Virus record (IMG/VR): IMGVR_UViG_3300017917_001342
Location: 62,001 to 126,000 of that record
DNA: 64,000 nt
Strand: one strand, 5' to 3'
Shown: positions 1 through 64,000 of the stretch, piece by piece
Numbering within the stretch: position 1 is the first letter of the stretch
Layout of the letters: the number at the start of each line of letters is the position of its first letter
Position numbers and translations under genes: made by a program
The notes under the pieces: model-generated
The model's database searches: none
The model's input: the letters and a program-made list of their open reading frames with translations, nothing else
What the model was told of the DNA's origin: nothing

Positions 1-831
1 CATGCCATCGACCATGCAGCCTAGCAGTGCAAGTCGCAGCAGTTCTGCCATAGCAGCACGATCGTCTGCATCTGCTGCACATTCCAGTGTATACTTGAAA
101 TCAAACGCATCCCAATGGTTATGGAATTCCATATGACGTAGATAACGATACAGAAGATTATCGTCTTCTTTAGGCATGATCTGCTGAGCAAGTCGGCGAT
201 ATGCAGGCGATTTCATAAATTCCCAGTATTCATCTGAAATGTTATCAGGTCGGTCTTTTGGTGCTCGCGGCATGTTGTATGCAGCAACGCAGCGATCTAC
301 ATACGCAGGAATCTGTTCAGCCAAACGTGCATAGGTCATATTACGTTCATATGCATCATTTGGATCGCTTGCTTTACCATCGCCTACGTAAACGTCAAAT
401 TTCCAATCAGTCCACAGTTGATCTACAACGTCTTTACGTACCATAGCAAAGTACACAGCTTGATTTTTCTTGCCCCAGCCTTTGACAAACATGCGATTTT
501 CATGCACTGCTTCAAAAAATTTGTCAATGTCAAATCCGTCTTTGACAACAGGAATATCGTGGTATTCGTTCTCACCCTGTTCAAGTTCGACCATACGCTG
601 TTTCAAACCTTCAACAAACAGCGGCAGTGCAGCACCAGTGCAGTCTTCGCCCGCACCATAGTCATTGTACACAGCTTCAAATGGTGTCAACACAGGCTTG
701 TACAATGCATGAGTTTCGCAATGACTGCGATAGTCGCTAAGGTCTTCTTCCTTTACAGGGAACACATATACAGCTTCGCCTGAAATGATAGGAAGGTTAG
801 TAAGTCCGCAAGTGTTATTCCAGCAGCCCAT
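1..831 (-). CDS. Hypothetical phage protein, 3' end runs off the window (MGCWNNTCGLTNLPIISGEAVYVFP...)
   Basis: Read manually: ATG at 831 on the minus strand, open to position 1. Missing from the ORF track because it is truncated. Confidence 0.75.
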   Translation of the reverse strand, partial: MGCWNNTCGLTNLPIISGEAVYVFPVKEEDLSDYRSHCETHALYKPVLTPFEAVYNDYGAGEDCTGAALPLFVEGLKQRMVELEQGENEYHDIPVVKDGFDIDKFFEAVHENRMFVKGWGKKNQAVYFAMVRKDVVDQLWTDWKFDVYVGDGKASDPNDAYERNMTYARLAEQIPAYVDRCVAAYNMPRAPKDRPDNISDEYWEFMKSPAYRRLAQQIMPKEDDNLLYRYLRHMEFHNHWDAFDFKYTLECAADADDRAAMAELLRLALLGCMVDGM

Positions 832-834
832 GAT

Positions 835-990
835 TTAATCCTTTTGAAAAAATACAGAATATCCAACCTGTTTACCTTTGTAGTAAAGAGGTTTGACAGT
901 GACGGCTTTGCAGCCTTCTGCACGTTTTTGTGCAGCGTATCGGTTTGCTTCAGGTAACGTGTTTAGTGAGTATCGTGATATGTTAATCAT
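835..990 (-). CDS. Small hypothetical protein (51 aa, MINISRYSLNTLPEANRY...)
   Basis: Manual translation; fills the gap between neighbouring minus-strand genes. Confidence 0.55.
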   Translation of the reverse strand: MINISRYSLNTLPEANRYAAQKRAEGCKAVTVKPLYYKGKQVGYSVFFQKD

Positions 991-1186
991 TTGTTTTACA
1001 CAACATCATAGCGAAAATTACTATCAGTACAGGCCAACTAAGTGCCAACTTCAATTTATTACTATATTTGATAAATTCGTCAGTTTTGCTCATTGCCAGC
1101 ATCTTTATGTAAAGAACCGCTGCAATTACGATGTATACGACTACAATTATAGCCGCTGTTATTGCTGCTGTGATCACGGCGCCCAA
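983..1186 (-). CDS. Small membrane protein with two hydrophobic segments
   Basis: ORF track; hydrophobic stretches; operon context. Confidence 0.6.
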   Translation of the reverse strand: MGAVITAAITAAIIVVVYIVIAAVLYIKMLAMSKTDEFIKYSNKLKLALSWPVLIVIFAMMLCKTND

Positions 1187-1497
1187 CCTTCATCATATTC
1201 ATATTCGTATTCATCATTTTCTTCGTCATACTCACCGCGAGCTTCTGCAACCCAATCTCTATAGCTTTGTGTGGGTTCACCTGTGGTAAATCGCAGTTCG
1301 GCATGGCCATTGTCCCAGCGTGCTTCTTTACAAATCACAGGTGTACCATGCAGGATACGAGCAACTTGATCCAGCACCCATGCTTTATGATGAGCACCAT
1401 CGATACCACCGTAATACATAATATACTTTAGAGCCCATTGCTCTCGAGTTAGATCGTTACCTTCGGCTGTGTCAAATTCGCCTAGATAGCCTTGCAT
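1174..1497 (-). CDS. Hypothetical phage protein (GIDGAHHKAWVLDQVARIL motif)
   Basis: ORF track; GAGG RBS; sigma70-like promoter upstream at ~1527-1557. Confidence 0.75.
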   Translation of the reverse strand: MQGYLGEFDTAEGNDLTREQWALKYIMYYGGIDGAHHKAWVLDQVARILHGTPVICKEARWDNGHAELRFTTGEPTQSYRDWVAEARGEYDEENDEYEYEYDEGWAP

Positions 1498-1567
1498 AGT
1501 TGTGCCTCGTGATTGTTATTCAACTGTGACACTAGCAGACTGTTTTGAAAATGTCAATGTCTGCTAC

Positions 1568-1573
1568 TAAATA
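1568..1573 (+). promoter_or_regulatory. T4 gp55-type late promoter core (TAAATA)
   Basis: TAAATA just upstream of ATG 1579. The same element precedes many structural or late genes (13644-, 19146-, 19808+, 42600-, 45153+, 54845-, 54884+, 56579+, 60842+). Confidence 0.6.
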
Positions 1574-1578
1574 TTCCC

Positions 1579-2729
1579 ATGCGTGTAGATGAATTTTTCA
1601 ATCCTATAATAGCGTTGCTGCATGGTAACATGCTGCTTAGCGAAGCCCCTATTGGCACTGCGATAGTAAATCGCAATTGGCGAGAGTATGACCTAGGTGG
1701 GAAACCCGATCGTGATTTTAAACTGTTAGGAAAACTTGGTAGATTTAAGATCGGTGTACAGCCCGAATGGAGTGATTCCATAGACTATGCAGTTGATGTG
1801 TTGATACTTGGTTCTAAAAATACTGTAGTTGGCAAAATCAACATTACTCGAGACGACCGATCGAATAGAAAGATTGCATTTTGGTCTATACACCAATCAA
1901 TACTACACAAAGACCTGCAAGGTCGAGGCATAATGCCTAAAGTCTATGCGTTTTTAGTAAACCACGGCTATAACCTTCGTGCTGACAGTGAACAAAGTGC
2001 AGGTGGACAAAACATCTGGGCTAAGCTAGCAAGGGATCCCAGTGTCAATGTCTATGCTGCATTGTACAATGAAAAAACAGGTGAAACTGAATTTTCTGAT
2101 GTAGATGGTGCTAGACAGCTACAGGCTAATTTTTATCTCTATCAGGATGAAATGGATGAAGAACTCAAATACATTGAGCACGAAATTGATTCGCTACGTG
2201 ATATCAGAGATCGCATCAATGATGATTATTTGGCTTTACCGAAAGATGATGAAGAAGCTGAAAAAAACTAAGTGACGAATACAATAGACTCACTGACCAG
2301 CTAGACAAATTAGACTCTGAATACAGCGAACTGAAATATAAACAGCGCGACGAAGCTCGTAAACAACTCTATCTCTTAGCTATACCCGCAGAACAATCAA
2401 TACCTGTAAATGAAGACGACGACGAAGATGAAGAACTACGTCGCGAAAATCAAAGTGATTTAGAAATGGTGCAAATAGATGGTATGAATATCATGTACCT
2501 ACACAACCCTAGAGAAATCGTACAGCTTGCCGCAGTAAAACAAAATCCCTACGCTATCTATGAAATTGATAATCTAAAATCCAAAACAGTGATATTAACA
2601 GCCATCTTAGGTTTACTAAGACGCGACAGCCTTAGAAATGCAAAACGTCTAACAGTGGAATTTCGTAAGAAATACCCCGATTGGCCAGAATGGGAAACCA
2701 TTACTCGCAGTTTGAAGGCTATACAATAA
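1579..2729 (+). CDS. Putative head-packaged protein: GNAT-like domain, coiled coil, DUF4116-like repeat and C-terminal WPE module; interrupted by a -1 frameshift at 2261-2268
   Basis: ORF 1579-2271 has an LQGRGIMPKVY acetyl-CoA-binding-like motif. The -1 frame is open from 2268 and runs into ORF 2466-2729. Confidence 0.65.
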
Positions 2730-3340
2730 TGCGTATAAATGAAATCAACTCCCACAATTTGAATACTGCAAGTGAAGCCGAGCAATTGGCTGCGGTAAAA
2801 AAGGATGGATATGCAATTCAATGGATACACGATCCCAGTGAGGCAGTGCAATTAGCTGCGGTGCAACAGAATGTACGGGCAATCCAAAACATCAAAAATC
2901 CCAGTGAGAGTGCGCAATTAGCTGCTGTGAATCATAATGTATGGGCAATACAAGGCATCAAAAATCCCAGTGAGAGTGCGCAATTAACTGCGGTGCAACA
3001 GAATGTACTGGCAATCCAATACATCAAAAATCCCAGTGAGAGTGCGCAATTAGCTGCTGTGAATCATAATGGATTGGTAATAAAATTCATAAAAAATCCC
3101 AGTGAGGCAGTGCAATTAGCTGCGGTGCAACAGAATGGCGCAGCAATCTTCCACATACTAACTCTCAATTCCACACAGTTAGATGATGCGGATACCAAAC
3201 GCATCATTATGGTTGCAGTTTTAAAATTGATAAAAAGTAATAAGTTATCTGATGCTAAACTACTTACTGACTATCTATCCGAACACCACGTCGACTGGCC
3301 GGAACTGGCAGTAATAAATCGTAGCTTAAAGGCGATATAG
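2729..3340 (+). CDS. DUF4116-like 22-aa repeat protein with C-terminal WPE module
   Basis: Repeats of NPSE(S/A)(A/V)QLAAV.....AI..IK; start reassigned to MRINE at 2729 (TAATG overlap). Confidence 0.8.
   Translation: MRINEINSHNLNTASEAEQLAAVKKDGYAIQWIHDPSEAVQLAAVQQNVRAIQNIKNPSESAQLAAVNHNVWAIQGIKNPSESAQLTAVQQNVLAIQYIKNPSESAQLAAVNHNGLVIKFIKNPSEAVQLAAVQQNGAAIFHILTLNSTQLDDADTKRIIMVAVLKLIKSNKLSDAKLLTDYLSEHHVDWPELAVINRSLKAI
2833..3135 (+). repeat. Intragenic 66-bp tandem repeat (~4.5 units)
   Basis: TCCCAGTGAG(AGTGC/GCAGT)GCAATTA(G/A)CTGC recurs every 66 bp and encodes the 22-aa repeats. Confidence 0.85.
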
Positions 3341-3342
3341 TA

Positions 3343-3948
3343 ATGCGTATAAACGAGTTAACACCTTATCGCAGAGATCCAAACTACAAAAAGGCTCAGG
3401 AAATATTTGCAGATCCTGAAACTGGATTACCACCTAGACGCAAATCCAAGCTTGCAAAACTAACTGCATGGTTAGATTCGCATGGCTTTAAAGTAGTAGG
3501 ACAAGGTTCGTTCGGTGCTGTATATGAAAAGCCTGGTTACCCTTGGGTATTCAAAGTATTCAACAAAGATCCTGCATACATGCATTTCCTACGTTATGCA
3601 ATGGCACATCAAGGCAACCCACATTTGCCTAAGATACGCGGTGTGATGAAAATAGACAACAACACCTATGTTGTACGTATGGAAAATCTCAAAGAAATAC
3701 CATTGGGATCAGAACCAGCTACTAAGCTGGTAAAGATACTACACAATATGGACAGCTACGGCGACATAGACGAAAAAGATGTAGACTGGATTAAGAAAAC
3801 ACTGCCTGGTATACACAACTTCTTTATGACATTTCCGCTAGGTGGTTACGAATACGATATTCACTATCAGAATCTCATGATGCGCGGCAATACCATAGTA
3901 ATAGTTGATCCACTGTATGATTGGCACGGAATGGAAGGCGACGAATGA
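3343..3948 (+). CDS. Ser/Thr protein kinase, T7 gp0.7-like (copy 1)
   Basis: Glycine loop GQGSFGAVY, VFKV lysine, catalytic DIHYQN, IVDP. Confidence 0.8.
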   Translation: MRINELTPYRRDPNYKKAQEIFADPETGLPPRRKSKLAKLTAWLDSHGFKVVGQGSFGAVYEKPGYPWVFKVFNKDPAYMHFLRYAMAHQGNPHLPKIRGVMKIDNNTYVVRMENLKEIPLGSEPATKLVKILHNMDSYGDIDEKDVDWIKKTLPGIHNFFMTFPLGGYEYDIHYQNLMMRGNTIVIVDPLYDWHGMEGDE

Positions 3949-4580
3949 AACTCAACGACTTATTTGAACGCCATTACCGTACTGTGCCTGCATATCAAAC
4001 TGCTAAGGCTGCGTTTGAACCTGTGACTGATCCAGAGTTAACACCAAATAAACGTAGGCAAGCAGGTGACGCTGCGTTAGCAAAATTCAACAACTACATG
4101 GACGAAAACGGTTTTGAAAAACTAGGGCAAGGTGCATTTGGTGCTGTATATGAAAAGCCTGGTTATCCTTGGGTATTTAAATTGTTTGCCAATGATGCAG
4201 CGTATCTTGCATGGATTAACTACGTTGCCACTCACCAAAACAATGAGCATGTTCCTAAACTCAAAGGCAAACCTTTTAGAATAACTGACGGTGTATTTGC
4301 AGTGCGTATGGAAAAATTGAGTCGCATGCCCGACACTTGGTGGGATGACCCGCTGTTAGATATGACAGTATATGGTGGTATAACCGCAGAGAATAGAAGA
4401 AAATTAAAAGAACTAGGGCATGAAGATCTAGCCGATGTACTAAGTGCAATTCATCAGTTGGCTCACGGTAATCCTAACAATGACTGGAACACTGACATGC
4501 ACGGTGGTAATATACTGATGCGCGGTGATATACCTGTTATTACAGATCCCCTAGTTGATCGCACTACCTTTGGAAAATAG
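3945..4580 (+). CDS. Ser/Thr protein kinase, T7 gp0.7-like (copy 2)
   Basis: GQGAFGAVY, VFKL, DMHGGNIL, VITDP; start reassigned to MKLNDL (ATGA overlap). Confidence 0.82.
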   Translation: MKLNDLFERHYRTVPAYQTAKAAFEPVTDPELTPNKRRQAGDAALAKFNNYMDENGFEKLGQGAFGAVYEKPGYPWVFKLFANDAAYLAWINYVATHQNNEHVPKLKGKPFRITDGVFAVRMEKLSRMPDTWWDDPLLDMTVYGGITAENRRKLKELGHEDLADVLSAIHQLAHGNPNNDWNTDMHGGNILMRGDIPVITDPLVDRTTFGK

Positions 4581-4589
4581 GCATAGACT

Positions 4590-5291
4590 ATGATACTGGA
4601 AGAGTTATTTTTTGTAGAAAATTACATATTAGATGAGATAACTCACTACAGAAACCTACCTGCATATCAAGCAGCTAAAGACGCATTTACTGGTGTAGGT
4701 CGTACTGGTCATTACGATGCTATGAAAAAGTTCAAGCAGTTTATGCAAGACAACGATTTCAAACGTCTAGGAGGCGGTGCATTTGGTGAAGTCTATGAAA
4801 AGGAAGGCTATCCCTGGGTATTCAAAGTATTTCACGGTGATCCTGCATACTTGGATTTTATACGTTATGCAATTGCACATCAAAGCAATCCACATGTACC
4901 AAAAGTCAAAGGACAGCCGTTTCGTATAGATGATAAAACCTATGCTATACGTATAGAAAAGCTACAGCCGTGGAGTGATTATTTCGACGTTAAAAGTGAA
5001 AACGGCACAACACTAATGGATTTTCTGCGTTGGTGGAACCCGCCATTGAAACAGGAACAAATAGAATTTTTGAAACAACGCAATGTCGAAGGATTAGTAG
5101 AAGTGCTTAACGGGCTCGCAGCACTGTGTCGTAGTAAAAATTACAGATTAGATCTACACTACGGTAATGTCATGCGACGAGGCAATACACCAGTTATTGC
5201 AGATCCTCTGGTTGATGACAAGAGTATGGAAAAAAGCAAGCCGCCGATGACTATGCCTGCAAGACCTGGCCGTGCTACTAGATCTGGATAA
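4590..5291 (+). CDS. Ser/Thr protein kinase, T7 gp0.7-like (copy 3)
   Basis: GGGAFGEVY, VFKV, DLHYGNVM, VIADP. Confidence 0.82.
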   Translation: MILEELFFVENYILDEITHYRNLPAYQAAKDAFTGVGRTGHYDAMKKFKQFMQDNDFKRLGGGAFGEVYEKEGYPWVFKVFHGDPAYLDFIRYAIAHQSNPHVPKVKGQPFRIDDKTYAIRIEKLQPWSDYFDVKSENGTTLMDFLRWWNPPLKQEQIEFLKQRNVEGLVEVLNGLAALCRSKNYRLDLHYGNVMRRGNTPVIADPLVDDKSMEKSKPPMTMPARPGRATRSG

Positions 5292-5295
5292 GTTT

Positions 5296-5511
5296 TTATT
5301 TTAAGCCGTGCAGTCTACAGAGGCTTTTATGTCCATCTTCGGCTGCGTCTTGAGACTCGTAAAACGCCAAGGTTTCAGTTCCGTTTTCGCTGGACATCAC
5401 TGTGGTATATTTGCCATGTCTGCTAGTAAACTGTAATTCGTAAGTTGATAAACGTATAGTTTCTAAATTAGATAACCCGCCATCACTCGAAGATATTTGC
5501 CACAGTGCCAT
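5296..5511 (-). CDS. Small hypothetical protein, paralogue of the next gene
   Basis: Shares the I(R/V)(L/V)ST.E ... Y....A..GH.S.C pattern with 5535-5801. Confidence 0.6.
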   Translation of the reverse strand: MALWQISSSDGGLSNLETIRLSTYELQFTSRHGKYTTVMSSENGTETLAFYESQDAAEDGHKSLCRLHGLK

Positions 5512-5534
5512 GTCAGACCTTTCTTAGTACATGC

Positions 5535-5801
5535 TCAGGGATATTTAACACCGTATTCACGACAGATACTAGCATGTCCGGCTGCTGCTTCTGCAACAGT
5601 ATCATAACGTTCTACAACATCACTGTCAGTGACAGTGTAAGTTGCAGCGGTGTCATCAAACTTCAAACCAAACACACAGGTTTCGTAACGGTATCCAAAA
5701 TCAAAATCTTTGATCTTAGGCATTTCAATTGTGCTTACACGAACTGTTGCAGGACGAAGCAGTCCGCCATTGTTAGAATCCAAGTGCCAACGATTATCCA
5801 T
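5535..5801 (-). CDS. Small hypothetical protein
   Basis: ORF track; GAGG RBS; paralogous to 5296-5511. Confidence 0.7.
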   Translation of the reverse strand: MDNRWHLDSNNGGLLRPATVRVSTIEMPKIKDFDFGYRYETCVFGLKFDDTAATYTVTDSDVVERYDTVAEAAAGHASICREYGVKYP

Positions 5802-5815
5802 CTCAGTGTCCTCAG

Positions 5816-6124
5816 TTAGGTGTGTACAACTTCTTTGATACCTGCTGCACGAATTGCACTTTCACAAACCGGGCAGGGTTTCGCATTCTTAGGATTGCCT
5901 TCACTGTCATAACGCATTACAACAATTCTGTGTGCTTTGTCAAGACTGCGACATTTAGCAATGGCGTGAATTTCTGCATGAAGAAAAATCTTGTCGCACA
6001 GCCCTACAGCATCTGCATGTTTCTTTTGCAGCGGATGAGTTTTCACATAGGAATTCTTACCTACGCTGATAATACGACCGCGCTTGTCGTAGATAAATGC
6101 AGTGATTTCAAAACGTTTTTTCAT
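5816..6124 (-). CDS. Zn-dependent cytidine/dCMP deaminase-like protein
   Basis: HAE...PCPVC motif; start reassigned to MKKRF. Confidence 0.8.
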   Translation of the reverse strand: MKKRFEITAFIYDKRGRIISVGKNSYVKTHPLQKKHADAVGLCDKIFLHAEIHAIAKCRSLDKAHRIVVMRYDSEGNPKNAKPCPVCESAIRAAGIKEVVHT

Positions 6125-6184
6125 GTTGCACAATATTGTTGACAGCGTTGCTAATAGCATGTGTGTGCAACGCTGTCAACCAAA

Positions 6185-7381
6185 TTAGTTATCACCCTCA
6201 AAGTGATAGGACCATGCATACCCTCCCCACAGGTGACGCACAGCATCAACTTTGGTTTGAGTATTACAGTTCTTGCGGATAATGTCCAGCAGCATATCCG
6301 AAACCTTACGGCCTTGGAAGCAGCCAAACACAATCTGCGGCGCAACCGGATCATTCTTTTCGATCGTCGGTTTCCATTCAAGTGCATAACGCTTGCGGTC
6401 AAGCCCGCTGGCAACAACAGTGTTGAAGTAGCGTTCGTAGCTATGAACCGATTGGTTAAATCCGCTCCAAAACTCAGCTTCAAACTGTTCAACACGGTGA
6501 CGATCTTCTTCGAGCATGAACGACTTGGTATCGTCAAGTTTTTCGTTGACGATCAAATCGATTACGTTCTTTTCCATCGTGATGTTGTCTTTGGTCTTGT
6601 GGATACGACAGTACCAGTCGCCTTTGACTTTGAGCATTTGCCCATTGTCGAAGCGAATGATCCAACCTTCCATGCCTTCAGTTTCGCGAGTTTCCGCAAT
6701 CAGCATAGCCATGTTAGCAGCAGTGCCTTCATATGCACGGACAATGTCCAAGTCATACTCAGCAGCCACAGCTTGCATGGTTTCATAGCTATCGTAGCTA
6801 CCATTAACATTGTTGCGGATCGCAATCAACACCAACCGATCAGTCGGGTAGTCAATCACAATACGTTGCTTACGGCTGCACCATTCAAATACCATGGTTT
6901 TATCCAGGTCTTGCATTGCTTTAGCAGCACGTTCGTAGTTGACGTGATTAGCTACAAACAGTTCAGCACCCATGCTAACGTCGGTGATGCCCATCTTGGT
7001 ACCCCAACGGATACCAGCAGCAGTGAACACCGGCGTGATCATCGATCCATCCAGCTTTTCAAGAATCACATGCGGCGCAGACCAATCAATTTGATTTTCC
7101 TGCGTTTCATCGCGTTCGTTAACGTTGAAAAACTTGTGCAGTCGACGCGACATCAGTGAGCCATCTTTGTAGAACAGCATCCCGCGGCATTCACGACGAA
7201 TAGCAGCATGCAGGTCGTAAACACCGTCTACAACGACTTGCGGAAAAGTGTCGGGCATGTTAACCATATAGTTAACAACGTAGCCCCAATCACGTTCGGC
7301 AACGATAAATTCGTCGCGACCTTCAATAGCCGGACGCACATCATCAAGATGCTTAATCTTCGGAAATTCATAGTGCAACAT
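6185..7381 (-). CDS. rnlA: RNA ligase, T4 Rnl1 family
   Basis: ECRG, KFFN, motif I EKLDGS, FEW, EGWII, KVK. Confidence 0.88.
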   Translation of the reverse strand: MLHYEFPKIKHLDDVRPAIEGRDEFIVAERDWGYVVNYMVNMPDTFPQVVVDGVYDLHAAIRRECRGMLFYKDGSLMSRRLHKFFNVNERDETQENQIDWSAPHVILEKLDGSMITPVFTAAGIRWGTKMGITDVSMGAELFVANHVNYERAAKAMQDLDKTMVFEWCSRKQRIVIDYPTDRLVLIAIRNNVNGSYDSYETMQAVAAEYDLDIVRAYEGTAANMAMLIAETRETEGMEGWIIRFDNGQMLKVKGDWYCRIHKTKDNITMEKNVIDLIVNEKLDDTKSFMLEEDRHRVEQFEAEFWSGFNQSVHSYERYFNTVVASGLDRKRYALEWKPTIEKNDPVAPQIVFGCFQGRKVSDMLLDIIRKNCNTQTKVDAVRHLWGGYAWSYHFEGDN

Positions 7382-7467
7382 GTTATCGCCTTTCGGTGTC
7401 TGTGTGTATGATTGACAATAGCAGAAACACTGCTACTGTCAACCAAGTTTTTAAGGGGGTTTAGTGA

Positions 7468-7941
7468 TTATCGACCTGATTTACCAGATACTTTAGGAAT
7501 CTTAGACATAACCTTTTTGCAATAACTGCTAGGCTTTTTGCCTACTCTGGCATTGGTCCCGCGGTTATAGAGTGTAGCAGCCTTACAGAAATCACCCTTG
7601 GCAGTGTCAAGAGCTAGTTTAAGGTATTGCATACTCCAGGTTAGGTTTATTTCTGGGTTGAGCAGCGCCGAACACTTACCCTTAAATCCCAGACCCCTAG
7701 CAGTGCCACAACGGATCTGACCCAGACCGTAGTTACCACTACTATATGCTCGCGGATCGAAATTACTTTCGACCGAAACGATAGCGTATGCCAGCGAGAA
7801 TGGCACGTTTTGGTCCTTGGCCTTGTCAGCTAGAAGCTGAACCAGTGTTGACTTGCTATCATCTTTTTCAACACTGGACCCCCACGCCTTGCAGCTAACG
7901 CATGCAAGTAGCAGGGCTACGACCATGATCTTCAACTTCAT
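7468..7941 (-). CDS. Lytic transglycosylase (SLT domain) with N-terminal signal peptide
   Basis: AIVSVES catalytic Glu, GLGQI, LLNPEINL, LYNRG. Confidence 0.85.
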   Translation of the reverse strand: MKLKIMVVALLLACVSCKAWGSSVEKDDSKSTLVQLLADKAKDQNVPFSLAYAIVSVESNFDPRAYSSGNYGLGQIRCGTARGLGFKGKCSALLNPEINLTWSMQYLKLALDTAKGDFCKAATLYNRGTNARVGKKPSSYCKKVMSKIPKVSGKSGR

Positions 7942-8013
7942 GGTAGTCTATTTAACTACCAAACCGCCACCATTGTCAATACAGTTAATTGTGGCTCAAA
8001 CCACAACATATAG

Positions 8014-8520
8014 TCACTTTGCGAATTTAAAGTAGCAATCTACAGCCTCTTGGTACTTCGGTTCCAGGGTTTTATAGTACTCTGGATCCTTGATACCACG
8101 TAGAATTATCCTTATTTCTTCGTCGGTTATGTCAATTTCGCGCAATCTTGCTTCAAACATTTCCATAAACGGATTGGGAACTGCTTTTGCTTTGGCCACA
8201 AAATCTACTCTGATGACATCAGCGGAATCTTGCTTCTTTGACTTTTGATCAGCGTAATACCGCTTCAAATTGGGAATTCTTGGTACAGAATTAGGATCAT
8301 AACCGATTTTTTCAACAAGATTGTTTTGCGGAACTTCTACAGTTTCCACAGTTACAATTTCAGCTTGCACTTCTACAGTTTCAATTGGTTTAGGAAACAG
8401 TATTGAGCCTTTACGTTCAATACGCTTTTCCCATCGTGACAATCGGTCAAGAGCAATTTTGCTGACGTCTGCCAGCAATTGCTTTTCAAATACAAACAAT
8501 GCTTTTGTAAGCCAACCCAT
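8014..8520 (-). CDS. Hypothetical protein
   Basis: ORF track; AGGA RBS. Confidence 0.7.
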   Translation of the reverse strand: MGWLTKALFVFEKQLLADVSKIALDRLSRWEKRIERKGSILFPKPIETVEVQAEIVTVETVEVPQNNLVEKIGYDPNSVPRIPNLKRYYADQKSKKQDSADVIRVDFVAKAKAVPNPFMEMFEARLREIDITDEEIRIILRGIKDPEYYKTLEPKYQEAVDCYFKFAK

Positions 8521-8606
8521 GTTTTATTTCCTGTTTAAAGTAGTAGAATGCACTGTGCCGCAAAGCGACACAGTACACATTACTTAACACGATTACGATG
8601 CGTTGT

Positions 8607-9083
8607 CTATGGATGAAGTGGGAATTGACCTACAATAGTAAACAATTCTTCTTTGTATCCAAAGATGTAGGCCGCAGTTGCTTCTTTACGGAAGCAGGTA
8701 TAACCACCACTTGCATTAGGAATAGGCTGTGCAGTGTGATTGGTAGGATAGATCAAACTGAAAATTTCAGCATCAACAGTATAGGGATATGTAGGATCGA
8801 TTACTACACCCTGTGCAAATCCCATTTGTTCAGCTTGGTTAACCGCATCTACTACTGCTGCCCATGGCGCTTTGAGGTTAATCTGTGTACCAAATCCTTG
8901 TGACGTAGCAGACATCCATTCTTGTACCAATGGATTGATGTCATCGCCGTGCTTCATAGGTTCGATTACGTTGCGTTGCACAAAAGCATTAGCAGCATGT
9001 CCGCTGTGTGCTTGCGCTTTGCCAGGAGTCATACTGTTCATATCAGTGCGAACAAACACATAGAGGACAGGAATATCTGCCAT
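8607..9083 (-). CDS. Peptidyl-tRNA hydrolase type 2-like protein
   Basis: YVFVRTDM.MTPGKAQAHSGHA resembles the PTH2 N-terminal motif (VRxDL.M..GK.AAQ.xHA). Confidence 0.7.
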   Translation of the reverse strand: MADIPVLYVFVRTDMNSMTPGKAQAHSGHAANAFVQRNVIEPMKHGDDINPLVQEWMSATSQGFGTQINLKAPWAAVVDAVNQAEQMGFAQGVVIDPTYPYTVDAEIFSLIYPTNHTAQPIPNASGGYTCFRKEATAAYIFGYKEELFTIVGQFPLHP

Positions 9084-9112
9084 AGTTATTTTCCTTGTTA
9101 AATCAGTGCAGG

Positions 9113-9496
9113 TCAGTAAACCCGCACAATGAGGTGTCCGTTGTCAACTTTAACTTCTACTTTGCCGAGTGCAAGCAACGGTCCGTAGAGTTTAGCATTT
9201 TTTTCTGCAAGCGAAACTCGACGAAGTTTGATGCCTGCATCGCTGACTTTCACAGCTTCGAACGGAGTGCGCGAACCAAGACCACGCTTGGTGTAGTAGT
9301 TAGGACGATGCCCAAAAAAGTCTTTGATGATATCGCTCACAGCATTGATACGATCAATATGCGCATCAGTATCAAAAAGCTTGTGGTGTTTTTCGCCTGC
9401 TTCTTCGCTGCGATAGGTTGCATTGAGATACGCACCCAATCCATTACCCATTTTGCGAGTGTTGTTGAGATCTTCTTGAACAAGCTGTGCGGTCAT
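9113..9496 (-). CDS. Hypothetical early protein
   Basis: ORF; start reassigned to MTAQL, downstream of a TTGACA promoter. Confidence 0.7.
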   Translation of the reverse strand: MTAQLVQEDLNNTRKMGNGLGAYLNATYRSEEAGEKHHKLFDTDAHIDRINAVSDIIKDFFGHRPNYYTKRGLGSRTPFEAVKVSDAGIKLRRVSLAEKNAKLYGPLLALGKVEVKVDNGHLIVRVY

Positions 9497-9567
9497 CGGT
9501 TTGATCCTTTTGCAAATGTTAGTGTGATGCATACATAACATGAGTATGCATCACTGTCAAGTCTATA

Positions 9568-9855
9568 TCAGTTGCACCAGTAGCTTTCGCTAGCAACCGA
9601 GCAGTGCCACGGCGTGTTAACGGATTCTTCAACCAGTTCGCCAGTAAGAGCGTGACGAACCATGTGCGTACCAGCAATCAACATGCTGTACATCTTGTTG
9701 TCTTGCACAGCAAGTTGGTCTTCGGCAATGTTCTTTTTACGGCAAATACGAGTCTTTGCTGCTTTTGCAGCAGCTTCGGTAGCATAGTACTGCTTACCAT
9801 AAGCACGTTCGGTAACAATTGCAGTAGTGTTGACATTGTAAACCACGTAAGCCAT
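9568..9855 (-). CDS. Hypothetical early protein
   Basis: AAGGAG RBS before MAYVVY; TTGACA-N14-TGCTATGT promoter upstream. Confidence 0.75.
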   Translation of the reverse strand: MAYVVYNVNTTAIVTERAYGKQYYATEAAAKAAKTRICRKKNIAEDQLAVQDNKMYSMLIAGTHMVRHALTGELVEESVNTPWHCSVASESYWCN

Positions 9856-9927
9856 GTTGTGCGCTCCTTGCTGCGTTATGTTTATATACATAGCATAGGC
9901 ACAGGCAGTGTCAACCAAAATTTTTGG

Positions 9928-10269
9928 TTAACTTACAGATTCTGTAAAAATAATATGGCTGTCGTATTTGTCTAAAAATCTACTATAATCTTCAACATTA
10001 TCAAAGTAATAGATCACTCGATCGTTGTATGCCATACTGCTGGTAAATCTCACTGCTATGTCACCAATGAGATTGCGTTCACACCATCGACGTATTTCAA
10101 ACATTGTGTTGTGAGTAAACCATTCTGTTTGTGTGTCCATAGATGCAGCATGTGGCCACATGCGATTGGGCCACGGTGGATCCCGCTGATCATACTTTAA
10201 TAGATCAGCGGGCATAATCCACAACACTGTGTTTGGATCTAGACTATCTAAATCAATCCAACGTGCCAT
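9928..10269 (-). CDS. Small hypothetical protein (W..N..G...F...D...F family)
   Basis: ORF track; pattern shared with neighbours. Confidence 0.7.
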   Translation of the reverse strand: MARWIDLDSLDPNTVLWIMPADLLKYDQRDPPWPNRMWPHAASMDTQTEWFTHNTMFEIRRWCERNLIGDIAVRFTSSMAYNDRVIYYFDNVEDYSRFLDKYDSHIIFTESVS

Positions 10270-10271
10270 TA

Positions 10272-10589
10272 TTACATAGGACCGTCATATTCATATTCAT
10301 TTGGTAATGGTACATTATGACACAAACTAAACAATAGTGCATCAGATTTGTCATACAGTTCTATGTATAGGAATTCTCCGTTTCTTAAAGAGAACATAAA
10401 ACTGTCAGTGTCCCATCTACCTGTGCAGTTATCAACTAGCCATTTATACATTGTTGATTGTGTATAGTTTTTATTATCACATTCGCATTCTATCAGCCAT
10501 TTACTTGTATCAGTAATATCGAATGTACCATCTGACCGCACATCGGCGGGTTGGTAGAAGAATTGTTTAATTCTCAAGTTATTATCCAT
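10272..10589 (-). CDS. Small hypothetical protein (same family)
   Basis: WLVDNCTGRW...DALLFSL. Confidence 0.7.
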   Translation of the reverse strand: MDNNLRIKQFFYQPADVRSDGTFDITDTSKWLIECECDNKNYTQSTMYKWLVDNCTGRWDTDSFMFSLRNGEFLYIELYDKSDALLFSLCHNVPLPNEYEYDGPM

Positions 10590-10908
10590 GTGTTAAAATG
10601 TAATATAGTTTTACTTCTTCAAAATCTTCGTACTTTTTAAAAAACACTTCGTAGTCTTTTGAACTGCATAGCCAACTGGTAAATTTTTCAGGTTCTTTTT
10701 CGTGTTGATACCATTCAAGTGTATATTTGTAAGAACCTTTACCAAGCAACATCTCACAGGATTTTACAAAGCTATAATAACGACCTTTTGGTACAGTTAA
10801 GCGAAATTGATAGCCTCGACCAAATGCAGGATTGCGTTGGTTAATTCTACAGAATGTACCAAATTGGTACCGAGTATTTCGATATGCAATGTTGCTAGGT
10901 TGCATCAA
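10582..10908 (-). CDS. Small hypothetical protein
   Basis: ORF track; overlapping start and stop codons. Confidence 0.65.
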   Translation of the reverse strand: MMQPSNIAYRNTRYQFGTFCRINQRNPAFGRGYQFRLTVPKGRYYSFVKSCEMLLGKGSYKYTLEWYQHEKEPEKFTSWLCSSKDYEVFFKKYEDFEEVKLYYILTHG

Positions 10909-11411
10909 ATAGTAACTGATTGTGTTAAAGCAAAATTCAATGCTTTTTTATGATTGTCTATTAGTACTTCACATTTTCCGGAACCAATTGGCAATATTTC
11001 CCAACCATTGCCCATGTATGCATTAACTTGTTCGTCGAGTTCTATTTCTCGGCCTACATTTTTCTTTAACCATTTGATTGAATTAATGAGGTCGCTTGAA
11101 TTGATCACTATTCGTTTAGCATTGCTCCATTTTTTCTTAAATTTTGTGTAGTCTAGTTCTTTAAGAAAAATAAAGCTGAATATCTCATAAAAACAATATT
11201 CTTTTTCTGTAGAATCAGTGTCACTGGATTTAGAGATCTCATCTTCCCAAAGTAAAAAGCATTTGTCAGCTTTAAGCTTTTTTGTAATATAATCTCTATG
11301 ATTTTTATATCGTTTATAATGTTTTTTGTTAGGCCACTCTTTGTTGTATTCAGCAACAGCATTTTCAATATATTTTTGAATTAATTCCGGGTGTGCATAA
11401 AAATTGCTCAT
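10905..11411 (-). CDS. Hypothetical protein (same family)
   Basis: WLKKNVG...ALNFAL; ATGA overlap with the DNA ligase gene. Confidence 0.65.
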   Translation of the reverse strand: MSNFYAHPELIQKYIENAVAEYNKEWPNKKHYKRYKNHRDYITKKLKADKCFLLWEDEISKSSDTDSTEKEYCFYEIFSFIFLKELDYTKFKKKWSNAKRIVINSSDLINSIKWLKKNVGREIELDEQVNAYMGNGWEILPIGSGKCEVLIDNHKKALNFALTQSVTI

Positions 11412-12754
11412 TCATCATCTTTCTTTTTGTCGTTACGGAAGCCCATGAATGTAGGAAATCTCACGCTCCATACATCATCGCTATCTTGATTCTTAGTCAG
11501 CGCATCGCCTTTGATTTCAACAATGCGGCCAATAACTGCGTTGCGATTACGCCAAATTTCATCACGCAGCTCTTCACTAAAGCCACTGCCTACACTGACT
11601 TCAATCAGCTTGTCTTGATCAACTCCGCGGCACACAAGGTTACCAAGTGTATGCTTGAAGCGGCTGTCTTCTTTACCAGGTTCAACACCAATCACTTCGA
11701 GATCAACTGTGATAAAAGGCTTCATCTTAAGCCATGCATCGGTGCGCTTAGTACGATAGGTAGCAGCAGGGTCTTTGATCATAATGCCTTCGTAGCCAGC
11801 AGCAACAGTTTCGTTGTTAAACTGTTTGAACTCTGCTTGACCTTCCGGTGTGTCAAGGTCAATGGCTTTTTTAGGAATCACATAAACACGTTCACCGCAG
11901 TGTTCTTTCAGCAGTGGCATGAAACCAACCAGCACATCTTGTCGATCTCTCTGTGACATTTTGCATTCGCCTGCAAGAAAGTCAACCAATGGCACAATAT
12001 CAAACAGCGCCAGTTTGGCATCGCTAGTGTCAACGTTTTCTTTGCGGTTTAGCTGCTTCATTAGATCTTGGAAATTGCGGCTAACCATTTCTCCATCAAG
12101 CACAATGCTCTGCTTGAGGTGCGGAATCAGTTTGGCAAGATCGCTGGAAATCTTATCAAAGCGATCGTTCTGCCGACCATCACGGCTGTATTGCGTAACA
12201 GTTTTGTTGTCGATGTTAACAATGCTGATAATACGAACACCGTCAAGCTTGGGATCGAGATATTTCCAACCTTTCATCTTCTTAGGATGATCATCTGCGT
12301 TCTTAGCAAGTTGGCAGCTAAACACAGGAATAATATAGTCTTCAGTGCCTTCAAGGCTTTCAAGCACTTTGTTAACAGTGCTTTCGGTAATGCCACACTT
12401 GAGATCTTTAAGCAATATGCGACGATACCACCCGTTCCACTCGTCAGTACTTGACACATTTGCAGCATCGCGCAGTGCGTCACGAGCAGCATTGCCTGTG
12501 AGTTCACGTAGTCGCAAACGTTCAAGCAGTGCAGTAAACTTTTCCCAGTTCATACCGCTTACAAAGCCTGGCATGTCAGGATCTTCAATCTGAGGCGCTT
12601 TCTTAACACCAAAGGTAACCATAGCATCATATGCTAGCTTGGCACCTGCAAAAAATTCTACACAACCCTGCTCCCAGGCATTGCGAATGATACGTTCTTT
12701 ATCCAAACGCCCGCTGGTGGATTCAAGCTGGGCAATGACTTCGTAGGGTTTCAT
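11408..12754 (-). CDS. lig: ATP-dependent DNA ligase
   Basis: KLDGVR adenylation motif, LDGEM, EGIMIK, WLKMK, OB-fold GSGFS...RFPTF. Confidence 0.93.
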   Translation of the reverse strand: MKPYEVIAQLESTSGRLDKERIIRNAWEQGCVEFFAGAKLAYDAMVTFGVKKAPQIEDPDMPGFVSGMNWEKFTALLERLRLRELTGNAARDALRDAANVSSTDEWNGWYRRILLKDLKCGITESTVNKVLESLEGTEDYIIPVFSCQLAKNADDHPKKMKGWKYLDPKLDGVRIISIVNIDNKTVTQYSRDGRQNDRFDKISSDLAKLIPHLKQSIVLDGEMVSRNFQDLMKQLNRKENVDTSDAKLALFDIVPLVDFLAGECKMSQRDRQDVLVGFMPLLKEHCGERVYVIPKKAIDLDTPEGQAEFKQFNNETVAAGYEGIMIKDPAATYRTKRTDAWLKMKPFITVDLEVIGVEPGKEDSRFKHTLGNLVCRGVDQDKLIEVSVGSGFSEELRDEIWRNRNAVIGRIVEIKGDALTKNQDSDDVWSVRFPTFMGFRNDKKKDDE

Positions 12755-12822
12755 GTGATGTCTCAACAGTGTTGGTTACTGTTGAGTTATAGCATGCAGA
12801 TCAATGTCTGTCAATACTGTGT

Positions 12823-13644
12823 TTATTTCTCTATCGGCTGTGCTGCTAAGCTGCGTTCAAATGCAGACAGTTCAGGCCAATTTGCACTGTGCTTGCGCAA
12901 GTGATCAAGTATTCTGGTAACATGGTACACTGCATTTATCTTCATACGTTCTAACATGTATTTGATAATGTAAGGCTTAACTTCTGGATTGTTTAGAATG
13001 GTTGGGTTTTCAATGTAGGTTATGGTTGCAGGATTATCTTTAATAACTGCCCATTGTACAGATTCTGTAGGATTTACTATATGTTGTATACTATATGGAT
13101 CACGGTTAACTGCGGTCATTTGCAGTGTTTCATCAGGATCATCTATATAGCGTATATAATCTGGATCACTCTTTATAGCTTTGAGTTTGGTTTCGTAATC
13201 CATCTTGCCCAAATAATCAAACCAAGCAGCTTCTGCTTGCCCACTGAGATAGTAGCTGCCATAGGTTACATAGACTTCATTACCAGTATATCTGATAAAA
13301 TCTGTAACAGTGGAACGCCGTACATCACCTATATCAAATGGTGCAAACAGTTCTGTAAACAATGGGATTAATGCTGCATCTAAACCTTTAAGTTTATTAT
13401 CAGACGCAATTATACCTGTATCACCTGTGCTAAAGTAAACACGTATAATACCAGTAGCTACATCAAATTCCACTCGCACTACTAGTAGAGTGTTGCCGTT
13501 ATGTAGTTTTACTTTGTAGTTGAGATGATCAAAATACGCAACAGGTCCATTTTCTGACGGAGTAACTAATTCTATCCATTCAGGAGTTGAATCTGAGTTA
13601 TTCATTGATTCTATGAGTTTTATATGATGTCTGATATCTTGCAT
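12823..13644 (-). CDS. Putative head protein with DUF4116-like repeats and C-terminal WPE module
   Basis: Repeats DPDETLQMTAV / NPTESVQWAVI; C-terminus NWPELSAFERSL; ATAAATA late promoter upstream. Confidence 0.75.
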   Translation of the reverse strand: MQDIRHHIKLIESMNNSDSTPEWIELVTPSENGPVAYFDHLNYKVKLHNGNTLLVVRVEFDVATGIIRVYFSTGDTGIIASDNKLKGLDAALIPLFTELFAPFDIGDVRRSTVTDFIRYTGNEVYVTYGSYYLSGQAEAAWFDYLGKMDYETKLKAIKSDPDYIRYIDDPDETLQMTAVNRDPYSIQHIVNPTESVQWAVIKDNPATITYIENPTILNNPEVKPYIIKYMLERMKINAVYHVTRILDHLRKHSANWPELSAFERSLAAQPIEK

Positions 13645-13830
13645 GTGATATTTATTAGTTCGGCGTAAGCCGAACTGCGCCTTTCGTTTATTTCGTTTCG
13701 CAGGCTACACTCATAAACTCAATCGCTGGATTAATATTCTATGATCTTTTATATTTCGCTAGATTCTGTGCTCACAAGACGACAGTGTTGCCGTCTTGTA
13801 AAAAAAGGTCCAACATTTCGCTGAGTTCCT

Positions 13831-14185
13831 TAGCTTGTCCAACTGATCGCAACCTGGTTACAGGAAAGGGGCTGTCATGATTTCCTCCCTTTTACGTTGA
13901 TTTCTGCCCATCTCGTTCAATAGCCTTCGGACTAACAATACCATTGAATGTCATAGATGTAGGGTTACCGTCTACTACCCTAAGTGTCATGTAAAATGAC
14001 TTCGACCGTTGATTGCTTATTCTGATATGCAAAGCTTTTTATTTCAGTCATGAGACTACGGAACCGGAACGCCGGAAGCTACACATCCACCATCAGTGGG
14101 TAGTGCATACCAGTCATGCTGCCGCCCATGTGCATCCCTCCCTGTCCGAAGGTGAGCAGTCCTAGTCGATCGCTTGGACAAGCTA
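13831..14185. ncRNA. Candidate large structured ncRNA (~355 nt)
   Basis: Lies in a ~600-bp gene-free gap; closed by a perfect 12-bp inverted repeat TAGCTTGTCCAA/TTGGACAAGCTA; many internal hairpins. Confidence 0.5.
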
Positions 14186-14206
14186 TCGGCAGTGTTCGTA
14201 CATAGT

Positions 14207-14234
14207 AAAAAAGGGCAAGTAAACTTGCCCTTTT
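14207..14234. terminator. Intrinsic terminator
   Basis: AAAAAAGGGCAAGT-AA-ACTTGCCCTTTT hairpin with U-tracts on both strands. Confidence 0.8.
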
Positions 14235-14239
14235 GATGG

Positions 14240-15007
14240 TTATGGTTGCCAGCCAGGCGGCGGCGTTGCACCGCTAGTATAAGCAGGGAATGCACTGTTT
14301 GATGTGCTAGCTGTATATCTGCTCTTTAACACAATGCCTCTACGTTGTAGGTTTTTGCTACTGTCGTAGTATATTGCCATAATAGCATTTGGTATACTGT
14401 GATTTTCGCGTACAAACTGTGTTGGCACTGTATTCCATTGTGTTGCTTGTCCGAAACCTGTGCCAACATTTTGAGATACTGCATTTGTTACTGCTATGTT
14501 GTTTAAACTAGCACTAGATGCAACACCACTTGATATGCTCAGTCCTCGCAGTGCATTTGGATTATATCCACTGCTATGAGGATCTGCTGCATAGGTGTAG
14601 GTGGTATAAACAGGCTGTTGCCATTCTTTAAACACCATAGCACCTATTACACCAGTGTTGCTGACATTGCCACCTATTTTAGCCACATAGCTTTTGTCAC
14701 TGCGACTAAAGTAAAACTCCGCAGCAGTTTGGTTATCTAGCTTCCAACCTGGTATGTCAAGTGTGCTGTTGCCATTTACAACATAGCCTTCACTGAGATG
14801 TCCAGCAGGTTTGCCTTTTAAAACATCTAAGCCGTCTACGCTGAAGATTGCCAGTACTCTGTTAGGACTTCGGTTGGTAAAGCGGATAGTGTAATTACTA
14901 CCCTCTCTACCTTCTATCCAGACCTGACCTTGATGATAGTATTCATCTGCAGGTCTACGTCCTAGTGGGCAGATCTCCAGCTGATATTGTGCGCTGGGAT
15001 CGTACAT
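14240..15007 (-). CDS. Conserved hypothetical protein coupled to the vWA gene
   Basis: Y.IR..N....RV....SVDGLDV...GY......I.GW motif; 1 bp from the vWA gene. Confidence 0.75.
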   Translation of the reverse strand: MYDPSAQYQLEICPLGRRPADEYYHQGQVWIEGREGSNYTIRFTNRSPNRVLAIFSVDGLDVLKGKPAGHLSEGYVVNGNSTLDIPGWKLDNQTAAEFYFSRSDKSYVAKIGGNVSNTGVIGAMVFKEWQQPVYTTYTYAADPHSSGYNPNALRGLSISSGVASSASLNNIAVTNAVSQNVGTGFGQATQWNTVPTQFVRENHSIPNAIMAIYYDSSKNLQRRGIVLKSRYTASTSNSAFPAYTSGATPPPGWQP

Positions 15008-15008
15008 C

Positions 15009-15767
15009 TCACTTTACCTTTGCACGTTCTTCGTCTGTGAAGCTAGCACTGGCGTAGACAGCTTGGGTATCCATACCAGCCATTTTAGCACTGCGCATAC
15101 GAACAGTAGTTGCACTAAGCACATCCATGGTCTGAGCCATGTTAGCTGTGCTGTAGTTAACACTGTTAGACACGTTCATACCAAAACTTGCACCTACAGA
15201 GAACGCATCAATGTTTGCACCTAGGAATACAAAACTCCAGTCTGCTTTTTCAGCAGCAGCAACCATAGCTTTGATCTGCTCGTTGTTGTATTTGCGGCTG
15301 GAATTTTCCTCACCGTCGGTCATAATCAACACGATTACACCCGGACGATCTTTCTTCTTAGACTTCTCAAGAGTAGTGTTAACTTGCTCAATTGTATAAC
15401 CAATGCAGTCAAGTAGGTTGGTACCACCATTGGGTGTGTAGTTGGTTTTGTCAAGTGCAGGTACTTCTGCAAGTGGACGATCAGCAAATACAGTTTTGAT
15501 CTGAGGTGCATCAAACTTGTTCAGCGTAAGCACAGCATCGCCTGCATCTTTTGCAGCACGCTGGCCTTGTACGAATTCATTGAATCCACTGATAGTCTGT
15601 TCCCAGCAGCTATTCATACTGCCGCTTTCGTCTAGTACAACTGCGATAAGGTTACCGTTGGTACCAGCTTTTTTAAATTTGTATTTGGGAGTTGTAGTTG
15701 CAACTGTGGTTGTTACAGTTGTCTGTGCGAGGCCGAGGCCAGGAAACGGATTGGGTAGTGTAGCCAT
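15009..15767 (-). CDS. von Willebrand factor A domain protein
   Basis: MIDAS motif DESGS, GGTNLLD, MTDGEEN, FLGAN. Confidence 0.88.
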   Translation of the reverse strand: MATLPNPFPGLGLAQTTVTTTVATTTPKYKFKKAGTNGNLIAVVLDESGSMNSCWEQTISGFNEFVQGQRAAKDAGDAVLTLNKFDAPQIKTVFADRPLAEVPALDKTNYTPNGGTNLLDCIGYTIEQVNTTLEKSKKKDRPGVIVLIMTDGEENSSRKYNNEQIKAMVAAAEKADWSFVFLGANIDAFSVGASFGMNVSNSVNYSTANMAQTMDVLSATTVRMRSAKMAGMDTQAVYASASFTDEERAKVK

Positions 15768-15883
15768 TGTTTTCTCCTTTAGGGTCTTAACTGCCTAGAA
15801 TCACCTCTAGGTCTTTACCGCCCTATTACTGCACCCTGTGTGCATTAAAACTATTTATAGTGCCTAAAAGCGCAAAACTCAAA

Positions 15884-16201
15884 TCATCCTTGTTCTTTTT
15901 TAATCTGCTGTATACTATTTCTTATAGTATCAATTTCTGGCCAGGCTACACCTAATTCGCTAACTTGCCACGCTAATGCATCTGCTAGATAGAAAGCTTC
16001 TCGTTTAAAGTATGTTAAAATCATACGTATAATTTGCGTTTTATGTGGATCTAACAGTTCTGCATGGTTACCTCGATAACCAATATCTAACAGTTCTAAC
16101 AGAGCAACCCTCACGCCACCCATGTTATCATCGTCAAGAAATTCTTTGAGATATTTCAAATGATTCTTTGGATTGCGTTCTTCAGTGAGTTTGTATGTCA
16201 T
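15884..16201 (-). CDS. Small protein consisting mostly of the WPE module
   Basis: KTQIIRMIL...AWPEIDTIRNSI; ATGA overlap start. Confidence 0.7.
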   Translation of the reverse strand: MTYKLTEERNPKNHLKYLKEFLDDDNMGGVRVALLELLDIGYRGNHAELLDPHKTQIIRMILTYFKREAFYLADALAWQVSELGVAWPEIDTIRNSIQQIKKEQG

Positions 16202-17463
16202 TGAGTATCCTTTAACCATTGTTCAAGTTTTGTAGCATTAACTGAATTTAAATCTCTAAATATCATTATCAGTTTTTGTCTGTTTGATATTAATCTATCC
16301 CAATGTTGTGATCGTAATGCTGCAATATCTGTTATGTTACATATCGTTTCTAATTGTTCGCCTATCATGTGTATTCTCTGCCATGGATCTAATTCGGTAT
16401 CGTAAGAATGATCTATTATATCGTCAAACATATCAAATCCATGCCGTCTAAGTTTGTCAACCATACCTGGTACACTTACCATTAATGGGAATTGGCATAG
16501 TAAAAATGCCTTAGATGTTTTTTCTGTGATAAAAGGTTTAGACCATAATATTACACCATCTAACACTTCGTCCTGACTGGTTTCACAAATGACATTGATT
16601 GCAGCTTTGTTAATTTTATCATCGCTTACATCATATTGACGTTTATCTGTGTAATGGACGAAGCCGTCTAATAAAAATGGAAATCTCTGTTTGTGTTTAA
16701 GATCTATATAAGGTGTATTATAAAAATCGTAATCTGGTTGTCCTGCACCACAGCTTAGATTCCCGTACAGTTCTAATTTGCGATTTAAAATTTCGTTTGC
16801 CATCATTAAACGCAATGGCCTTGGATTTTTTGCTAGCATTATAAAATGATACAGTGTTTCATATTCCTGACTGGGTATATTACGTAATCCTATGGTGTAT
16901 CCGCATTTTGTATCTATATTACTAACAGGTATGTCTGGTTCTTCTATACATGCCCAAAACAATATGTCTTTTGAGCGTATACCAGATTCTATCAATTGAT
17001 CACACAGCGGTTTAAGATGATTATAATAATCTGGTGCTTCTAAACTGTTGTCGAGTATTACACTCATACGATCATTGGGATGAGTATTGCGCACTTTATT
17101 GAATTCTTCCCATGGAAATGCACCTGCTATTTCGTAGCCGTATCTATGTCGCCAATCCCAGATAAAAAAATGTCGATTATGTAATAGAGTTTTGTCGTTT
17201 ATTGCACCGAATAAATTGTATTCCCATTGGGGTAAATGTACATATTCACCATATCCGGTTAGATATTGATTAACTGGTATTGGTAATTCAACCGCAGCTC
17301 TTCCGTGATTCAGTTCATGTATAGTACGATGTCCAGTGAATATGTCTCGACACAGGTCATCTGCAAGTTCCGCTATTGATATGTCTGTACCAGTTGGTAA
17401 TTGTGTAGCATTAAATGCCACTGCAATTATAATGTCATTGCGTTTAGCTGCCCATGCCATCAA
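16198..17463 (-). CDS. Putative glycosyltransferase-like protein (paralogue 1)
   Basis: C-terminal ITEKTSK...LRRHGFDMFDDIIDHSYD motif, shared with 22863 and 32909. Confidence 0.55.
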   Translation of the reverse strand: MMAWAAKRNDIIIAVAFNATQLPTGTDISIAELADDLCRDIFTGHRTIHELNHGRAAVELPIPVNQYLTGYGEYVHLPQWEYNLFGAINDKTLLHNRHFFIWDWRHRYGYEIAGAFPWEEFNKVRNTHPNDRMSVILDNSLEAPDYYNHLKPLCDQLIESGIRSKDILFWACIEEPDIPVSNIDTKCGYTIGLRNIPSQEYETLYHFIMLAKNPRPLRLMMANEILNRKLELYGNLSCGAGQPDYDFYNTPYIDLKHKQRFPFLLDGFVHYTDKRQYDVSDDKINKAAINVICETSQDEVLDGVILWSKPFITEKTSKAFLLCQFPLMVSVPGMVDKLRRHGFDMFDDIIDHSYDTELDPWQRIHMIGEQLETICNITDIAALRSQHWDRLISNRQKLIMIFRDLNSVNATKLEQWLKDTQ

Positions 17464-18083
17464 ATATCAACCGTGGGAAACAATACTGTAGTTATAAATT
17501 CTTCAGCTAGTTCGTCGCCTAACAGATTTTTAATAGCTTTAACTGTGTGTTCATTTCTGCGTTGTTGTAGACAATAATGATTTTGTGCGGCAACGACATC
17601 CACAGCATCAGATGTTGCAAATCCTAACGTAGTAAGGTAATTGGTTAATACACGCTTTGCATCGTCTGCAATAGCGTAGAGTTCTTCTCCAGTTGGACGA
17701 CAAGCAATCCAGTGTTCGCCAAATATATCTCCCCATTCAGGTCGCTGCCTTGGACGTTCAATTGGCAATGCAGTAAATGGCTCGCTTGGTAATACTGTGG
17801 GACTTAGATCCCAAAACAAACCTGTGACTTTAGATTCGCCTGCTATCACGTCAAAACCAAATATTGGACTGGGATCTGTTATGTGCGGAAACACGCAACA
17901 GTGAACTACCATAAAACGGTCTTGATTGAAAATTTCCACATGACCTAATCTAAAATTAGGACTTGTCCAACGATGATTTTCCCAACCGTAGTCTTTGGTA
18001 TAGATCGGTGTACTGCTAGGTTGGGAAGCAATTATGCTACAAAAATCTCTTGCAACACTATCCAAATAATCTATGTATGTCAT
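17460..18083 (-). CDS. Ferredoxin-dependent bilin reductase (PcyA/PcyX family)
   Basis: GHVE, HCCVFP, PIFGFDVIAG, DLSP, EWGDIF, QNHYC.QQ..NEHT, LFP. Confidence 0.85.
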   Translation of the reverse strand: MTYIDYLDSVARDFCSIIASQPSSTPIYTKDYGWENHRWTSPNFRLGHVEIFNQDRFMVVHCCVFPHITDPSPIFGFDVIAGESKVTGLFWDLSPTVLPSEPFTALPIERPRQRPEWGDIFGEHWIACRPTGEELYAIADDAKRVLTNYLTTLGFATSDAVDVVAAQNHYCLQQRRNEHTVKAIKNLLGDELAEEFITTVLFPTVDI

Positions 18084-18567
18084 CGTAGATTTTCATGGTC
18101 CATTCAAATGCAGCATTGGCTTCGTCGTGGCTTATATCAGTGATATTGCTGCGAACATAACCAATGCAGTCTTTAAGATTTTCAAATTTCAAATGTGCAT
18201 GCGGGCCTGGCAATGATTTACCAATCATCTGTCCACCATACATATTTCCTAGATAATGAACGTAGATGTGCGCCCAGCGATCCTTCTCAGATAACGCACT
18301 GAGATAATTAACATAATTTTTAACTTCTGGTGCAATTTCTGTGTGTTTAACTTCGAAACTATCAATGTCATGAAGTATTAAACTACAACGCAGTACTTCT
18401 ATTTTTTTGATTGTGTCGGTTCTTTCAAGCTCGGCGTATACTTCCAGCATGTTTTTTAAAAACGCTGCATAGAGTTGCTTGCTCATACCACCAGTTATCA
18501 TCAACTGGCTCAGTGCTGTTTGTTCAGCGCGAGTATGACTTTCGCGCACTGCTTCACGTAATTCCAT
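18058..18567 (-). CDS. hemO: Heme oxygenase
   Basis: LRE...H..AE, AHIYVHYLGNMYGGQMI, EAN.AF. Confidence 0.88.
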   Translation of the reverse strand: MELREAVRESHTRAEQTALSQLMITGGMSKQLYAAFLKNMLEVYAELERTDTIKKIEVLRCSLILHDIDSFEVKHTEIAPEVKNYVNYLSALSEKDRWAHIYVHYLGNMYGGQMIGKSLPGPHAHLKFENLKDCIGYVRSNITDISHDEANAAFEWTMKIYDDIHRLFG

Positions 18568-18570
18568 AAC

Positions 18571-19146
18571 TTATCCTCGAGAAAGTTTAAGGTTTAAGCC
18601 TTCTAATACTCTCAACAGTGTACGGAATCTTTCGCGTTCTTGCACTTTATATTTTTCTGGTAAACTGTCCCAGGGTTGCAGCATAGGATGCTTGCGATTT
18701 CTAGCATCTAATCTATGTCCAAAACTCCAGCCTTCGTTTATCTTGTCTTGTTGCCAACGATTATGATAGGTTTTAGCTGCAACTTCTACAATGCCATCGG
18801 TTATGCGATGCTGTACAGTTTCAATCTTATGGTCTACGCTGTCGCGCTGACTCCAATTGATTACAAAATCACCTTCTGGATATGCTGCTGCCCAGGCTTC
18901 GGCGATTGCATCAGCTTCGCTTTCTTCTAGATCACGACTGAGTGGTATAACATAGTGACAACCGCTAGTGCCTTTTACACAGTAGAACTTTACGTTGCGT
19001 AATTCTCTGCCTTGCAGTATGTCTATTTCGCTCATGACACCATTAGGGCCGTGGTCTTGAACAGTTCTAGCCCACAGGCCCGGAATGCCTTTTGGTAAAG
19101 GTTTTTTGGTTTTGAGTTCTATATGGTGTTGTGATCGATGTTGCAT
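18571..19146 (-). CDS. RyR-domain protein
   Basis: HNRW..DK..EGWSFG...HPML.PWD.L; late promoter upstream. Confidence 0.75.
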   Translation of the reverse strand: MQHRSQHHIELKTKKPLPKGIPGLWARTVQDHGPNGVMSEIDILQGRELRNVKFYCVKGTSGCHYVIPLSRDLEESEADAIAEAWAAAYPEGDFVINWSQRDSVDHKIETVQHRITDGIVEVAAKTYHNRWQQDKINEGWSFGHRLDARNRKHPMLQPWDSLPEKYKVQERERFRTLLRVLEGLNLKLSRG

Positions 19147-19167
19147 GAAATATTTATCAATGCAACC

Positions 19168-19746
19168 TCACCATTCCCAGATCCATTGATAGCCGCGATG
19201 TATTTGACGTTTACCCACCATGTTCATCCACTGTGCAACATATGTACCTTTGCCTACATGTTGACCGTTGTCCATTACAAGATTGTCATCGACTGCAATC
19301 AGTGTGCCAGGTGCCAACACACCCTTGACAGCTAGCAGTTCGTAGATGTGATGCTGTGCGCTGGGATGCCAGTTGTTAAGGTCTAGGTCAAAACTGTCTA
19401 GATACAGCACATCAATTTTTCTACCAAGCTTGTCAAAATTAATTTCTGCTTGTTGTAACCAGCGAACACTGTCGCTACAGAATATCTGATGTCGTGGTCC
19501 TGTTAGTGTTTTTGCAAATCTACAGTTGTCTGGATTTATGTCTACACTGTACAGTGTGCCTTCGTGCATCTCAGCCATTTTGTTAAACACCTGTGTACTT
19601 TGTCCGTCGCCGAACCAGTTGTCAGGCTGTCTAGTACATCCAGTTTCTACAATCAACGGCATTTGACTGTTTTTGACTTTTTCGTATAGTATTTCAAATC
19701 CGCTGCGCCGTTTGTCTAATTTGGCGAACATTTCGTCTAATGTCAT
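19168..19746 (-). CDS. Class I SAM-dependent methyltransferase
   Basis: IVETG, YSVDINP, SDS, LYLDS, IAVDD, GKG. Confidence 0.75.
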   Translation of the reverse strand: MTLDEMFAKLDKRRSGFEILYEKVKNSQMPLIVETGCTRQPDNWFGDGQSTQVFNKMAEMHEGTLYSVDINPDNCRFAKTLTGPRHQIFCSDSVRWLQQAEINFDKLGRKIDVLYLDSFDLDLNNWHPSAQHHIYELLAVKGVLAPGTLIAVDDNLVMDNGQHVGKGTYVAQWMNMVGKRQIHRGYQWIWEW

Positions 19747-19807
19747 GTGTTTACTCCTAGATAACACAATATTACCGCAGTTGTGTCAAAATGCAATTAA
19801 ATACTGT

Positions 19808-19921
19808 ATGGAAGATAATGTCGTTATCGAAGAATCAACTGTCGCAGTCGATGACAGAGAATTAGAACAGCAAAAAGAACAGCAAACTATTTTGTTATTG
19901 CTGTTGGATGTAATAGAGTGA
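19808..19921 (+). CDS. Small acidic protein (37 aa)
   Basis: ATG follows a TAAATA late promoter; heads the lysis cassette. Confidence 0.4.
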   Translation: MEDNVVIEESTVAVDDRELEQQKEQQTILLLLLDVIE

Positions 19922-19928
19922 GTGTGCA

Positions 19929-20378
19929 ATGGGACTTAAAGTAGCAGGAATAGTGAGTATAATACTGTTGGTAGTCGGTGGACTATTTTATTGGTACTTT
20001 GACCATAGCCAAAAAACGATTAGACAGCTCGAAGCCAACGTTGCCAAACTTGAATTGTCTATTAGCGAGCAAAAAGACACAATCAATGCATTGGAAAAAC
20101 ATGCAGAAGATCAAGCTCAACAGGTTGTAGAGTTACAGACTAATCTCAATGCTGCAAATGAGTACAGATCAACTCTAGAAAAGCTGTTAAGGGAACATGA
20201 CCTTACTGCACTTGCTAGATCTAAGCCTGGACTTATTGAAAACCGCATGAACACTGCTACTGCAAAACTCTGGGATGATTTAGAAGCTCTCACTGGCAGT
20301 AAGACAACTGACAATACCACAGAAAACAAATCAACATTTAAAAGTTTGGATGAAGTAAATGCGCAGCCTCTACAGTGA
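19929..20378 (+). CDS. Putative inner-membrane spanin (Rz-like)
   Basis: N-terminal TM helix plus long coiled coil; overlaps a lipoprotein gene. Confidence 0.65.
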   Translation: MGLKVAGIVSIILLVVGGLFYWYFDHSQKTIRQLEANVAKLELSISEQKDTINALEKHAEDQAQQVVELQTNLNAANEYRSTLEKLLREHDLTALARSKPGLIENRMNTATAKLWDDLEALTGSKTTDNTTENKSTFKSLDEVNAQPLQ

Positions 20379-20727
20379 TATGTTCCCTCTTTACGCAGTA
20401 TTAGTTACATTTATGTTGGCTAGCTGTGCAAGTACTACACCAGTTCAAATAGAAACTAAACCGGTCCAGTTAACTGTAATACAACCACCGCCACCTGCAC
20501 CATTGTCGCTCAGTGACGTAAAAGTATCGGTTGTAACTGCTGAAAATATAGACGAGTTCATTTTAGCAGCTAGCAAAGAACAAGGTACAGATAATCCTGT
20601 ATTTGTTGTAGTCAGTATACAGGGCTATGAAAATCTCAGTTTAAACATTGCTGAATTGAAACGCTACATACTGCAACAGCAGGAAATCATTGCGTATTAT
20701 CGCAAAGCTACTACAAAAACCAACTAA
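20359..20727 (+). CDS. Putative outer-membrane spanin lipoprotein (Rz1-like)
   Basis: Lipobox LASC; proline-rich segment. Confidence 0.65.
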   Translation: MRSLYSDMFPLYAVLVTFMLASCASTTPVQIETKPVQLTVIQPPPPAPLSLSDVKVSVVTAENIDEFILAASKEQGTDNPVFVVVSIQGYENLSLNIAELKRYILQQQEIIAYYRKATTKTN

Positions 20728-20761
20728 CAATAAATATCATACATATTAACTGTGTGATATT

Positions 20762-21316
20762 ATGGCTCAATCAGATTCTGACTCAACTGGCGACACTGAC
20801 TTTTATCAAGGATCTGACCAAACTGGTACTGATACAACTGCACCTGCTACTGCAACACCAAGACCGCTGGTTACTACTAATCTAGATTCTATACCAAATA
20901 CCAGCAAAAGTATTGTTGCTAGAAAAATGGCGTTGGAAGAAGCTAAATTCAGATTAGAAGAGTCTAGGGCTAATCATGACATGTTTATGGAACTGCGTCG
21001 AGAAGATTTTCGCGAACGTCAAGTATTAATAGAACAAGAAATCAACAATAGCAAATCTTCCGAACATTGGATGAAAGCCTATTGGCGTCCTGCAATGGGA
21101 TGGCTATACATGGCAATCTGCGCATTTGATTTTATAATAGGCCCTGTACTATCTTTGACTATGCCAGCAGTTCTTGCAGCTATCGGTGTAGATAGTGTTA
21201 CCTACACTCCTTGGGAAAGCCTTACATTAAGCAACGGCGGACTTATACATCTTGCATTTGGTGCAATATTAGGTGTTGCAGCATGGACAAGAGGTCAGGA
21301 AAAAATAAACAAATAA
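20762..21316 (+). CDS. Holin-like membrane protein (3TM holin family)
   Basis: WRPAMGWLY...DF and LAFGAILG..AW.RG.EK motifs. Confidence 0.65.
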   Translation: MAQSDSDSTGDTDFYQGSDQTGTDTTAPATATPRPLVTTNLDSIPNTSKSIVARKMALEEAKFRLEESRANHDMFMELRREDFRERQVLIEQEINNSKSSEHWMKAYWRPAMGWLYMAICAFDFIIGPVLSLTMPAVLAAIGVDSVTYTPWESLTLSNGGLIHLAFGAILGVAAWTRGQEKINK

Positions 21317-21317
21317 C

Positions 21318-22811
21318 TCAAGCGTTGGTAAAAACTTTTATGCCGTATTCTTTTTCAAACGCCGCAGCATCGGCTTCGTCATTTACTATAGGTTGGCCTT
21401 TGATATTGAGACTGGTGTTTACCAGCATCGGGCAACCAGTTTCGCTATACCAACGCCGTAACAATTGATATAATCCCACATGCTGTTTGACATTTACCGT
21501 TTGTACTCTGCTTGTTCCGTCTACATGCACTATACCTGGAAAACGTTCTGGGTATTTACATTTAAGAGTGTATTGCATATAGCTAAGATCTTGTCCGTTG
21601 GTTTCAAAGTATTGATCAACATACTCTTCAAGAATCACCGGAGCAAAAGGTCTGAATGACTCGCGCTTTTTGACCACGTTGAGACGATCTTGAATATCTA
21701 CTATTCGCGGATCAGCTAACAGACTTCTATTACCCAATGCACGTGGTCCAAATTCTGCTCGACCGTTTGCTACACCTACAATGCCAGTTTGGTGTAGTTG
21801 ATGTATCACAGCACCAACTGGATACAGACCTTTGATATTGTGTCCTAGATAAGGGCCTTCCCATTTAACTGGTGTTTTTAAATAGGCCAATGCTGCACCT
21901 AGACTGTTTCCTGCATCACCAGGGTTTGGCATTATCCATATTTTATCCCATATGCCTTGTTGTGCAATAGCAGTGTTGGTTACGCAATTCAATGCACACC
22001 CTCCGCTTAATACAAGATTACTAGACTTTGCTGTAGCTTTTAGCCATTTACTGAGTTCCAGCATAATATCAGTAAACACTTCTTGTGCTGCTGCTGCAAG
22101 GTTTTCTACATCTGTTATTTCTGGATGCCAATTGATTATACCACGATGCATGTTAACTCGGCAACGGTAAAACGGCCATGTTGGTAAAACTTCTATCAAC
22201 TCATCTAAGATGAGATGTTTGTATTTCCATGAATAGCCGCATGCAGATAAACCCATCATAATGTATTCTTCTTCATTGGGTTTAAATCCGCAACGCTGTG
22301 TCATTGCAGTATAAAACAATCCTAGACTGTTTGGATATCTAGCACTAGCTATTTTTTTAAGGCTGTTACCCTGTCCTTTCCATGCAGTAGTAGTATCCCA
22401 TTCTCCGATTGCATCTATTACCAATATTGCAGCAGAATCGAATCCGCTTGTGTAATAACCACCTGCTGCATGACTGTGATGATGACTAACTGTGTGTACT
22501 GGTACATTGATAAAACCAATGTTGTTTAATAGTTTCTTAGGATTTGGCTCAAATACATCTCGCCACTGTCCTGCCCAGAGTTCTCTAGTGCGTTTTAAAA
22601 ACGGTTTTTCATGCCACACAATAACATTAGGATAACCAGCCGACCTGATTGATAATGCATCAATTAGCATTTGACGATTTATAGTATCGTCATTTTTAAT
22701 TTTACTGTAGCGTTCACTGTGACTGGCCCATTGTATTTTACCATTTTTAACAACGCTTACAGCAGCATCGTGACCGCCAGCGGAAAACCCCCAAACATTG
22801 ATATTTTGCAT
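21318..22811 (-). CDS. Carbamoyltransferase (NodU/CmcH family)
   Basis: HDAAV, ERYSKIK, HHHSHA, GGCALNC, GDAG, EFGPRALGNRS, FRPFAP, VHVDGTSR, NTSLN. Confidence 0.93.
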   Translation of the reverse strand: MQNINVWGFSAGGHDAAVSVVKNGKIQWASHSERYSKIKNDDTINRQMLIDALSIRSAGYPNVIVWHEKPFLKRTRELWAGQWRDVFEPNPKKLLNNIGFINVPVHTVSHHHSHAAGGYYTSGFDSAAILVIDAIGEWDTTTAWKGQGNSLKKIASARYPNSLGLFYTAMTQRCGFKPNEEEYIMMGLSACGYSWKYKHLILDELIEVLPTWPFYRCRVNMHRGIINWHPEITDVENLAAAAQEVFTDIMLELSKWLKATAKSSNLVLSGGCALNCVTNTAIAQQGIWDKIWIMPNPGDAGNSLGAALAYLKTPVKWEGPYLGHNIKGLYPVGAVIHQLHQTGIVGVANGRAEFGPRALGNRSLLADPRIVDIQDRLNVVKKRESFRPFAPVILEEYVDQYFETNGQDLSYMQYTLKCKYPERFPGIVHVDGTSRVQTVNVKQHVGLYQLLRRWYSETGCPMLVNTSLNIKGQPIVNDEADAAAFEKEYGIKVFTNA

Positions 22812-22862
22812 GCAATGTATCTCCAGTTACACTAGCTATATATTACAGTAATAGCAGCAGTT

Positions 22863-24098
22863 ATGACAATTTATATTCTTTATCACAACACTAGAAATAA
22901 CAGTGTACCGCAGTGGAATTACATACCAACTCCGGACCTAGCTAGAAGCTGTGATGATGTAGATGATCAATTTGATTTAACGTTAGTTGAATCTATGCCA
23001 AACACTGACATAGCCTATGCAAAAATAGAAGCTGTGCCGCAAGGTAGCAAATGGCTATATGCCATTAACAATCTCTACAGTAACGATGTCTATACACAAA
23101 ACGGGTTGGATGTGTTAGATCATTTTTGCTCGGATGAGAGACTTATGTCGGATTTACTATCGGGCCATGGTCGAATACTATTTGATGACAGACGAGAAGG
23201 GTACTTGTATGACAATTATATTGGTGGACAAATCAGTCAGTTCTTCTCTAATAGAAACATACCGTTGGATAAAGTTGTATTTGCTACGGGTACAGCCAAT
23301 GCCGAACAGATTTTCAATTATAGAAACTATGAGATTAAGCCATTTTATGTAAGACAGTTTGAGTTAGAAGCCAGTAAACTCTGCGACACTGTACCTTATC
23401 AGTCAAATAGATTACCTGTTAAACGTTTTTTATGTTTCAATCGCAGATATGCTTATCGACTACATAGATTACAATTTTTATCATTGATATATCAACACAA
23501 CCTATTACCACTGTTTTATTACAGTATGCTGGATGGTGTTGATCATGTAAGTGTAGTAGATGCTGCAAAAAGTCTAATAGGCAATGAACCACAGCATTTT
23601 AAAACCTATGAAACTATGTTAAAGTTACATGATAAAATGCCAATGTCGATAGATACAGATGACCTGCAAACAAATTTAGCAACTACACACTATTTGCCAA
23701 CTGTACAGGATTTTTACAATCAATCTGCAATCAGTGTAGTAGTAGAAACACTGTTTTATGACAGTGAAATATTTTTAAGTGAAAAAATTTGGCATCCTAT
23801 TAGAATGTCGCAGCCCTTTATTTTAGTTGGTGGTGCAGGATCTCTACAGCATCTGCGTGATTTAGGATACAAGACCTTTGATCATTGGTGGGACGAAAGC
23901 TACGATAACATCGCTGATCCATACGATAGAATGATGTCAATCGTGTCGATTATTAAACAGATATCAAATTGGTCTGAATTCCAACTGTCTTTATTTTTAA
24001 TAGAATCGGCAGAAATATGTAAACACAATTTCAATCATTTAATGTCTGCAAAACATAGAATATCGTATGATTCACAAATAACACAGTTATTTTTATAA
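22863..24098 (+). CDS. Putative glycosyltransferase-like protein (paralogue 2)
   Basis: FLCFNRR...HR, VVVET, SEKIWHP, LGYKTF..WWDESYD. Confidence 0.55.
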   Translation: MTIYILYHNTRNNSVPQWNYIPTPDLARSCDDVDDQFDLTLVESMPNTDIAYAKIEAVPQGSKWLYAINNLYSNDVYTQNGLDVLDHFCSDERLMSDLLSGHGRILFDDRREGYLYDNYIGGQISQFFSNRNIPLDKVVFATGTANAEQIFNYRNYEIKPFYVRQFELEASKLCDTVPYQSNRLPVKRFLCFNRRYAYRLHRLQFLSLIYQHNLLPLFYYSMLDGVDHVSVVDAAKSLIGNEPQHFKTYETMLKLHDKMPMSIDTDDLQTNLATTHYLPTVQDFYNQSAISVVVETLFYDSEIFLSEKIWHPIRMSQPFILVGGAGSLQHLRDLGYKTFDHWWDESYDNIADPYDRMMSIVSIIKQISNWSEFQLSLFLIESAEICKHNFNHLMSAKHRISYDSQITQLFL

Positions 24099-24995
24099 AT
24101 TGAAATTTGTCTTTATATATGGAATTAGATATTCACTTGCAAAATGTTCGTGTGAATATCTAGATGGATGGCCTAACAATGCTCTACCATAGACATTGTT
24201 TTCTTTTGCGTGCAATAGAGAATGATTCATAGTATATGCAAATGTGTTGGCATTAAAAAAGTCTTGCAAATCTTTTACTATACTTGGATAGTATATGTTG
24301 TCTCCAATTTTTTGTATAGCTCGTTCTATAGTGTCGTCTAAAACCCAATCATCTAACAGTTTACGGTTCAGTTCAGGATTTTCTCTGTATATGTTTACAG
24401 GGTCAATGATAATATGAGGCACATCCTTAAGGATCTGTTTTATTGCAATGATGTGATTTTTTACATGCAGGTATTTGGTCAGCACATCATCACCATACAT
24501 ATCAGACAACTCTATATACTGTTTGTGCAATTTACTTTTGTTATGTGGTGCATAATTGTTATGCGTTCTAATCTTGTCGTGCCCTGTTTGTTCATTTAAT
24601 TTTGTAGTCCTATATGGAAAAGTAAGACCTACTATAACCAATGTGTCTGACGATATGTCATTTTTATGTAATATAAGTTCTGACATTATTGCATCGTTAC
24701 TGTATCCAGCCCACGCATAATTTTTGTAACTACTAAATTTAAAATGCCTTGAAATAATACCAGATATGCAGTAGCTATGGCAACGTTCTTCATAGTCTGC
24801 TGTTTGCATCTCAATGTCCCATAGTGCGTCAAAATGTGAACCTTTTAAAAGTTCAACTGGCACTGCACCAGAAATTTTATCTCTAGGTAAATCTTTAACT
24901 ATATGTTCTATTCTATGTTTTAAATCAGCATCGTCTTGTGGTAATTCAGTGCCGTACATATAACTGTCGCCAAATGTCAATAGCTTAGTAATCAT
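24093..24995 (-). CDS. SGNH/GDSL-like hypothetical protein
   Basis: FGDSYMYG, N.A..G.SN, GHPS...H. Confidence 0.55.
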   Translation of the reverse strand: MITKLLTFGDSYMYGTELPQDDADLKHRIEHIVKDLPRDKISGAVPVELLKGSHFDALWDIEMQTADYEERCHSYCISGIISRHFKFSSYKNYAWAGYSNDAIMSELILHKNDISSDTLVIVGLTFPYRTTKLNEQTGHDKIRTHNNYAPHNKSKLHKQYIELSDMYGDDVLTKYLHVKNHIIAIKQILKDVPHIIIDPVNIYRENPELNRKLLDDWVLDDTIERAIQKIGDNIYYPSIVKDLQDFFNANTFAYTMNHSLLHAKENNVYGRALLGHPSRYSHEHFASEYLIPYIKTNFNL

Positions 24996-26115
24996 TTAGA
25001 AACTCTTTTAATTTTGGAAATGTTGCAGTGTAATCGGTTTTTCTAATGCTATCTAACGCAGTCAGATAATCTTTCATTTTACGTGCAAGCTGTTCGCTGT
25101 CGTCTGCTGTATCATATTGCATTATAGTGTCAAGTGTTACGCCGTTGAATTTAACACCTGTACAATCAATTGCAGACAGATATTCGTGTAATTGGTCTTT
25201 TGGTAATATATTAAATTTCAAAAAATCTGGCGATACTAATAGATTCAAATGTAAAAACAAATCATGGTCTTTAGAAAATTTTACAGCATCACCGATATTA
25301 AAAACGCTCATTGCATTTACTGTGTAAGTTAATGACAATGATACACTAGACGGTTTGTTACGAATTACATATTGCAAATTATCCATTACAGAATCGAAAT
25401 TTGCAGGGAATCGCTGGTATTCAAATTCTTCTTTAACTAAACTGTCTATACTCCAATTTAAACCTACATACTTAAATTTAGAATACGTATCTAATAATTC
25501 GTCTGTGATTTTAACTGTTCCGTTAGTATTAGTTCTTATCTTTTGATTTTTGCTTGTGCCAATATCAACGCAAAAGTTTAATATATCGTAATGATATTTG
25601 ATTAATAACGGTTCGCCGCCGTAGAATTCTAATAGTTCTACTTCCTGTATATAGGGTTTAATAGTGTTGAATACATCGACATTGTGTATCCATTTATATT
25701 TTGATGTATTGAATTTATAGCCATTCAATTTTTCAAAATCTGAATACCACATACTACTATTACCGGGAGCACACATAACACACTTTAAATTACAAACGTT
25801 GTTAAATTTAATGTCTAAACTGCGAGGTGTTGATTTTACTAATAGTCCTCGATCATCTTGTTCAAACAAACGCTTACTGTAGCCATTGTTGGCTTCTACT
25901 TCCCAGCAGTGATTACAACTTGGTATATTATAGCTGTCAACATCATTTGCATGACGTATACGGTCAGTTGAATTCCATACAGATTCTGGGGTATCTGTTG
26001 CAATATTATATTCGGTGCCGTCATCTTTTACATAGACATGTGTACTGAGACAGCAAGGCGCAAATGTGCCATCATTTCGTATTTCTAAATTAGTATGAGG
26101 CATGATGCAGCGCAT
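24985..26115 (-). CDS. Radical SAM protein with N-terminal Cys-rich (twitch-like) domain
   Basis: CNLKCVMC, GGEP; N-terminal C..P...PCC...CNHC. Confidence 0.9.
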   Translation of the reverse strand: MRCIMPHTNLEIRNDGTFAPCCLSTHVYVKDDGTEYNIATDTPESVWNSTDRIRHANDVDSYNIPSCNHCWEVEANNGYSKRLFEQDDRGLLVKSTPRSLDIKFNNVCNLKCVMCAPGNSSMWYSDFEKLNGYKFNTSKYKWIHNVDVFNTIKPYIQEVELLEFYGGEPLLIKYHYDILNFCVDIGTSKNQKIRTNTNGTVKITDELLDTYSKFKYVGLNWSIDSLVKEEFEYQRFPANFDSVMDNLQYVIRNKPSSVSLSLTYTVNAMSVFNIGDAVKFSKDHDLFLHLNLLVSPDFLKFNILPKDQLHEYLSAIDCTGVKFNGVTLDTIMQYDTADDSEQLARKMKDYLTALDSIRKTDYTATFPKLKEFLNDY

Positions 26116-27587
26116 TATTGTTCAGCTTCTCTTTTTGTATTGTAATAATGCAACAGCTCGCGTTCCATGTAACTCATATAGGCTTCTTCGTTGAATGTTT
26201 TCCAATTCAATCGTTTACATTCTTCACTCATACGCTGTCGTCGACGAAAAATTTCTGGGAAGTCTAACGTGCTGATGTGTTTACTTTTCCAAAACGTGCC
26301 AACATCGTTTACTACTAACTCGTCTTTTTGATCTGCAAAATCTGTTCCCGGTAAAAATGCAATATAGTGTTGCAAATTCAATGATGCAATCGTACCGTCA
26401 TCACTTGCCCATTTGTAATCATGTAGAAACTTGATGTTTTCTTCGAAATCTTCTTCGGTTTCTAATGGGTGGCCAAACAGCACGTTGAACATTACAAAAA
26501 TACGACTTTTACTTAGATTATGAATAGTATCACGCAGAGCTTCATTATCAAACCCTTTTCTCATAATTTTACGCATACGTTCACTTGCATGTTCGAGTCC
26601 AATGCCCACGTTTTCTAAACCGGCTTCTGCTGCTCGCATATAATCATCTAGTGACATCTGACTGTTTGATCGTGCTATGAACTGGCCGCCCCATCTAAAT
26701 TTCACACCGTTGCGACTTTGATAATCTAACAGCACATCGACTAGTTCTCTAAATGCTTTCATGCTGCCATTGATTAAACTGTCACTTAGATAAAATGTGT
26801 CAACACCTTTCTGCTCATAGTGATATATCATTTCCATTGCAATGTGTTCACCGCCACGAGTTTTAAATTTGGGCCATAGTCTGTACACATCGCAGAAATC
26901 GCAGCGTCTAACGCAACCGCGACTACCAGTTAATATATAAGTCGGCTTGCCAGAATCATATTTTTCAAACGGATATAACTTGTGATCACATTCTTCGTAA
27001 TTTGCAAATGCTAGACCTTCTAGGTTTTGTATTTGTCTATTTGCTCGATTGATGCCTACAGCAGTTGGGTTGTTTTTGCAGATTAATTCAACTACTGCTA
27101 CTTCACCTTCACCTGTTATGTAGTAGTCAATTAATCCGTCGTCTAGCAGTTTTTTAGCAAACTCGAATGATGTATCTCCCAATGCATCGCCTAGTCCTGC
27201 GCCACCTATTAGTATCTTTTTATCGGGCCAATTTGCTCTAATGAATTTGATAATATCTACACCAACTCTTCTACTGTTGAGACTGAAAATGCTTATACCG
27301 ATCCATGTTGGATTGTGTTTTGTAATATAGTCGTTGAAAATTTCTTTAAGACGATGAATTACTTTGTCATACAATTCCTGCATGGGATCATAGGTATGCC
27401 AGTGCAACATATATACGATGTCGTCCCAGTGTTCCTTAAACGAGTTGTATATCAGTATATTGGTATCAACTGCTGCACAGGTTACAGTGCCACTGGCTTC
27501 TATTTGACCTTTTAAATGGTAAATGGCCGGTGCCGGCCATTTGATTTCCATAAGAGGTATTGCAAATAATATTACGTCTTTTTTCAT
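26115..27587 (-). CDS. B12-binding-domain radical SAM protein
   Basis: N-terminal IGIS...IGG...GEGE cobalamin-binding-like domain; GSRGCVRRCDFC; IGLE; G.P.ETEEDF. Confidence 0.88.
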   Translation of the reverse strand: MKKDVILFAIPLMEIKWPAPAIYHLKGQIEASGTVTCAAVDTNILIYNSFKEHWDDIVYMLHWHTYDPMQELYDKVIHRLKEIFNDYITKHNPTWIGISIFSLNSRRVGVDIIKFIRANWPDKKILIGGAGLGDALGDTSFEFAKKLLDDGLIDYYITGEGEVAVVELICKNNPTAVGINRANRQIQNLEGLAFANYEECDHKLYPFEKYDSGKPTYILTGSRGCVRRCDFCDVYRLWPKFKTRGGEHIAMEMIYHYEQKGVDTFYLSDSLINGSMKAFRELVDVLLDYQSRNGVKFRWGGQFIARSNSQMSLDDYMRAAEAGLENVGIGLEHASERMRKIMRKGFDNEALRDTIHNLSKSRIFVMFNVLFGHPLETEEDFEENIKFLHDYKWASDDGTIASLNLQHYIAFLPGTDFADQKDELVVNDVGTFWKSKHISTLDFPEIFRRRQRMSEECKRLNWKTFNEEAYMSYMERELLHYYNTKREAEQ

Positions 27588-27590
27588 ATG

Positions 27591-28841
27591 TCATATTACT
27601 TTTTTATAGTGATCAATCAGTTCAGGGAATGTATCAGCAAAACTTTCGGATCTAATCCTATCTAGTGAATCTGTCATAAAAATAAATTTGTCATGTATTT
27701 CTTTTAGTTCTTCTGCACTTCTATCTTTACCAGTGTACATATAAGAAATTATTCCGTCGTAATAGAATTTTAGTTTTTCACGAGTTTCGACACAGTCAAA
27801 TGTATTTAAATGATTAGAAAACTTTTCTTTTACCCTAGCTTTGTAATCGTCATTTAGTGTATTGATATGATACCATTTTGGATCGGTTAATACATTACCA
27901 AGATGCATATTATGTATTTTCATCCCGCAGGAGAATAGATAGTCTAAAAAGTCTGGCAAATGTAAGATATTAAACACCTGTATAGTCGGACTAACATTAA
28001 ATTGTACGTTTGGACTTTTTATCAACAGATGAATGTTTTTATCAATTACATTCCACTTGGTACCTTTTCTAATGTATTCTGCACGACTGCCCATGCCATC
28101 TAGACTTGCCATTACCTGCACTAAATGAAAATTCTTCCATAGATCTACATTGTTCCAATGCTTGTATTTGATTTTCAATAGATTGGTGTTATAACGCAGC
28201 TTGACGTCGAATCGTTTCTTCTCTATTAACTTTTCAAGTATGTAATAGTGTTCGTCCATTATCAGCGGTTCGCCACCGGCAAAATAGATTTCTTCTACAT
28301 TGTCTATCTGATCGTCTAGAATTTTATACATGTCTTCGATACTGTGGTCTTTGGTATTGACTACAGGGACTTTTTCACTTGTTGCACCGTATAGTTCTTT
28401 TTCGTCGTTGAACCACAAACTGCTGAGATGACCACCGCACATTCTGCATTTCATGTTACAGAGGTTGCTAAATCTAAAATCCCAGTATCGCAGTTTCATT
28501 TCATCCAATGAACCATCTGGATTGGTCTTTTTAACAGACTCTTCTATATGATGTTCAAATGTCCAGTTGGCATTGTGCCTAAAACTAACAATGTCATTGT
28601 CTTCTTGTTCGAAACATTTAGTGCAGAGTTTTGGCTTTTCACCATTTAGAAACTGCAATCGTAGATTTTTCATGTGTTCGCTATTCCATAGTTCGAATAG
28701 CGTATTGTCTTTGAGATTGCCGATTGATGATTTGTAATTTGTAATACAGCATTGATAAACATTGCCATTTGGCCAAGTGTTTAAATGTATCCACGGTATA
28801 ATACAAAATGTCGGTGTTGGTATTTTATCAGTTTTGTTCAT
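27591..28841 (-). CDS. Radical SAM protein (twitch-like N-terminus)
   Basis: FCIIPW...QCC...CTKC; CNMKCRMC; GGEP. Confidence 0.9.
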   Translation of the reverse strand: MNKTDKIPTPTFCIIPWIHLNTWPNGNVYQCCITNYKSSIGNLKDNTLFELWNSEHMKNLRLQFLNGEKPKLCTKCFEQEDNDIVSFRHNANWTFEHHIEESVKKTNPDGSLDEMKLRYWDFRFSNLCNMKCRMCGGHLSSLWFNDEKELYGATSEKVPVVNTKDHSIEDMYKILDDQIDNVEEIYFAGGEPLIMDEHYYILEKLIEKKRFDVKLRYNTNLLKIKYKHWNNVDLWKNFHLVQVMASLDGMGSRAEYIRKGTKWNVIDKNIHLLIKSPNVQFNVSPTIQVFNILHLPDFLDYLFSCGMKIHNMHLGNVLTDPKWYHINTLNDDYKARVKEKFSNHLNTFDCVETREKLKFYYDGIISYMYTGKDRSAEELKEIHDKFIFMTDSLDRIRSESFADTFPELIDHYKKVI

Positions 28842-30183
28842 TTATTGTATTCCACCATTGACTGAATTCTTCGTTATTAACAGCATTTACTATATTTAAA
28901 TTTCTACGAGATGCATAGCTTTTAAAGAAATTAACAAAGTCGTTAACTTTGTCTTGATATTGATCAACATCTTCGTAACTTTTGTCTACACTACGCAAAT
29001 AAGAAACTACTCTCATAAATTGATCTAATTCGCTGGGACTTAAAAATCCTTTTCTCGTAGCTAACCAATCATCGAACTTAGTTACCAATGCTTGTTTAAT
29101 GCTCGGTGGTAATATATTAACACTTTGAAAACTTGGGAATCTTAAAATGTTAAGAGACATACTGTACAATCCGGGTGGACTATTAGCTTCTCGTCTTAGA
29201 TCTATTATGTCATCCATGAATTCAGTAATACCAAATACAGACAACGCACTGATGGTCATCATTATGGTTATGCGACGATATTTGGCATTTGCTGTAAACA
29301 GTTTAAGATTGCGTTTCCATTGTTCATAGTCTAAACCATGACGTACAAACTCTGCCAATTCTCCGGTTGCTTCACAGCTTGTATACAGATCAAAATTTTC
29401 AAACTTGTTTGTGCAGTCTATTAGATTTTGCAATCTTTGATTGTCCATGATTAGGTTAGAGTTAACTGCAAATCTAAACTTTTCACCTTGACACTTTTCA
29501 ACTAATTTCCAAAAGTCTGGGCTTCTTGTAGGTTCGCCTCCGGTGACACGAAGTTCTTGAAGATTGTACTTCAAACTGTCATCAAACCACTTAAAAAAGC
29601 TTTTCACAAAAAAGTTGTTGTCGGACTTTGGGTCAAACGCATATGCATGACTTCCGTCATTTTGATAGGTTTGACCGCCGCCTGTGTTCATGTTTTCATA
29701 AATGCCATTTGTTTTAATGTCATTTGACCATGTGCTAGAAAATTCCGGATTGCAATATGTACAACTGAGATTACATAGGTTATCAAAACTGATTTCTAAA
29801 GTCTTGGGATCTACGTTTTCTTGCCAGTTGAGTGTTTTTAGATAATTGATTTCTTCTTCTGTGTAAATTGCACTTTTGTATGTGCGATCACTGTTTACAT
29901 TACTGTCAGCATCTTCAACACGCCAGCAGTAGCTACATTCTTCAGGACGCTTGCCTTCTAGCATTAGTCTGCGCTGTTCTTTTTTGAACTCTGTATTGTG
30001 TAATGCAGTTGGATTTTTGAATAGTTCTCCAGGCGGTACATAATGTGCAGCAGGGTGGTGGCAACTAGCCGTGCGACCATTGCTTAGCCATATAGTTGCG
30101 TTGTACCATTTTGCTGCACAGAAACTTGGACTTATTGAGTTTATGTGTGTTTTTACATTATCTAAATGTTTATTATTGCTCAT
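28828..30183 (-). CDS. Radical SAM protein (CHHP subtype)
   Basis: FCAAKW...SCHHP...CSYC; CNLSCTYC; GGEP. Confidence 0.9.
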   Translation of the reverse strand: MSNNKHLDNVKTHINSISPSFCAAKWYNATIWLSNGRTASCHHPAAHYVPPGELFKNPTALHNTEFKKEQRRLMLEGKRPEECSYCWRVEDADSNVNSDRTYKSAIYTEEEINYLKTLNWQENVDPKTLEISFDNLCNLSCTYCNPEFSSTWSNDIKTNGIYENMNTGGGQTYQNDGSHAYAFDPKSDNNFFVKSFFKWFDDSLKYNLQELRVTGGEPTRSPDFWKLVEKCQGEKFRFAVNSNLIMDNQRLQNLIDCTNKFENFDLYTSCEATGELAEFVRHGLDYEQWKRNLKLFTANAKYRRITIMMTISALSVFGITEFMDDIIDLRREANSPPGLYSMSLNILRFPSFQSVNILPPSIKQALVTKFDDWLATRKGFLSPSELDQFMRVVSYLRSVDKSYEDVDQYQDKVNDFVNFFKSYASRRNLNIVNAVNNEEFSQWWNTINEQN

Positions 30184-31594
30184 TTATTTTGGCCTGTTCG
30201 CAGATATCGTAGAATCGTTTTAGATTTGGAAATGTGGAATGAAAATCTGTGTTTCGACGCTTGTCGTATTCGTCGACAAACTTCTTAAAATTGTAACGGT
30301 TTTCGTTGACATCGCCTACAGTGTCTTCGTTCATAAATTTTATAAAGCGTTCAATCTGATTGATTTCATCTTCCCATAGTATGTCAGTTGTGTCTATCAC
30401 ACCAACACGATGATTAACCATTATGTCTGTTAGACTGTTTTTTACTTCTAGTTTAGTTTCTTCATCTAAGTTGGTTACTGCTAATTTTTGAGGCCATCGC
30501 AGATAGTTTGTCATACATGGTAGTACATTGCCTTGTGTCATAGAATTAGTAATGTACTTTTTTCTTAATTTAAGTACATCATGTAAAAACAAGTTAAATG
30601 TGCCAACACTGAAAATATTAACAGTGGTCATAAAACCAAAGACCAAATTGAATTTGTTGAACAACGCTGTTAAAATTTTATCGCAGTTTTTATACCATCT
30701 GTCATAGTTCAATCCGTATCTGGTATATTCTGCTTGCGCACCAGTTGCTTCACCGCTTGTGAAGATCTGCACTTCTTTGATGTTGGGACCTATTTTACTA
30801 AGAACACGTATAAGACGATCAATCATATCATCTTGCACATCTAGGTTTGTATTGATTGCCAGCGTGAGATTTTCTCTAGGATTTTTAGCTATAGCATCAA
30901 GTACTTTCCAACAGTCTTTACTCATCAGTGGCTCACCACCTGTTAATCGTATAGTGTGTAAATTGTTATACAATTCAGGCCACCATTGCCAAAATGCATC
31001 TACATAGGGATTTTTCTCTCTATGTGGAATAGGCATCTTACCAGTTTCTTTTAAAGTGTCAAAATTGTTGTACAACGTAGTTGTTGGATAAGGACCATGC
31101 TTTTTGATTTCGTCATACCATTTGCTGCTTAGGTCCGGACTGCAATACGCACATTTCAAATTGCATACGTTACTGAATGAAATTTCCATGTATGTGGGAT
31201 TGATATCTTTTGTGCCTGTTTCTAACACATCAAACAGGTGAGGTTTACTCCATGTTACTTTGCTTTTGTAGACTCTGTCACTGAAATAGTCATCACCCAT
31301 GTCTTCTACACGCCAGCAGTAATCACACTCTGCTGGACGTTTACCATCTAACATCATTTGCATTTGCTGTTTTTTATGACTTGTGTTATGCAATGCTTTG
31401 AAATTGTTAGCAATTTCGTCAACTGGTATTTTATGAGTAGGTGGGTGATGACAACTATGGTTCATACCATTCTGTAGATAAATGGTATGCTGTAACCATT
31501 TAGCCAAACAAAAACTTGGACTTATACTGTTTAACTGGTCACGTTCTCTACGCAATTCGTCAATCTGTGATTGTTTTGTCATGTGATATACCAT
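30173..31594 (-). CDS. Radical SAM protein (CHHP subtype)
   Basis: FCLAKW...SCHHP...CDYC; CNLKCAYC; GGEP. Confidence 0.9.
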   Translation of the reverse strand: MVYHMTKQSQIDELRRERDQLNSISPSFCLAKWLQHTIYLQNGMNHSCHHPPTHKIPVDEIANNFKALHNTSHKKQQMQMMLDGKRPAECDYCWRVEDMGDDYFSDRVYKSKVTWSKPHLFDVLETGTKDINPTYMEISFSNVCNLKCAYCSPDLSSKWYDEIKKHGPYPTTTLYNNFDTLKETGKMPIPHREKNPYVDAFWQWWPELYNNLHTIRLTGGEPLMSKDCWKVLDAIAKNPRENLTLAINTNLDVQDDMIDRLIRVLSKIGPNIKEVQIFTSGEATGAQAEYTRYGLNYDRWYKNCDKILTALFNKFNLVFGFMTTVNIFSVGTFNLFLHDVLKLRKKYITNSMTQGNVLPCMTNYLRWPQKLAVTNLDEETKLEVKNSLTDIMVNHRVGVIDTTDILWEDEINQIERFIKFMNEDTVGDVNENRYNFKKFVDEYDKRRNTDFHSTFPNLKRFYDICEQAKINEQ

Positions 31595-32766
31595 TAAAAT
31601 GCTGTGTTAGTGCGACGAGTATTACCGTAATGAATTACTTTAACGGCACCTGATTTTGATATTGCAGTTCGCCATGGATCTATTACAACACTGCCATTTG
31701 CCATTGCAGTTAGATCATAGTCAACGTTGTGACCTAGCAGATACACTGCTGGTACAGCTAATGCCGTGTCATAGCTAGGTGTTGAGCCCAGTTGGTCACA
31801 GTAATATCCAACCAACATACCATAGCTACCATCTGTATATGGTACGCCTGGTTTGAAGCTTTTACCTAGTATTACAATAGGTAACTGATGCTTATGCAAC
31901 TCGACTGCTAGGTTTTTAGCTTGAACTTCTCTAGCAGTCATTATTGCATCAAACAAATCATAACCAAGATCTAAACGTTCTGCTAACCATCGCAATGCAA
32001 TATTGTCTCGTGGATGGCATGGTCCGCCGTCGCCCATGCCAGGTTTCATATATGCCGGTCCCATGATGCGATAGGTGCTGTCCGACAGCGCAGTTGCTAC
32101 TATATCAACATTCATATTGCCAATACGTTCGGCTACATCTTGAATCATATTAACAAGACTTAATTTTGCAGATATAAAAGTGTTGTAGAATATTTTGATA
32201 CTTTCGACTTCTTCCCAAGTACCTGTGATAATTCTTGGATTATTTTGCATCAATGGAGCATAGAGATTTTTCAATGCTGTAACAGCATTGGTATTTGCTC
32301 CCGTGCTGTTACCTATCATTATCATTTCTGGGTTCACCATATCAGATGCAACCGATCCCATTGCTATGAGATATGGATTGTAAATCAATTCGCCCTGAGT
32401 AATCAGGTTTGCTAGTTCTCGTCTAGTTGTACCAGGTAACACTGTGCTTATTAATACTATGATATGAGATGCAGTTGCAACACTGTTAATTTGCTGCAAC
32501 ACAGCTTTTACATAGGAATAATCAAAGTCTTTGTTATCCAAGTGACTGCTAGGTGTGCTGCCATCATATTTTGGATCATGCGGTGTTTGCACAGCTATAA
32601 AAACAATGTCACTGTTTTTCACAGTGTCCTGTACACTATCTACTATGTTAACGGTGTTGCTTTTTACAGCAGGATTTACATCGTAGCCGTATACCGTGTA
32701 GTGTGTAGCCATTGCTTCTGCAACAGGTAACCCAAGTTTACCCAGGCCGATCATTCCTATTTTCAT
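31594..32766 (-). CDS. UDP-glucose/GDP-mannose dehydrogenase family protein
   Basis: GLGKLG Rossmann motif, AVQTP, STVLPG, GGPCHPRD, SFKPG. Confidence 0.9.
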   Translation of the reverse strand: MKIGMIGLGKLGLPVAEAMATHYTVYGYDVNPAVKSNTVNIVDSVQDTVKNSDIVFIAVQTPHDPKYDGSTPSSHLDNKDFDYSYVKAVLQQINSVATASHIIVLISTVLPGTTRRELANLITQGELIYNPYLIAMGSVASDMVNPEMIMIGNSTGANTNAVTALKNLYAPLMQNNPRIITGTWEEVESIKIFYNTFISAKLSLVNMIQDVAERIGNMNVDIVATALSDSTYRIMGPAYMKPGMGDGGPCHPRDNIALRWLAERLDLGYDLFDAIMTAREVQAKNLAVELHKHQLPIVILGKSFKPGVPYTDGSYGMLVGYYCDQLGSTPSYDTALAVPAVYLLGHNVDYDLTAMANGSVVIDPWRTAISKSGAVKVIHYGNTRRTNTAF

Positions 32767-32804
32767 CAGTAAAACTCCGTTTCAACATTGTACTAGTTGT
32801 TGTA

Positions 32805-32915
32805 TTATTTGTATATAAACGGATCGCGTTTTCTAAGTTCTGCTAACCTTTTTTTGAGTTTCTTCTTATCCAAGTACCATTTAACTAGTCGTAGCTTTTT
32901 GAACCAATTTAACAT
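32805..32915 (-). CDS. Small basic peptide (36 aa, MLNWFKKLRLVKWYLDKKKLKKRLAELRKRDPFIYK)
   Basis: Manual translation; GGAG RBS; overlaps the upstream stop; below the ORF-track length cut-off. Confidence 0.65.
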   Translation of the reverse strand: MLNWFKKLRLVKWYLDKKKLKKRLAELRKRDPFIYK

Positions 32916-34180
32916 GTTGTGTCTCCGTTGTAAATTTTCATAAACTGTGAATATGCAGGTGTTTTAAACCAGTTTCTACTTAAAAACCATTGTTGGTTGT
33001 GCATACATATTTCTTTTACCTGTTCTAACCAACTCCATTTATCTCGTACAAACGATAAATTTTGCAAGTTACTTAATATAATAGCAACCCTATCTGCAAA
33101 TGGCGCAGTGTCATAACTTTCGTCGAATACAGAGTCAAATGTTTCAAACCCCCAGGACTTTAATTTTGCAAGTGTACCTTGATGACCTAATACCATGAAT
33201 GGTTGTTGCGCCCACAGGGGTTTCCATAGTTTTTCGCTAATGAACAAGTTGTAAGGCTCATCAAATGCATGAGTTTCTGTAATAACACTTGCCCAGCTTT
33301 TTAAATAAATGCTGCGATTAATTTGCATTGCTTTGTTATTGTTAAAATCAGAATCATCTATTACAAGCGGCAATACAGTTTTAGCTTTATCAACTACTTC
33401 TTGTGGTACACCATGTGCAGTCCAATTGTCGTAAACCAATGTGTTATGGCTTATCATCCCTTTTAAATGAAGGTCGTGTTCTATTAAACGCATTACCATA
33501 ACTTCTCTGTGATGGCGGCTTACTCTGTTTAGACAATTAAACAGTTTGACATTGTAGTTGTTTGATTTTGAAACTTTATGATCGTTCCATTCTACTGCGT
33601 TGCTTCTACGTAAATTCAATTGTTGCATATACATTAAATGTGGAAACCCTATTATGCTTATGCGATCATTGATTTTATGAATATCACACCATTGTTTATA
33701 ACCATCAGCATCTAATTCGTTACCAGTTAGAAACAAAAAACTTTTTGGCGGAATATGGTGTTCTGCACACAGCTTATGAAAATATTCATACAGTTTTGTA
33801 TCGTAGAATCCTTCGTTAAGGTTGTCAACTACTAATAGTGCTTTACCAGTCTTGGCATCATCTAACACGGCCGATGGTATGAAATTGACAAATGGTTCGT
33901 AACCATAGCTGTTACCGGGCCAACCAGTCCAGTAGTCTGCATCATTCCATGTGCCTATATTATACGCATATCTATCTGGTCTATTTTCCACACCGCTGTG
34001 GCACCAATTGTGATTATCTCGATTCCACCAATTTAATCGCCAATAGTGAAACATATTAGCAACGGGAAATCTACCAGACGACAACTCCCATCTTGGCCCG
34101 TGAGTTGTGTGCGGACATGCAGTCATTGTTCTGAATCTTTTTGGGTCATCAAAAACCCAATGTACATTGTCGGTGTTCAT
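32909..34180 (-). CDS. Putative glycosyltransferase-like protein (paralogue 3)
   Basis: FNCLNR...HR, VITET, ISEKLWKP, GFETFDSVFDESYD. Confidence 0.55.
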   Translation of the reverse strand: MNTDNVHWVFDDPKRFRTMTACPHTTHGPRWELSSGRFPVANMFHYWRLNWWNRDNHNWCHSGVENRPDRYAYNIGTWNDADYWTGWPGNSYGYEPFVNFIPSAVLDDAKTGKALLVVDNLNEGFYDTKLYEYFHKLCAEHHIPPKSFLFLTGNELDADGYKQWCDIHKINDRISIIGFPHLMYMQQLNLRRSNAVEWNDHKVSKSNNYNVKLFNCLNRVSRHHREVMVMRLIEHDLHLKGMISHNTLVYDNWTAHGVPQEVVDKAKTVLPLVIDDSDFNNNKAMQINRSIYLKSWASVITETHAFDEPYNLFISEKLWKPLWAQQPFMVLGHQGTLAKLKSWGFETFDSVFDESYDTAPFADRVAIILSNLQNLSFVRDKWSWLEQVKEICMHNQQWFLSRNWFKTPAYSQFMKIYNGDTTC

Positions 34181-35412
34181 GGTTTCAGCTTTGCCAAACG
34201 TGGTAGGTAATCTTGTATGTTGCGGTTCTTTAGTTTATCAACCTGTTCAACATCATACCAAAATTGGGCCCAAGAATCAGTTGGCCAGTTGTCAAATTCA
34301 TACTCTGCTCCCTGTGTAGCAGGACTGTCCATATAATTTAATGCACCTACCCAACTGTTGTAGTTTTGGTATTGTTCTAAACCTGCTATTGCAGCTTCAA
34401 CGTCTCTGCGTATTTCGTTTTTAGCATGCTGCGGCAACAATCTTACATCTTGATATGTAGGATGATAGACTAGATTTACAAATGGTAACGATGAAAAATA
34501 CGGCTGTTGAATTGTCCAGTTGATCAGTTCAGCAACATTGTAACAGTTGTACAACCCAAATGTTGTATGCAGTTCTAATTTTATGTTAGGTGCATCTAAT
34601 GCAGCAATGCGTATAAGGTTGCTGTAAATTGTGTTCCAGTCGCTGTTTTGGCGTATGTAGTCATTTGCTTCACCAATGGCTTCTATGCTGACATTTATGT
34701 TAACATGTGCAAATGATTGCCACATGTTCAGCAGTTCCTGTGGAAGAGTAGTGAGATTGGTGTTGTAGCTTATCTGCTGTTTGTTTGATAATTTTTGATC
34801 TATACACTCTCGCAGAATATCCATATGTTGTTTAACAATAAGTGGCTCGCCGCCAAGGAAGTTCATGTGTGTTACATGCTTCAAACTGTTTTTGATTACA
34901 GAGATTGCATGTGGATCTTCGAACCACAGTTGTCTTACACTGCGAGGATCTGCATTGATAGTTTTCCATCTGTCTAGTTTGCTAAGATCGTGCATCCATA
35001 GATGACTGTTCATCCAGTTGCACATTCTACAGACTAGATTGCACTTGTTACCAAATGTAATATCCAAGTATTCTATTGTTGCATCAGACAACAATGTACC
35101 ATCGGTATCTATGCTACCTGGTACACTGTTTTTGTATACGTCATTCCATATCTGTCGAAAACTTGTACCACCGCTGTCTTCTATCTTCCAACACTTGCTG
35201 CATGTTGGATGTCTTTGGCCTTTTGCTATAGCAAGTCTAACTTCTTTATGTAATTTGCTGTTTAAAACGTCAAGCGGTTCGTTGCTTTCTGTGATAAAAG
35301 GTTGACTGTAATCTTCCCAATGTCCGTGATTATTACAACACAGCCTCGGTCGTCCAGGGCCATCTAAACTAAGACTGTTGTAAGGCAATATGCAAAACGC
35401 ATCATTGGTCAT
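34177..35412 (-). CDS. Radical SAM protein (twitch-like N-terminus)
   Basis: FCILP...LCC...CSKC; CNLVCRMC; GGEP; start reassigned to the ATGA overlap. Confidence 0.9.
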   Translation of the reverse strand: MTNDAFCILPYNSLSLDGPGRPRLCCNNHGHWEDYSQPFITESNEPLDVLNSKLHKEVRLAIAKGQRHPTCSKCWKIEDSGGTSFRQIWNDVYKNSVPGSIDTDGTLLSDATIEYLDITFGNKCNLVCRMCNWMNSHLWMHDLSKLDRWKTINADPRSVRQLWFEDPHAISVIKNSLKHVTHMNFLGGEPLIVKQHMDILRECIDQKLSNKQQISYNTNLTTLPQELLNMWQSFAHVNINVSIEAIGEANDYIRQNSDWNTIYSNLIRIAALDAPNIKLELHTTFGLYNCYNVAELINWTIQQPYFSSLPFVNLVYHPTYQDVRLLPQHAKNEIRRDVEAAIAGLEQYQNYNSWVGALNYMDSPATQGAEYEFDNWPTDSWAQFWYDVEQVDKLKNRNIQDYLPRLAKLKP

Positions 35413-36395
35413 GTCATACGCCTTTTGGTAATACTCATGTCTGTGCCACAGTGACAATGTGTTCTGGGACAGACAATTGTACCAGATCTGTTGCTTAGAT
35501 TTAAATGTGAGTCGTTGATATTACCTATAACACCAGAAACACCGCAACTGCCTAGCGTTATATCGCCATTGATTGCGATGTTTATGCTTGTGCCTATATC
35601 ACAGTGCCAGTCTAAGAAAAAGTTACGGCGTTCAGCAGTTAGTCTATTGCTGTTAACTGGTTGTGTTGTACCATCATCGTATCGTTCTATTACCATGCTG
35701 TGTCCAACACGATTATCTGGCTTTGGAAGAGATTGTTTAGATCTATTGCTATTTTGCATTAACCATTCGATCTTGCTTTTGTCTTTGTAATCATAGGGAT
35801 CTGCGTTAACACTCATTTCGTCTAGTATCGGTACATACTCCATAGTGACATTTTGCATTGCTGCCCATATAACATCTGCTTTGTCAAGCATTTGATCCCA
35901 ATGGTCCTCAGCCATCATCATTCTCACAGCAAGATAATTTACTTTGTCCTGAAGAAACACAGCATTTTCTAAGAACCGATCATGCTTTACCCATCCAGGA
36001 TGATAGCTTGCAACCACATCGTCAAATAAATGATAGTTGTGTTCCCACCAGTGCAATGGTCTAGACAGGTTAGTGTTGATTGCAACAGTTACTTTGCCTG
36101 GCAGTAGAGCCGAAACATAGTTGCAAACGTCTACTAGTATTGGCCAATGTGTGGGTTCACCTCCACTTAAAAATAGTTTTACTTTGTCATAGTGTTGACC
36201 TGTAAATCCGTTTAACAGTTTGTCCAGGTTACGCTTATATACTTCTATATTTAGATTTGGTATATCCCCGCCCCAGTTACCAGGGTTGCAATAGCCGCAG
36301 CGGAAATTGCAGGTATTACTGGTTTGCCAAGTTATGTTTAGCGTTTTACCGTTTAAGGCTTCTATAGCAATTAGGTTTTTATTGTCTAGCAGCAT
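35409..36395 (-). CDS. Radical SAM protein with C-terminal Cys-rich (SPASM-like) domain
   Basis: CNFRCGYC, GGEP; C-terminal C...C...CPRTHCHC. Confidence 0.9.
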   Translation of the reverse strand: MLLDNKNLIAIEALNGKTLNITWQTSNTCNFRCGYCNPGNWGGDIPNLNIEVYKRNLDKLLNGFTGQHYDKVKLFLSGGEPTHWPILVDVCNYVSALLPGKVTVAINTNLSRPLHWWEHNYHLFDDVVASYHPGWVKHDRFLENAVFLQDKVNYLAVRMMMAEDHWDQMLDKADVIWAAMQNVTMEYVPILDEMSVNADPYDYKDKSKIEWLMQNSNRSKQSLPKPDNRVGHSMVIERYDDGTTQPVNSNRLTAERRNFFLDWHCDIGTSINIAINGDITLGSCGVSGVIGNINDSHLNLSNRSGTIVCPRTHCHCGTDMSITKRRMT

Positions 36396-37638
36396 TTTGT
36401 AACTGATCTATTAAGTTTGGCCATATAACAGTATGATCTAAATTACGTAATTTGTCATTAACTAATAGCCAATCAACTAGTCTTGATTGCAGTTCAGTAT
36501 TGGTTGGATTTTTAAGCATCGCAGTTTTCATGTAGTCTACACCGTCGTGAAAATTACACAGCGTTCCACGTGGTATAGGTCTCAGTGTATTACGTAGTTT
36601 TTTCATTGCATCCTGACGCAGTTCAATTGGAATAACATCTACGCTGAGATATTGTGGATAGTCTAATATGATAGGATACCAAATTATGTTTTTAACGTAG
36701 TCTTCGGCAAGATAAACAAGCCATTGAATCAATGAATCTATACGATCGTAGTTTAATGCATTTACAACAGTATAGACCTTTAATGTTTTAGCTACATTAT
36801 GTTTTAGATACTGTGTAAAATTATGTGTTTTAGTTTGCCATTTAGTTGGATATCTGATATATTCGTCAACTTCATTTAAACCATCTATACTTATCTGTAT
36901 TTCAGTGTTGCTAAATTGTGCAAGACGATGTAGCAGTTTGTAATTCCAAACAGTGCAATTGGTAGTGAAACTAACGTGGCAAGAGTCATTGCCAGCATCT
37001 AACAGCATATCCAAGTATTGATAGATATTTGTGTCCATAGTTGGCTCACCACCAGTTATGTACAAACGCTTCAATGTTGGTGCTAGTTTTTTAAAGTTTT
37101 CTTTGCTAGATTCGTCCACAATATAGTTTGTGTTGACAAACTCAGTGCTGAGTTCGTTACGCCATGCATCTAACAACCATTGTGGTAACTCAGCAGACGC
37201 TACAGCTTCTGCTCGTTCTTCTGCAATTTTACTGCTGCTGCCACTCCAACAACCAACACATTTCAAGTTACAAGTTGTGCTTAGTCTCAAATCAAAACTG
37301 TTTGGTAACACTGTTGCCACAGTGCTTAGATCTAACATTTGGTCTATGTTATAGTCTCGATTAGCATGTGTTCTCGGACTGGGATTGCCTGCAGATTCAA
37401 TATCGTAACAGATTTTACAGTCATCTACAGGTTCACTATTGAGCATACGTCTACGCACATTTTGCATGTATGTGCCATTCCAGATGTCTTCAATCGGCTG
37501 CTTATTCCACAATACAGGTTTGTTATCGGCATCTTTGATCACAATGTTGTCGCTGATATTGCAACAGAGTTTGCATTGCCCTTGCGGTGTAGTATTGATG
37601 TTATGCCATGCTAATGCGCACAAGCTATTAGATTGCAT
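36379..37638 (-). CDS. Radical SAM protein (twitch-like N-terminus)
   Basis: LCALAW...LCC...CKIC; CNLKCVGC; GGEP. Confidence 0.9.
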   Translation of the reverse strand: MQSNSLCALAWHNINTTPQGQCKLCCNISDNIVIKDADNKPVLWNKQPIEDIWNGTYMQNVRRRMLNSEPVDDCKICYDIESAGNPSPRTHANRDYNIDQMLDLSTVATVLPNSFDLRLSTTCNLKCVGCWSGSSSKIAEERAEAVASAELPQWLLDAWRNELSTEFVNTNYIVDESSKENFKKLAPTLKRLYITGGEPTMDTNIYQYLDMLLDAGNDSCHVSFTTNCTVWNYKLLHRLAQFSNTEIQISIDGLNEVDEYIRYPTKWQTKTHNFTQYLKHNVAKTLKVYTVVNALNYDRIDSLIQWLVYLAEDYVKNIIWYPIILDYPQYLSVDVIPIELRQDAMKKLRNTLRPIPRGTLCNFHDGVDYMKTAMLKNPTNTELQSRLVDWLLVNDKLRNLDHTVIWPNLIDQLQNAARQ

Positions 37639-38836
37639 GATCTATACCTCTGAGTTCAGGAAACACATCTCTCCAACTTTCTTTGCGTATCTTGTCTAGT
37701 TTTGCAGTTTGGTGTGCCCATAATGGTAATAGGTCACTGTCATCGCTTTCATTCATAAATGAAACAATACCTTTAAATGCAGATACTGTATTGGAATTTG
37801 CATGGTTTTCTGTTAGCCATTCACAGTGTTTTTCAATTTTATCTGTAATTCGTTGTTTTATAGAAACAGGCAAAATTCTAGTACTGAAGTATTTTGGACT
37901 GGTTAGTTGATTAATTCTAATATTGTCAATATCCACATAGTCGTGCTGTACCCAGTCTTTGTGAAAGTCAGATAAGTGTTTGGCATTCCACATGCTTACG
38001 GTAGGTGTTATTTCAAAATACGCATTGGGCAATTCCTGCATCATGCGTTTTCTATTATTAACAACGTCTTTCCAAATCATGTTTTTACGAATGTATTCGC
38101 CGCGGTCGCCCATACCATCTAAACTAGCTGCGACTCGCAAATTTGGAAACTGTCTCCACAACTCAAAGAGATTACGTTGCTTGTAATCTAACTTTGTAAA
38201 ATTTGTAGTGTAGTTCAATTGTACGTCTGTTTTACCTATGCTTATCCAATAGTCTAATATGCGATAATGTTCATCTGTCATTAGACTTTCGCCGCCTGCA
38301 AAGTACACTTCTTCGGTATTTTGCAAATGCGGTAACAGTTGTTCCCAAAAATCGCCTGATTGATTTATGTTTAAAATTCTAGGCGATTTATAACTTGCAT
38401 CCATCATTAGTGAATCATCATACCAACTGCTGCTCAATTGTGGTCCGCAGGTTCTACAACGCAAATTGCATATGTTACTAAAACGAACATCCAGATAAAC
38501 CAAATTGACTTTTTCAACTGTGCCGTCCATTTGAGTAGTGTTTACTAAATTGCTGTGATGTGCATAGGCTTCGTTGGCATGATTTCTCAGGGTAAATGTG
38601 CCGTGCCGCTCAACATCGTAACATCTACTGCATGCAGGAGTTTCTTTACCTTCTAACATATTTTTACGCAGCTCTCGCATGCGTTCGCTGTTCCAAATTT
38701 CGTTTAAACGCTGTTGGTTGGTATTGCCAACAGTCCAATTGGTATCACTCATACAGCAGGGAAACACATCACCATTTGGCCACATATGCATGTGTACCCA
38801 TGGCATCATGCAAAATACTTTATTGTCGGGTATCAT
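37628..38836 (-). CDS. Radical SAM protein (twitch-like N-terminus)
   Basis: FCMMPW...PCC...CSRC; CNLRCRTC; GGES. Confidence 0.9.
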   Translation of the reverse strand: MIPDNKVFCMMPWVHMHMWPNGDVFPCCMSDTNWTVGNTNQQRLNEIWNSERMRELRKNMLEGKETPACSRCYDVERHGTFTLRNHANEAYAHHSNLVNTTQMDGTVEKVNLVYLDVRFSNICNLRCRTCGPQLSSSWYDDSLMMDASYKSPRILNINQSGDFWEQLLPHLQNTEEVYFAGGESLMTDEHYRILDYWISIGKTDVQLNYTTNFTKLDYKQRNLFELWRQFPNLRVAASLDGMGDRGEYIRKNMIWKDVVNNRKRMMQELPNAYFEITPTVSMWNAKHLSDFHKDWVQHDYVDIDNIRINQLTSPKYFSTRILPVSIKQRITDKIEKHCEWLTENHANSNTVSAFKGIVSFMNESDDSDLLPLWAHQTAKLDKIRKESWRDVFPELRGIDHAI

Positions 38837-40212
38837 ATCAATTTTCCGCATTCGTTATAGAACTCAATTAGTTCTGGGAATGTCTTTACAAAATCAGTGG
38901 CCCTACGACGGTCGTGTTCGTTGAACCATGCGTAAAAGTCTCTGCGTCCTGTATACAATTTATCATTGTCGTAGTGTGTGGTTTCCATGTAGTGTACAAC
39001 ACGCCTAAACTTGTCTACTTCTAAACTACCAAAGAGATTCTTATCTAAATCATCTTCGTTTACTTCCATAAACTCTAGACATTCTTTGAGATAAGGTAGA
39101 AACTGTTCTTTTGGCAATAGATTTATGTCATACTGCAATGGTTCTCTTAGATACGGTGTGTCGAATCGCACGTTGCGCATAGTGCGTCTTTCACCAGATG
39201 GCTTTGGTGCAAAACGTTTACGCCATTCCAACATTTTGATCAACAGCAATTTAAAGTTGGGAACACTGAGTATGTTATAGGTCATCATCATACTAACTGA
39301 TTGTCCACTCAGTGTCATGTAAGTATCTAGGTTTTTCTCCCATTGACCAAGATCAAGCCCGGTTCGTATGTACTCGGCCTGCGGTCCCCAAGTGTCAATA
39401 CTGGTGAACAGTGTAAAATCTTTAATACACTTGTTGTCTATAAGTTCTCGTATCTTAGTAGCAAGGCGGTTGACAAGTATCGGCTTAACGCCTAAGTTGC
39501 TGTTTATGTTAAGTTCCAGTTTTGGCATAGGGTTAGCAGCGAGGTCGTCAAGCAATGTCCAGGTACTTTTATGTAGCAGTGGTTCGCCGCCAGTTATGCG
39601 CAGTATGTTTACACTGTCTCGCACAGTTGGCCACCATCGCCACCACGCATCTACAAATGGGTTATCAGCTTCTTCATAGATTTTTAACCAATCTATATCA
39701 CATTTGTGATTCACAACCATGTCATACGGACCGTGATCGCGTATTTCATTATAGAATTTGCTAGATGCTTTGGGATGGCAGTATCCGCATTTGAAATTGC
39801 ATTCATTGCCGAAACTGACTTCTATGTATTCTGGCGCTACTGGAAAATCTGCACCCTTGGCTTTGATTTCATCATATCGGTCTTGTCTAAAAATACTGCT
39901 GTTACGTATATGTCTATCGCTTATTAAATCTCTGTTGAGATTTTCAATGTTCCAGCAGTATTGGCATCCACTAGGCTGTCGACCATTTAACAATGCTCGT
40001 CGTTCTGCTTTTTTGTGTTCAGTATTGTGTAATGCACTGGGATCCCAACCTATACGCTTTTCGTCTATCTTATGCGGAGCAGGATGATAACAGCTATGTG
40101 TTTCACCAGTTTGAAGATATATAGTTGTATGATGCCATTTAGCCATACAAAATGTAGGACTAATAGCATCCATCAACGGTCTGAGTTCATCTATTTTTTT
40201 ACGATCTACCAT
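38833..40212 (-). CDS. Radical SAM protein (CHHP subtype, here CYHP)
   Basis: FCMAKW...SCYHP...CQYC; CNFKCGYC; GGEP. Confidence 0.9.
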   Translation of the reverse strand: MVDRKKIDELRPLMDAISPTFCMAKWHHTTIYLQTGETHSCYHPAPHKIDEKRIGWDPSALHNTEHKKAERRALLNGRQPSGCQYCWNIENLNRDLISDRHIRNSSIFRQDRYDEIKAKGADFPVAPEYIEVSFGNECNFKCGYCHPKASSKFYNEIRDHGPYDMVVNHKCDIDWLKIYEEADNPFVDAWWRWWPTVRDSVNILRITGGEPLLHKSTWTLLDDLAANPMPKLELNINSNLGVKPILVNRLATKIRELIDNKCIKDFTLFTSIDTWGPQAEYIRTGLDLGQWEKNLDTYMTLSGQSVSMMMTYNILSVPNFKLLLIKMLEWRKRFAPKPSGERRTMRNVRFDTPYLREPLQYDINLLPKEQFLPYLKECLEFMEVNEDDLDKNLFGSLEVDKFRRVVHYMETTHYDNDKLYTGRRDFYAWFNEHDRRRATDFVKTFPELIEFYNECGKLI

Positions 40213-40328
40213 CTTGTTAGTATAAGAAGTTATTGCGGTTTACGCTAGTCTGTTAATAATATTTTAACAGCACCCTTGAAAAAACATAGTTATATATGCA
40301 TATATAGTATGTAGAAATGGAGTTTGCA

Positions 40329-40499
40329 ATGAGTGACGGCACTGCGCCAACTGGCAAGTCAAAAGCTACTATCATACTTCCGCAAGTCAAAAAACCAAAC
40401 CTTGCAGAAATTCGCAAAGGACCAAATGGATTTGGTCAAAACAAACCCCAACAGACATTTAAAAATTCTATACGGCGGTCCGGACCGCGCGGCGGTTAA
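40329..40499 (+). CDS. Small basic hypothetical protein
   Basis: GGAG RBS before MSDG; ORF track. Confidence 0.5.
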   Translation: MSDGTAPTGKSKATIILPQVKKPNLAEIRKGPNGFGQNKPQQTFKNSIRRSGPRGG

Positions 40500-40574
40500 T
40501 TTACTTGACAGTACCGTAAAGGTATGTTAATGTGTCTTCGGCTATATCTCTCACCAACAATGGAGCAACGTTAC

Positions 40575-42029
40575 ATGATAAAGAGCAATAAATCCAAACC
40601 TATTGAACAGCAAACAATGAAAGATTTAGACCCTGTACGAATTTATCTAAAGGACGTTGGTAAAACTCCTCTGCTAAATCACGCTAAAGAAATTGAACTT
40701 AGCAAAACTATTGAAAGCAGTAACCAAACCATTATGGATACACTGTTTGCTATTCCGATGTCTGCGCAGACTGTTAACGATTGGATTACAGAAATTCTCA
40801 ATGGTGTTAAAACCGCAGATGAAGTATTTGATATTGAACTTCAAAGCGATGGTACCATACCTGATTCATTAATGACTAATCTGCAAGATATTAAAAATAT
40901 CTGCGACGCATATGTAAAAAATACCTCTGACAAACAACTCAAAATTCAATTGATTGATGCATTTAACAACACACCACTGTTGACATCTAGTATTGCAATT
41001 ATGATGGACAAAATCCAAGAAATTAACAAAAAGCTACTAGAAGGCGACGGTGCAATTATGCGCTTAGCAATTGATAGCGGCATTAATCGCAATGAATTTA
41101 TCAATTGCTATGTTGGACACGAAGATCTATTGTGGCTTGGTGATAAACAGGGTCCTGCTTGGGAAAAACTACAACGTAAACACAATCAGTTGATGATGCA
41201 TGTGGGTGCAATGCAAGAGCAAGCTGCAAACGCAGGTCTTACTATTAATGAATTGCGTACAGCAGTGAGAGTACTTCGCGCACAGGCAAAGATAAAAGAA
41301 GAAGCAATCAGTCATATGGTAAATGCAAACCTGCGACTGGTAGTTAGTATTGCTAAGAAATATAATCAAAATGGCAATACACAACTGTTAGATTTGATTC
41401 AAGAAGGCAACATCGGTCTTATCAAAGCAGTTGAAAAGTTCAAGTGGCAACTTGGCTATCGCTTTAGTACCTACGCAACTTGGTGGATCAGGCAAGCAAT
41501 TATCAAAACTGCAACTGAAAATAATCGTACTATTCGTATTCCAAGTCATGTGCTTGACACTATCAAAAAGATCAACACAGTCAGCAAAGAGTACATGTAC
41601 AGAACTGGTCGCGAACCGAGCAATGCAGAACTTGCAAAACTGTTGGATTGCGATGAAGAAAAAATTGCAAGAACTATGCGTGTTGCAAAAGATCCAATCA
41701 GTTTAGAAACACCAGTTGGCAACGACGAAGAAGGCAAACTTGGCAATCTCATTGAAGATGTTGAATCAGAAAACGCATTTGATCAAATTTCTCGTGCAGA
41801 TATCAACAAAGTTATCAGTGATGCACTTGAAGGTCTTAGCAGCCGTGAAGAACGTGTATTGCGTATGCGATTTGGCATCGGTACAATGCGCGAATACACA
41901 CTAGAAGAAATTGGTAACAAATTCAATGTTACCAGAGAACGTGTGCGTCAAATTGAAAACAAAGCACTTAGCAGGCTTAAACATCCGCAACGTGCTAAAG
42001 AGTTGCTAAACGCAATAACAGATCAATAA
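40575..42029 (+). CDS. rpoD: Primary-type RNA polymerase sigma70 factor lacking region 1.1
   Basis: Region 1.2 DPVRIYL, non-conserved region, region 2 [12 protein letters not shown]...[12 protein letters not shown], region 4 [18 protein letters not shown]. Confidence 0.93.
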
Positions 42030-42033
42030 TAAC

Positions 42034-42062
42034 AAAAAAGCCCTGCATTGCAGGGCTTTTTT
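42034..42062. terminator. Bidirectional intrinsic terminator
   Basis: AAAAAAGCCCTGCA-T-TGCAGGGCTTTTTT between the convergent rpoD and sod genes. Confidence 0.85.
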
Positions 42063-42600
42063 ATGTACCAGCTAGTCTGTGATTTATCACTGACCAATCT
42101 ATTATTTGCCAAATCTTTTTGAGATATTCGTCTTTGTCCCACTTGTAATCCAACGCCCAACTGTGTTCCCACATATCAATTGGTAACAGTACATCTTTGA
42201 CTATCTTGTGGTTTTTTATAGTTTTTATCTCGCCATTCTTAGCAAGATACACCCAGCCGGAACCTTGTATAGTTTTTGCAGCAGCAGTTACCGCACGCTT
42301 AAAGTCTGCAAAATCGTTGTGTTTGTTTTCAATTAATTCCAAGCTAGCACCGTGCGGCTTGTTATTTGTTTTTGGTGCAGCAAATTGTGACCAATAGATG
42401 GCATGTAAAAATGCACCTGCTTCGTTGAAGTCTGGATCACCTTCACCTTTGTTAAATTTGTCTACATAGGCCTTGGTAAGATGATCATAATGATAAACCA
42501 CGGTGTCTTTACTCAACACAGGTTCAAGTGCATCTCGTGCATATGGTAATGGATCTAGTGTTAATTTTTTATTAGATTCTGTTAATTGTGCAAGTTTCAT
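42061..42600 (-). CDS. sod: Fe/Mn superoxide dismutase
   Basis: LPY..DALEP, metal-ligand His residues, GSGWV, DMWEH; TATAAATA late promoter; start MKLAQLTES. Confidence 0.88.
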   Translation of the reverse strand: MKLAQLTESNKKLTLDPLPYARDALEPVLSKDTVVYHYDHLTKAYVDKFNKGEGDPDFNEAGAFLHAIYWSQFAAPKTNNKPHGASLELIENKHNDFADFKRAVTAAAKTIQGSGWVYLAKNGEIKTIKNHKIVKDVLLPIDMWEHSWALDYKWDKDEYLKKIWQIIDWSVINHRLAGT

Positions 42601-42682
42601 AACAATATTTATAAACAAAATTTGGCATTATGCAAAGTCATCTAACATAATGATTGCAATGCAATATTTTGGAGACCCTTGC

Positions 42683-42898
42683 ATGATAAAATCACAGACT
42701 AAAAACAGAGTTTATGTTGAGTGCAGTGAAACAGAACGCAAAGTAAAAGGTCGTATCATACTAAAAGAAGACGCTAAGCTTGAAGTAGAAATGCCAACTG
42801 GACATGTGTTAGTTATGAATCGTAAAAACAAACGCAGCCCGTTTGTTATGCGAATGGGACAGTTAGAATTTTACAGCGACGGTAAAGAAATCAGCTAG
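42683..42898 (+). CDS. Small hypothetical protein
   Basis: GGAG RBS before MIKSQ. Confidence 0.65.
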   Translation: MIKSQTKNRVYVECSETERKVKGRIILKEDAKLEVEMPTGHVLVMNRKNKRSPFVMRMGQLEFYSDGKEIS

Positions 42899-43256
42899 GA
42901 TTATATGCGAATCCGGTGAACACAAAACTGCATTGACCTTTTTTGCTTTCGACAATAATAGTTTCACCAGTTGCTATACAGATTTCCTGCCACTGAGCCA
43001 TATGGTTCGGTGGCATTACTGTTTCGTATGAAATATAACTGGCAATACCAGAACCCGTAGTTTGACCTAATGCAATAGTAACAAAATCAGTGTCGCGTCC
43101 GTAATCTGCTACAATGTTACCAGAAATAACTTCTGAGTTGCCTTGATTAACAACTAACAACTGACCCATTACACCTACATTAGATGCAGGTACAGTGTAC
43201 ATAATAGTAGGGTCTCTTGGACTTGGTTTATTTTCTATTAGAACAGCCTGTGACAT
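42891..43256 (-). CDS. Putative small structural protein
   Basis: Late promoter; GAGG RBS; beta-rich composition. Confidence 0.6.
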   Translation of the reverse strand: MSQAVLIENKPSPRDPTIMYTVPASNVGVMGQLLVVNQGNSEVISGNIVADYGRDTDFVTIALGQTTGSGIASYISYETVMPPNHMAQWQEICIATGETIIVESKKGQCSFVFTGFAYNPS

Positions 43257-43283
43257 GTGTATCCTCTACTATATTTAACACAG

Positions 43284-43946
43284 TTAAATCAATCCAGGCT
43301 TTACCAAATCATGTGTAAATGCAAATGTACCCAGGTGTGATAGTTTGTCACTTAACTCTGTATCAATCCAAACTTTATGACCCAGAGATCTAGCTTGTTT
43401 ACAAAAATAAAAATCCTCGCCCATATGATCTTGTGTTTCGGCAACCCATACTGTTTGAAAATATGGTTTTGTCATTTGTTTAAGAACTTGTATTTCTACT
43501 AACATACAACCCATGCCAACTGCTTCCACTTCTACTAGATCTCTAGATGTGTCATTGATCAAATAGCTGCGCCAGTCGTGAAGTTTAGAATACGCAACAG
43601 TTTTATGAGGATATTGCCTTGTTACATAATTGCCAGCTACGATTGACTGGTTGTGATTTAACAACCGCTGTATTGTGTCAGGTGGGAACATCATGTCACT
43701 ATCCAACCATAATGCATGAGTACTACCAGCTTCCAATGCCATATCGGCTAGCTGATCTCTTTGGTTAACAATTAACGTACCCATGCAAAAATGTGGCAAC
43801 ACATCAATACCTATAGATTGACTGTATTGTATAAGCTTTGACAAATCAAACGCAAATGCACTGTGTACCATATCTCTACACGGTACACAGATACTGACCT
43901 GTGCATTTTTTGCCTTGGCAGTGGCTTGTTTTAACATACTGCTCAT
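43284..43946 (-). CDS. Glycosyltransferase, GT-A fold (family 2-like)
   Basis: LDSD DxD motif, GMGCMLV, GEDFYFC. Confidence 0.8.
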   Translation of the reverse strand: MSSMLKQATAKAKNAQVSICVPCRDMVHSAFAFDLSKLIQYSQSIGIDVLPHFCMGTLIVNQRDQLADMALEAGSTHALWLDSDMMFPPDTIQRLLNHNQSIVAGNYVTRQYPHKTVAYSKLHDWRSYLINDTSRDLVEVEAVGMGCMLVEIQVLKQMTKPYFQTVWVAETQDHMGEDFYFCKQARSLGHKVWIDTELSDKLSHLGTFAFTHDLVKPGLI

Positions 43947-44530
43947 GTGTTATTCGTATCTTCCGCAGGTTGATTTTCTGCATCTTCTGTTACAGATTTA
44001 AGAAAGTCTGCAAATTTTGTCGCAGCGATTACAGTATTTTTATAATCGTTTAATGGCAATAATGCAAGCTTAGACATGGTTTCTTTACTGGATTTGCCAT
44101 CTACTAACAGTTCTATACCAAGTTCTCTACCAAGAGTTTCACACCAGTGTGCGTCTTCTGCAACATCAACTGTATTGATAGTATCTTCTAACTCTTCATC
44201 TGAAAACGCCGACAACCAATCATTGATCTGTGCTTGCATGGCTTCTAAATCTTTGATTTGACGTTCTAGTTGTTTGATTTTAGAAAATGCAATGCGTTGT
44301 CTGATTGCCAATTCTAAATGATCATCATACTTTGTCAGTTCGTGATTTATTAGATCTATTTCGGCGTGTAGTATCTGAGTTTGGTCATGCAGTTCTTCTA
44401 GTTGTCGAAGTGCATATCGCAACTGACGGTGTAATTTGCCCTGCATATCCAACTCAAAATGCACAAACTCATAGTGAGTACGCACTGGCATTTTATTAAT
44501 AAGTTGTCTGACTACATTGATGTTTAACAT
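43943..44530 (-). CDS. Coiled-coil hypothetical protein
   Basis: ORF track. Confidence 0.7.
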   Translation of the reverse strand: MLNINVVRQLINKMPVRTHYEFVHFELDMQGKLHRQLRYALRQLEELHDQTQILHAEIDLINHELTKYDDHLELAIRQRIAFSKIKQLERQIKDLEAMQAQINDWLSAFSDEELEDTINTVDVAEDAHWCETLGRELGIELLVDGKSSKETMSKLALLPLNDYKNTVIAATKFADFLKSVTEDAENQPAEDTNNT

Positions 44531-44584
44531 GATGCGATTCCTACTAGGTTAAAATTGTGTAGCAGAAATACTGTTGGTTCAATA

Positions 44585-44794
44585 TCAAACGTAGTTTGCA
44601 GGACCAGTTCTACCACCAAATGTACTGCTAAGTGGTGTAATTTGACCGGCAGTTCGTAAACCAGATTTAGTAACACCTAGCACTGAGTTCAAGCTAACAG
44701 TTGTACCTGCAGGTGGTTCTACACCTGCTGTATACGCAGCCCAGACACCGCCCATCTTAATGGCCGTACCTGTCGCTGGGATTGCTGTTACCAT
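44585..44794 (-). CDS. Small putative structural protein
   Basis: Gly/Thr-rich; GAGG RBS. Confidence 0.6.
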   Translation of the reverse strand: MVTAIPATGTAIKMGGVWAAYTAGVEPPAGTTVSLNSVLGVTKSGLRTAGQITPLSSTFGGRTGPANYV

Positions 44795-44864
44795 TGATGC
44801 CTCGTGTTGTGCTAAGCTCTAGCATACTTAGTTGCGTCGTAAAAGTCTACTTTTAACTGAGATT

Positions 44865-45101
44865 TTACCAAGATGATAGACTTACACGTCTCCAAGTGTT
44901 TGTTGCAATACAAACATAAAGATATGTGCTGTCGTAGGCTAATTCTCCAGGTATACCTGGGCTAGAAGTGTTTAACGGTGCATTATTTGATATTGCGCCA
45001 GTTGGCCCGATAGGACCAGTTGCGCCAGTTGGTCCACCGTTGGGACCAGTTGGACCCGTAGGGCCTTGTAAATCTACTACAGGATACGTATACACGCTCA
45101 T
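44865..45101 (-). CDS. Small collagen-repeat fibre-like protein
   Basis: GPT repeats plus GELAYD..YLYVC..NTW domain. Confidence 0.7.
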   Translation of the reverse strand: MSVYTYPVVDLQGPTGPTGPNGGPTGATGPIGPTGAISNNAPLNTSSPGIPGELAYDSTYLYVCIATNTWRRVSLSSW

Positions 45102-45152
45102 ATCTTGCTCACTAAGTTATAAAATGCTGTGATATTTAGCCATAAATACTGT

Positions 45153-45641
45153 ATGGCACTTTACAACAATCTTATCACTCCATATGGTGTAAACATTCGC
45201 ACTGATTACAGTGCAACGTACAATTATGCCATTCCGTTAATGCAAACAGATTGCTGGCCGATGCAGTTGCAGATGCCTAATCTGTTGCCATGGCAACAGG
45301 TTGTAATTACCAGTCAACAAAACTCCTTTTGGTCACAACAACAGGGTACTATGCGTGCTTGGTTAAGTATCAATCCCAATGGTATTAATGTTATACCAAG
45401 TGTTATTAGAAACAGAACTGTGAATCTGCAAGGTATTGGTACAAGCTGGTGTTTTTATGATGTCAACTTGCCTCAGGATCAAATCAAACCAGCACAACTT
45501 CAATTTGGTATAGATCTCAACGTGCAAGGTGATGGTGGTAACCAAGGTTATTTCTTTAACATTCAAAATCTAAGCGGCCAGGAAAATGCATATTATCTGC
45601 GATTTGAATACAGTGGCCACGGTGGCACATACATAATCTGA
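45153..45641 (+). CDS. Hypothetical late protein
   Basis: ATAAATA promoter just upstream of MALYN. Confidence 0.7.
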   Translation: MALYNNLITPYGVNIRTDYSATYNYAIPLMQTDCWPMQLQMPNLLPWQQVVITSQQNSFWSQQQGTMRAWLSINPNGINVIPSVIRNRTVNLQGIGTSWCFYDVNLPQDQIKPAQLQFGIDLNVQGDGGNQGYFFNIQNLSGQENAYYLRFEYSGHGGTYII

Positions 45642-45682
45642 TTTAGGTTGACTGATTGCGTATGATGCAATACAGTTGCATT

Positions 45683-46498
45683 ATGACAAATATAAACACA
45701 TTTTTAGAAACCGTAACAGTATTAGATACTGAAACTACACATCTGCTACCAGAACAAGCAGAGATTGTGGAAGTAGCAGGTGCTAGATTTGATAATAATC
45801 AATGGGTAGTAGAATCTAAACTGCTAAATGCACGAAATGGTATACCACCAGAAGCCAGTGCTAAAAACAATATTGGTCCCAGAGACATACAAAATCAGCC
45901 ATATTGGGATCAATACAGCAATGAAATCAAACAGTTACTAAACTGGAATACCAGCAAGTACTTCGTAGCACATAACGCAGCTTATGACAGGGCTGTTATT
46001 GCTACTGCATGGCGCAACATGGATAGTGCAAGCGACGTAGCGATTTGCGAAGACCAAAATCGTTGGATTTGTACATGGCGTCTAAGTAGGCAGATCTTAG
46101 GTCATACATTTGGCGATATCGAATACGGCCTCAATTATCTGCGCTTTTTGCTTGACTTAGATGTTCCATCTGGGCATGGTGTACATAGAGCAGGCGATGA
46201 CACACTTACCTGTGCGCTGTTGTTTCAAACACTCATATACTTTGCATTAGAGCTTGAACTAGTAACAGATGATGCAGACCTAGGTGATCAAATTCACGCA
46301 CTGTGTTGGAAACCCATTGACATTAAAACTTGGCCATTTGGTAAACACAGAGGAACACTGCTTGAAGACATACCAAACGATTATTATGTTTGGGCATTGA
46401 AAAATGTAAACAGTCTGCAAGAAGGAACATTGGATTTTGATCCTGATCTTGCAGACAGCGTTACGCGACTTCTAGAGAAGCGACTCCAACAGGCATAA
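45683..46498 (+). CDS. DEDDh 3'-5' exonuclease (ExoX/DnaQ-like)
   Basis: LDTETT, VAHNAAYD, HRAGDD; C-terminal PFGKHRG. Confidence 0.87.
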   Translation: MTNINTFLETVTVLDTETTHLLPEQAEIVEVAGARFDNNQWVVESKLLNARNGIPPEASAKNNIGPRDIQNQPYWDQYSNEIKQLLNWNTSKYFVAHNAAYDRAVIATAWRNMDSASDVAICEDQNRWICTWRLSRQILGHTFGDIEYGLNYLRFLLDLDVPSGHGVHRAGDDTLTCALLFQTLIYFALELELVTDDADLGDQIHALCWKPIDIKTWPFGKHRGTLLEDIPNDYYVWALKNVNSLQEGTLDFDPDLADSVTRLLEKRLQQA

Positions 46499-46985
46499 TA
46501 AAATCTGTATAGCGTGTTAACAGCTTATGCATGTGAACACGCTCTCCCCACGGATACAGTTCTCGATGTGTTTCATCAAACCCCCATTGAGAATATATGC
46601 GTAGGTTGCGTTCCATTAAACTATTGGTATATAGACGCAATTCTGTTAGGTTCAAACTGTTTGCATAATCCTCTGCAAACTGCAATGCCATGCGACCCAA
46701 TCCCTGACCTTGAGATCTAGGATCTACACACAACGCTTGTATTGTAACAGAATCATTAGCAGGTGTTAACACTACCATTGCATTGGGTTCTTCGCAGTTG
46801 ATTAACCATAGATTACCTTTGGCAATGTGACTGTCAAAATCTTCAAAAAATGTAGGAGGTGTACGTCCTAACAATGGGATATATGCACTATAGGCGTGAT
46901 AAACTATACGCCAGACATGTGTTATATCAGCTGCGGTTGCCCTACGAAATTGTGAGAAAGAGTTAGATAGAGGTATGTTGTACAC
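46461..46985 (-). CDS. GNAT N-acetyltransferase
   Basis: VDPRSQGQGLG, LYTN.LM..N..IY...GF. Confidence 0.85.
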   Translation of the reverse strand: MYNIPLSNSFSQFRRATAADITHVWRIVYHAYSAYIPLLGRTPPTFFEDFDSHIAKGNLWLINCEEPNAMVVLTPANDSVTIQALCVDPRSQGQGLGRMALQFAEDYANSLNLTELRLYTNSLMERNLRIYSQWGFDETHRELYPWGERVHMHKLLTRYTDFIMPVGVASLEVA

Positions 46986-47091
46986 GGCATAATAAACCCC
47001 TTATCCTGGATCACGCTTATACCCAGGTCCTATTAAATTGATCTATTTATAATAGATCATACAATATAATGCTGTACAAAAGAAGGTCAAT

Positions 47092-47757
47092 ATGTCTGAT
47101 CGAAAATTAAAAGTTGCTGTGTTGTTTAGAGGACCTGTTAGGCCGGACGTACAAAATGCATCTGCTCGCTGTAGAGAATTTATGAGTCAATTCGGCAATG
47201 TACAAAATGTAGAATTCACTACCTATCTTGCAACATGGCGCAACTGGAAAGATCAAAAAGCCAGTGACTTGCTTGCATTGGATCAGTTTGATAATGTAAT
47301 CATGCAAACCGAACCAATTGATGCACAGATAGAACGTTGTACTAAAATTAAAAATCTGCCAAACGGCGCACAGATAAGACCTGTGTTTAACATGTATTAT
47401 CAAAGCAAAACTGCGTTAGACGTAATACATGCCGCAGATGATTACGATTACATCATACATAGCAGAACCGATATACGCATGTTCATGGGGCAACATATGC
47501 CACAGTGGTTTGATCCTAACGCATACACTGCGCCACATGTGCATCCTCATCCTTGGATGTGTGATCAATTTGGTATTGCACCCGCAGCAATGATGTATGC
47601 AGCGTGGAACTATGGTAGTATTGTGCAGTTAGGTCGAGATATCGAAGCCGCAGACATACCCGAACGAGTATTACAAAACCGTATGGATCTGTTAGGTATT
47701 CCTGTTAAGGCACCACAGTATATAATTTGGGACTTAGATCCCCGCCGTAATCATTAA
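47092..47757 (+). CDS. Hypothetical protein, possibly nucleotide-sugar related
   Basis: YDYIIHSRTD...CDQF. Confidence 0.6.
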   Translation: MSDRKLKVAVLFRGPVRPDVQNASARCREFMSQFGNVQNVEFTTYLATWRNWKDQKASDLLALDQFDNVIMQTEPIDAQIERCTKIKNLPNGAQIRPVFNMYYQSKTALDVIHAADDYDYIIHSRTDIRMFMGQHMPQWFDPNAYTAPHVHPHPWMCDQFGIAPAAMMYAAWNYGSIVQLGRDIEAADIPERVLQNRMDLLGIPVKAPQYIIWDLDPRRNH

Positions 47758-48215
47758 CCATAACTGTGCTTTCTGGTATTTTCATCTGTATGGTAATCGT
47801 AGTCTGGACGAAATTTGCTCATTTCTGTTACAACATATTCAGGGTTGATCAGTTTGAACATGGCCATGTCTGATTCCAATTCAAAATTGATAATCCAATA
47901 GTGGTGCTGAACCTGTTTATAATCCAACTCATATTGGCTTTTAACTAAGCCGTGATTCCATGCATACCAATAATTCTTTTCAGCTTTACGGTATACTGCA
48001 TCACCGCTGGCTTGTCGTTGCACGAACCGGCGAAGCTCAAGTATAAAAGACGGGTTGAGTTCATCTGTTGTTTCTACATGAACATACACTTCGAACGGAT
48101 AAGTTTCTTCTACCTTATACACATAACGTTGCCTACTACCATCGTAGTAAACATCGTGGAAATACTCTCTAGCTGGAAAGTCTGGCCCATTGTATAGATT
48201 TAGAAGAACTGGCAT
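47754..48215 (-). CDS. Hypothetical protein (F....D...FKL family)
   Basis: GGAG RBS; resembles the 9928-11411 genes. Confidence 0.65.
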   Translation of the reverse strand: MPVLLNLYNGPDFPAREYFHDVYYDGSRQRYVYKVEETYPFEVYVHVETTDELNPSFILELRRFVQRQASGDAVYRKAEKNYWYAWNHGLVKSQYELDYKQVQHHYWIINFELESDMAMFKLINPEYVVTEMSKFRPDYDYHTDENTRKHSYG

Positions 48216-48332
48216 GTGTCACTCCGATGAATCGCAACAGCAATACTATAAACAAATCACAATGTCAACTCACTTGATAAAACAGCTATATAGCAGTATA
48301 CTTGCACTATTGATAACAAGGGATTTCTATTC

Positions 48333-48677
48333 ATGCCATATGTGGTAACAGATAATTGCATTCGTTGCAAATACACTGACTGTGTCGCAGTATGTCCAGT
48401 GGACTGTTTTTACGAAGGCGAAAACATGTTGGTCATTGATCCTGTACAGTGCATTGACTGCGGCGTATGTGAACCCGAATGCCCAGCTGATGCAATCAAA
48501 CCTGTTACAGAATATACACCAGAATTAAAACCATGGCTAGCACTTAACACCAGATACAGTGCAATCTGGCCCAATATTACAAAGATGCGACCACACGCCC
48601 CAGACGCAGAAGACTATGATGGTGAACCAGGTAAGCTCAACAAGTACTTTTCGCCTAAGCCAGGAACTGGAGATTAA
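48333..48677 (+). CDS. fdxA: 7Fe-type ferredoxin
   Basis: [21 protein letters not shown]...[12 protein letters not shown]; ends PGTGD. Confidence 0.92.
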
Positions 48678-51600
48678 CTCCAGTTCCCAATCGACACATT
48701 GCTGCCTACTACACTGATATTACCAATCGGATACAGTTTCATCCATGTACCAGGTGTTACGTTGTATACAGTAGGCGTACCAGTATCTAAACTGATCTGT
48801 GGTGTCAGTGTGCCACCTGTACCTACTCCGATTGTACCAACAATACGGAACATAAAGTTATATGGACCGTTTCCTGGGTTAGCAATGAATGTTGTCAGAG
48901 TACTAAAGTTTGAGTATATTGTAGCACCCATCATTGTTGCAGTTGCAATAACAACATTACTAGCTGCTACCTTACCTGTTGTGATATAATCGTGTTCTGT
49001 CAACACTGCTGTACCACCTAATGAAAACTGCAAACCGGAACCATTTGCACCATCTCTGTTAACACTGCCTGCAATTTCATACTTGTATCTGGTACCACCG
49101 GATACTGCAACACTTTGTCCAAACAAACTCACTGCACTTGGTTGTGCGACTAGCGGTAGATTGCGAACGCTGCCTAATTGGAATATCTGCTCTGTTGGTA
49201 TAACACCGCGTTGACTGTCGCTAGGTGTACCATAGAACATGTAACCATCATAGTTAACAACCCCTGCTTGAGTTGGAGTAAGTAATGAAGTTGCTGCTGT
49301 AAACTTCAATGGATACTGCGACGCAGTGCCTGCACTTAATGTAATTGACTGTGCATAGACATTGCCACTTATACCAACACCGCCGGCAACTGTTAATGCA
49401 CCTGTTGTAGTAGATGTTGCAGTATTTGTGCTATTGATAACAACATTCTGACCAAATACACCATAGACATTTGATACTAGTGCATTTACTGTTGCAGTGC
49501 CTATGGAATTAACAGTACCACTAGTGATAATAGTGTTACTGATCATACTGCCAGCTTGAACAAATGTACCAACAGTTACATTGTTTGCATATGCGCTGGC
49601 ATTGGTTACTAAGCTATTGACTCTAGCTTGACCTACGGCTTGTATTGTACTGTTACTGTTAACTACTGCACCTTGCAGTATAGTAGTTGCAGATACAGTT
49701 GGCGCAGTAACGCTGGTATTTCCTGTGACTGAATCAGCAATAACACTACCAACAGCTTGAATGCTAGTGTTGCTGTTAATCGCAGCACCAACTATTCTAG
49801 TAGTACCTTGAACTGTTGTACCAGTTACAACACCGTTGCTTATCACACTGGCAAACTGTGCAACGCCACTGGTATTAACTGTTGAACCAAATATATTTGC
49901 ATTGCTTATGAGACTTGCAACTGTTGTTAAGCCTGTTGATTGCAAGTTGGTTGCAACTACATTGGTGTTGCTGTTCAAACTGTTTACAACTGCAATACCA
50001 GTTACATTTAAGCTTGGAGTTGTAACAATTGTATTACTTACAAAACTATCCACCAACGCTAAATCAGTTGTATTGAGAGTTTGAGTTGTAATACCCAGAT
50101 TATTAACCATTGTGCTGATTCTAGCAATGCCTGTTACTTGCATTGTAGATGTAGTAGCAGTTGTATTAACAACCATACTCTGTGCAGTCAGTGTTGCAAT
50201 GCTCTGTATTGCAGTATTAGCAACGAGTTTATCGGTTCTAACTGTATCTAGTATGTTGACCCTTGATGTAGTAATATCTAGATTACTGACAATACTGTTT
50301 GCCTGTGCAGCACCTGCTACGTTGAGAGTTTGACCAAATATAGTGCTGTTTGTAATAGAATTTTGCGCATAGGCAACACCTATCACATTTAAATTATTCT
50401 GAATGCCTGCACTGCCTGCAACATTGAGATTAGTCAATGCACCTAATGTAGTAATACTAGTCTGGCTAGCTTGTGCAACAGTACCGTTAAATCTTAACGC
50501 TGTTACAGTAACAGCATTTAAGTTACCTGCGTTGACATTGCCAGTAGCAGACACTGTACCTGATACTTGTACTTTGTCTGTACCATTATCTGCGCCGCCA
50601 AATACCCAACGACCACCTTGTGTAACAAACGCTGCAATATTACCTGCATAGGATCCGCCTGTGTGGAATTTTATCTGCTTGCCTACAGTATCAGTACCAA
50701 TTGTTAGGTTACCGCCGTTATTATAAACATATGCATCTAACGGACCACCTATACCATATTCTGTGACGTTATAGGTACTGCTGTTAACACCTATGTCTAT
50801 ATAGTTAACAGTGTCATCACCAGTATCTGCGGTTGCAACAATGTCAGAACTAGACTGGCTATCGTTACTGATATTTTGTATTGTAAGCTGTTGTGTACCA
50901 ATAACATCGCCTGTTATCTGTAATAACGCATTTTGGAATATAACCGGCGGTGCTGTGCCTATTAACACATTGCTAGATACATATGCAGTAGTACTATGTA
51001 AATCACCAGATACAAATATGTTACCCGGTTCTATAATGTCTTTGTTAAAGTTCCAGCTATCGTTGCTAGCAGTATACAGCATGCTAGCAGCAACTTGGCT
51101 ATTACCTAGCACAAATCCGCCTAAATTCATAGAGCTTGTGTTAGTAGCGCCGTTTGCTGCGTAAATTACTCGGTTAGTAACTTGCAAATCTGTAGATGTT
51201 GTAGCGGTGATGTTACCAGTTACTGTAAGGTTGCCAACTGTTAAGTTTCCAAAGAATGGATTACTAGTTGGTGCAAGATCCTGTGGTAGACTAAGTTGTA
51301 CGTTGCCAGTATTACCACTTACTGTGATTTGATTAGGTGCACCGTATATCTGTCTGACACCTGTGTTGTTAATACTAACTGAATAATTTGGTCCTGGAAT
51401 TACACTGATACCGGCACCCGCCGAAACATTACTGACCCCTGCTGTGGTAATGTTACTACCGTCGCTGAACACAATGCCTTTTAGTGCAACAACATTACCT
51501 GAGAACTGTGTAGCACCATATATCTGCGTGTTACCATATGTAGCAAGTGAACCTTGAGTAACAGTGTTACCGTAGCTAATTAAATTACCAAACGTAATTA

Positions 51601-52414
51601 AATTACCATAACTTGTACCAGTTCCGTATACAATAGAATTACCATTAACGGTTATGTCTGTACTAATGTTGACATTTGAAATTAATCTAATACCGTCGTT
51701 GTCAAATGCTGCAATTTTTGCAATTATGTTACTACCTTTTGGAGTAGTCCATATTTCTACATTACTACCGCGTGTAGTACCTGTTTGATTTTCACTTGCT
51801 AGAAAATCAATTCTAGCAGTGCTTAAGGGTGCAAAGCCCGGTCCATTACCCGGTCCGCCACTACTGGCATAGGGATTAGCACCAACTCTTGCAACAATTT
51901 CACCTGCTAATACCTGTAATGGTACTGTTGCTGTACCGTTAGCGCCTCGACCTATAAATGCAGAGTATGTACCAGTACCATAACTGTCGTTATAAATTCT
52001 ACTAGTAGAACCATCGTTACCTGTTACTTGTAACATAACACCTGTGTTAAGTGGTGATACAGTAGCACCGCTTTGATTTCCTATTATTGTAACGGCCGGT
52101 GTGTTGGGATTTAGTGTAACATTACTGCGAACTCTTACAGTACCAATTGGGTCAATTTGGAATATGTCATATAAACCAGTTGAATTGTTAACAGCTAACC
52201 CACCTCGATTAATAGTAAACAAGTTGCTGCTGTTTATCGATATTTCAGTTGGTGGTACAGAATTATTAGGGTTGCTTAATATTATACTATGGCTTCCTAT
52301 ATACAGGTTACCAAATGTATTTGTGTTGCTGCCTAGGTTAGCAACGTTGCTTGTTGGTACAATGTCACCGTTGAGCGAAACAGTCCCTACAAGTTTGTTG
52401 GTTATGTAGCTCAT
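48674..52414 (-). CDS. Long tail fibre / structural fibre protein
   Basis: 1246 aa; Asn/Thr/Gly/Val-rich beta repeats; [15 protein letters not shown] motif. Confidence 0.8.
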
Positions 52415-52415
52415 G

Positions 52416-54845
<2,430 letters not shown>

Positions 54846-54883
54846 GTCAATATTTATGCGGAGGACAGTTTATAAATATTACC

Positions 54884-55552
54884 ATGGCAGCTATATTCAA
54901 CGACACACAACCGCTTTATACCACTCCTGCATTAGAATGGTTAAATGAAAATCTAGACCCAACCTGGACTGTATTCGAATACGGCGGAGGTGGTAGTACA
55001 GAATACTGGAGTAAAAACTGTGCAGAAGTTTTTACTGTTGATCACAGCGACAATTGGTACAATAGTCTCTATCGAGCAGACAACACCGATGCAGCTCTAG
55101 TAAAATCTAATGAACCGATTCATCCGGACGCAGAGGAATTAGACAGACAATTCTGGGAACAGAATTTCTCATTGCCGATTAAAGAAAATGAATCTCCGAT
55201 GTACAACGAATTTCATGGTCTGTTGAATCATGAATTTCGCGGATACGCCAGCACAATTTGCCGTTTTCCACATGCGTATTTTGATGTCATAGTAGTAGAC
55301 GGCCTTGCTAGAAGTCTTTGCCTGTGGTATGCGTATCATATGATAGAATTAAGAGGCACAATAATATTAGATAACAGTTGTAGGCCAGCTTATAATGATT
55401 TACAATGCTGGTTAATACAACAGGGATTTAATAGAATTGATTTTTGGCAACCTGGTCATCACGGATACTGTACAAGCATATTCAATAGGTCATTCCCACA
55501 GACTCCGGAACCTTATCGTAGAGAACCAGGCACAGGTGACCTCGGATGGTAA
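54884..55552 (+). CDS. SAM-dependent methyltransferase-like protein
   Basis: VFEYGGGGST, FDVIVVDG..R, IILDNS. Confidence 0.72.
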   Translation: MAAIFNDTQPLYTTPALEWLNENLDPTWTVFEYGGGGSTEYWSKNCAEVFTVDHSDNWYNSLYRADNTDAALVKSNEPIHPDAEELDRQFWEQNFSLPIKENESPMYNEFHGLLNHEFRGYASTICRFPHAYFDVIVVDGLARSLCLWYAYHMIELRGTIILDNSCRPAYNDLQCWLIQQGFNRIDFWQPGHHGYCTSIFNRSFPQTPEPYRREPGTGDLGW

Positions 55553-55555
55553 TCA

Positions 55556-56278
55556 ATGATATTGATTACCAGCGGTTGCAGCTTTAGCGAGTGCATTAGC
55601 AGTCACATAACAACTTGGCCCGGACATCTTGCAGAAAAATTACACTGCGAGCATGTGTCTCTTGGGTTAGGGTCACAGGGCAACGGATTAATCAGCAGAA
55701 AACTGTTGTACCAAGTACATCAACTGCTCAAAACACACAGCCCAGACGATTTACTAGTAGGTGTTATGTGGTCTCATCCAAACAGATGGGAATATTATCA
55801 AGACGTTAGACAAGAGTTTGAGTCTAATATAGACGGCTGGCAGTACAATCCAACCAGTGTAGCTGACTACAGCAATGGCGGATGGGTTATAACCAATCAT
55901 CATTGGCGGCATAAACTTTCTAATACCTATTACAAACTATATTACAATCACGTTTATGCACAGTTGCAGACACTTGAGCATATTTTACGTGTACAATGGT
56001 ATCTTAAACAGCAGAACATTCGTTACTTTATGAGTAACATAACTTCGCATGTGTTTGATGAACAAAGTATGCAAGATACAGAATGCCAACATCTTAGAGA
56101 AATGATAGATTGGACTAAATTTTTACCGTGCGACGGTGAATACGAATGGTGTAGAGACAACACTATCTATTCATTTAAACCGGGCGACAATCATCCCACT
56201 ACAAAAATGCATGAAGAATTTGTAAACCGTATGATTGTACCGTGGTTAGATACAACCTACGATATCAAGTGTGCATAG
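55556..56278 (+). CDS. SGNH/GDSL-like hypothetical protein
   Basis: GCSFS, G.GN, VMWS...R, HPT...H. Confidence 0.55.
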   Translation: MILITSGCSFSECISSHITTWPGHLAEKLHCEHVSLGLGSQGNGLISRKLLYQVHQLLKTHSPDDLLVGVMWSHPNRWEYYQDVRQEFESNIDGWQYNPTSVADYSNGGWVITNHHWRHKLSNTYYKLYYNHVYAQLQTLEHILRVQWYLKQQNIRYFMSNITSHVFDEQSMQDTECQHLREMIDWTKFLPCDGEYEWCRDNTIYSFKPGDNHPTTKMHEEFVNRMIVPWLDTTYDIKCA

Positions 56279-56492
56279 CAACAGCCATCTTGTATGCATC
56301 GTAGGCAAGTTTAACTTCGGGATTGGAATCACGTAATAGTTGTTCTTGTAATTCGCGGGCTCGGTGATCATCAATCCATTTGATAAGATTTTTAAAATGT
56401 TCTGTGTGTGATATATTCAATGTTTGACCGCCATAGGTGTCGCTAAGAGTTACTGTTAAATATTCGTCACCGTATACAGTCTTTATTGTCAT
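56265..56492 (-). CDS. Small hypothetical protein
   Basis: ORF track; GAGG RBS. Confidence 0.65.
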   Translation of the reverse strand: MTIKTVYGDEYLTVTLSDTYGGQTLNISHTEHFKNLIKWIDDHRARELQEQLLRDSNPEVKLAYDAYKMAVAMHT

Positions 56493-56578
56493 AATGCCCT
56501 CATTGTATTACACAGTTTAAAGACTGTGTTTATGGTAGTCAATAACACTAAATATCTCACGAATATAATGGATTTAGC

Positions 56579-57550
56579 ATGCGTTACTATGAGATTGCAA
56601 CAACTGAAAGTTTTCAAGAGTTAGATGAAGACTTAAAAAGCAAACTAGCAAAGTTAGCTAAACTAGGGGCCGCTGCCGGTACAGCAGCAACTCTTGGCTA
56701 TGGTGCAGGTGTTGCCACAAACCAACCCAGAGTAATACAGCAAACTCCTGCAAGTATAATGCGTGACATGCCTGCTGGACCAGATGAACCTGCTGGCTAC
56801 ACTGTAGACAAAAAAGACACTGCATTGTCAACTTCGCTTAGACCTAAACCACGACCTGCAGATTTGTCAGCACCTGCTGGCAAAGGTACAGCAGCAAAGC
56901 CAGCAGATAACAAAGTTAACGTTCTTACACCTGGTCCGGATACCGTTCGTCCACAGCCAAGACCTTGGACCAAAGATATGATGACGGTTGATCCAAAACT
57001 ACAAGCCGCTGCCGATGCTGCAAATGCACCTAACATGGTAGATAATGTAAGCGACAATGTCGAAGTTGAAAACATGCTAAGAGACGCAGCCAAAAAAGCA
57101 GGTATGACGGACGTTGAAATACGTGCATTTTTAGCACAGGCAAATCACGAAAGCCATAATTTCAACAGTACTAAAGAATATGGCACTAAACGCTACTTTA
57201 GACACAACTATGATATCAGGCACAATCCGCGAGTAGCTAAACTATTAGGGAACACCGAACCAGGTGATGGTGTAAAATATCACGGCCGCGGATACCTACA
57301 GATCACAGGTCGTTACAACTATGCGGCTGCTGGAGAAGCACTGGGATTACCTCTGTTAGATCAACCAGAACTGCTAGAAGATCCAAAAATAGCAGCCGAA
57401 GCATCTGTATGGTTCTGGATGTGGAGAGTTCATCAAAATGTACGTAACATGTATGATGTTAAAGAAGTAACCTACATGATAAACAAAGAGTTAACCGATC
57501 TTGAGAAGCGCGAAGAACTGTTTGACCTTTACAAAAATCTCAAAGTTTGA
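56579..57550 (+). CDS. Glycoside hydrolase family 19 (lysozyme/chitinase-like), probably virion-associated
   Basis: FLAQANHES, LGNT.PGDG..YHGRGYLQITGRYNY; late promoter upstream. Confidence 0.85.
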   Translation: MRYYEIATTESFQELDEDLKSKLAKLAKLGAAAGTAATLGYGAGVATNQPRVIQQTPASIMRDMPAGPDEPAGYTVDKKDTALSTSLRPKPRPADLSAPAGKGTAAKPADNKVNVLTPGPDTVRPQPRPWTKDMMTVDPKLQAAADAANAPNMVDNVSDNVEVENMLRDAAKKAGMTDVEIRAFLAQANHESHNFNSTKEYGTKRYFRHNYDIRHNPRVAKLLGNTEPGDGVKYHGRGYLQITGRYNYAAAGEALGLPLLDQPELLEDPKIAAEASVWFWMWRVHQNVRNMYDVKEVTYMINKELTDLEKREELFDLYKNLKV

Positions 57551-57597
57551 TGTTGACATTGAGATAATATTCAACTAAGTTATACACATAACGGTTT

Positions 57598-57674
57598 GGG
57601 GGGTTAGCTCAATTGGTTAGAGCGTCGGACTCATAATCCGCAGGTTATCGGTTCGAGTCCGGTACCCCCTACCA
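57598..57674 (+). tRNA. tRNA with CAT anticodon (probably Ile2, otherwise elongator Met)
   Basis: Full cloverleaf, CTCATAA loop, TTCGA, CCA end. Confidence 0.88.
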
Positions 57675-57679
57675 AAACT

Positions 57680-57754
57680 GCGTATGTGGTCCAGACAGAT
57701 GGGCACAGGATTCTAAACCCTAGGAGGCAGGCGCAATACCTGTCATGCGCACCA
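57680..57754 (+). tRNA. Amber-suppressor-type tRNA (anticodon CTA), atypical
   Basis: Acceptor GCGTATG/CATGCGC-A-CCA; D stem GTCC/GGGC; loop TT-CTA-AA at canonical spacing; T stem GCAGG/CCTGT. The anticodon stem has only 3 of 5 pairs. Confidence 0.65.
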
Positions 57755-57787
57755 TAAATAAAACAGTGTTTAAGGAGATATAACACC

Positions 57788-58420
57788 ATGTCGTAGATTG
57801 AAATTGCCTGTAACGATTTAGTATTCCACTTTAATAAAAAACACTTAGAAGATCCCACTATTCCTATGTGGGTTGTCAAGGCCAAAGGCGAAACCTATTA
57901 CGTTCATCATGTCACTAGCGACATGCCTTGGTCTACTAAAGAAACTCCAAACAACGCCAGTACCAAAGGCAGCATCAAATTTAAAAAGTGTCATCTTATC
58001 ATTGATGACAACAACGAAGCTACAATTAAGCCGTTGACTATGCTTAATGCAATGCGCCTCAAAAAAACCGAGCCTAAGAAGATTCGGTTGATTATGGACT
58101 ATCGTAAGCACATAGACGAATTTATCGAATATTGCGACGAACAAAATATTCAACACGACGGTGTACATATACTTCCTGGCAGTTGCGGTTCTAGATACTA
58201 TGCAACAGAAATCAAAGAAGATGATCTATTGCTGTTGCGTATGTGGTTCCCACCGAAGATGTTTAGAGAATTGATGCCTAACGAGTATCTCTACAGCTAC
58301 TACGATAAGCATGCTGCGGGTGTTGAACCACCAGACTACGACGATGATGACTACGAAGATGATCTCGATGACGATACAGACGAAACGGTCACATCATACG
58401 AAGATCTCTATGAAAACTAA
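57788..58420 (+). CDS. Hypothetical protein with an in-frame TAG at codon 3 (MS*IEIACNDLVFHFNKKHLEDPTIPMWVVK...)
   Basis: TAAGGAG RBS at 57771-57777, ATG 57788, TAG 57794-57796; same frame as ORF 57866-58420. Confidence 0.7.
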
Positions 58421-58541
58421 GTAAAATCTGTCAACCAAAGAAAAAATTGTAAAAATTCCAGTATTTGGTTGACATATTTGTTATCGGCTGTATAAATAGA
58501 ATTGTTGACGCAGATAATTGCGTTGACCAAATAGGTTGGAA

Positions 58542-58685
58542 ATGAAACAAGAACTACTCATTAAAAGTTTATTGCAATGCGGTTATTGCGCCAAGCCACA
58601 GGCATGGCATGCGTATCCTCGTAGCATTATGACAAATAATGATCGCGTGGAGTTTTCAACAAGTGGGGTGGGGCGGATGGCCTAG
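58542..58685 (+). CDS. Putative leader peptide (47 aa, ends in TAG)
   Basis: Manual translation; follows promoters at ~58469-58500; precedes a terminator. Confidence 0.4.
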   Translation: MKQELLIKSLLQCGYCAKPQAWHAYPRSIMTNNDRVEFSTSGVGRMA

Positions 58686-58715
58686 CAGCGTAAGCAGCAA
58701 AGTAATCCAAAGCAC

Positions 58716-58745
58716 CCCGGGAATCGAAAGATTTCCGGGTTTTTT
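58716..58745 (+). terminator. Intrinsic terminator / possible attenuator
   Basis: CCCGGGAATC-GAAA-GATTTCCGGG followed by a T-run. Confidence 0.8.
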
Positions 58746-58987
58746 AATGAAACAAGGGAAGTATACTCCCTTCTTACTGTAGGTAAGTGTTGCGAAAGCA
58801 GCGTCCCATATAGGGAAAAAGCGTAGCTGACATTGAGTTGTGGTGATTGTATACTGTGCATGTGGATAAACCCCAGTGGCGATAACGCAGGGGAGAATAC
58901 ATGTGGTAGGTAAAAGACTACCTTGCGCCAACTCCCGAATTGCTGGGGCTTATAGGCGCGATTACAAATGGCAACCTTATTTTTTAC

Positions 58988-59071
58988 GCCCAGATGGTGG
59001 AACGGTAGACACACTGTCTTCAGGTGGCAGCGCCGAAAGGCATGTGAGTTCGAATCTCACTCTGGGCACCA
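58988..59071 (+). tRNA. tRNA-Leu(CAG)
   Basis: Cloverleaf with variable arm; TT-CAG-GT loop; CCA end. Confidence 0.92.
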
Positions 59072-59129
59072 AATTTGACAATAGCAAACACATAACACAC
59101 TATGTTAATGTAATTGCTGAGTAGATGTA

Positions 59130-59717
59130 ATGATTGAAAAATACATTCCTAAGTTTCTAGATACACTGTATGACAAACCTATACTGGATTTTTTCACACT
59201 TGAAGAGATTCGTGATGCGTTTCATTCAAATCAGATCATTAGCAAGAAACAAGCTGCAATTGCATTCAAGCATCTGCCTAAACAGACAAGAAATGTTCTG
59301 TATATAGGTTCGTGGATAGGGTTTTTAACGCATTACATTTGCGATAATTATCCGGATACATCAGTAACCGAACTAGACTTAGATGAACGGTGCAAACCAA
59401 TAAGCAAACGCTTTAATCAACAGTTTAGTAACTATATAGAATCATACACAGGTGATGTGTTTGACTTCGATAAGTTTGTTGACTATGACACAGTTATTAA
59501 CTTAAGCTGTGAACACATGTCTACAGACTGGTTTGATTTAATACCCGATGGTACAGACGTTGTGTTGCAATCAAATAACTTTGAAATACCACAACATACA
59601 AATACCTGCAAAACACTAAAAGAAATGTGTTGCAAGTATCCATTGTCGACTGTATATTACATAGACGAAATTGAACTTAACGTATACAGTCGTTTTACGT
59701 TAGCTGGCAAGAAATAA
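59130..59717 (+). CDS. SAM-dependent methyltransferase-like protein
   Basis: YIGSWIG, LDLD, INLSCEHM, LQSNN. Confidence 0.7.
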   Translation: MIEKYIPKFLDTLYDKPILDFFTLEEIRDAFHSNQIISKKQAAIAFKHLPKQTRNVLYIGSWIGFLTHYICDNYPDTSVTELDLDERCKPISKRFNQQFSNYIESYTGDVFDFDKFVDYDTVINLSCEHMSTDWFDLIPDGTDVVLQSNNFEIPQHTNTCKTLKEMCCKYPLSTVYYIDEIELNVYSRFTLAGKK

Positions 59718-59724
59718 ACAAAAT

Positions 59725-59798
59725 GGCCCGGTGGCGGAAAGGCTACGCACCGGATTGCAAATCCGAGTATGGGGGTTCGATTCCCTCCCGGGCCTCCA
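59725..59798 (+). tRNA. tRNA-Cys(GCA)
   Basis: Cloverleaf; U73; CCA end. Confidence 0.92.
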
Positions 59799-59889
59799 AT
59801 CGTACAGTAGTTGTAGAGACCATTCAGCGTATGCCGAGTAGTAAGGGCACAGCGGGAATGAGACACGGCTACTGTGCATGACGTTTTGA

Positions 59890-60089
59890 TAAGTTAAAAG
59901 CAATTTGCGTGCCGGAACTGGTATACGGCGGTGTGGTCTAAGCCAATATGGATAGGGTGTGTAATGCTAATAAACACCTTTGCGCTCGTTGATGTACAAA
60001 CATCCGATGGCGATAACTACCGGTGCTGAACAGCGCAACGTAACAGCACAGTGTTGGTTCGATCCCAACTGCAAATTGTTTTTAACTTA
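59890..60089 (+). ncRNA. tRNA-scaffold ncRNA with a ~105-nt insert and a 19-bp closing stem, no CCA
   Basis: D-arm CCGGAACTGGTATACGG; T-arm GTTGG-TTCGATC-CCAAC; stem TAAGTTAAAAGCAATTTGC/GCAAATTGTTTTTAACTTA. Confidence 0.55.
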
Positions 60090-60156
60090 ACAAAAAAATG
60101 CTGTTGACAAGCCAAACATACGGTGCTAAGTTAACAATATGAAAACAAAACAAATG

Positions 60157-60186
60157 GTTAGCAGTTGCTAACAAGCTCTTTGAAAA
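60157..60186 (+). promoter_or_regulatory. rrn-like boxB hairpin plus boxA antitermination element
   Basis: GTTAGCA-GT-TGCTAAC hairpin, then GCTCTTTGAAAA, downstream of a TTGACA promoter (~60104). Confidence 0.55.
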
Positions 60187-60208
60187 TTAAATTCGGAAAC
60201 AGATGAAA

Positions 60209-60361
60209 TAATTCTGTTTTCAACAGTACAAGGGTTTTAAATTCATACCGGCCTTGGTAAGCTTGTATGAAGACCTGCTACAACCGGACGCCTACCAAGA
60301 GGTGACAAGGGAGAAGGTGCAACATAGGTGCGTTGCAATTGTACTGCTGAAAACAGAGTTA
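60209..60361 (+). ncRNA. Structured ncRNA closed by a ~22-bp stem
   Basis: ATTCTGTTTTCAACAGTACAA/TTGTACTGCTGAAAACAGAGT; internal hairpins and a possible CTTGGTA/TACCAAG pseudoknot. Confidence 0.55.
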
Positions 60362-60788
60362 ATGGTAGTTTGCTGTTAGTTCTAACAGCATTTGGTGATT
60401 AGACCTTGTAGATATAAGGTTACTAATAGCTAAACCAAAGTTAACTATGATTATAAAAGGTAATAGAATAGACCAAAGCTTTTTTAGCATTGTCTATTTA
60501 TAGGTTCAGACAGAATGCATGAGTTCACAGCGTTCTCTAGCGTAGGTATGTGGATACTACTGTGATTACTTAACCGTTCGAATCGGTGAGTCGACTAGGG
60601 CATGCATTTTGTTTGTTAGAATTGTGAGCGAGAGAAAGGCTGCATTGAGAGAACAGTTGTCTTTTACGGCATGTGGCAACACATTAGCTTAGGTTAGGCA
60701 TATGCTGTAGAAGGTGCAGTGGCTAGCTATCGAGCAAGTAAGCCTTATAGTTCAGCTATAAGCGTTAGATAGACACATAAAAATTTGT

Positions 60789-60823
60789 TGCGGGGTAGAG
60801 CAGTCTGGTAGCTCGCTTGGCTC
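60789..60823 (+). pseudogene. 5' half of tRNA-fMet, truncated at the anticodon loop
   Basis: TGCGGGGTAGAGCAGTCTGGTAGCTCGCTTGGCTC, then an abrupt switch to the late promoter and nuclease gene. Confidence 0.8.
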
Positions 60824-60841
60824 TGAAATGATAAATACACT

Positions 60842-61378
60842 ATGAAATATACAATTTATCAAATTACAAACACATTAAACGGTAAGATTTACATAGGTAA
60901 ACATCAAACCAAAAACATCAATGATGGATATTTTGGTAGTGGTGTAGCGTTAAGGAACGCTGTAAAGAAATATGGCAAAGAACACTTTGTAAAAGAAATA
61001 CTGTTTGTATTTGATTCTGAAAAAGAAATGAATGCAAAAGAACGAGAACTTATTACAGAAGAATTTGTAAACCGTGCAGATACTTATAATTTAGGTGTTG
61101 GCGGCGAAGGTGGCCCACACTTTAAAGGTAAGTCGCATTCTACAGAAAGCATTGCCAAGAGGACTGAAAGCCGAAAAGGCTTAAAATTGTCAGACGATGC
61201 AAGACAAAAGATATCCGAGTCTAATAGGCGTAGAACTATTAGCGATGAAACTAGAAAGAAACTTGCTGAAAAAGCAAGATTACGTAAACAAACAGACGAA
61301 ACTAAAAAGAAGCTATCAGAAATAGCTAAACGCAAATTATTGCGGGGTGGAGAAGAGGTTATCTCGTCGGGCTCATAA
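60842..61378 (+). mobile_element. Free-standing GIY-YIG homing endonuclease (Seg-like) with NUMOD3 repeats
   Basis: TIYQITN..NGKIYIGKH, YFGSG, E.E, YN...GG; repeats HSTES / SDDARQKISE / SDETRKKL. Confidence 0.88.
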
Positions 61379-61416
61379 CTCGAAGATCAGTGGTTCAAAT
61401 CCACTCCCCGCAACCA
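61341..61416 (+). tRNA. tRNA-Met(CAT), initiator-like, overlapping the nuclease 3' end
   Basis: TGCGGGG acceptor; TCGGG-CTCATAA-CTCGA; TTCAAAT T-loop; CCA end. Confidence 0.88.
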
Positions 61417-61460
61417 AAGAAAACTAGCGCAGGATGATGAATCCGTAAGACGCAAGCAAC

Positions 61461-61536
61461 ACGGTACTGCATAAGCGAGGCTTAAGCATAAATGCAGTTA
61501 AATCGCTAACGGGCAGCGGTTAGTAGAGCCAAACAC
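61461..61536 (+). ncRNA. Repeated RNA motif, copy 1
   Basis: CGGTACTG-stem-CAG(T/C)TAA(A/G)TC-GC-stem-GT-AGAGCCA(A/C)ACAC. Confidence 0.65.
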
Positions 61537-61576
61537 TTAATCTATTACGTTGCCGGGTTTCCGGCCATATTTAATC

Positions 61577-61641
61577 ACGGTACTGGCCTAGACCTAGGGC
61601 GCAGTTAAATCGCAGAGTGACGGATCTGTAGAGCCAAACAC
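61577..61641 (+). ncRNA. Repeated RNA motif, copy 2
   Basis: Same conserved junction sequences with different, still pairing stems. Confidence 0.65.
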
Positions 61642-61646
61642 ATTAT

Positions 61647-61726
61647 GGGGTCGTAGCTTAACACGACAAAAGCGGGGCGCTTGCGGCCCGAGATACGGGT
61701 ATGCGTTAGTCCCGTCGATTCCACCA
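61647..61726 (+). tRNA. Atypical tRNA-like gene with Ala identity (G3:U70, A73)
   Basis: GGGGTCG/CGATTCC-A-CCA; non-canonical anticodon loop GCTTGCG; 11-nt T loop. Confidence 0.5.
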
Positions 61727-61802
61727 AGTTAGCCGAAGCCCGCCGGCATAGAAAGCGTTTAAGGTTAAGTCCGATAACGTGGACAGTACGGGCACTACAT
61801 GT

Positions 61803-61878
61803 TCCTGGGTAGCTCAGTTGGTAGAGCGGCGAGCTGTTAACTCGTTGGTCGGGGGATCGTAACCCTCCTCAGGAGCCA
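61803..61878 (+). tRNA. tRNA-Asn(GTT)
   Basis: Cloverleaf; CT-GTT-AA loop; G73; CCA end. Confidence 0.9.
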
Positions 61879-61984
61879 AAATAATGCTATACATTCTGCG
61901 GTGTGTATGGCAGGGTAGGTGACGCAACGCTGTATAAAAATATAAGAACGAATACTTATAGCGGTGTCCCTACCTATAATATAC

Positions 61985-62076
61985 GGAGCGTTGGCTGAGA
62001 GGCTTAAAGCAGCGGTTTGCTAAACCGTCGAGGGTCGAAAGGCCCTCCACTGGTTCGAATCCAGTACGCTCCGCCA
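61985..62076 (+). tRNA. tRNA-Ser(GCT)
   Basis: Long variable arm; TT-GCT-AA loop; CCA end. Confidence 0.93.
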
Positions 62077-62152
62077 ATAAAGTTGTCATTAACCGGTTGA
62101 CACTGTAACCTAAACCATATAGTAATATGGCTGTAGCAAACGGAGAACTGCA

Positions 62153-62239
62153 ATGGATATGGACTTTGAAGACTATCTGAACTATGTTCGTCAACTGCTT
62201 GAGCAAGCCGAAGAAGACGGCTTTGAGATTGACGGATAA
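62153..62239 (+). CDS. Tiny acidic ORF (28 aa, MDMDFEDYLNYVRQLLEQAEEDGFEIDG)
   Basis: GGAG RBS; TTGACA promoter upstream. Confidence 0.45.
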   Translation: MDMDFEDYLNYVRQLLEQAEEDGFEIDG

Positions 62240-62246
62240 CTGACAC

Positions 62247-62309
62247 TCGGTACTGCTTGGCGGTTAAAGCAGCTAAGTCGCCTTTGTTCCTAGAGGTAGA
62301 GCCACACAC
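62247..62309 (+). ncRNA. Repeated RNA motif, copy 3
   Basis: CGGTACTGC...GCAGCTAAGTC-GCCTTT..AGAGGT-AGAGCCACACAC. Confidence 0.65.
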
Positions 62310-62314
62310 TTAAT

Positions 62315-62398
62315 GGGTCGTACCCCGCAAGGTGCGGGAGCGGACTGTAACTCCGTCGGGGAAACCCACGCTTGGTTCGATTCCAAGACGACCCACCA
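62315..62398 (+). tRNA. tRNA-Tyr(GTA)
   Basis: Cloverleaf with variable arm; CT-GTA-AC loop; CCA end. Confidence 0.92.
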
Positions 62399-62486
62399 AA
62401 TACTAGGTAAGGCCCAAGGTTGGATACACGGTTGTGTGAAGGTTTGGGAGAAGCAGCAGAGCGAGAGGATGGGGCTGCGTGCTGTA

Positions 62487-62765
62487 TTACTTTGCTTCTA
62501 ATGTATCGAGACGATGCTCTAACACTGCAATGGCTTGTGAATTAGCTGCAATTAGTTCTTTGAGGTCAGCTCTAAGCTTTTCTCGTTCTAATTCGCTGTT
62601 AACATTCATTGCCGGTTGATTGTCGTCTGTTACTACTACAGTGACTTTTGCTTTGAGATTGAGTATTTCTTCTTGCATGCTAATCATTGAGGATATAACG
62701 TAGATAACACCCGATGTTAGCACTGGCAGAAATGCAAATACTACTTTTTCTAAAATACTACTCAT
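62487..62765 (-). CDS. Small TM plus coiled-coil protein
   Basis: GGAG RBS; TAAATA promoter; antisense to the tRNA array. Confidence 0.7.
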   Translation of the reverse strand: MSSILEKVVFAFLPVLTSGVIYVISSMISMQEEILNLKAKVTVVVTDDNQPAMNVNSELEREKLRADLKELIAANSQAIAVLEHRLDTLEAK

Positions 62766-62801
62766 GCTATGCTCCAAATTGCATACATATTTAAAGATTT
62801 T

Positions 62802-62878
62802 TGTCCCTTAGCTCAGGTGGTTAGAGCGAAGAGCTGATAACTCTTAGGTCGGTGGTTCGAGTCCACCAGGGACAACCA
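62802..62878 (+). tRNA. tRNA-Ile(GAT)
   Basis: Cloverleaf; CT-GAT-AA loop; CCA end. Confidence 0.92.
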
Positions 62879-62887
62879 AACTAGGAG

Positions 62888-63097
62888 ATGTCAATGCCAC
62901 AATTTAACTGTGATAGAGAATGGTGGTCTACTTTAACCAAAGAAGAACAAGATCACTGGCTTGATTTTGCAGAAAGTTGTGGTGCGCCTAGAGAACCGTT
63001 TTTAGTTGATCGCAATCCGGATTATCCAGATTTGGTTTGCATGCCCTGTGTTACTGTTGATATAGACGATGACGAATTAATAGAATTACTCCCGTAG
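62888..63097 (+). CDS. Small acidic hypothetical protein; its stop codon overlaps tRNA-Glu
   Basis: AGGAG RBS; ORF track. Confidence 0.6.
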   Translation: MSMPQFNCDREWWSTLTKEEQDHWLDFAESCGAPREPFLVDRNPDYPDLVCMPCVTVDIDDDELIELLP

Positions 63098-63165
63098 GAC
63101 TACTCGGTGATGGTCGCTGGCCTTTCAAGTCGGAGAAATGGGTTCGAAACCCATACGGGGGACCA
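63089..63165 (+). tRNA. tRNA-Glu(TTC)
   Basis: CTCCCGT/ACGGGGG acceptor; CT-TTC-AA loop; TTCGAAA; CCA end. Confidence 0.82.
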
Positions 63166-63177
63166 AAATTACTATGT

Positions 63178-63335
63178 GCCTGCGATGGCGAAATTGGAGA
63201 GACGCACCGGCAGGTGAGGCCGGCGGGCTCTAAGGAGTAGCAGTGAGCGAATGGGAGTAGGTCCGGAACGAAACCGCTAGCAATAGAATGCGAAAGTTAC
63301 CCCACATGTAGGTTCAAATCCTACTCGCAGCACCA
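63178..63335 (+). ncRNA. tRNA-like RNA (158 nt) with ~80-nt expanded variable region and CCA end
   Basis: Leu-like D arm; CCGGC-AGGTGAG-GCCGG arm; GTAGG-TTCAAAT-CCTAC; CTGCGA/TCGCAG acceptor. Confidence 0.6.
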
Positions 63336-63342
63336 TTATTAT

Positions 63343-63440
63343 TGTCGTGTAACCTCTGTACGCTGTCGACATACGGGGGTATAGATAGGCTAGCGCAAGC
63401 CTGAAAGTGTATGTGGGTGCAACTCCTACCACGACAGCCA
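63343..63440 (+). ncRNA. tRNA-like RNA with a 9-bp D-position stem and CCA end
   Basis: TGTCGTG/CACGACA-G-CCA; T arm GTGGG-TGCAACT-CCTAC. Confidence 0.55.
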
Positions 63441-63456
63441 AACAAAAGGTTCGAGA

Positions 63457-63621
63457 ATGAATGAAGAATTATTAAAACAAGCAGAAATTGCATTGGGATC
63501 GTCATTCCGTCTTATGGAACAATATTACTTCTTAAAAAAACGCGGCTGGCATTGTTATTGGAATCTAGATACTGCTATTGCGCATGCAGCAAAAAATGTT
63601 AAATCATTGATTTGGTGTTAA
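63457..63621 (+). CDS. Small hypothetical protein (54 aa, MNEELLKQAEIALG...)
   Basis: Manual translation. Confidence 0.45.
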   Translation: MNEELLKQAEIALGSSFRLMEQYYFLKKRGWHCYWNLDTAIAHAAKNVKSLIWC

Positions 63622-63631
63622 TACCAATCAT

Positions 63632-63707
63632 CCCTAGGTAGCTCAGTTGGTAGAGCACGTGCCTGAAGAGCATGGTGTCGGCGGTTCGATCCCGTCCCTA
63701 GGGGCCA
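63632..63707 (+). tRNA. tRNA-Phe(GAA)
   Basis: Cloverleaf; CT-GAA-GA loop; CCA end. Confidence 0.88.
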
Positions 63708-63820
63708 TTAGATCAAGTCTAGCTGATCTCGAAATAAGCTAGACCCGCTCCTGCAAGAGGATATACAGTTGTTCGAGCGACTGTATGTGGGATCGTTCCC
63801 CACCAGGAGTATCAAATATC

Positions 63821-63903
63821 GCGGGCGTGGTGGAATGGTAGACACAGGAGACTTAAAATCTCCCGCTTGATGCATGTCGGTTCGAGTCCGACCGCCCGCA
63901 CCA
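63821..63903 (+). tRNA. tRNA-Leu(TAA)
   Basis: Cloverleaf with variable arm; CT-TAA-AA loop; CCA end. Confidence 0.92.
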
Positions 63904-63948
63904 AAATATAAGGTACGATAAATACTCACATAATTGGGAGTATTGGTT

Positions 63949-64000
63949 ATGCCTAGTAGAGAATTGCCGTGGATAGCAGAAGGTAAAACTGTTTTTGGTT
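63949..64000 (+). CDS. 5' end of a late gene (MPSRELPWIAEGKTVFG...), possibly TIGR02594-like
   Basis: ATAAATA promoter; GGAG RBS; truncated by the window end. Confidence 0.45.
   Translation, partial: MPSRELPWIAEGKTVFG

What the first reader, a model, noticed from the sequence alone, without database searches (positions are those of the whole stretch)
2600..16201. Shared ~50-aa C-terminal WPE module on four dispersed proteins
Seen in sequence: the ORFs ending at 2729 (DWPEWETITRSL), 3340 (DWPELAVINRSL), 12823 (NWPELSAFERSL) and 15884 (AWPEIDTIRNSI) share the pattern K..I+..+L..+(K/R)...WPE+..+..S+ at the extreme C-terminus, although their N-terminal regions are unrelated. Three carry DUF4116-like repeats just before it. 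Inference: a portable sorting or docking tag, for example for capsid loading or ordered ejection.
Basis: partly seen in the sequence, partly recalled or inferred. Interest (0 to 1): 0.62.

Follow-up and report, generated by a model that had tools for sequence, protein, structure and literature searches.

The report
Repeated WPE helical domain, huge phage
The shared "WPE" tail on four proteins is real: it is an undescribed 50-residue three-helix domain, present 41 times in this 518-kb phage and in hundreds of metagenomic proteins, and its internal copies are followed by a sequence that matches the cutting site of the phage's head-maturation protease, which suggests (not proves) that these proteins are loaded into the capsid.

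Summary
The four ORFs end in a homologous ~50-aa module with consensus K..I.K..L...K…G..WPEL..I.(R/K)S. A profile finds 41 copies in 16 proteins of this 518,643-bp T4-related phage genome. Nine adjacent genes at genome 203-221 kb carry 1-6 copies each, internal as well as C-terminal. The profile also matches 673 protein clusters in metagenomes, with up to 16 copies per protein. Pfam, PHROGs, NCBIfam and PDB sequences do not cover it. AlphaFold2 gives a confident three-helix, TPR-like bundle with no specific structural relative. It occurs without DUF4116 repeats, so it is not their cap.

New finding: 93.5% of canonical internal copies are followed within 20 residues by [LIVM]-x-E and then usually a small or polar residue. 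Only 8% of C-terminal copies have this. It matches the L/I-x-E specificity of T4 gp21. The genome encodes a gp21 homologue and a gp23-type capsid protein whose L-F-E|S aligns with T4's L-T-E65|A. The sites fall in low-confidence linkers and are invariant in orthologues.

Best reading: these are head-internal proteins and polyproteins cut so that each product ends in a WPE module. This rests on sequence and models only; what the module binds is unknown.

The parts
1579..2729 (+). Carrier 1. Two ORFs (1579-2271 and the -1 frame open from 2262 to 2729) correspond to one 379-400-aa gene in relatives. Its order is unknown N-terminal domain, coiled coil, acidic linker, one DUF4116-like repeat, WPE module.
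   Evidence: Searches show the translations and the junction. Searches show that relative P0184 (383 aa, 97% identical) reads ...EEAEKKLSDEY... straight across the junction. One search shows contigs of three other studies with one extra A at this place.
2261..2267 (+). A7 run that splits carrier 1. A_AAA_AAC (2262-2268) is a textbook -1 slippery heptamer in the frame of ORF 1579-2271. Relatives have A8.
   Evidence: Run X1, probably the source sample, also shows A7.
2577..2726 (+). WPE module of carrier 1 (...KYPDWPEWETITRSLKAIQ*).
   Evidence: E = 3.4e-13.
2729..3340 (+). Carrier 2 (203 aa from the ATG at 2729, which overlaps the preceding stop as TAATG). It starts MRINE, then has about five DUF4116-like repeats (2732-3157), then the WPE module.
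3191..3337 (+). WPE module of carrier 2 (...VDWPELAVINRSLKAI*).
   Evidence: E = 1.9e-15.
12823..13644 (-). Carrier 3 (273 aa). It has an N-terminal peptide ending L10-I11-E12|S (13609-13617), an unknown domain, DUF4116-like repeats (12997-13218) and the WPE module.
   Evidence: One search shows L-x-E|(S/T) in the 7 of 8 aligned sequences (the window protein and six orthologues) that include this N-terminus.
12838..12984 (-). WPE module of carrier 3 (...ANWPELSAFERSLAAQPIEK*).
   Evidence: E = 2.2e-17.
15884..16219 (-). Carrier 4 (111 aa, or 105 aa if it starts at the ATG at 16201). It is a small all-helical protein with no DUF4116 repeat. KLTE|E lies near the N-terminus and the WPE module at the C-terminus.
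   Evidence: Searches found no Pfam or PHROG family. In one search the Atlas record starts at residue 7 and the fold is TPR-like.
15902..16063 (-). WPE module of carrier 4 (...VAWPEIDTIRNSIQQIKKEQG*).
   Evidence: E = 3.7e-19. It is the first row of alignment A1, folded.

Best explanation
The WPE module is an autonomous, previously undescribed ~50-residue three-helix (TPR-like) domain. It marks a large paralogous family of proteins in a clade of uncultured, T4-related ~500-kb freshwater phages. The family's proteins are most likely head-internal proteins, meaning prohead-core or ejection cargo. Single-module members carry a payload (DUF4116-like repeats, enzyme-like or unknown domains) followed by one C-terminal module. 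They often also have a short N-terminal peptide ending in [LIV]-x-E, like the T4 capsid targeting sequence. Multi-module members are polyproteins. After each canonical internal module, an exposed linker carries [LIVM]-x-E followed by a small or polar residue, which is the specificity of the T4 gp21-type prohead protease that this genome encodes. Cutting there would release units of about 110-170 residues that each end in 'module plus about 8 residues', the same C-terminal layout as the single-module proteins.

Shown here: homology of the copies, copy number and spread; autonomy of the predicted fold; position-specific enrichment, conservation and predicted exposure of the site; presence of the protease and of the homologous site in the capsid protein.

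Inferred: that the sites are cut, and that the proteins are therefore inside proheads.

More speculative: that the constant module is the common 'handle' by which the variable payloads dock to a shared partner (prohead core, inner capsid wall or ejection path), or are retained after cleavage.
For: The family is real. There are 41 copies in 16 proteins. The profile matches 673 clusters at E <= 1e-3 and 126 at E <= 1e-30 among 1.84 billion representatives, with up to 16 matched stretches per protein.

The domain looks autonomous. AlphaFold2 on the 41-copy alignment gives pLDDT 96.5 and three helices. The domain occurs without DUF4116 repeats.

The C-terminal position is conserved. In 117 of the 150 best proteins the last copy ends within 15 residues of the C-terminus.

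The junction motif is strong and specific:
- [LI]-x-E lies 11-31 residues after the W in 72% of 591 internal copies, against 24% in composition-matched shuffles (z = 31). [LI]-x-D, [SAG]-x-E and [KR]-x-E are depleted.
- The baseline in windows away from modules is 19%.
- 419 of 448 canonical internal copies have [LIVM]-x-E, against 10 of 123 terminal tails.
- The next residue is S/A/D/N/T/G in about 80% of cases (S 25%, A 18%, D 13%, N 11%, T 7%, G 7%), and no other position is conserved.
- The distance from W to that E has median 21; the distance from W to the natural C-terminus has median 19.
- In 11 orthologues (43-100% identity) the two site glutamates, E148 and E260, are invariant while the linkers carry indels.
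- AlphaFold2 of that 393-aa protein gives pTM 0.38. Its pLDDT<50 segments include 144-150, 253-263 and 374-393, which contain the three sites; the other two (1-5, 21-24) are N-terminal.

The enzyme and a reference substrate are present. Peptidase_S77 scores 88.8 bits and is 34% identical to T4 gp21, including the LGE.xHP and GVSSRG motifs. The Gp23 capsid protein scores 310 bits. Its L47-F-E49|S aligns with T4 L-T-E65|A, and L and E are invariant in T4, Phosso and PA5oct. The T4 specificity L/I-X-E, and the rule that cleaved proteins are head proteins, come from PMC9026906 and PMC5694885.

N-terminal [LIV]-x-E within 15 residues occurs in 45% of family members against 19% of all genes of this genome (p = 3e-10). 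It is conserved in orthologues of carriers 1 and 3.
Against: There is no proteomic or biochemical evidence, because the phage is known only from metagenomes. The protease specificity is inferred from 34% identity to gp21 and from one aligned capsid site. The carrier genes lie among nucleic-acid-enzyme genes (RNA ligase, DNA ligase), far from the head gene cluster at genome 404-409 kb. Only one carrier sits downstream of a TATAAATA late-promoter-like motif. The closest cultured relatives by capsid protein (Phosso, PA5oct, GAP32) lack the module, so no virion proteome can be borrowed. A short [LIVM]-x-E motif could instead be a conserved linker or helix-capping element. If the N-terminal peptides are the targeting signal, the module need not be a sorting tag at all. 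The modules are on average uncharged and their fold is generic, so nothing points to a particular partner. About one in five of the best 150 family proteins does not end in a module, for example the nucleotidyltransferase protein at genome 205695-207914.
Confidence: 0.45

Rival explanations
1. The module is a generic TPR-like protein-protein interaction unit of cytoplasmic, non-virion phage proteins, for example host-takeover scaffolds. On this reading the [LIVM]-x-E element after it is only a conserved linker or helix-start feature and is never cut.
For: The fold resembles TPR units only at background level. The genes lie among replication and repair genes rather than head genes. There is no proteomic evidence. 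The co-folding attempt gave no verdict, which counts neither way.
Against: The motif is missing from terminal copies (8% against 93.5%), so it is not part of the domain. It strictly needs E, not D, with an aliphatic residue two positions before. It sits in low-confidence linkers with indels around invariant glutamates. It matches the specificity of a protease that the genome encodes.
Confidence: 0.25
2. The multi-module proteins are themselves building blocks of an enlarged prohead core or scaffold. The modules would self-associate to build the core, and the protease would then chop the arrays so that the acidic pieces leave the head. On this reading the module is an assembly unit, not a cargo tag.
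For: These are arrays with protease-type sites after every unit, as in T4 gp22, gp67 and gp68, which are cut into many fragments. The proteins are net acidic, about -2 per 100 residues with median pI 5.7. A very large capsid needs a large core.
Against: Single-module members carry enzyme-like or repeat payloads, which look like cargo. A conventional gp22-like coiled-coil scaffold gene already sits between the protease and capsid genes. Cultured relatives with ~470-kb genomes manage without the family.
Confidence: 0.15
3. The module is a small nucleic-acid-binding tri-helical domain of the HTH or Myb kind.
For: It has three helices in about 50 residues, occurs in tandem, and has a conserved W and a basic residue plus S in the last helix.
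Against: Mean net charge of the modules is about 0. No HTH or Myb family or structure appears in the Pfam, PDB-sequence or fold searches, and the top structural rows are TPR-like hairpins.
Confidence: 0.05
4. The module is only the C-terminal capping element of the DUF4116-type repeat solenoid.
For: In 4 of the 16 carriers the module directly follows DUF4116-like repeats. DUF4116 is also the commonest co-occurring Pfam family in relatives, in 6 of 60 scanned.
Against: Twelve of the 16 carriers, and 54 of the 60 relatives scanned, have the module without DUF4116. The module repeats up to 16 times on its own. It is predicted to fold alone with pLDDT 96.5.
Confidence: 0.03

Closest known systems
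T4 internal proteins (IPI-III, Alt) with the N-terminal capsid targeting sequence, processed by the gp21 prohead protease
   Same: Both are diverse payload proteins of a T4-type phage. Both have short N-terminal peptides ending in L/I-x-E. Both have cleavage sites of gp21 type, and the genome has a gp21 homologue and a gp23-type capsid protein with the homologous L-x-E site.
   Different: The T4 signal is a 10-20-residue N-terminal peptide that is removed. Here the shared element is a folded 50-residue domain that would stay at the C-terminus of every product, and many members are multi-unit polyproteins. No sequence similarity to T4 IPs was seen. Cleavage and head location are not shown.
Paralogous inner-body and ejection protein families of phiKZ-like giant phages (phiKZ, 201phi2-1, SPN3US)
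   Same: Both are expanded paralogue families of head-internal proteins in giant phages, cut C-terminal to glutamate at short motifs, with redundant sites (PMC5694885 and PMC9026906).
   Different: Those proteases prefer S/A/G-x-E, which is depleted here (z = -7.6). This phage is a T4/gp23-type lineage nearest to Phosso and PA5oct by capsid protein. No homology to those families was found.
C-terminal helix-turn-helix coat-binding domain of the P22 scaffolding protein (recalled from general knowledge, not tested here)
   Same: It is a small helical domain at the extreme C-terminus that docks a protein to the inside of the procapsid, and it can carry foreign cargo when fused.
   Different: It is a two-helix basic element in one scaffold protein, not a three-helix repeat family. 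No sequence or structure comparison was made here. This is an analogy only.
TPR and other alpha-hairpin repeats
   Same: The model superposes on about 1.5 TPR units (Z 7-8, rmsd 1.6-3.7 A over 49-56 residues). Atlas neighbours of carrier 4 are TPR proteins.
   Different: No TPR Pfam family matches even at E <= 1. The Z-scores are at the background level stated for helical models. The units are separated by linkers rather than stacked, judging from pTM 0.38.
Pfam DUF4116 repeats
   Same: They co-occur in 4 of the 16 carriers and 6 of 60 relatives.
   Different: DUF4116 and PHROG repeat matches stop before the module, for example at residue 159-178 of the 219-aa carrier 2. The module has its own consensus and length.

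Membership tests
Pfam DUF4116 (for the module itself) | A match to PF13475 that covers the segment | tested here: not met
   DUF4116 matches lie at residues 1-36 (carrier 1 fragment), 36-69 (carrier 2) and 149-168 (carrier 3), all upstream of the module. Carrier 4 has no match at E <= 1.
Pfam DUF4116 (for the repeats in front of the module) | A score over the gathering cut-off of 24.9 bits | tested here: inconclusive
   carrier 2 scores 28.9 bits (met); carriers 1 and 3 score 21.8 and 18.8 bits (below). PHROG repeat families phrog_5925 and phrog_17056 match carriers 2 and 3 strongly.
TPR repeat superfamily | A sequence match to a TPR family model | tested here: not met
   no TPR family among the Pfam hits of any carrier.
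TPR repeat superfamily | Structural similarity clearly above background | tested here: inconclusive
   no Foldseek hit at E <= 0.001; the best VIA Z is 8.1, within the stated background for helical models.
Substrates of T4-type (S77) prohead protease | An L/I-x-E motif at an accessible position | tested here: met
   the motif follows 93.5% of canonical internal modules, its glutamates are invariant in orthologues, and it lies in segments with pLDDT < 50.
Substrates of T4-type (S77) prohead protease | The same genome encodes the protease | tested here: met
   PF03420 scores 88.8 bits, over its cut-off; 34% identity to T4 gp21.
Substrates of T4-type (S77) prohead protease | Actual cleavage, and presence in proheads or virions | not testable with these tools
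   The phage is uncultured, no proteome is held, and no RNA run is on record.
T4 capsid-targeting-sequence (CTS) proteins | An N-terminal propeptide of 10-20 residues ending in L/I-x-E | tested here: inconclusive
   All four window carriers have [LIV]-x-E within residues 3-13, conserved in orthologues, and the family is enriched for this (45% against 19%). However, several of the peptides are only 5 residues long (MRINE, MRVDE) and none resembles the T4 CTS sequence.
T4-type (gp23/gp21) head morphogenesis, for the genome | A Gp23-family major capsid protein with an L-x-E site homologous to T4 E65 | tested here: met
   310 bits. L47 and E49 are invariant and aligned with T4 L-T-E65.

The most novel reading that the evidence does not exclude
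Huge T4-related phages use a dedicated folded domain, the WPE module, as a universal handle for capsid cargo. Arrays of 'payload plus handle' units would be made as polyproteins, loaded into the prohead, and cut apart by the prohead protease into many separate effector or structural units, each with a free C-terminal handle. That would be a modular cargo-cassette system without precedent in T4 or the phiKZ-like phages. The handle would dock to one conserved head or ejection component, and so could be used to load foreign proteins.
Probability: 0.25. Interest if true: 0.75.

Novelty: new variant of a known kind. Interest (0 to 1): 0.6.

Why it matters
How giant phages choose, load and release the many proteins they pack beside their DNA is poorly understood outside T4 and the phiKZ group. 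This family gives a sequence-defined and very abundant candidate set of head-internal proteins for ~500-kb uncultured phages: 41 domains in one genome and 673 clusters in metagenomes. It also gives a simple, testable rule, namely module, then linker, then [LIVM]-x-E cut. If confirmed, it would be a new Pfam-scale domain family. It would add the first polyprotein arrays to the substrates of the T4-type prohead protease. It could also provide a portable handle for packaging foreign proteins into large capsids. If it is not confirmed, it remains a new and widespread phage repeat domain of unknown role.

Tried and rejected
- Pfam, PHROGs and NCBIfam scans of carriers and multi-module proteins found no family covering the module. 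One Pfam call failed on a coordinate error and was not repeated.
- A profile search against PDB sequences gave only chance-level rows, E >= 0.25.
- Foldseek against PDB and VIA-align wide gave only generic TPR-like similarity at background level. The ESM Atlas gave the same.
- tblastn of a 6-module protein and of a 16-module protein against 50,697 phage records found no match. megablast of window 2000-8000 found none.
- The profile search of the genomes of Phosso, PA5oct and GAP32 found no match, while the positive control on the own genome gave 41 matches. The 493-kb ENA contig could not be searched because it is not held.
- The search for related loci failed with the module alignment because no stretch was conserved enough. 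With carrier 3 it found no relatives in viral contigs.
- Complex prediction of capsid protein plus gp22-like scaffold plus the module of carrier 4 scored 0.00 and gave no verdict. It is not evidence either way.
- The basic DNA-binding idea was dropped because the modules are uncharged on average.
- The WPE tripeptide itself as a cleavage site was rejected: W is not an aliphatic residue at the position two before the cut, and the motif sits at the start of helix 3 in a confidently folded bundle.
- The NCLDV (giant eukaryotic virus) origin suggested by DUF4116 and a neighbouring contig's gene content was rejected: there is no NCLDV capsid match (though the control genomes did not ring either), whereas Gp23, S77 and a weak tail-sheath match are present.
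- The exact T4 late-promoter motif TATAAATA stands upstream of only one carrier operon, so expression timing remains open.
- No alternative genetic code was needed.

Full report
**Context.** The window is bases 62,001-126,000 of a single 518,643-bp contig with 40.7% G+C. It is an IMG/VR virus record with direct terminal repeats, and CheckV rates it 100% complete. The genome is a T4-related contractile-tailed phage:
- a Gp23-family major capsid protein scores 310 bits;
- a Peptidase_S77 (T4 gp21-type) prohead protease scores 88.8 bits and is 34% identical to T4 gp21;
- a gp22-like coiled-coil gene lies between those two;
- there is a weak tail-sheath match;
- the window itself holds T4-type RNA ligase 1, an ATP-dependent DNA ligase and a collagen-like tail fibre.

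By capsid protein, the nearest cultured phages are Sinorhizobium phage Phosso (469 kb, 77% identity), Pseudomonas phage PA5oct and Cronobacter phage GAP32. Near-identical or related DNA occurs in pond, freshwater, aquatic, aquaculture and rhizosphere metagenomes of 12 studies.

**Check of the observation.** A profile seeded from the genome's own copies and iterated to convergence finds 41 copies in 16 ORFs. An independent search with alignment A1 returns the same 41 places, E = 8e-21 to 2e-9, with the four window copies at 3e-13 to 4e-19. The consensus is ..L...K..I.K..L...K(variable loop and helix 2)L...G..WPEL..I..S, and K9, W42, P43 and E44 are at least 90% conserved. The N-terminal globular parts of the four carriers are unrelated; only the DUF4116-like repeats of carriers 2 and 3 match each other.
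- Seven carriers have one C-terminal copy: genome 64.3, 64.7, 74.8, 77.9, 198.9, 199.4 and 338.5 kb.
- Nine consecutive plus-strand genes at genome 203,330-221,437 carry 1-6 copies each, internal as well as terminal.

**Carrier 1 is a split gene.**
- ORF 1579-2271 ends ...GCT GAA AAA AAC TAA. The -1 frame is open from 2262 through to 2729, although its first ATG is only at 2466.
- Relatives encode one protein of 379-400 aa. P0184 (97% identical) reads ...EEAEKKLSDEY... across the junction.
- Contigs of three other studies carry one more A at this run. The probable source sample has A7, like the window.
- So in this genome the gene carries a 1-nt shorter A-run. Whether that is an error, a mutation, or is bypassed on the textbook slippery heptamer A_AAA_AAC is open.

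**What the module is.**
- Pfam, PHROGs and NCBIfam do not cover it. Matches to DUF4116 and to PHROG repeat families stop before it, and carrier 4 and the multi-module proteins have no family at all.
- PDB sequences give nothing.
- AlphaFold2 on the 41-copy alignment predicts a three-helix bundle (helices 2-21, 25-37 and 43-55) with mean pLDDT 96.5. WPE lies at the loop and start of helix 3.
- Foldseek finds no PDB match at E <= 0.001. The exhaustive structural search tops out at Z 8.1 on TPR-like hairpins, which the tool itself rates as background for helical models. The Atlas neighbours of carrier 4 are TPR proteins too.
- The fold is thus a generic alpha-hairpin unit and says nothing about function.
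- The domain occurs alone in carrier 4 and the 338.5-kb protein, and in arrays without DUF4116. It is therefore not a capping helix of the DUF4116 solenoid.

**Spread.**
- The profile matches 673 representative proteins at E <= 1e-3 among 1.84 billion (309 at <= 1e-10, 126 at <= 1e-30), with up to 16 matched stretches in one protein.
- All those looked up are unnamed metagenomic proteins (JGI, ENA, Logan). They include genes on contigs of 493 kb and 513 kb.
- None was found in 50,697 deposited phage genomes by tblastn.
- The profile finds none in Phosso, PA5oct or GAP32, while the positive control rings 41 times.
- Among 60 relatives, the only co-occurring Pfam families are DUF4116 (6) and DUF5661 (3).
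- In the 150 best proteins the median is 5 copies, and in 117 the last copy ends within 15 residues of the C-terminus.

**The new observation: a protease-type site after every internal module.** Anchoring on the W gives these figures.
- 72% of 591 internal copies have [LI]-x-E 11-31 residues downstream, against 24% in shuffles of the same windows (z = 31). [LIVM]-x-E occurs in 86% against 33%. [LI]-x-D, [SAG]-x-E, [KR]-x-E and [NQST]-x-E are all depleted.
- In 20-residue windows of the same proteins away from modules, the rate is 19%.
- Among canonical internal copies (S or A at W+9), 419 of 448 (93.5%) have the motif.
- The logo shows only L/I/V two positions before the cut, E just before it, and S/A/D/N/T/G just after it (about 80% together: S 25%, A 18%, D 13%, N 11%, T 7%, G 7%). 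There is a mild lysine preference upstream.
- Terminal copies lack it (10 of 123), so it belongs to the junction and not to the domain.
- The distance from W to that glutamate has median 21 and interquartile range 19-23. The distance from W to the natural C-terminus of terminal copies has median 19 and interquartile range 17-24.
- Cutting there would give pieces of median 141 residues.
- In this genome, nearly every canonical internal copy is followed by LPE|S, ISE|S, IDE|N, LDE|N, LDE|S, LDE|G, VNE|A, VEE|S, LNE|S and the like.
- In 11 orthologues of the 393-aa four-module protein (43-100% identity), the site glutamates E148 and E260 are invariant while the surrounding linkers vary and carry indels.
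- AlphaFold2 of that protein gives well-formed helical units but pTM 0.38. Its low-confidence segments (pLDDT < 50) are 1-5, 21-24, 144-150, 253-263 and 374-393. The last three contain the three predicted sites.

**Why this points to the head.**
- T4 gp21 cuts its substrates C-terminal to glutamate after the short motif L/I-X-E, first seen as a Glu-Ala bond. In T4 and the giant phages, proteins cut this way are head proteins (PMC9026906; PMC5694885).
- This genome's protease keeps the gp21 motifs LGE.xHP and GVSSRG.
- Its capsid protein has G-I-L-F-E49|S-A-T-P-G aligned with T4 G-S-F-L-T-E65|A-E-I-G-G. L and E are invariant in T4, Phosso and PA5oct. That the T4 cut is after residue 65 is my recollection, consistent with the count in the aligned sequence.
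- The phiKZ-type preference for S/A/G two positions before the cut is depleted here.
- Family members are also enriched for a short N-terminal peptide ending in [LIV]-x-E: 45% against 19% of all genes of this genome, p = 3e-10. Examples are MRVDE (carrier 1), MRINE (carrier 2)...KLIE|S (carrier 3) and ...KLTE|E (carrier 4). The carrier 3 peptide is present in the 7 of 8 aligned sequences that include the N-terminus, and the carrier 1 peptide in its three printed orthologues. This recalls the T4 capsid targeting sequence, although several of the peptides are only five residues long.

**Interpretation.** I commit to the following, at about 0.45. The WPE proteins are head-internal proteins of a clade of uncultured T4-related huge phages. 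Multi-module members are polyproteins cut by the prohead protease after each module, so that every product, like every single-module protein, ends in a WPE module with a short tail. The sequence statistics, the conservation, the predicted exposure, and the presence of the enzyme and of a homologous reference site are shown. Cleavage and head location are inferred.

The role of the module itself is the weakest step. It is the constant part next to variable payloads, which suits a docking or retention handle for a shared partner. Against that, it is uncharged, its fold is generic, the N-terminal peptides could be the real sorting signal, and my one co-folding attempt gave no verdict (not evidence either way).

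**Rivals.** These are a cytoplasmic interaction repeat whose linker motif is never cut (0.25), self-assembling core or scaffold units that are degraded and expelled (0.15), a nucleic-acid-binding tri-helical domain (0.05) and a DUF4116 cap (0.03).

**Weaknesses.**
- The carrier genes sit among replication and repair genes, far from the head cluster.
- Only the 338.5-kb carrier lies in an operon behind an exact TATAAATA motif.
- No RNA run or proteome exists.
- Cultured relatives lack the family, so nothing can be transferred from their virion proteomes.

**Novelty.** The domain family is undescribed in the libraries searched. The concept of head proteins marked for and cut by a gp21-type protease is known. 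The variant is new: a folded C-terminal domain repeated in polyprotein arrays with a site after each unit. I rate it a new variant of a known kind, with interest 0.6.

Noticed in passing
window 2261-2267 (within 1579-2729, + strand): An A7 run splits a gene that is intact (379-400 aa) in relatives. Contigs of three other studies have A8 here. A_AAA_AAC is a textbook -1 slippery heptamer in the upstream frame, so this is a sequencing error, a real 1-nt deletion or a programmed frameshift.
   Followed up: partly
window 3343-3948 (+): The 201-aa ORF directly after carrier 2 starts MRINEL, like carrier 2's MRINEI. It has a glycine-loop-like GQGSFGAVY...VFKVF stretch that recalls protein kinases. 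No Pfam, PHROG or NCBIfam family matched.
   Followed up: partly
whole genome G000; in the window at 1579 and 3343: Eleven of 642 crude gene calls start M-[KR]-[ILVFM]-x-E (MKINE, MRVDE, MRINE, MRLSE, MKITE and so on). Four of them are WPE carriers and one is a direct neighbour. Fifteen of the 150 metagenomic family members start the same way. This may be a very short cleavable N-terminal signal.
   Followed up: partly
G000 whole genome, e.g. 338119 (+), 404988 (-), 361227 (-): TATAAATA, the T4 late-promoter core, occurs only 26 times against about 60 expected. Fourteen of those lie within 60 nt upstream of a same-strand gene. One heads the two-gene operon that ends with the WPE gene at 338521-338847.
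   Followed up: partly
window 2783-3140 (+): The DUF4116-like repeat block of carrier 2 breaks public assemblies into pieces of 36-140 nt. Related strains show joints that skip or replace repeat units, which suggests that repeat number varies between strains (tables 5 and 8).
   Followed up: no
G000 408261-409343 (-), outside the window: A 360-aa hyper-acidic ORF with DAEMDMDD-type repeats lies directly upstream of the prohead protease. That is the position of the T4 core proteins gp67 and gp68.
   Followed up: no
L001 12695-14914 and 10378-12693 (G000 205695-207914 and 203378-205693): One WPE protein carries a Pol-beta-type nucleotidyltransferase domain (PF18765 33.9 bits, PF01909 31.4 bits). 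Another has a weak GNAT match (E = 0.007). If the family is head cargo, these are candidate injected enzymes.
   Followed up: partly
window 6185-7381 (-), 11408-12766 (-), 15009-15767 (-), 52416-54869 (-): These ORFs are a T4 RNA ligase 1 homologue, an ATP-dependent DNA ligase, a VWA-domain protein and a collagen-repeat tail-fibre-like protein.
   Followed up: partly
window, about 29,550-30,980 (-): A 477-aa open frame contains ...IRLTGGEPLMSKDCW..., which looks like a radical-SAM-type motif. I saw it only in a pattern listing and did not scan it.
   Followed up: no
L005, L006, L007 (JGI and ENA contigs carrying relative P0012): A 10-module relative lies beside an FtsH-like AAA protease that has a faint LAGLIDADG hit, a papain-like peptidase, a carbamoyltransferase, a non-specific endonuclease and a SprT-like gene. 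This is an unusual gene set for a phage contig.
   Followed up: no

What the first reader, a model, noticed from the sequence alone, without database searches (positions are those of the whole stretch)
3343..5291. Three tandem T7 gp0.7-like protein kinases in a late operon, probably packaged in the head
Seen in sequence: three diverged paralogues with intact glycine loop, catalytic lysine, DxHxxN and DP motifs. They sit downstream of a TAAATA late promoter and start with MRINEL, MKLNDLFE and MILEELF leaders. Established: the T7 gp0.7 kinase is an early, single-copy host-takeover enzyme. Inference: here a set of kinases is made late, packaged and injected to phosphorylate host defence or translation proteins immediately on infection, possibly with different specificities.
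Basis: partly seen in the sequence, partly recalled or inferred. Interest (0 to 1): 0.72.

Follow-up and report, generated by a model that had tools for sequence, protein, structure and literature searches.

The report
Tandem late T7-like phage kinases
A 519-kb uncultured freshwater phage carries four copies (three in a row) of the T7-type protein kinase that disarms bacterial defences. Unlike in T7, they sit behind a T4-style late promoter and begin with a short tag resembling the one T4 uses to load proteins into its head, so they may be pre-packed and injected; this is not proven.

Summary
Window 3343-3948, 3945-4580 and 4590-5291 encode three paralogues (38-41% identical) of the T7 gp0.7 kinase domain. 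The glycine loop, beta-3 lysine, DxHxxN and DP(L) motifs are intact, and the shut-off domain is absent. A fourth copy lies 125 kb away.

They end a five- or six-gene operon. Its only TAAATA lies 5 nt before the first ATG. TAAATA behaves as a gp55-type late promoter here: it is depleted genome-wide, concentrated before genes including sheath, portal and prohead protease, lacks a -35 element, and a gp55-like sigma factor is encoded. TAAATA-N4/5-ATG also directly precedes kinase arrays of one to six copies in many unrelated contigs.

The leader M[KR]-h-x-[DE]-h is real: 17 genes observed against 1.9 expected. It tags unrelated enzymes. In the related phage PA5oct it marks virion proteins. A leader profile ranks T4 IPIII, IPII and gp24 first among 409 T4 N-termini.

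Packaging itself is untested. Fused multi-kinase proteins keep the leader segment internally, and T7 gp0.7 starts similarly. Verdict: late expression well supported, head packaging plausible (about 0.45).

The parts
1568..1573 (+). TAAATA element (context CTAAATATTCCC-ATG), a gp55-type late-promoter-like site 5 nt before the operon's first start codon. This spacing implies a leaderless or near-leaderless mRNA.
   Evidence: Genome-wide the spacing peaks sharply at N4-5: 21 sites, and none at N0-3 or N6.
1579..2271 (+). First operon gene, 230 aa, starting with the leader MRVDEFF. It has a weak GNAT-like match. It is probably the N-terminal part of a 387-aa protein that continues to 2729.
2261..2267 (+). 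A7 run inside the heptamer A AAA AAC, just before the stop of ORF 1579-2271. Related strains have A8, which fuses this ORF in frame with 2272-2729.
   Evidence: an extra A is inserted behind position 2260 in contigs of runs X2 and X4
2272..2729 (+). Open frame with no start codon until 2466. It encodes a coiled-coil/acidic stretch, a DUF4116 repeat and a ~50-aa C-terminal module shared with the genome's 193-221 kb cluster.
2726..3340 (+). DUF4116 repeat protein (204 aa) with the leader MRINEIN and the same C-terminal module.
3343..3948 (+). K1, a T7 gp0.7-like kinase domain (201 aa) with the leader MRINEL.
3945..4580 (+). K2, a T7 gp0.7-like kinase domain (211 aa) with the leader MKLNDLFE. The same eight residues open an unrelated 599-aa nucleotidyltransferase-like protein at genome 201354.
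4590..5291 (+). K3, a T7 gp0.7-like kinase domain (233 aa) with the leader variant MILEELFFVE.
56549..56554 (+). TAAATA 24 nt before the GH19 gene.
56579..57550 (+). GH19 muramidase/chitinase-like protein (323 aa). It is another leader-bearing late gene in the window (MRYYEIA), and the leader is followed by an Ala/Gly-rich hydrophobic stretch.

Best explanation
K1-K3, and K4 elsewhere in the genome, are active kinase-domain-only relatives of the T7 gp0.7 kinase (T7K). T7K is a hyperpromiscuous protein kinase that T7 uses early in infection to disarm host defences. In this 519-kb T4-superfamily phage the kinases are instead transcribed late. A gp55-type TAAATA promoter lies 5 nt before the first ATG of a five- or six-gene operon, which implies a leaderless mRNA. 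Each kinase begins with a short tag, M-[KR]-hydrophobic-x-[DE]-hydrophobic. About 20 late genes for unrelated enzymes in the same genome share this tag: GNATs, nucleotidyltransferases, an amidoligase, a NUDIX hydrolase, a GH19 enzyme and DUF4116 proteins. The tag resembles the T4 capsid targeting sequence. The most likely mechanism, by analogy with T4 Alt and the internal proteins, has four steps. The tag takes the proteins into the prohead core. A gp21-like protease may trim it. The enzymes are then ejected with the DNA. As a result the kinases would phosphorylate host proteins before any phage gene is expressed. Shown here: homology and intact catalytic motifs, operon structure, promoter motif behaviour, tag enrichment and its likeness to the T4 CTS. 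Inferred: timing, packaging, cleavage, substrates and the anti-defence role.
For: Kinase identity:
- PHROG 15752 and 2828 hits and PF27024 on orthologues and K4.
- hhalign against T7 gp0.7: 98.3%, E 1.6e-14.
- AF2 model with pLDDT 92. Its best BFVD matches are T7-like phage kinases (E to 5e-12, TM to 0.68).
- T7K biology: PMC13645617.

Late control:
- TAAATA occurs 204 times against about 700 expected. 98 of those sites lie within 100 nt upstream of predicted starts.
- It precedes the sheath, portal and prohead protease genes.
- No -35 element is conserved, and the spacing to ATG peaks sharply at N4-5.
- A gp55-like sigma factor is encoded (phrog_12791, E 7e-84).
- The same motif was proposed as the late promoter in the Rak2-like phage CBB (PMC5259590).
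- TAAATA-N4/5-ATG directly precedes kinase arrays in contigs of 33-55% GC.

Tag:
- 17 genes observed against 1.9 expected (P 2e-11) here; 5 against 0.76 in PA5oct; not enriched in T4.
- 20 of 21 tagged genes lie in TAAATA-headed units, against 124 of 768 other genes.
- PA5oct tagged proteins EST35_0150, 0205, 0230 and 0381 are ESI-MS/MS virion proteins. That is 4 of 6, against a base rate of 93 of 461 (PMC7318152).
- Two tagged proteins here are homologues of PA5oct virion proteins.
- A gp21-like protease is encoded.
- A tag profile built only from uncultured phages, allowing one deletion, ranks T4 IPIII, IPII and gp24 as numbers 1-3 of 409 T4 N-termini.
- Gene clusters in other contigs carry MRAxEF(I/V)(T/S)E on most neighbouring genes.
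- One relative fuses three kinase domains to the anti-CBASS enzyme Acb1.
Against: - No virion proteome or transcript timing exists for this phage or for any phage carrying these kinases. PA5oct, Atu_ph07, Phosso and T4 all lack them.
- In fused multi-kinase proteins the inner domains keep QLNELKGY/QLNELTGY, so in kinases the 'leader' may be part of the domain's N-terminal helices rather than a detachable tag.
- T7 gp0.7 itself starts MNITDI and is an early protein not known to be packaged.
- The tag profile in fixed register does not find T4 CTS proteins; its top hit is UvsY. The register tolerance was added afterwards.
- The PA5oct enrichment rests on six proteins.
- The Munch jumbophage homologue has no tag and sits among small, early-looking ORFs.
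- The complex prediction of protease plus leader gave no answer.
Confidence: 0.45

Rival explanations
1. The kinases are made late but stay in the producing cell. They would phosphorylate host or phage proteins late in infection, for example to blunt abortive-infection systems triggered by late structural proteins, or to regulate assembly or lysis. On this view the N-terminal segment is simply the first helix of this kinase clade.
For: Inner domains of fused multi-kinase proteins keep the segment. T7 gp0.7 starts MNITDI. The segment MRINELTGYK.NP.Y..A is conserved well beyond the first six residues in 87 of 120 homologues. The late promoter evidence fits this reading equally well.
Against: The same tag opens about 17 non-kinase families here and whole gene clusters elsewhere. 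It matches T4 CTS and propeptides. Tagged PA5oct proteins are enriched in virions. An anti-defence kinase present only late would miss the early-acting defences that T7K counters (PMC13645617).
Confidence: 0.3
2. The shared N-terminal motif is neither a capsid tag nor a structural element of the kinase. It would be a signal for some other process: efficient translation of leaderless late mRNAs, recognition by a phage chaperone or AAA+ translocase, or regulated proteolysis.
For: Many tagged genes are of the TAAATA-N4/5-ATG leaderless class. In GH19 homologues the tag is followed by a hydrophobic, SAR- or TM-like stretch, which does not look like a head protein. Jumbo phages encode BCS1/Clp-type AAA+ proteins that have been proposed to handle packaged proteins (PMC7824862).
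Against: The tag also opens genes internal to operons with ordinary upstream sequence (K1, K2, K4 and genome 201354, 205695). Conservation is at the amino-acid level with varied codons. It resembles T4 IPII, IPIII and gp24.
Confidence: 0.15
3. The proteins are small-molecule kinases of the aminoglycoside or choline kinase type rather than protein kinases.
For: Foldseek against the PDB lists APH(2'') and APH(3') among the top hits, with E-values like those of eukaryotic protein kinases. AFDB Swiss-Prot lists ribulosamine and hygromycin kinases.
Against: All TM-scores to solved structures are low (0.35-0.42) and mixed with protein kinases. The clearly better matches (E to 5e-12, TM to 0.68) are T7-like phage kinases. 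The profile match to T7 gp0.7 is significant, and T7K and its relatives are experimentally protein kinases (PMC13645617).
Confidence: 0.05
4. The TAAATA element is not a late-only promoter, or a second promoter exists, so the kinases are also or mainly made early as in T7.
For: No transcript data exist. The only RNA-labelled run was probably DNA. No gp45-type clamp was found (inconclusive). TTGAAA lies 17 nt upstream of the TAAATA.
Against: The sigma-70 scan finds nothing convincing before ORF 1579. No -35 conservation is seen at TAAATA sites. The motif precedes structural genes, and a gp55-like factor is present.
Confidence: 0.1

Closest known systems
T7 gp0.7 protein kinase (T7K; Pfam PF27024 Phage_T7_kinase, PHROG 2828/15752)
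   Same: The kinase domain is homologous (hhalign 98.3%). The G-loop, beta-3 Lys, DxHxxN catalytic loop and a DP(V/L) motif in place of DFG all align, and the predicted fold is the same.
   Different: These proteins have no C-terminal shut-off/DNA-binding domain. There are four copies instead of one. They sit behind a T4-type late promoter instead of the early E. coli promoters of T7. They occur in a 519-kb myovirus-like genome, and the motif is DPL rather than DPV.
Kinase-only T7K homologues of jumbophages (Salmonella phage Munch, Escherichia phage G17; PMC13645617)
   Same: They are kinase-domain-only proteins of about 200 aa in Rak2-type giant phages, with function unknown. The Munch protein matches the profile at E 3e-16.
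   Different: Munch has a single copy without the leader (MTKQEIF), set among many small ORFs with no TAAATA-N5-ATG arrangement. It is very distant in the tree.
T4 Alt ADP-ribosyltransferase and internal proteins IPI-III with the capsid targeting sequence (CTS); gp24 propeptide
   Same: These are late-made proteins with a short conserved N-terminal tag shared by unrelated proteins. A gp21-family prohead protease is present, and the model is ejection with the DNA. The tag profile ranks IPIII, IPII and gp24 as numbers 1-3 in T4.
   Different: A one-residue register difference separates the tag from the T4 CTS. Cleavage and packaging are not shown here. The cargo would be kinases and many other enzymes rather than ART/IP proteins, and Alt itself is not matched by the 9-residue profile.
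Polyvalent proteins of phages and conjugative elements (injected multi-enzyme proteins; cited in PMC7824862)
   Same: They are arsenals of GNAT, ART, nucleotidyltransferase and similar enzyme domains thought to be delivered with the DNA. Relatives here fuse up to five kinase domains, or three kinase domains plus Acb1, in one chain.
   Different: In this genome the enzymes are mostly separate genes that each carry the tag, not one giant polypeptide. No MuF-type head anchor was seen.

Membership tests
T7 gp0.7 kinase family (PF27024 / PHROG 2828, 15752) | Significant profile match to the family and to T7 gp0.7 itself | tested here: met
   PHROG 15752 at E 3e-16, 1e-10 and 6e-9; PHROG 2828 at 7e-6 and 1e-4 for K1 and K2. 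PF27024 is on K4 and on orthologues. hhalign against T7 gp0.7 gives E 1.6e-14. The profile finds T7 gene 0.7 at E 1.6e-18.
T7 gp0.7 kinase family (PF27024 / PHROG 2828, 15752) | Protein-kinase-like fold with G-loop, beta-3 Lys, DxHxxN and a DP(V) motif replacing DFG | tested here: met
   The residues are invariant in four paralogues and in 66 homologues. The AF2 model has pLDDT 92 and its best matches are T7-like kinases. The motif is DPL rather than DPV, as reported for jumbophage homologues (PMC13645617).
T7 gp0.7 kinase family (PF27024 / PHROG 2828, 15752) | C-terminal shut-off / DNA-binding domain | tested here: not met
   The proteins end 10-45 residues after DPL. The same is true of the jumbophage homologues (PMC13645617).
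T7 gp0.7 kinase family (PF27024 / PHROG 2828, 15752) | Early expression as a host take-over gene | tested here: not met
   This rests on promoter inference only. The operon is headed by TAAATA-N5-ATG, and no sigma-70-type promoter was found.
T7 gp0.7 kinase family (PF27024 / PHROG 2828, 15752) | Ser/Thr/Tyr protein kinase activity | not testable with these tools
   Needs enzyme assays or phosphoproteomics.
T4-type capsid targeting sequence (CTS) proteins | Short N-terminal peptide shared by otherwise unrelated proteins | tested here: met
   17 observed against 1.9 expected, P 2e-11. The tagged families are unrelated apart from the four kinases and one repeat module. The same holds in other contigs.
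T4-type capsid targeting sequence (CTS) proteins | Sequence likeness to the T4 CTS and propeptides | tested here: inconclusive
   A fixed-register profile fails. With register tolerance, Alt ranks 6, IPI 8, and IPIII/IPII 25/26 of 409. A 9-residue profile with one deletion ranks IPIII 1, IPII 2, gp24 3 and IPI 7, but Alt is not found. The tolerance was chosen after the first failure.
T4-type capsid targeting sequence (CTS) proteins | gp21-family prohead protease encoded, and an (L/I)-x-E site at the end of the tag | tested here: met
   PF03420 at E 9e-26, genome 407489-408130, within a T4-ordered head module. Tags end LFE, IFE, FVE, INE or ITE. Cleavage itself was not tested.
T4-type capsid targeting sequence (CTS) proteins | Tagged proteins are present in virions | not testable with these tools
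   Only indirect evidence exists: 4 of 6 tagged PA5oct proteins are ESI-MS/MS virion proteins, against 93 of 461 overall (PMC7318152). No kinase is among them.
gp55-dependent (T4-type) late promoters | TATAAATA-like -10 element without a -35 element, upstream of structural genes | tested here: met
   The consensus is (A/C)TAAATA(T)(C/T) with no upstream conservation. It lies before the sheath, portal, protease and tail fibre genes.
gp55-dependent (T4-type) late promoters | gp55-like sigma factor encoded | tested here: met
   Genome 419800-420666: phrog_12791 at E 7e-84 and phrog_234 at 8e-21. T4 gp55 matches at E 3.7e-4.
gp55-dependent (T4-type) late promoters | gp33 co-activator and gp45 sliding clamp | tested here: inconclusive
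   PF02916 found nothing, but it found nothing in the controls either. gp33 was not searched. The related phage CBB is also reported to lack both (PMC5259590).
gp55-dependent (T4-type) late promoters | Late timing of transcripts | not testable with these tools
   No usable RNA run was found.

The most novel reading that the evidence does not exclude
A T4-CTS-like N-terminal tag (M-[KR]-h-x-[DE]-h, often ...EF(I/V)(T/S)E) would define a large, previously unrecognised cargo system in huge and large uncultured freshwater phages. Dozens of late-made enzymes would be loaded into the capsid and injected as a ready-made anti-defence arsenal. The cargo would include arrays of hyperpromiscuous T7-type kinases, GNATs, nucleotidyltransferases, amidoligases, NUDIX and GH19 enzymes, and Acb1 fusions. 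Cargo membership could then be read directly from the first nine residues.
Probability: 0.35. Interest if true: 0.88.

Novelty: new variant of a known kind. Interest (0 to 1): 0.72.

Why it matters
T7K was recently shown to be a broad anti-defence weapon that works by mass phosphorylation very early in infection. The function of its jumbophage relatives was left open (PMC13645617).

This study shows that a large clade of those relatives is wired the opposite way. The clade has 3,380 cluster representatives at E <= 1e-10. Its members sit under gp55-type late promoters, in arrays of up to six genes or five fused domains, and once fused to the anti-CBASS enzyme Acb1.

If the shared tag is a capsid targeting signal, three things follow:
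- These phages would deliver active kinases and other enzymes with their DNA. That would explain how an anti-defence kinase can be a late gene.
- The tag would give a simple sequence rule for predicting injected proteins in uncultured phages.
- It would offer a natural tag for loading foreign proteins into large capsids.

If the tag is not a targeting signal, then late-acting promiscuous kinases are a new facet of giant-phage biology.

Tried and rejected
- A megablast of the region against GenBank phages found nothing. A tblastn found only five distant records.
- Local Pfam-A has no model for the family, so the three kinases gave no Pfam hit. A search for PF27024 in the local library failed.
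- phmmer and hmmsearch against PDB sequences gave only weak G-loop matches to EGFR and a Legionella effector.
- Foldseek against the PDB and Swiss-Prot cannot separate protein kinases from small-molecule kinases.
- PA5oct, Atu_ph07, Phosso and T4 lack the kinase, so their proteomes say nothing directly about it. The PA5oct paper holds no supplements as text.
- The only RNA-labelled run was probably DNA, so no transcript evidence was obtained.
- The fixed-register leader PSSM did not find T4 CTS proteins; its top hit was UvsY.
- The complex prediction of prohead protease with K2 residues 1-40 gave no answer and is not evidence either way.
- My automatic transcription-unit script missed several tagged genes, so those counts were completed by hand.
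- PF02916 (gp45 clamp) matched nothing anywhere.
- No paper holds 'Phage_T7_kinase' or 'KGVNTT'. No cultured phage matches the leader part of tagged GH19 proteins.
- A recent tandem duplication is rejected: each paralogue has its own clade of orthologues.
Full report
SETTING. The window is bases 62001-126000 of a single 518,643-bp virus record with direct terminal repeats and 40.7% GC. It comes from a pond metagenome, and near relatives occur in many freshwater samples. By portal protein its closest cultured relatives are Pseudomonas phage PA5oct (51% identity), Agrobacterium phage Atu_ph07, Sinorhizobium phage Phosso and the Rak2-like phages. The head module has the T4 gene order: portal, small core protein, protease, scaffold-like protein, capsid protein.

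THE OBSERVATION. They are 38-41% identical to each other. A fourth paralogue, K4, lies at genome 191509-192105 on the minus strand. All three hit the gp0.7-type kinase PHROG 15752. Orthologues and K4 carry Pfam PF27024 Phage_T7_kinase. A 66-sequence profile aligns to T7 gp0.7 with 98.3% probability and E 1.6e-14, and every motif is in register:
- the G-loop GxGxxGxV;
- the beta-3 lysine in VFKV (VIKV in T7);
- D-x-H-x-x-N (DIHYQN, DMHGGN and DLHYGN, against DMHSGN in T7);
- DPL (DPV in T7).

The AlphaFold model is confident (pLDDT 92, pTM 0.88). Against solved structures it finds only the general protein-kinase-like fold, with eukaryotic protein kinases and aminoglycoside phosphotransferases mixed at low TM-scores. 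Against predicted viral structures the best matches are T7-like phage kinases. The proteins lack the shut-off domain of T7K. The same was recently reported for the jumbophage homologues in Munch and G17, whose function is open (PMC13645617).

A quick tree puts K1, K2, K3 and K4 each in its own clade with orthologues from other metagenomes (SH-aLRT 98-100). The paralogues are therefore old and maintained, not a recent duplication.

THE OPERON. The kinases are the last three genes of a tightly packed + strand unit, 1579-5291, set between minus-strand genes. On the minus strand downstream lie two small paralogues, a dCMP-deaminase-like gene, RNA ligase 1 and a transglycosylase. The kinase-deaminase-ligase neighbourhood is conserved in a relative. 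The unit begins with a GNAT-like ORF and two DUF4116-repeat ORFs.

THE PROMOTER. The only + strand TAAATA between window 1 and 16257 is at 1568-1573, 5 nt before the ATG of ORF 1579. Several results show how the motif behaves in this genome:
- It is three- to four-fold depleted (204 against about 700 expected).
- About half of its copies lie within 100 nt upstream of predicted starts.
- Spacing has two classes: a broad one at 15-35 nt, and a sharp one at exactly 4-5 nt (21 sites, none at 0-3 or 6 nt). The sharp class implies leaderless mRNAs.
- No -35 element is conserved.
- The motif precedes the tail sheath, portal, prohead protease and a tail fibre gene.
- The genome encodes a gp55-like late sigma factor (T4 gp55 also matches weakly).
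- The same ATAAATA motif was proposed as the late promoter of the Rak2-like phage CBB (PMC5259590).
- K4's two-gene unit also has TAAATA about 36 nt upstream.

The arrangement recurs in unrelated contigs. In four contigs found through kinase homologues, and in about 21 of about 38 distinct IMG/VR loci, TAAATA lies within 45 nt before the first kinase, usually at N4-5. These contigs range from 33 to 55% GC. Late, gp55-type control of this kinase clade is therefore well supported, although timing was not measured.

COPY NUMBER. Arrays are the rule in this clade. Relatives have 1, 2, 3 or 6 tandem genes. Single polypeptides carry up to five kinase domains. One 1769-aa protein joins three kinase domains to an Acb1 anti-CBASS domain, which links the family to counter-defence. 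The family is large: 6,268 cluster representatives at E <= 1e-3 and 3,380 at E <= 1e-10. Rhizobium phage RHph_I1_18 also has at least two adjacent kinase genes.

THE LEADER. The pattern M-[KR]-[ILVFY]-x-[ED]-[ILVFY] occurs 21 times in the six-frame translation before ORFs of 60 aa or more, and 20 of those are at ORF N-termini. Using position-specific N-terminal frequencies, 17 genes are observed against 1.9 expected (P 2e-11). PA5oct shows 5 against 0.76, and T4 shows no excess.

The tagged proteins are mostly unrelated enzymes: an amidoligase, a cytidylyltransferase-like protein, a Pol-beta nucleotidyltransferase, two GNAT-like proteins, a NUDIX hydrolase, a GH19 enzyme, DUF4116 proteins and the four kinases. 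Many lie in a late + strand cluster at 193-221 kb. This cluster shares a ~50-aa repeat module with the DUF4116 genes of the kinase operon. Twenty of 21 tagged genes lie in TAAATA-headed units, against 124 of 768 other genes (partly hand-counted).

The tag is conserved in 87 of 120 kinase homologues. It also opens almost all of the first ~60 homologues of the GH19 protein, although their N-terminal regions otherwise differ. In two other phage contigs, most genes of a cluster start MRAxEF(I/V)(T/S)E or MKIxEL: 9 of 14 in one and 7 of 13 in the other.

IS THE TAG A CAPSID TARGETING SEQUENCE? In T4, internal proteins, Alt and gp24 enter the prohead through 10-20-residue N-terminal CTS propeptides that gp21 removes (PMC5694885).

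Evidence for the parallel:
- A gp21-family protease is encoded.
- Tags end in (L/I/V)-x-E.
- In PA5oct four of six tagged proteins are ESI-MS/MS virion proteins, against 93 of 461 overall. I calculate a binomial P of about 0.02 (PMC7318152). One of them is the small protein in the gp67 position after the portal.
- Two tagged proteins here are homologues of PA5oct virion proteins.
- A 9-residue tag profile built only from uncultured phages, allowing one deleted residue, ranks T4 IPIII, IPII and gp24 first, second and third among 409 T4 ORF N-termini, with IPI seventh. T4 gp24 starts MAKINELLRE and IPIII starts MKTYQEFIAE. Compare MKINEL in close K1 orthologues (MRINEL in K1 itself) and MRANEFITE on other tagged proteins.

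Evidence against:
- The fixed-register profile failed, and the tolerance was added afterwards.
- Alt is not matched by the 9-residue profile.
- Inner domains of fused kinases keep QLNELKGY, so in kinases the segment may belong to the domain.
- T7 gp0.7 starts MNITDI.
- GH19 tags are followed by a hydrophobic SAR-like stretch.
- No virion data exist for any kinase of this clade.
- A complex prediction gave no answer.

VERDICT. The finding is real and richer than described. Kinase identity and late control are well supported. Head packaging is a reasonable hypothesis that is now testable from sequence features, and I put it at about 0.45. The main rival, late-acting kinases that are not packaged, is at about 0.3. 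Relative to known systems this is a new variant: T7K-type kinases rewired to T4-type late, possibly leaderless, expression and carrying a CTS-like tag.

Noticed in passing
window 2261-2267 (A7 run) with ORFs 1579-2271 and 2272-2729: The first operon gene stops right after the heptamer A AAA AAC. The -1 frame stays open for 156 more codons with no start codon until 2466. Contigs of related strains in two independent samples have one more A, which makes a single 387-aa gene. In this record it is an assembly or homopolymer error, a real frameshift mutation, or programmed -1 slippage.
   Followed up: partly
genome-wide; in the window e.g. 54851-54856 (-) before the 809-aa tail fibre gene and 54873-54878 (+) before ORF 54884: There is a class of 21 genes with TAAATA exactly 4-5 nt before the ATG, and none at 0-3 or 6 nt. 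This suggests that many late mRNAs of this phage are leaderless. The same spacing is seen in relatives of 33-55% GC.
   Followed up: partly
window 24093-40212 (-): An array of about ten paralogous radical SAM genes lies next to a UDP-glucose dehydrogenase-like gene (31594-32766) and a Nol-like carbamoyltransferase (21318-22811). Some of the radical SAM genes have SPASM or B12-binding domains. This is a large modification or biosynthesis cluster, unusual for a phage.
   Followed up: partly
window 40524-42029 (+): A 501-aa sigma-70-family factor (phrog_351, E 8e-91) is encoded in addition to the gp55-like late factor at genome 419800-420666.
   Followed up: no
window 5296-5511 (-) and 5535-5801 (-): Two small paralogous ORFs (71 and 88 aa) converge on the kinase operon. 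The first has TTAAATATCC 30 nt upstream. They match no family.
   Followed up: no
genome 193926-221437 (+); loci L002, L059-L066: This late cluster of large proteins shares a ~50-aa repeat module that also ends the two DUF4116 ORFs of the kinase operon. Several members carry the leader. One is 1677 aa with a DUF6861 match.
   Followed up: partly
P0062, P0077, P0082, P0089; genome ORF 495464; GH19 homologues P0281, P0289-P0299: A second conserved N-terminal motif, G(R/G)(I/V)V(K/P)GVNTT.DVG, follows the leader in unrelated proteins (kinases, GH19 enzymes and a small ORF). No paper in the library holds this string.
   Followed up: partly
L135 (114-kb contig) 37-10389 and L136 4411-10957: In L135, 9 of 14 neighbouring genes begin MRAxEF(I/V)(T/S)E or a near variant. 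They include GP88, DUF6934, GH19 and an amidoligase. In L136, 7 of 13 genes begin with an MKIxEL-type leader.
   Followed up: partly
P0126 (1769 aa), P0121 (1021 aa): P0126 has three T7K-like kinase domains fused to a C-terminal Acb1 anti-CBASS domain. P0121 has five kinase domains in one chain.
   Followed up: partly
T4 NC_000866 18966-19130 (-), gene 61.1: The 54-aa hypothetical protein gp61.1 starts MKTFKEFIKE, almost the IPI/IPIII capsid targeting sequence. It ranks fifth with the tag profile.
   Followed up: no
PA5oct MK797984 180252 (-), EST35_0271: A TAAATA-N5-ATG site and the leader MKIKEII lie five codons inside the annotated gene. The true start may therefore be 180252 rather than 180267.
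   Followed up: no
L046/L080: Rhizobium phage RHph_I1_18 41-2567: A cultured 171-kb phage has at least two adjacent T7K-like kinase genes at the start of its record (profile E 1e-36 and 1e-34). It could serve as an experimental model for kinase arrays.
   Followed up: partly

What the first reader, a model, noticed from the sequence alone, without database searches (positions are those of the whole stretch)
21318..40212. 19-kb phage biosynthetic island with ten radical-SAM genes
Seen in sequence: ten CxxxCxxC radical-SAM ORFs. Five have an N-terminal C..CC..CxxC twitch-like domain, three have a C..C(H/Y)HP..CxxC variant, one has a C-terminal SPASM-like domain and one has a B12-binding domain. 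Most are translationally coupled and interleaved with a NodU/CmcH carbamoyltransferase, a UDP-glucose dehydrogenase-family enzyme, two GT-like paralogues and an SGNH-like protein. Related GT-like, GT2, methyltransferase and SGNH genes lie at 16198, 19168, 43284, 54884, 55556 and 59130. Established: twitch/SPASM radical-SAM enzymes act as sugar dehydrogenases/epimerases or peptide maturases. Inference: the island is an uncharacterised pathway making a heavily modified glycan for the virion (the Thr-rich collagen fibres are candidate acceptors), the DNA or the host surface. The phage FdxA could supply electrons.
Basis: partly seen in the sequence, partly recalled or inferred. Interest (0 to 1): 0.8.

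Follow-up and report, generated by a model that had tools for sequence, protein, structure and literature searches.

The report
Phage sugar-tailoring island, ten radical-SAM genes
A 518-kb phage carries a real 19-kb block of ten radical-SAM enzyme genes mixed with sugar-handling genes; it joins two gene cassettes that recur in many aquatic phages, most likely builds an unusual modified sugar, and holds an overlooked 36-residue gene.

Summary
Window 21318-40212 carries ten CxxxCxxC radical-SAM (rSAM) ORFs. Eight belong to NCBIfam NF033640 (N-terminal twitch rSAM, 266-411 bits against a cutoff of 170). One is a B12-type (class B) rSAM and one is STM4011-like. With them sit a NodU/CmcH carbamoyltransferase, an NDP-sugar dehydrogenase, two virus-only GT-B-fold paralogues and a weakly SGNH-like protein.

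The window comes from a 518,643-bp IMG/VR phage contig. The island joins two cassettes that occur separately in dozens of phage contigs. Each of the eight twitch paralogues falls in its own position-specific orthologue clade, and the seven genes comparable with relative L011 are under purifying selection.

Cellular homologues lie in polysaccharide loci. Phage relatives are flanked by GT7 transferases, a DegT aminotransferase, heptose genes and UGDH. No island protein has a membrane segment.

Best reading (about 0.5): a cytoplasmic sugar/glycan tailoring pathway. The acceptor is unproven. The Thr-rich collagen-like fibre is a candidate.

New here: an unannotated 36-aa ORF (32805-32915) ending in KRDPFIYK. 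It belongs to a phage micro-protein family whose stop usually overlaps the carbamoyltransferase start (ATGA).

The function is still uncharacterised. rSAM-rich marine phages have been noted in the literature before.

The parts
38833..40212 (-). rS8: N-terminal-twitch radical SAM, C(Y)HP subtype; first gene of the array
   Evidence: NF033640 302.7 bits; alignment A2; groups with L011, L012 and L006 orthologues
37628..38851 (-). rS7: N-terminal-twitch radical SAM, CC subtype
   Evidence: NF033640 406.7 bits; Pfam SPASM at residues 14-78, 59.7 bits; AF2 model pLDDT 92; 1916 homologues
36379..37638 (-). rS6: N-terminal-twitch radical SAM, CC subtype
   Evidence: NF033640 280.7 bits; cassette-A orthologue clade
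35409..36395 (-). rS328: short radical SAM without the N-terminal twitch, with a Cys-rich C-terminus; STM4011-like
   Evidence: Pfam rSAM 28.5 bits; NF038073 48 bits, below cutoff; a 325-330-aa orthologue holds the same slot in cassette A
34177..35457 (-). rS5: N-terminal-twitch radical SAM, CC subtype (TTG start uncertain)
   Evidence: NF033640 312.8 bits; cassette-A last-position clade
32909..34180 (-). GTl_B: virus-only GT-B-fold protein, putative glycosyltransferase
   Evidence: AF2 model plus Foldseek: top hits are GT-B glycosyltransferases, probability 0.97-1.0, TM 0.3-0.4; Atlas neighbours fused to NDP-sugar epimerase/dehydratase; invariant E316, K317 and P327
32805..32915 (-). Unannotated 36-aa ORF ending ...LRKRDPFIYK; its ATG overlaps the GTl_B stop
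   Evidence: amino-acid-invariant tail with free synonymous codon change; 337 cluster representatives; the stop overlaps the carbamoyltransferase start (ATGA) in 56 of 89 instances elsewhere
31594..32766 (-). NDP-sugar (UDP-Glc/GDP-Man family) dehydrogenase
   Evidence: Pfam PF03721 68.2 bits and PF00984 61.9 bits; TIGR03026 145 bits, below cutoff; 407-bit match to the HTVC008M UDP-glucose dehydrogenase
30173..31594 (-). rS4: N-terminal-twitch radical SAM, CHHP subtype
   Evidence: NF033640 335.9 bits; branches at the base of the group holding the rS8 clade and the cassette-B position-1 clade
28828..30183 (-). rS3: N-terminal-twitch radical SAM, CHHP subtype
   Evidence: NF033640 298.4 bits; cassette-B position-2 clade; 383-bit orthologue RsoM2USA_202
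27591..28841 (-). rS2: N-terminal-twitch radical SAM, CC subtype
   Evidence: NF033640 411.4 bits; Pfam SPASM at residues 13-76, 45.1 bits
26115..27587 (-). B12-binding-type (class B) radical SAM, putative C-methyltransferase
   Evidence: Pfam rSAM 59.8 bits; B12-binding 25.6 bits, below cutoff; NCBIfam PhpK/BchE/RiPP C-methyltransferase models at E 1e-17 to 1e-24
24985..26115 (-). rS1: N-terminal-twitch radical SAM, CC subtype
   Evidence: NF033640 266.5 bits
24093..24995 (-). SGNH/DUF6071-like protein (weak); last gene of the minus-strand array
   Evidence: N-terminal GDS block and C-terminal HP..HE stretch shared with DUF6071/GDSL proteins; no Pfam hit
22863..24098 (+). GTl_A: paralogue of GTl_B (24% identity); the only plus-strand gene
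   Evidence: Alignment A1; phmmer map
21318..22811 (-). NodU/CmcH/TobZ-type carbamoyltransferase
   Evidence: Pfam Carbam_trans_N 134.8 bits and Carbam_trans_C 176.1 bits; 50% identical to RsoM2USA_199
16198..17463 (-). Satellite: third GT-like paralogue
   Evidence: BLASTP E 2e-07 to GTl_B over the conserved C-terminal block
48333..48677 (+). Satellite: ferredoxin FdxA, candidate reductant for the rSAM clusters
   Evidence: NF045490 158.9 bits against cutoff 135
55556..56278 (+). Satellite: DUF6071 (GDSL/SGNH-like), the family that recurs in both cassette types
   Evidence: Pfam PF19547 36.4 bits; phmmer links
52416..54845 (-). Candidate acceptor: collagen-like tail fibre with G-X-Thr repeats
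   Evidence: PHROG tail-fibre families; 46 GXY triplets, with Thr at Y in 28

Best explanation
The island is a soluble, cytoplasmic carbohydrate-tailoring pathway.

Inferred mechanism:
- A nucleotide sugar is oxidised by the UGDH-family enzyme.
- The GT-B-fold proteins transfer sugars.
- The eight twitch rSAMs each abstract a hydrogen atom from a specific sugar C-H bond. This would drive oxidation, epimerisation, dehydration or C-C chemistry. Each enzyme carries one auxiliary 4-Cys cluster.
- The class-B rSAM C-methylates.
- The SGNH/DUF6071 proteins add or remove O-acyl groups.
- The NodU/TobZ-type enzyme O-carbamoylates a free hydroxyl.
- The phage FdxA re-reduces the Fe-S clusters.

The island arose by joining two modules that circulate separately among aquatic phages.

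Shown here: gene identities, family membership, modular origin, purifying selection on the seven genes testable against L011, absence of membrane segments, and association with sugar genes.

Inferred only: every chemical step and the acceptor. My preferred acceptor is a virion protein made in the cytoplasm, such as the G-X-Thr collagen-like fibre.
For: 1. Identities.
2. GT-B fold of the unnamed paralogues. Their structural neighbours in other viruses include proteins carrying NAD-epimerase/GDP-mannose-dehydratase or methyltransferase domains.
3. Cellular N-Twi rSAM homologues lie in polysaccharide loci:
   - L007 (Crocinitomicaceae): GT2, UGDH, NAD-epimerase, GT4, GDSL and a Wzt ABC transporter.
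   - L009: Wzx flippase and an AsnB-like amidotransferase.
   - L008: GDSL, UbiA and PhyH.
4. Phage relatives:
   - L012 cassette flanked by two GT7 transferases and a DegT aminotransferase fusion.
   - HTVC008M: GT, methyltransferase, carbamoyltransferase, UGDH and a 2OG oxygenase in a row.
   - S-CAM1: carbamoyltransferase next to heptose genes, between tail-fibre genes.
   - Pelagimyophage rSAM cassettes lie in the host-recognition cluster (PMC7029224).
5. Non-redundancy: each paralogue falls in its own position-specific orthologue clade, and pN/pS against L011 is 0.11-0.28 with saturated dS.
6. No membrane segment in any island protein. This fits cytoplasmic action.
7. A fibre with 28 of 46 G-X-Thr triplets lies 12 kb away, and FdxA is present.
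Against: - No enzyme of the N_Twi_rSAM family has a known reaction. I found none in the library.
- The rS7 model matches solved rSAM enzymes only through the generic core (TM 0.3-0.47). These include both peptide-acting and nucleotide-acting enzymes.
- The window's island encodes no NDP-sugar pyrophosphorylase, 4,6-dehydratase or aminotransferase.
- The GT assignment is at fold level only. There is no Pfam or PDB sequence match.
- The peptide-carbamoyltransferase pair mostly occurs without any sugar gene, and often between replication genes.
- Guilt by association is weak in the mosaic regions of phage genomes.
Confidence: 0.5

Rival explanations
1. The chemistry is the same, but the target is the host cell surface. 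The island would remodel LPS O-antigen or capsule precursors during infection, for example to block superinfection or change receptor display, using the host's own export machinery.
For: Cellular homologues sit in O-antigen or capsule-type loci with Wzt or Wzx exporters. Cyanophage and pelagiphage carbamoyltransferase clusters are annotated with LPS-type heptose and sugar genes.
Against: The island has no membrane protein, initiating transferase, flippase or polymerase. Relatives place such cassettes beside tail-fibre genes (PMC7029224).
Confidence: 0.18
2. The pathway acts on a peptide or protein. The conserved KRDPFIYK micro-protein, or a virion protein, would be the substrate or scaffold. 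It would be carbamoylated by the NodU/HypF-related enzyme and radical-modified by the C(H/Y)HP-type rSAMs, as in PQQ, mycofactocin or scaffold-peptide pathways.
For: - The ORF is translated and strongly constrained.
- It is tightly coupled to the carbamoyltransferase: ATGA overlap in 56 of 89 instances.
- Every viral locus with a C(H/Y)HP-type rSAM also has the ORF, wherever the contig reaches its expected position.
- The carbamoyltransferase is distantly related to HypF. HypF carbamoylates the C-terminus of HypE (my own knowledge).
- SPASM/twitch enzymes are often peptide maturases. CteB and anSME are among the top structural hits.
Against: - Cassette-A-only phages have five or six of these rSAMs and no such ORF within 10 kb.
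- The bacterial loci lack it.
- No PqqD/RRE, peptidase or exporter family was hit in the island.
- The peptide-carbamoyltransferase pair usually stands without any rSAM.
Confidence: 0.12
3. The island makes a free, diffusible glycoside of the aminoglycoside or nucleoside-antibiotic type, or a nucleotide analogue of the viperin type, used against competitors or host defences.
For: The enzyme set resembles aminoglycoside clusters (my own knowledge): TobZ-type carbamoyltransferase, BtrN-type twitch rSAM, GenK-type class-B rSAM and GT-B transferases. BlsE, DesII, viperin and MoaA are among the structural hits. Weak prokaryotic-viperin hits appear.
Against: There is no cyclitol synthase, aminotransferase, resistance gene or exporter in the window's island. 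The viperin scores are far below cutoff. The cellular context is polysaccharide loci, not antibiotic clusters.
Confidence: 0.1
4. The island hypermodifies nucleic acid. It would glycosylate or carbamoylate phage DNA bases, or modify tRNA, to evade restriction.
For: In the largest lineage the peptide-carbamoyltransferase pair sits between Toprim-like and DnaB-like replication genes. Two precedents rest on my own knowledge: GT-B is the fold of T4 DNA glucosyltransferases, and rSAMs take part in some phage base modifications.
Against: No hydroxymethylase, base-exchange enzyme or kinase was seen in the island. Cellular homologues lie in polysaccharide loci. The rest of the 518-kb genome was not examined.
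Confidence: 0.07

Closest known systems
NCBIfam NF033640, 'twitch domain-containing radical SAM protein' (N_Twi_rSAM)
   Same: Eight island proteins score 266-411 bits against a cutoff of 170 over the full model length. They share four N-terminal Cys, CxxxCxxC and GGE.
   Different: No member has a described reaction, so the family is a name rather than a function. In ESM Atlas the nearest clusters are 91-100% viral. The island holds eight deep paralogues (21-38% identity) of two subtypes: CC and C(H/Y)HP.
rSAM-rich T4-like marine phages: the EVG with 12 rSAM genes (PMC5332604) and rSAM cassettes in the pelagimyophage host-recognition cluster (PMC7029224)
   Same: The phenomenon is the same. 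Cassette A here (GT-like, rS7-like, rS7, optional B12 rSAM, rS6, rS328, rS5, DUF6071) recurs in about 20 fetched contigs.
   Different: Those papers only noted the genes. This island fuses cassette A with cassette B (C(H/Y)HP rSAMs plus carbamoyltransferase) and a UGDH gene, in a 518-kb phage.
Sugar-acting twitch or auxiliary-cluster rSAMs: BtrN, BlsE, DesII; class-B methylases such as GenK
   Same: They share the rSAM core and one auxiliary cluster. BlsE and DesII are among the best structural matches. The gene neighbourhood is sugar-related.
   Different: Here the twitch domain is N-terminal rather than C-terminal. Sequence identity is about 15% and TM is at most 0.47. No substrate-binding residues could be compared.
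'Nol-like' carbamoyltransferase sugar clusters of cyanophages and Pelagibacter phage HTVC008M; Ralstonia jumbo phage RsoM2USA
   Same: The carbamoyltransferase is 28-50% identical. HTVC008M also pairs it with UGDH and a GT. RsoM2USA has a mini-cassette of C(H/Y)HP rSAM, DUF6071, micro-ORF, DUF6071 and carbamoyltransferase.
   Different: Near their carbamoyltransferase genes these phages have no twitch rSAM (S-CAM1, HTVC008M) or one (RsoM2USA). All the RsoM2USA genes are annotated hypothetical, and its micro-ORF is unannotated.
Peptide-derived cofactor pathways (PQQ, mycofactocin) and HypF-HypE carbamoylation
   Same: A short conserved peptide with an invariant C-terminal aromatic motif sits next to SPASM/twitch rSAMs, a GT and a HypF-related carbamoyltransferase.
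   Different: No PqqD/RRE partner or peptidase is present. The peptide is absent from cassette-A phages. It travels mainly with the carbamoyltransferase alone.
Glycosylated collagen-like G-X-Thr fibres (Bacillus BclA; giant-virus fibrils) and glycosylated phage virions
   Same: The 809-aa fibre has 46 GXY triplets, with Thr at Y in 28.
   Different: Nothing links the fibre to the island apart from lying 12 kb away. The comparison rests on my own knowledge.

Membership tests
Radical SAM superfamily (PF04055) | CxxxCxxC cluster motif | tested here: met
   Present in all ten ORFs.
Radical SAM superfamily (PF04055) | GGE SAM-binding motif | tested here: met
   G186, G187 and E188 are invariant in the eight twitch paralogues. 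Not checked in the B12-type rSAM (26115-27587) or in rS328 (35409-36395).
Radical SAM superfamily (PF04055) | Pfam score at or above the gathering threshold (29.5 bits) | tested here: inconclusive
   Six of ten are above it (34.0-59.8 bits). Four are just below (22.8-28.5 bits). Three of those four pass NF033640.
NF033640 N_Twi_rSAM | Full-length match above the curated 170-bit cutoff | tested here: met
   Eight proteins score 266.5-411.4 bits and cover model positions about 1-398.
SPASM domain rSAM (two auxiliary clusters, C-terminal 7-Cys motif) | Seven-Cys motif binding two auxiliary clusters, located C-terminal to the rSAM core | tested here: not met
   Only four Cys are invariant, and they lie N-terminal to the core. 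The Pfam SPASM hits fall at residues 3-78. The arrangement is therefore twitch-like.
Class B (cobalamin-dependent) rSAM methyltransferases | N-terminal B12-binding Rossmann domain plus rSAM core | tested here: inconclusive
   26115-27587: PF02310 scores 25.6 bits against a 32.1 cutoff, and rSAM scores 59.8 bits. PhpK, BchE and RiPP C-methyltransferase models align across residues 79-392 but far below their cutoffs.
NodU/CmcH/TobZ O-carbamoyltransferases | Kae1-like N-terminal domain and YrdC-like C-terminal domain | tested here: met
   PF02543 134.8 bits and PF16861 176.1 bits. The NodU equivalog model is not met (142.6 against 1000), so the protein is a family member and not NodU itself.
UDP-glucose/GDP-mannose dehydrogenase family | NAD-binding N-terminal domain, central domain and C-terminal UDP-binding domain | tested here: inconclusive
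   The N-terminal and central domains are above cutoff. The C-terminal domain was not detected. TIGR03026 scores 145 against 189.8. There is a strong match to the HTVC008M UGDH.
GT-B glycosyltransferases (GT10-like?) | Two Rossmann-like domains | tested here: met
   The best Foldseek matches are GT-B enzymes, probability 0.97-1.0 for the top ten PDB hits, but TM is only 0.3-0.4 and the N-terminal 100 residues are unmodelled.
GT-B glycosyltransferases (GT10-like?) | Nucleotide-sugar binding | not testable with these tools
   Needs a binding or activity assay.
GT-B glycosyltransferases (GT10-like?) | Sequence membership of a CAZy/Pfam GT family | tested here: not met
   No Pfam, NCBIfam or PDB sequence hit. 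GT10 appears only as the nearest named Atlas cluster, at 0.80, which is lead level.
RiPP or peptide-derived cofactor gene cluster | Precursor peptide | tested here: inconclusive
   A conserved small ORF exists, but it is absent from cassette-A-only loci.
RiPP or peptide-derived cofactor gene cluster | RRE/PqqD-like recognition domain, peptidase or exporter | tested here: not met
   No PqqD/RRE, peptidase or transporter family was hit in the island.
Self-contained surface polysaccharide locus (Wzx/Wzy or ABC type) | Membrane initiating transferase, flippase or ABC exporter, and polymerase | tested here: not met
   No island protein has a hydrophobic 19-mer above Kyte-Doolittle 1.7. No such Pfam families were found.

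The most novel reading that the evidence does not exclude
The 36-aa KRDPFIYK micro-protein is the scaffold or substrate of a new phage pathway. The carbamoyltransferase would O-carbamoylate its near-terminal Tyr, or build on its C-terminus. In islands like this one, the C(H/Y)HP-type twitch rSAMs, GT-like and SGNH-like enzymes would elaborate it into a glycosylated, radical-modified peptide or peptide-derived small molecule. That would be a phage-encoded analogue of the PQQ, mycofactocin or scaffold-peptide pathways.
Probability: 0.1. Interest if true: 0.9.

Novelty: new variant of a known kind. Interest (0 to 1): 0.68.

Why it matters
The N-terminal-twitch rSAM family is large: 1916 hits in one search, and dozens of almost purely viral clusters in ESM Atlas. 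It has no known reaction. This island packs eight distinct orthologue types of it, plus a class-B and an STM4011-like rSAM, into essentially one operon with sugar enzymes. That makes it a compact test bed for new radical carbohydrate chemistry.

If the product decorates virion fibres or the host surface, it bears on host recognition and on the hypervariable 'host recognition clusters' of abundant marine phages.

The conserved micro-ORF coupled to the widespread phage 'Nol-like' carbamoyltransferase gives a concrete handle on an auxiliary gene that has been listed in cyanophage and pelagiphage genomes for years without a function. The cultured Ralstonia phage RsoM2USA carries a minimal version, so the question can be tested at the bench.

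Tried and rejected
- Megablast of the island against INPHARED phages: no match. tblastn gave only about 20% identical hits in Vibrio and Ralstonia jumbo phages.
- tblastn of rS7 against PLSDB plasmids: nothing.
- tblastn of the micro-ORF against phages: nothing. The query is short and lysine- and arginine-rich, and the low-complexity filter was on. It was found instead by a local HMM and by a pattern scan of IMG/VR.
- HMM of the GT-like family against PDB sequences: only chance hits.
- Pfam and NCBIfam for the micro-ORF, the GT-like proteins and the SGNH-like protein: no family.
- Literature searches found nothing on function. Queries covered N-terminal twitch rSAM, rSAM with O-antigen, rSAM with polysaccharide epimerase, and the DPFIY motif.
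- The promoter and terminator scans are uninformative: 66 promoter-like sites against 76.7 expected, and 14 terminator-like sites against 12.2 expected.
- Rfam: only tRNAs. There is no SAM or B12 riboswitch.
- The fold search of rS7 gave only generic rSAM-core matches and cannot separate sugar substrates from peptide substrates. AFDB clusters gave unnamed homologues.
- 'Recent in-situ duplication' of the rSAM genes is rejected. The paralogues are 21-38% identical, and each has its own orthologue clade.
- 'Decaying paralogues' is rejected for the seven A-half genes shared with L011. The B half could not be tested, because the closest relative diverges after the UGDH gene.
It was rerun without that row.

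Full report
**What is there**

Between 21318 and 40212 the window carries 15 ORFs of 300 aa or more. Thirteen form a head-to-tail minus-strand array from 40212 down to 24093, and ten of its twelve junctions overlap. After that come a plus-strand gene (22863-24098) and a minus-strand carbamoyltransferase (21318-22811). These two are separated by only 51 bp.

Ten ORFs have CxxxCxxC. The only other matches to that motif in the window fall in frames of 70 aa or less.

Pfam and NCBIfam assign the genes as follows.
- Eight are NF033640 'twitch domain-containing radical SAM protein', at 266-411 bits against a cutoff of 170.
- One is a B12-binding-type rSAM. Its rSAM domain scores 59.8 bits. Its B12 domain scores 25.6 bits, below the cutoff, but class-B models align across both domains.
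- One is a 328-aa STM4011-like rSAM, below its cutoff.
- One is a NodU/CmcH carbamoyltransferase with both domains above cutoff.
- One is a UDP-Glc/GDP-Man dehydrogenase family member.

The eight twitch paralogues share four invariant N-terminal Cys, the rSAM triad and GGE. Five are 'CC' type and three are 'C(H/Y)HP' type. Among 141 relatives the same two classes hold, 107 against 30.

**Where it comes from**

The window matches IMGVR_UViG_3300017917_001342, a 518,643-bp viral contig, at 100% identity across the two gene queries used. Phage hallmarks in the window include:
- a T4-type RNA ligase and an ATP-dependent DNA ligase;
- a collagen-like tail fibre;
- an endolysin and a holin-like protein;
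- 11 tRNAs and a GIY-YIG endonuclease.

No sequenced phage isolate is close at the DNA level.

**Modular origin**

I mapped island proteins onto 30 related IMG/VR loci and 5 metagenome loci. Two recurring cassettes emerged.
- Cassette A runs GT-like, rS7-like, rS7, optional 718-aa B12 rSAM, rS6, rS328, rS5. Two DUF6071/GDSL-like genes follow. It occurs in about 20 contigs, some next to a DNA ligase.
- Cassette B runs optional GT-like, rS4, rS3, rS7-like, rS1/2-like, optional GT-like, rS2-like. Then come DUF6071 paralogues, a micro-ORF and the carbamoyltransferase. It occurs in contigs of 23-374 kb.

The window's island is an A-like half (40212->32909), then UGDH, then a B-like half (31594->21318). 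The closest relative, L011 (about 80% amino-acid identity), shares the A half plus UGDH and then diverges.

A maximum-likelihood tree puts each window paralogue in its own clade, or at the base of one. Those clades are made of genes holding the same cassette position in other phages. Against L011, the seven shared genes have pN 0.09-0.22 and pS 0.71-0.83, which is saturated. The paralogues are therefore old and non-redundant, and the seven that could be tested are under purifying selection.

**The unnamed genes**

GTl_B was modelled with 26 homologues. Mean pLDDT was 68.7, and the core from residue 100 to 420 was good. The best matches in PDB and Swiss-Prot are GT-B glycosyltransferases: glycogen synthase, MshA, BshA, WaaG/RfaK, MurG and FucT. 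Probability is 0.97-1.0 among the top hits, and TM is 0.3-0.4, as expected for two-domain enzymes.

In ESM Atlas all 100 nearest feature hits lack any common Pfam family, and the nearest clusters listed are 100% viral. Its structural neighbours include clusters of 705-aa and 571-aa viral proteins. The first carry NAD-epimerase/GDP-mannose-dehydratase domains and the second carry methyltransferase domains. The nearest named family is GT10, at lead level only.

A third paralogue lies at 16198-17463.

The 300-aa protein (24093-24995) shares only a GDS block and a C-terminal HP..HE stretch with DUF6071/GDSL proteins. DUF6071-like paralogues are a constant of both cassette types and of phage RsoM2USA.

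**Context that bears on function**

Cellular homologues of the twitch rSAM:
- L007, a Crocinitomicaceae contig of 585 kb. The gene lies in an O-antigen-like locus with GT2, UGDH, NAD-epimerase, GT4, GDSL, HTTM, PhyH and a Wzt ABC transporter.
- L009, a Bacteriovoracales MAG. The gene lies beside a Wzx-type flippase and an AsnB-like amidotransferase.
- L008, a Bacteroidota MAG. The gene lies with GDSL, UbiA and two PhyH genes.
- L006, a Bacteriovoracaceae MAG. A five-rSAM cassette lies among housekeeping genes.

Phage relatives:
- L012 is flanked by two GT7 transferases and a DegT-aminotransferase fusion.
- Pelagibacter phage HTVC008M has GT, methyltransferase, carbamoyltransferase, an NAD-synthetase-like gene, UGDH and a 2OG oxygenase in a row.
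- Synechococcus phage S-CAM1 has the carbamoyltransferase next to heptose genes, between tail-fibre genes.

Two papers have already noted the phenomenon. One reports rSAM cassettes in the pelagimyophage host-recognition cluster (PMC7029224). The other reports a T4-like environmental genome with 12 rSAM genes (PMC5332604). Neither proposes a function.

No island protein has a membrane segment. FdxA is encoded at 48333-48677. The 809-aa fibre has 46 GXY triplets, with Thr at Y in 28.

**The overlooked micro-ORF**

The 142-bp 'gap' between GTl_B and UGDH holds a 36-codon ORF (32805-32915, minus strand). Its ATG overlaps the GTl_B stop, and a GGAG lies 8 nt upstream. It ends in ...LRKRDPFIYK.

Distribution:
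- It is present in every cassette-B locus whose contig reaches the expected position, and in L011 and L012.
- It is present but unannotated in Ralstonia phage RsoM2USA, between RsoM2USA_201 and RsoM2USA_200.
- It is absent from cassette-A-only loci and from the bacterial loci.
- A pattern scan of IMG/VR hit more than 600 stretches, of which 213 were confirmed.

Linkage and constraint:
- In 56 of 89 instances the carbamoyltransferase ATG overlaps the micro-ORF stop (AAATGA).
- Across 70 distinct DNA tails the last ten residues are nearly invariant, while Leu, Arg, Pro, Ile, Asp and Phe codons vary freely. The ORF is therefore translated and constrained at the protein level.
- A profile search of 1.84 billion representatives found 337 clusters. 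Almost all listed members are 30-76 aa with the motif at the C-terminus, and no listed hit is longer than 156 aa, so there is no fusion to a carbamoyltransferase-sized protein.
- No Pfam or NCBIfam family matches it, and the motif gave no literature hit.

In the largest lineage the pair sits between Toprim-like and DnaB-like genes and has no other island homologue within 10 kb. The micro-protein therefore belongs with the carbamoyltransferase. It could be a substrate, a subunit or a coupling leader. It cannot be the general substrate of the twitch rSAMs.

**Structure of a twitch rSAM**

rS7 models confidently (pLDDT 92.3). The best solved matches are CteB, BlsE, GDGT-MAS, PFL-AE, anSME, MoaA, viperins, DesII and EpeE, at TM 0.3-0.47. 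That is the generic rSAM core, so this result cannot decide the substrate class.

**Verdict**

The most likely function is a cytoplasmic sugar/glycan tailoring pathway (about 0.5). The steps are listed under 'best explanation'. All chemistry and the acceptor are inferred.

Rivals, in order:
- host-surface glycan remodelling (0.18);
- peptide or protein modification centred on the micro-protein (0.12);
- a free glycoside or nucleotide analogue (0.10);
- nucleic-acid hypermodification (0.07).

The island is a new variant of a known kind. Phage sugar-modification clusters and rSAM cassettes have been seen before. This one combines both cassette types, at ten rSAM genes, against at most eight in any of the loci fetched through the rS7 gene. 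The enzyme family and the micro-protein remain uncharacterised.

Noticed in passing
window 32805-32915 (-); also L121 13020-13142 (Ralstonia phage RsoM2USA) and L042-L120: An unannotated, translated 33-40-aa ORF family ends in KRDPFIY(K/R). Its stop usually overlaps the start of the phage NodU-like carbamoyltransferase (AAATGA). It has 337 cluster representatives in the large protein library and no Pfam or NCBIfam model.
   Followed up: yes
L042-L120 (e.g. L097 8926-9975, L090 11572-13140): In the largest lineage that carries the micro-ORF/carbamoyltransferase pair, the pair sits between a Toprim-like gene and a DnaB-like helicase. A ResIII/DEAD helicase lies upstream, and no sugar or rSAM gene lies within 10 kb.
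   Followed up: partly
window 17460-19146 (-): A ferredoxin-dependent bilin reductase (PF05996), a heme oxygenase (PF01126) and a RyR-domain protein lie in a row. This is a pigment-type auxiliary gene set typical of cyanophage-like marine phages.
   Followed up: no
window 40524-42029 (+) and 42061-42618 (-): A full-length RpoD-like sigma-70 factor (regions 1.2, 2, 3, 4; 448 bits to PRK05658, below its cutoff) is transcribed divergently from the island. A Fe/Mn superoxide dismutase gene follows it.
   Followed up: no
window 57598-63903 (+): An array of 11 tRNA genes (ARAGORN), interrupted by a GIY-YIG/NUMOD3 homing-endonuclease-like gene at 60842-61378. Rfam adds a weak extra tRNA call at 57680-57751.
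   Followed up: no
L006 8689-14714 (Bacteriovoracaceae MAG, 118-kb contig): A five-gene rSAM cassette (two rS7-like, rS328-like, rS6-like, rS8-like) lies between PrkA/pseudouridine-synthase genes and a HAD phosphatase gene in a predatory-bacterium MAG. It has no GT-like gene and no micro-ORF. This could reflect exchange between phage and cell, or a binning artefact.
   Followed up: partly
L011 17230-19562: The closest relative (about 80% amino-acid identity) replaces the window's B half, after UGDH, with two STM4011-like rSAM genes (357 and 419 aa). This puts a module boundary at the UGDH gene.
   Followed up: partly
L001 844-3331 and 20343-20816 (281-kb scaffold): A jumbo-phage scaffold carrying cassette A also encodes uroporphyrinogen decarboxylase, coproporphyrinogen oxidase, porphobilinogen deaminase, a CCA/poly(A) polymerase and a PTPS (QueD-like) gene.
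   Followed up: no
window 48674-52414 (-): A 1246-aa Thr/Gly/Asn/Ser-rich protein lies directly downstream of the collagen-like fibre gene on the minus strand. It has no PHROG hit and no GXY runs, and is probably a second fibre component.
   Followed up: no

Follow-up and report, generated by a model that had tools for sequence, protein, structure and literature searches.

A conserved amber codon beside a suppressor-type tRNA gene forms a candidate translational gate in a giant freshwater phage and its relatives

Phage suppressor tRNAs are known mainly from genomes that have reassigned a stop codon wholesale, and tRNAs with a CUA anticodon are the hallmark of phages in which TAG has been recoded (bioRxiv 10.1101/2021.08.26.457843; PMC13037316). 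In the crAss-like, Lak, Jade and Agate phages of the gut, such a tRNA permits in-frame TAG codons in phage genes to be translated within a host that uses the standard code, and the proposed purpose of these ‘code-change modules’ is regulatory, in that expression of certain genes is delayed (Borges et al., bioRxiv 10.1101/2021.08.26.457843; Ivanova et al. 2014). Other systems also place a stop codon where it can serve as a control point. The gene for release factor 2, prfB, carries an early in-frame UGA that senses termination efficiency and thereby sets the level of the protein. The pyrrolysine system encodes a tRNA-Pyl(CUA) near methylamine methyltransferase genes that contain a conserved in-frame UAG. 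Two-codon minigenes of the lambda bar type consist of a Shine-Dalgarno (SD) site, ATG, one codon and a stop. Finally, synthetic ‘leak dampener’ circuits in Escherichia coli drive a suppressor tRNA together with a target that carries an amber codon near its start, which yields AND-gate logic with low leak (PMC7969014; see also PMC13276491). However, what suppressor tRNAs do in phages that retain the standard code has been unclear.

Here we describe a locus in a giant freshwater phage in which a tRNA gene of the amber suppressor type resides next to a gene whose third codon is TAG. The locus lies on the plus strand of a 64,000-nucleotide stretch of DNA (hereafter ‘the window’), which is a piece of a 518,643-bp IMG/VR contig. 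A prior sequence-only reading had proposed that this gene is translated only when the adjacent phage suppressor tRNA is made and charged, forming either a local switch or an early stage of recoding. All the sequence elements on which that proposal rests are present, although its coordinates are shifted by one base. The core inference of a local gate is strongly supported by the comparative data presented below, whereas suppression itself is inferred rather than shown. Each of the grounds for rejection on which the proposal could be tested fails: independent assemblies show TAG, homologues do not start at the internal MWVVK methionine, and the tRNA family exhibits compensatory changes. Two parts of the proposal fared less well. 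An early stage of recoding is unlikely because the arrangement is stable across lineages whose proteins are only 40-50% identical, and an ATAAATA late promoter could not be supported because no such motif is conserved in 60 aligned contexts.

The tRNA-like gene occupies positions 57680-57754, ends in an encoded ACCA with A as the discriminator, and carries CTA at canonical positions 34-36 within the seven-nucleotide loop TTCTAAA, such that the anticodon is flanked by U33 and a purine at position 37. Detection of this gene is mixed. ARAGORN finds 11 tRNAs in the window but does not call this one, whereas the Rfam tRNA model (RF00005) matches it over model positions 1-71 of 71 with a score of 32.6 bits against a gathering score of 29 (E 6e-4), and a covariance model that we built from 43 related CTA tRNAs scores it at 48.7 bits. 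Its minimum-free-energy fold is no more stable than that of shuffled sequence (z = -0.9). The RNA lacks the canonical elbow, because its D-loop (AGACAGAT) has no GG and its T-loop reads CGCAATA (A18, C54 and G55), and its anticodon stem comprises only 3 bp. Immediately upstream, at 57598-57674, is a tRNA-Met gene (anticodon CAT) that is called by ARAGORN and by Rfam (68.6 bits) and that is probably in the same transcription unit. A contig from an RNA-seq library spans 57603-58019 (tRNA-Met, the CUA tRNA and the start of the gene), but this is weak evidence for co-transcription because DNA carry-over is possible. A scan for promoters and terminators revealed nothing convincing between the tRNA and the gene, and a weak TTGACA-17-TAAGTT upstream of tRNA-Met was seen by eye only.

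Downstream of the tRNA, an SD site (AAGGAG, 57772-57777) is located 10 nt before a two-codon leader, ATG TCG (57788-57793), which is followed by TAG (57794-57796), ATT at 57797, and an open frame that extends to the stop codon TAA at 58418-58420. The next in-frame ATG is at 57866 and is not preceded by an SD site. This is the only place in the window where an SD site, ATG, at most 5 codons and a stop are followed by an ORF of at least 60 codons, and thus the arrangement is beyond chance. Moreover, the TAG is not an assembly error, because contigs from independent freshwater metagenome studies carry it unchanged. A 16.5-kb contig from one such run has 4 differences over the stretch, all elsewhere, and another contig covers 57616-57876 with a single difference, at 57862. 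A Logan contig from a different sample (L084), whose encoded protein is 90% identical, likewise reads ATG TCG TAG, and the viral locus L005 also has TAG at this place.

The 23 codons between the TAG and the next ATG are coding. A megablast search against GenBank phages gave no hit for the region, but tblastn searches with the post-TAG translation identified Rhizobium, Sinorhizobium and Agrobacterium phages that align from residues 4-7, and 80 related viral loci align from residue 1 or 2. The invariant residues F10, H11, F12, N13, K14, H16, L17 and P23 all lie upstream of M24. In addition, AlphaFold yields a confident model (pLDDT 86.6 for the whole protein and 93.8 for the N-terminal domain) in which residues 2-12 (or 2-13) are placed in the first core beta-strand with pLDDT above 90. 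Most loci have no ATG, GTG or TTG between the TAG and the V-F-H-F motif.

The TAG is also conserved as such. In 75 of the 80 loci the frame reads ATG, 1-4 codons (9 in one locus, and most commonly a single Ser or Ala codon) and TAG, which lies 9-11 codons before the invariant FHFNK motif. None of the loci has TAA, TGA or a sense codon at this place, and the 5 exceptions begin with ATG at or next to the following codon. These loci represent 59 distinct nucleotide contexts plus that of a cultured phage described below. Given that the proteins are only 40-50% identical, a neutral codon could not have survived unchanged. On a maximum-likelihood tree, 59 of 62 rows of the main clade keep the TAG, and the losses are one basal clade plus three scattered rows, although more distant members of the protein family often lack it. 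A strong, A/G-rich SD site at the same distance precedes the ATG in all 60 contexts, and the TAG is always followed by a purine (A in 54 and G in 6), a context that probably favours amber suppression (Bossi; Miller and Albertini). In contrast, the terminal stop of the gene is TAA or TGA in 60 of 63 distinct homologues.

The tRNA travels with the gene. ARAGORN finds a CTA-anticodon tRNA on the same strand in 56 of the 80 loci, where it lies upstream in all but one, from 25 nt to about 2 kb away and within 400 nt in about half. In 40 of these loci it is the only tRNA that ARAGORN finds in the +/-2.5 kb flanks. The covariance model adds 15 loci, including the window and L005, to give at least 71 of 80, whereas eight or nine loci show no CTA tRNA within 2.5 kb; one further locus beyond the 71 has almost no upstream sequence. 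Among the 43 distinct tRNAs, whose anticodon loops read CTCTAAA or TTCTAAA, 17 of 19 cloverleaf pairs exhibit compensatory changes, and these are found in all four stems. The G1-C72 pair is formed in all 43, anticodon stems are weak or mixed, and an SD-spaced ATG always precedes the TAG, and therefore these RNAs do not resemble initiator tRNAs that might read UAG as a start. The acceptor end (G1-C72, C2-G71, mostly G3-C70, and A73), together with the nearest paralogue in the cultured phage, a 78-nt tRNA(taa) with the same T-arm, hints at a Leu-like origin. The glutamine in ‘MSQ’ N-termini of database homologues cannot be taken as evidence of the inserted amino acid, because it is a gene-caller reading of TAG.

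The same pair occurs in a cultured T4-like phage of Rhizobium phaseoli, RHph_I1_18 (MN988519, 171 kb). In this genome, ATG AGT GAG TTC ATG TAG is followed by the 76-residue N-terminal domain, and about 11 nt after the stop codon is a canonical tRNA(cta) that is annotated as ‘tRNA-Pyl’. The protein-coding gene is unannotated in GenBank. A scan of the whole genome for an SD site, start, short leader, stop and ORF revealed no excess for TAG over TAA or TGA, and our gene is the only such hit in an unannotated gap.

The protein, here called X, is 209 residues in length when the Met-Ser leader and the residue at the UAG are counted. It is predicted to comprise an N-terminal beta domain (57797-58033, residues 1-79 after the TAG), a C-terminal alpha/beta, ferredoxin-like domain (58034-58312, pLDDT about 90-97), and an acidic, predicted-disordered tail (58313-58420, including the stop codon) with low pLDDT at residues 184-193. 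All 63 distinct homologues end in a D/E-rich tail. No family for X was found in Pfam, PHROGs, NCBIfam or PADLOC, and a search of the ESM Atlas returned only low-score unnamed viral clusters. Foldseek searches with the whole model gave nothing below E 0.035 against the PDB, with only weak similarity to generic ferredoxin-like folds of the ACT, S10 and S6 types for the C-terminal domain, and a single uncharacterised phage homologue in BFVD. The N-terminal domain alone has no PDB fold match (E>1). However, its centre, at about residues 25-51 (W25..G31xxYYxxH38..W45..P51), appears WW-like: a profile of X hits WW domains among PDB sequences only at E 0.2-0.7, whereas the N-domain profile hits genuine WW-repeat proteins at E 4e-10 to 2e-4 summed over 6-8 repeats. 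About 1,200 clusters at 90% identity exist, all hypothetical, and gene callers systematically truncate, skip or mistranslate members of this family. The 149 clusters at 50% identity fall into three architectures, namely the N-domain plus C-domain (about 190 aa, as here), the N-domain alone (about 85 aa, as in RHph_I1_18), and a roughly 100-aa helical extension plus the N-domain (as in Atu_ph07 and Phosso). There is no conserved third gene, as the commonest neighbour, which encodes a zinc-ribbon protein, occurs in 25 of 80 loci. A link to lysis is likewise not conserved, because the endolysin gene just upstream in the window recurs only in the closest relative, L005.

The most economical explanation for these observations, which we favour with moderate confidence, is a self-contained, amber-gated expression cassette. 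Ribosomes would start at the SD-led ATG, add one residue and meet UAG at codon 3. If host release factor 1 (RF1) wins, only a dipeptide is made, whereas if the charged phage tRNA wins, full-length X is made. Because the tRNA and the message come from the same locus, and probably from the same transcript, output would depend on transcription twice. Such an AND gate or coherent feed-forward loop would suppress leaky or premature synthesis and tie the level of X to the balance between suppressor and RF1 in the infected cell. That this tRNA is charged and decodes this UAG is an inference, as is the regulatory purpose. Some observations do not sit easily with this model. Certain members that lack the TAG keep the tRNA (loci L011, L052, L059, L064 and L088), so the tRNA may have other clients or roles. 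Also, TAG is still a stop for roughly a tenth of phage genes, and an efficient suppressor would read those through.

Among the alternatives, the possibility that best survives, although it is unlikely, is that the gate is real across the family but that the cassette is decaying in this particular phage, such that X is silent or is made only by rare near-cognate readthrough. The degenerate D- and T-loops of the window’s tRNA, its rejection by ARAGORN, and an Rfam score only 3.6 bits above threshold are consistent with this view. However, the tRNA is a diverged member of a subgroup (L031, L005, L043, L067 and L084) that shares the weak anticodon stem with 27:43 and 31:39 mismatches. Locus L031 has a canonical TTCGATA T-loop and a D-loop GG, as is true of these features in most relatives, and the acceptor stems of the window, L005 and L031 differ by compensatory changes. 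Furthermore, the phage represented by L084 keeps the odd CGCAATA loop with a single D-loop difference, even though its X is only 90% identical and its neighbouring tRNA-Met has diverged more. The changes at positions 18 and 55 appear to affect the partners of one tertiary pair, and X retains an intact frame, the TAG and the conserved residues. These findings argue for a constrained, unusual tRNA rather than a dead one, but do not prove activity.

Ordinary reassignment of TAG across the genome (code 15), with X as just one of many affected genes, is similarly doubtful. The presence of a CTA tRNA and the translation of this TAG as Q by some gene callers are compatible with reassignment, and only 64 kb of the 518-kb genome was examined. 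Nevertheless, TAG ends about 11-13% of crude ORFs (8 of 71 non-overlapping ORFs in the window and 58 of 428 in the pooled loci), and no other gated gene or convincing TAG-split gene is evident within the window. The complete RHph_I1_18 genome, in which TAG ends 21 of 236 crude ORFs, is densely annotated in the standard code with X as the one unannotated gap. Under reassignment TAG would interchange with synonymous sense codons, yet here it is fixed at one site and is absent from the rest of the gene.

Less likely still is a leader minigene without readthrough, wherein X is translated by re-initiation at a non-canonical codon just after the TAG or from the ATG at 57866. The leader does resemble a minigene with a strong SD site, the codon after the TAG is ATT or ATC in 47 of 60 contexts and these can serve as weak starts, and genes for Pth2-type peptidyl-tRNA hydrolases recur near X. 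However, the remaining 13 contexts have the non-start codons GTA, ACT, AAC, AAA or GTT after the TAG, and initiation at 57866 would delete a conserved core strand. This model also does not explain why the stop is always TAG, nor why a CTA tRNA is co-located so often. Finally, although a single in-frame stop near the start of an ORF is the usual signature of a sequencing error or a dying gene, both are refuted by the independent assemblies and the conservation of the TAG, and the protein is under obvious purifying selection.

A more speculative possibility, which we consider unlikely but which is not excluded, is that X is itself a factor of the termination or suppression pathway, for example an antagonist of host RF1 or a ribosome- or peptidyl-tRNA-associated factor. 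The UAG at its third codon would then close a feedback loop that sets how strongly UAG is read through in the infected cell, as a suppressor-tRNA counterpart of prfB autoregulation carried as a mobile two-gene cassette in standard-code phages. Several neighbourhoods point to translation. X stays linked to the CTA tRNA even where the TAG is gone (L011, L052, L064 and L088), and genes for ribosomal protein S21 and ClpS flank X in L088. A compact RF1-like gene with its own conserved in-frame TGA, at codon 36, lies upstream of X in the tRNA-less loci L086 and L087. A Pth2-type gene lies two genes upstream of X in Phosso, and Atu_ph07 has the same gene layout with a 333-bp gene at that position that is annotated only as hypothetical. 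In L011, a weak Pth2-like gene (Pfam PTH2 E 1e-3, below the curated cut-off) carries an ATG AAA TAG leader and is followed by an un-gated X.

Literature searches found no description of this cassette, and its nearest known relatives differ from it in specific ways. In the recoded gut phages, many late genes carry many TAGs at variable positions, TAG is lost as a terminator, and the insertion is Gln. Here one gene carries one TAG at a fixed site beside the tRNA, TAG is retained as a terminator, no aminoacyl-tRNA synthetase or release-factor gene lies in the flanks of TAG-bearing loci, and the pair persists across lineages as far apart as a 518-kb freshwater phage and a cultured 171-kb rhizobiophage. 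The cassette may represent the stable single-gene state from which wider recoding could start. With prfB, escape from the stop occurs by +1 frameshifting and the product is the factor that reads the stop, whereas here escape would be in frame, by a dedicated tRNA. Although ARAGORN and GenBank label these phage tRNAs ‘tRNA-Pyl’, the label rests on the anticodon only. The tRNAs have standard class I shapes, mostly with standard D- and T-loops, 7-8-nt D-loops and 4-8-nt variable regions, rather than the short D-loop, 3-nt variable loop and 6-bp anticodon stem of tRNA-Pyl, and no PylS or PylBCD genes were seen among the conserved neighbours in the +/-2.5 kb flanks. In lambda bar-type minigenes an unsuppressed stop likewise yields a dipeptidyl-tRNA or dipeptide, but here the stop is followed in frame by a conserved 200-residue protein and is paired with a cognate suppressor tRNA. 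The leak-dampening circuits built by synthetic biologists are engineered and are known to work, and the arrangement described here would be a natural, evolutionarily conserved counterpart, in which a compact genetic part consists of a leader plus a tRNA.

Examination of the loci in which the gene for protein X lacks its amber codon revealed additional arrangements that touch on translation. In locus L011, one of the related viral loci, X carries no TAG, whereas the gene just upstream (L011:2125-2496) begins ATG AAA TAG ATA GAC and encodes a weak Pth2-like protein (PF01981, E 1e-3, below the curated cut-off). The CTA tRNA in this locus is located 1.5 kb upstream. The gate appears to sit on the first gene of a two-gene unit. 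In two other related loci, L086 and L087, compact (about 229 aa) class-I release-factor homologues (L086:2502-3191 and L087:3326-4015) reside 1-2.4 kb upstream of TAG-less X genes. These homologues carry a PxT-type tripeptide (PPT) and the GGQ motif, and each has a conserved in-frame TGA at codon 36 (GGC TGA), a position that probably aligns with a Trp of E. coli RF1. Either these are phages in which TGA is read as Trp or this is an opal-gated RF1. No tRNA lies within 10 kb.

Copies of the X leader also were encountered at the start of other genes. In related loci L068 (1829-2494) and L054 (1576-2253, which is the same as L057:840-1517), NUMOD3/GIY-YIG-like homing-endonuclease genes are inserted between the tRNA and X, and these genes start with ATG GCA TAG ATT GAA TAT in L068 and with ATG TCG TAA ATT GAA in L054. 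This finding suggests that homing endonucleases target this site and duplicate the leader. The TAA version could not be read by a CUA tRNA.

The family of X is one that gene callers systematically truncate, skip or mistranslate. The homologue in Rhizobium phage RHph_I1_18 (L001:1477-1725, corresponding to about 10,997-11,245 on the complement of MN988519.1) is left unannotated in GenBank, whereas the adjacent tRNA is labelled ‘tRNA-Pyl(cta)’. Furthermore, in the large protein collection, many homologues are either truncated at the internal Met or start with ‘MSQ...’ because a gene caller read TAG as Gln.

Within the window, a GH19-type endolysin gene (56579-57550; Pfam Glyco_hydro_19, PHROG endolysin) whose product has a long Ala/Pro-rich N-terminal part is located immediately upstream of the tRNA pair. 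However, this adjacency is kept only in the closest relative, L005. At window positions 4578-4589, two same-frame ORFs on the + strand (3921-4580 and 4590-5291) are separated by TAG-NNN-TAG. A tandem amber terminator of this type would be expected to limit readthrough in a phage that carries an amber suppressor.

The tRNA array of the window includes two further weak tRNA-like hits that are not called by ARAGORN. The first (61647-61723) scores 26.3 bits with the Rfam tRNA model, which is below the gathering score, and the second (63240-63335) scores 24.4 bits with R1, the covariance model built from related CTA tRNAs. These may be more divergent or degenerate tRNAs. In addition, the tRNA-Tyr(gta) called by ARAGORN at 62314-62398 scores best in Rfam as tRNA-Sec (39.5 bits, below the gathering score of 47), probably because of its long variable arm.

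The CTA tRNA of the window (57680-57754) belongs to a subgroup that also includes representatives from the related loci L005 (2384-2458), L043 (2334-2408), L067 (2380-2454) and L031 (2238-2312). Members of this subgroup share a 3-4-bp anticodon stem with mismatches at 27:43 and usually 31:39, and they have varied nucleotides (T, C or A) at T-loop position 54. The window and L084, a contig from another sample, alone also change positions 18 (G to A) and 55 (T to G), which are partners of one tertiary pair. Notably, 4-bp anticodon stems have recently been linked to stop-codon reading (PMC13092985).
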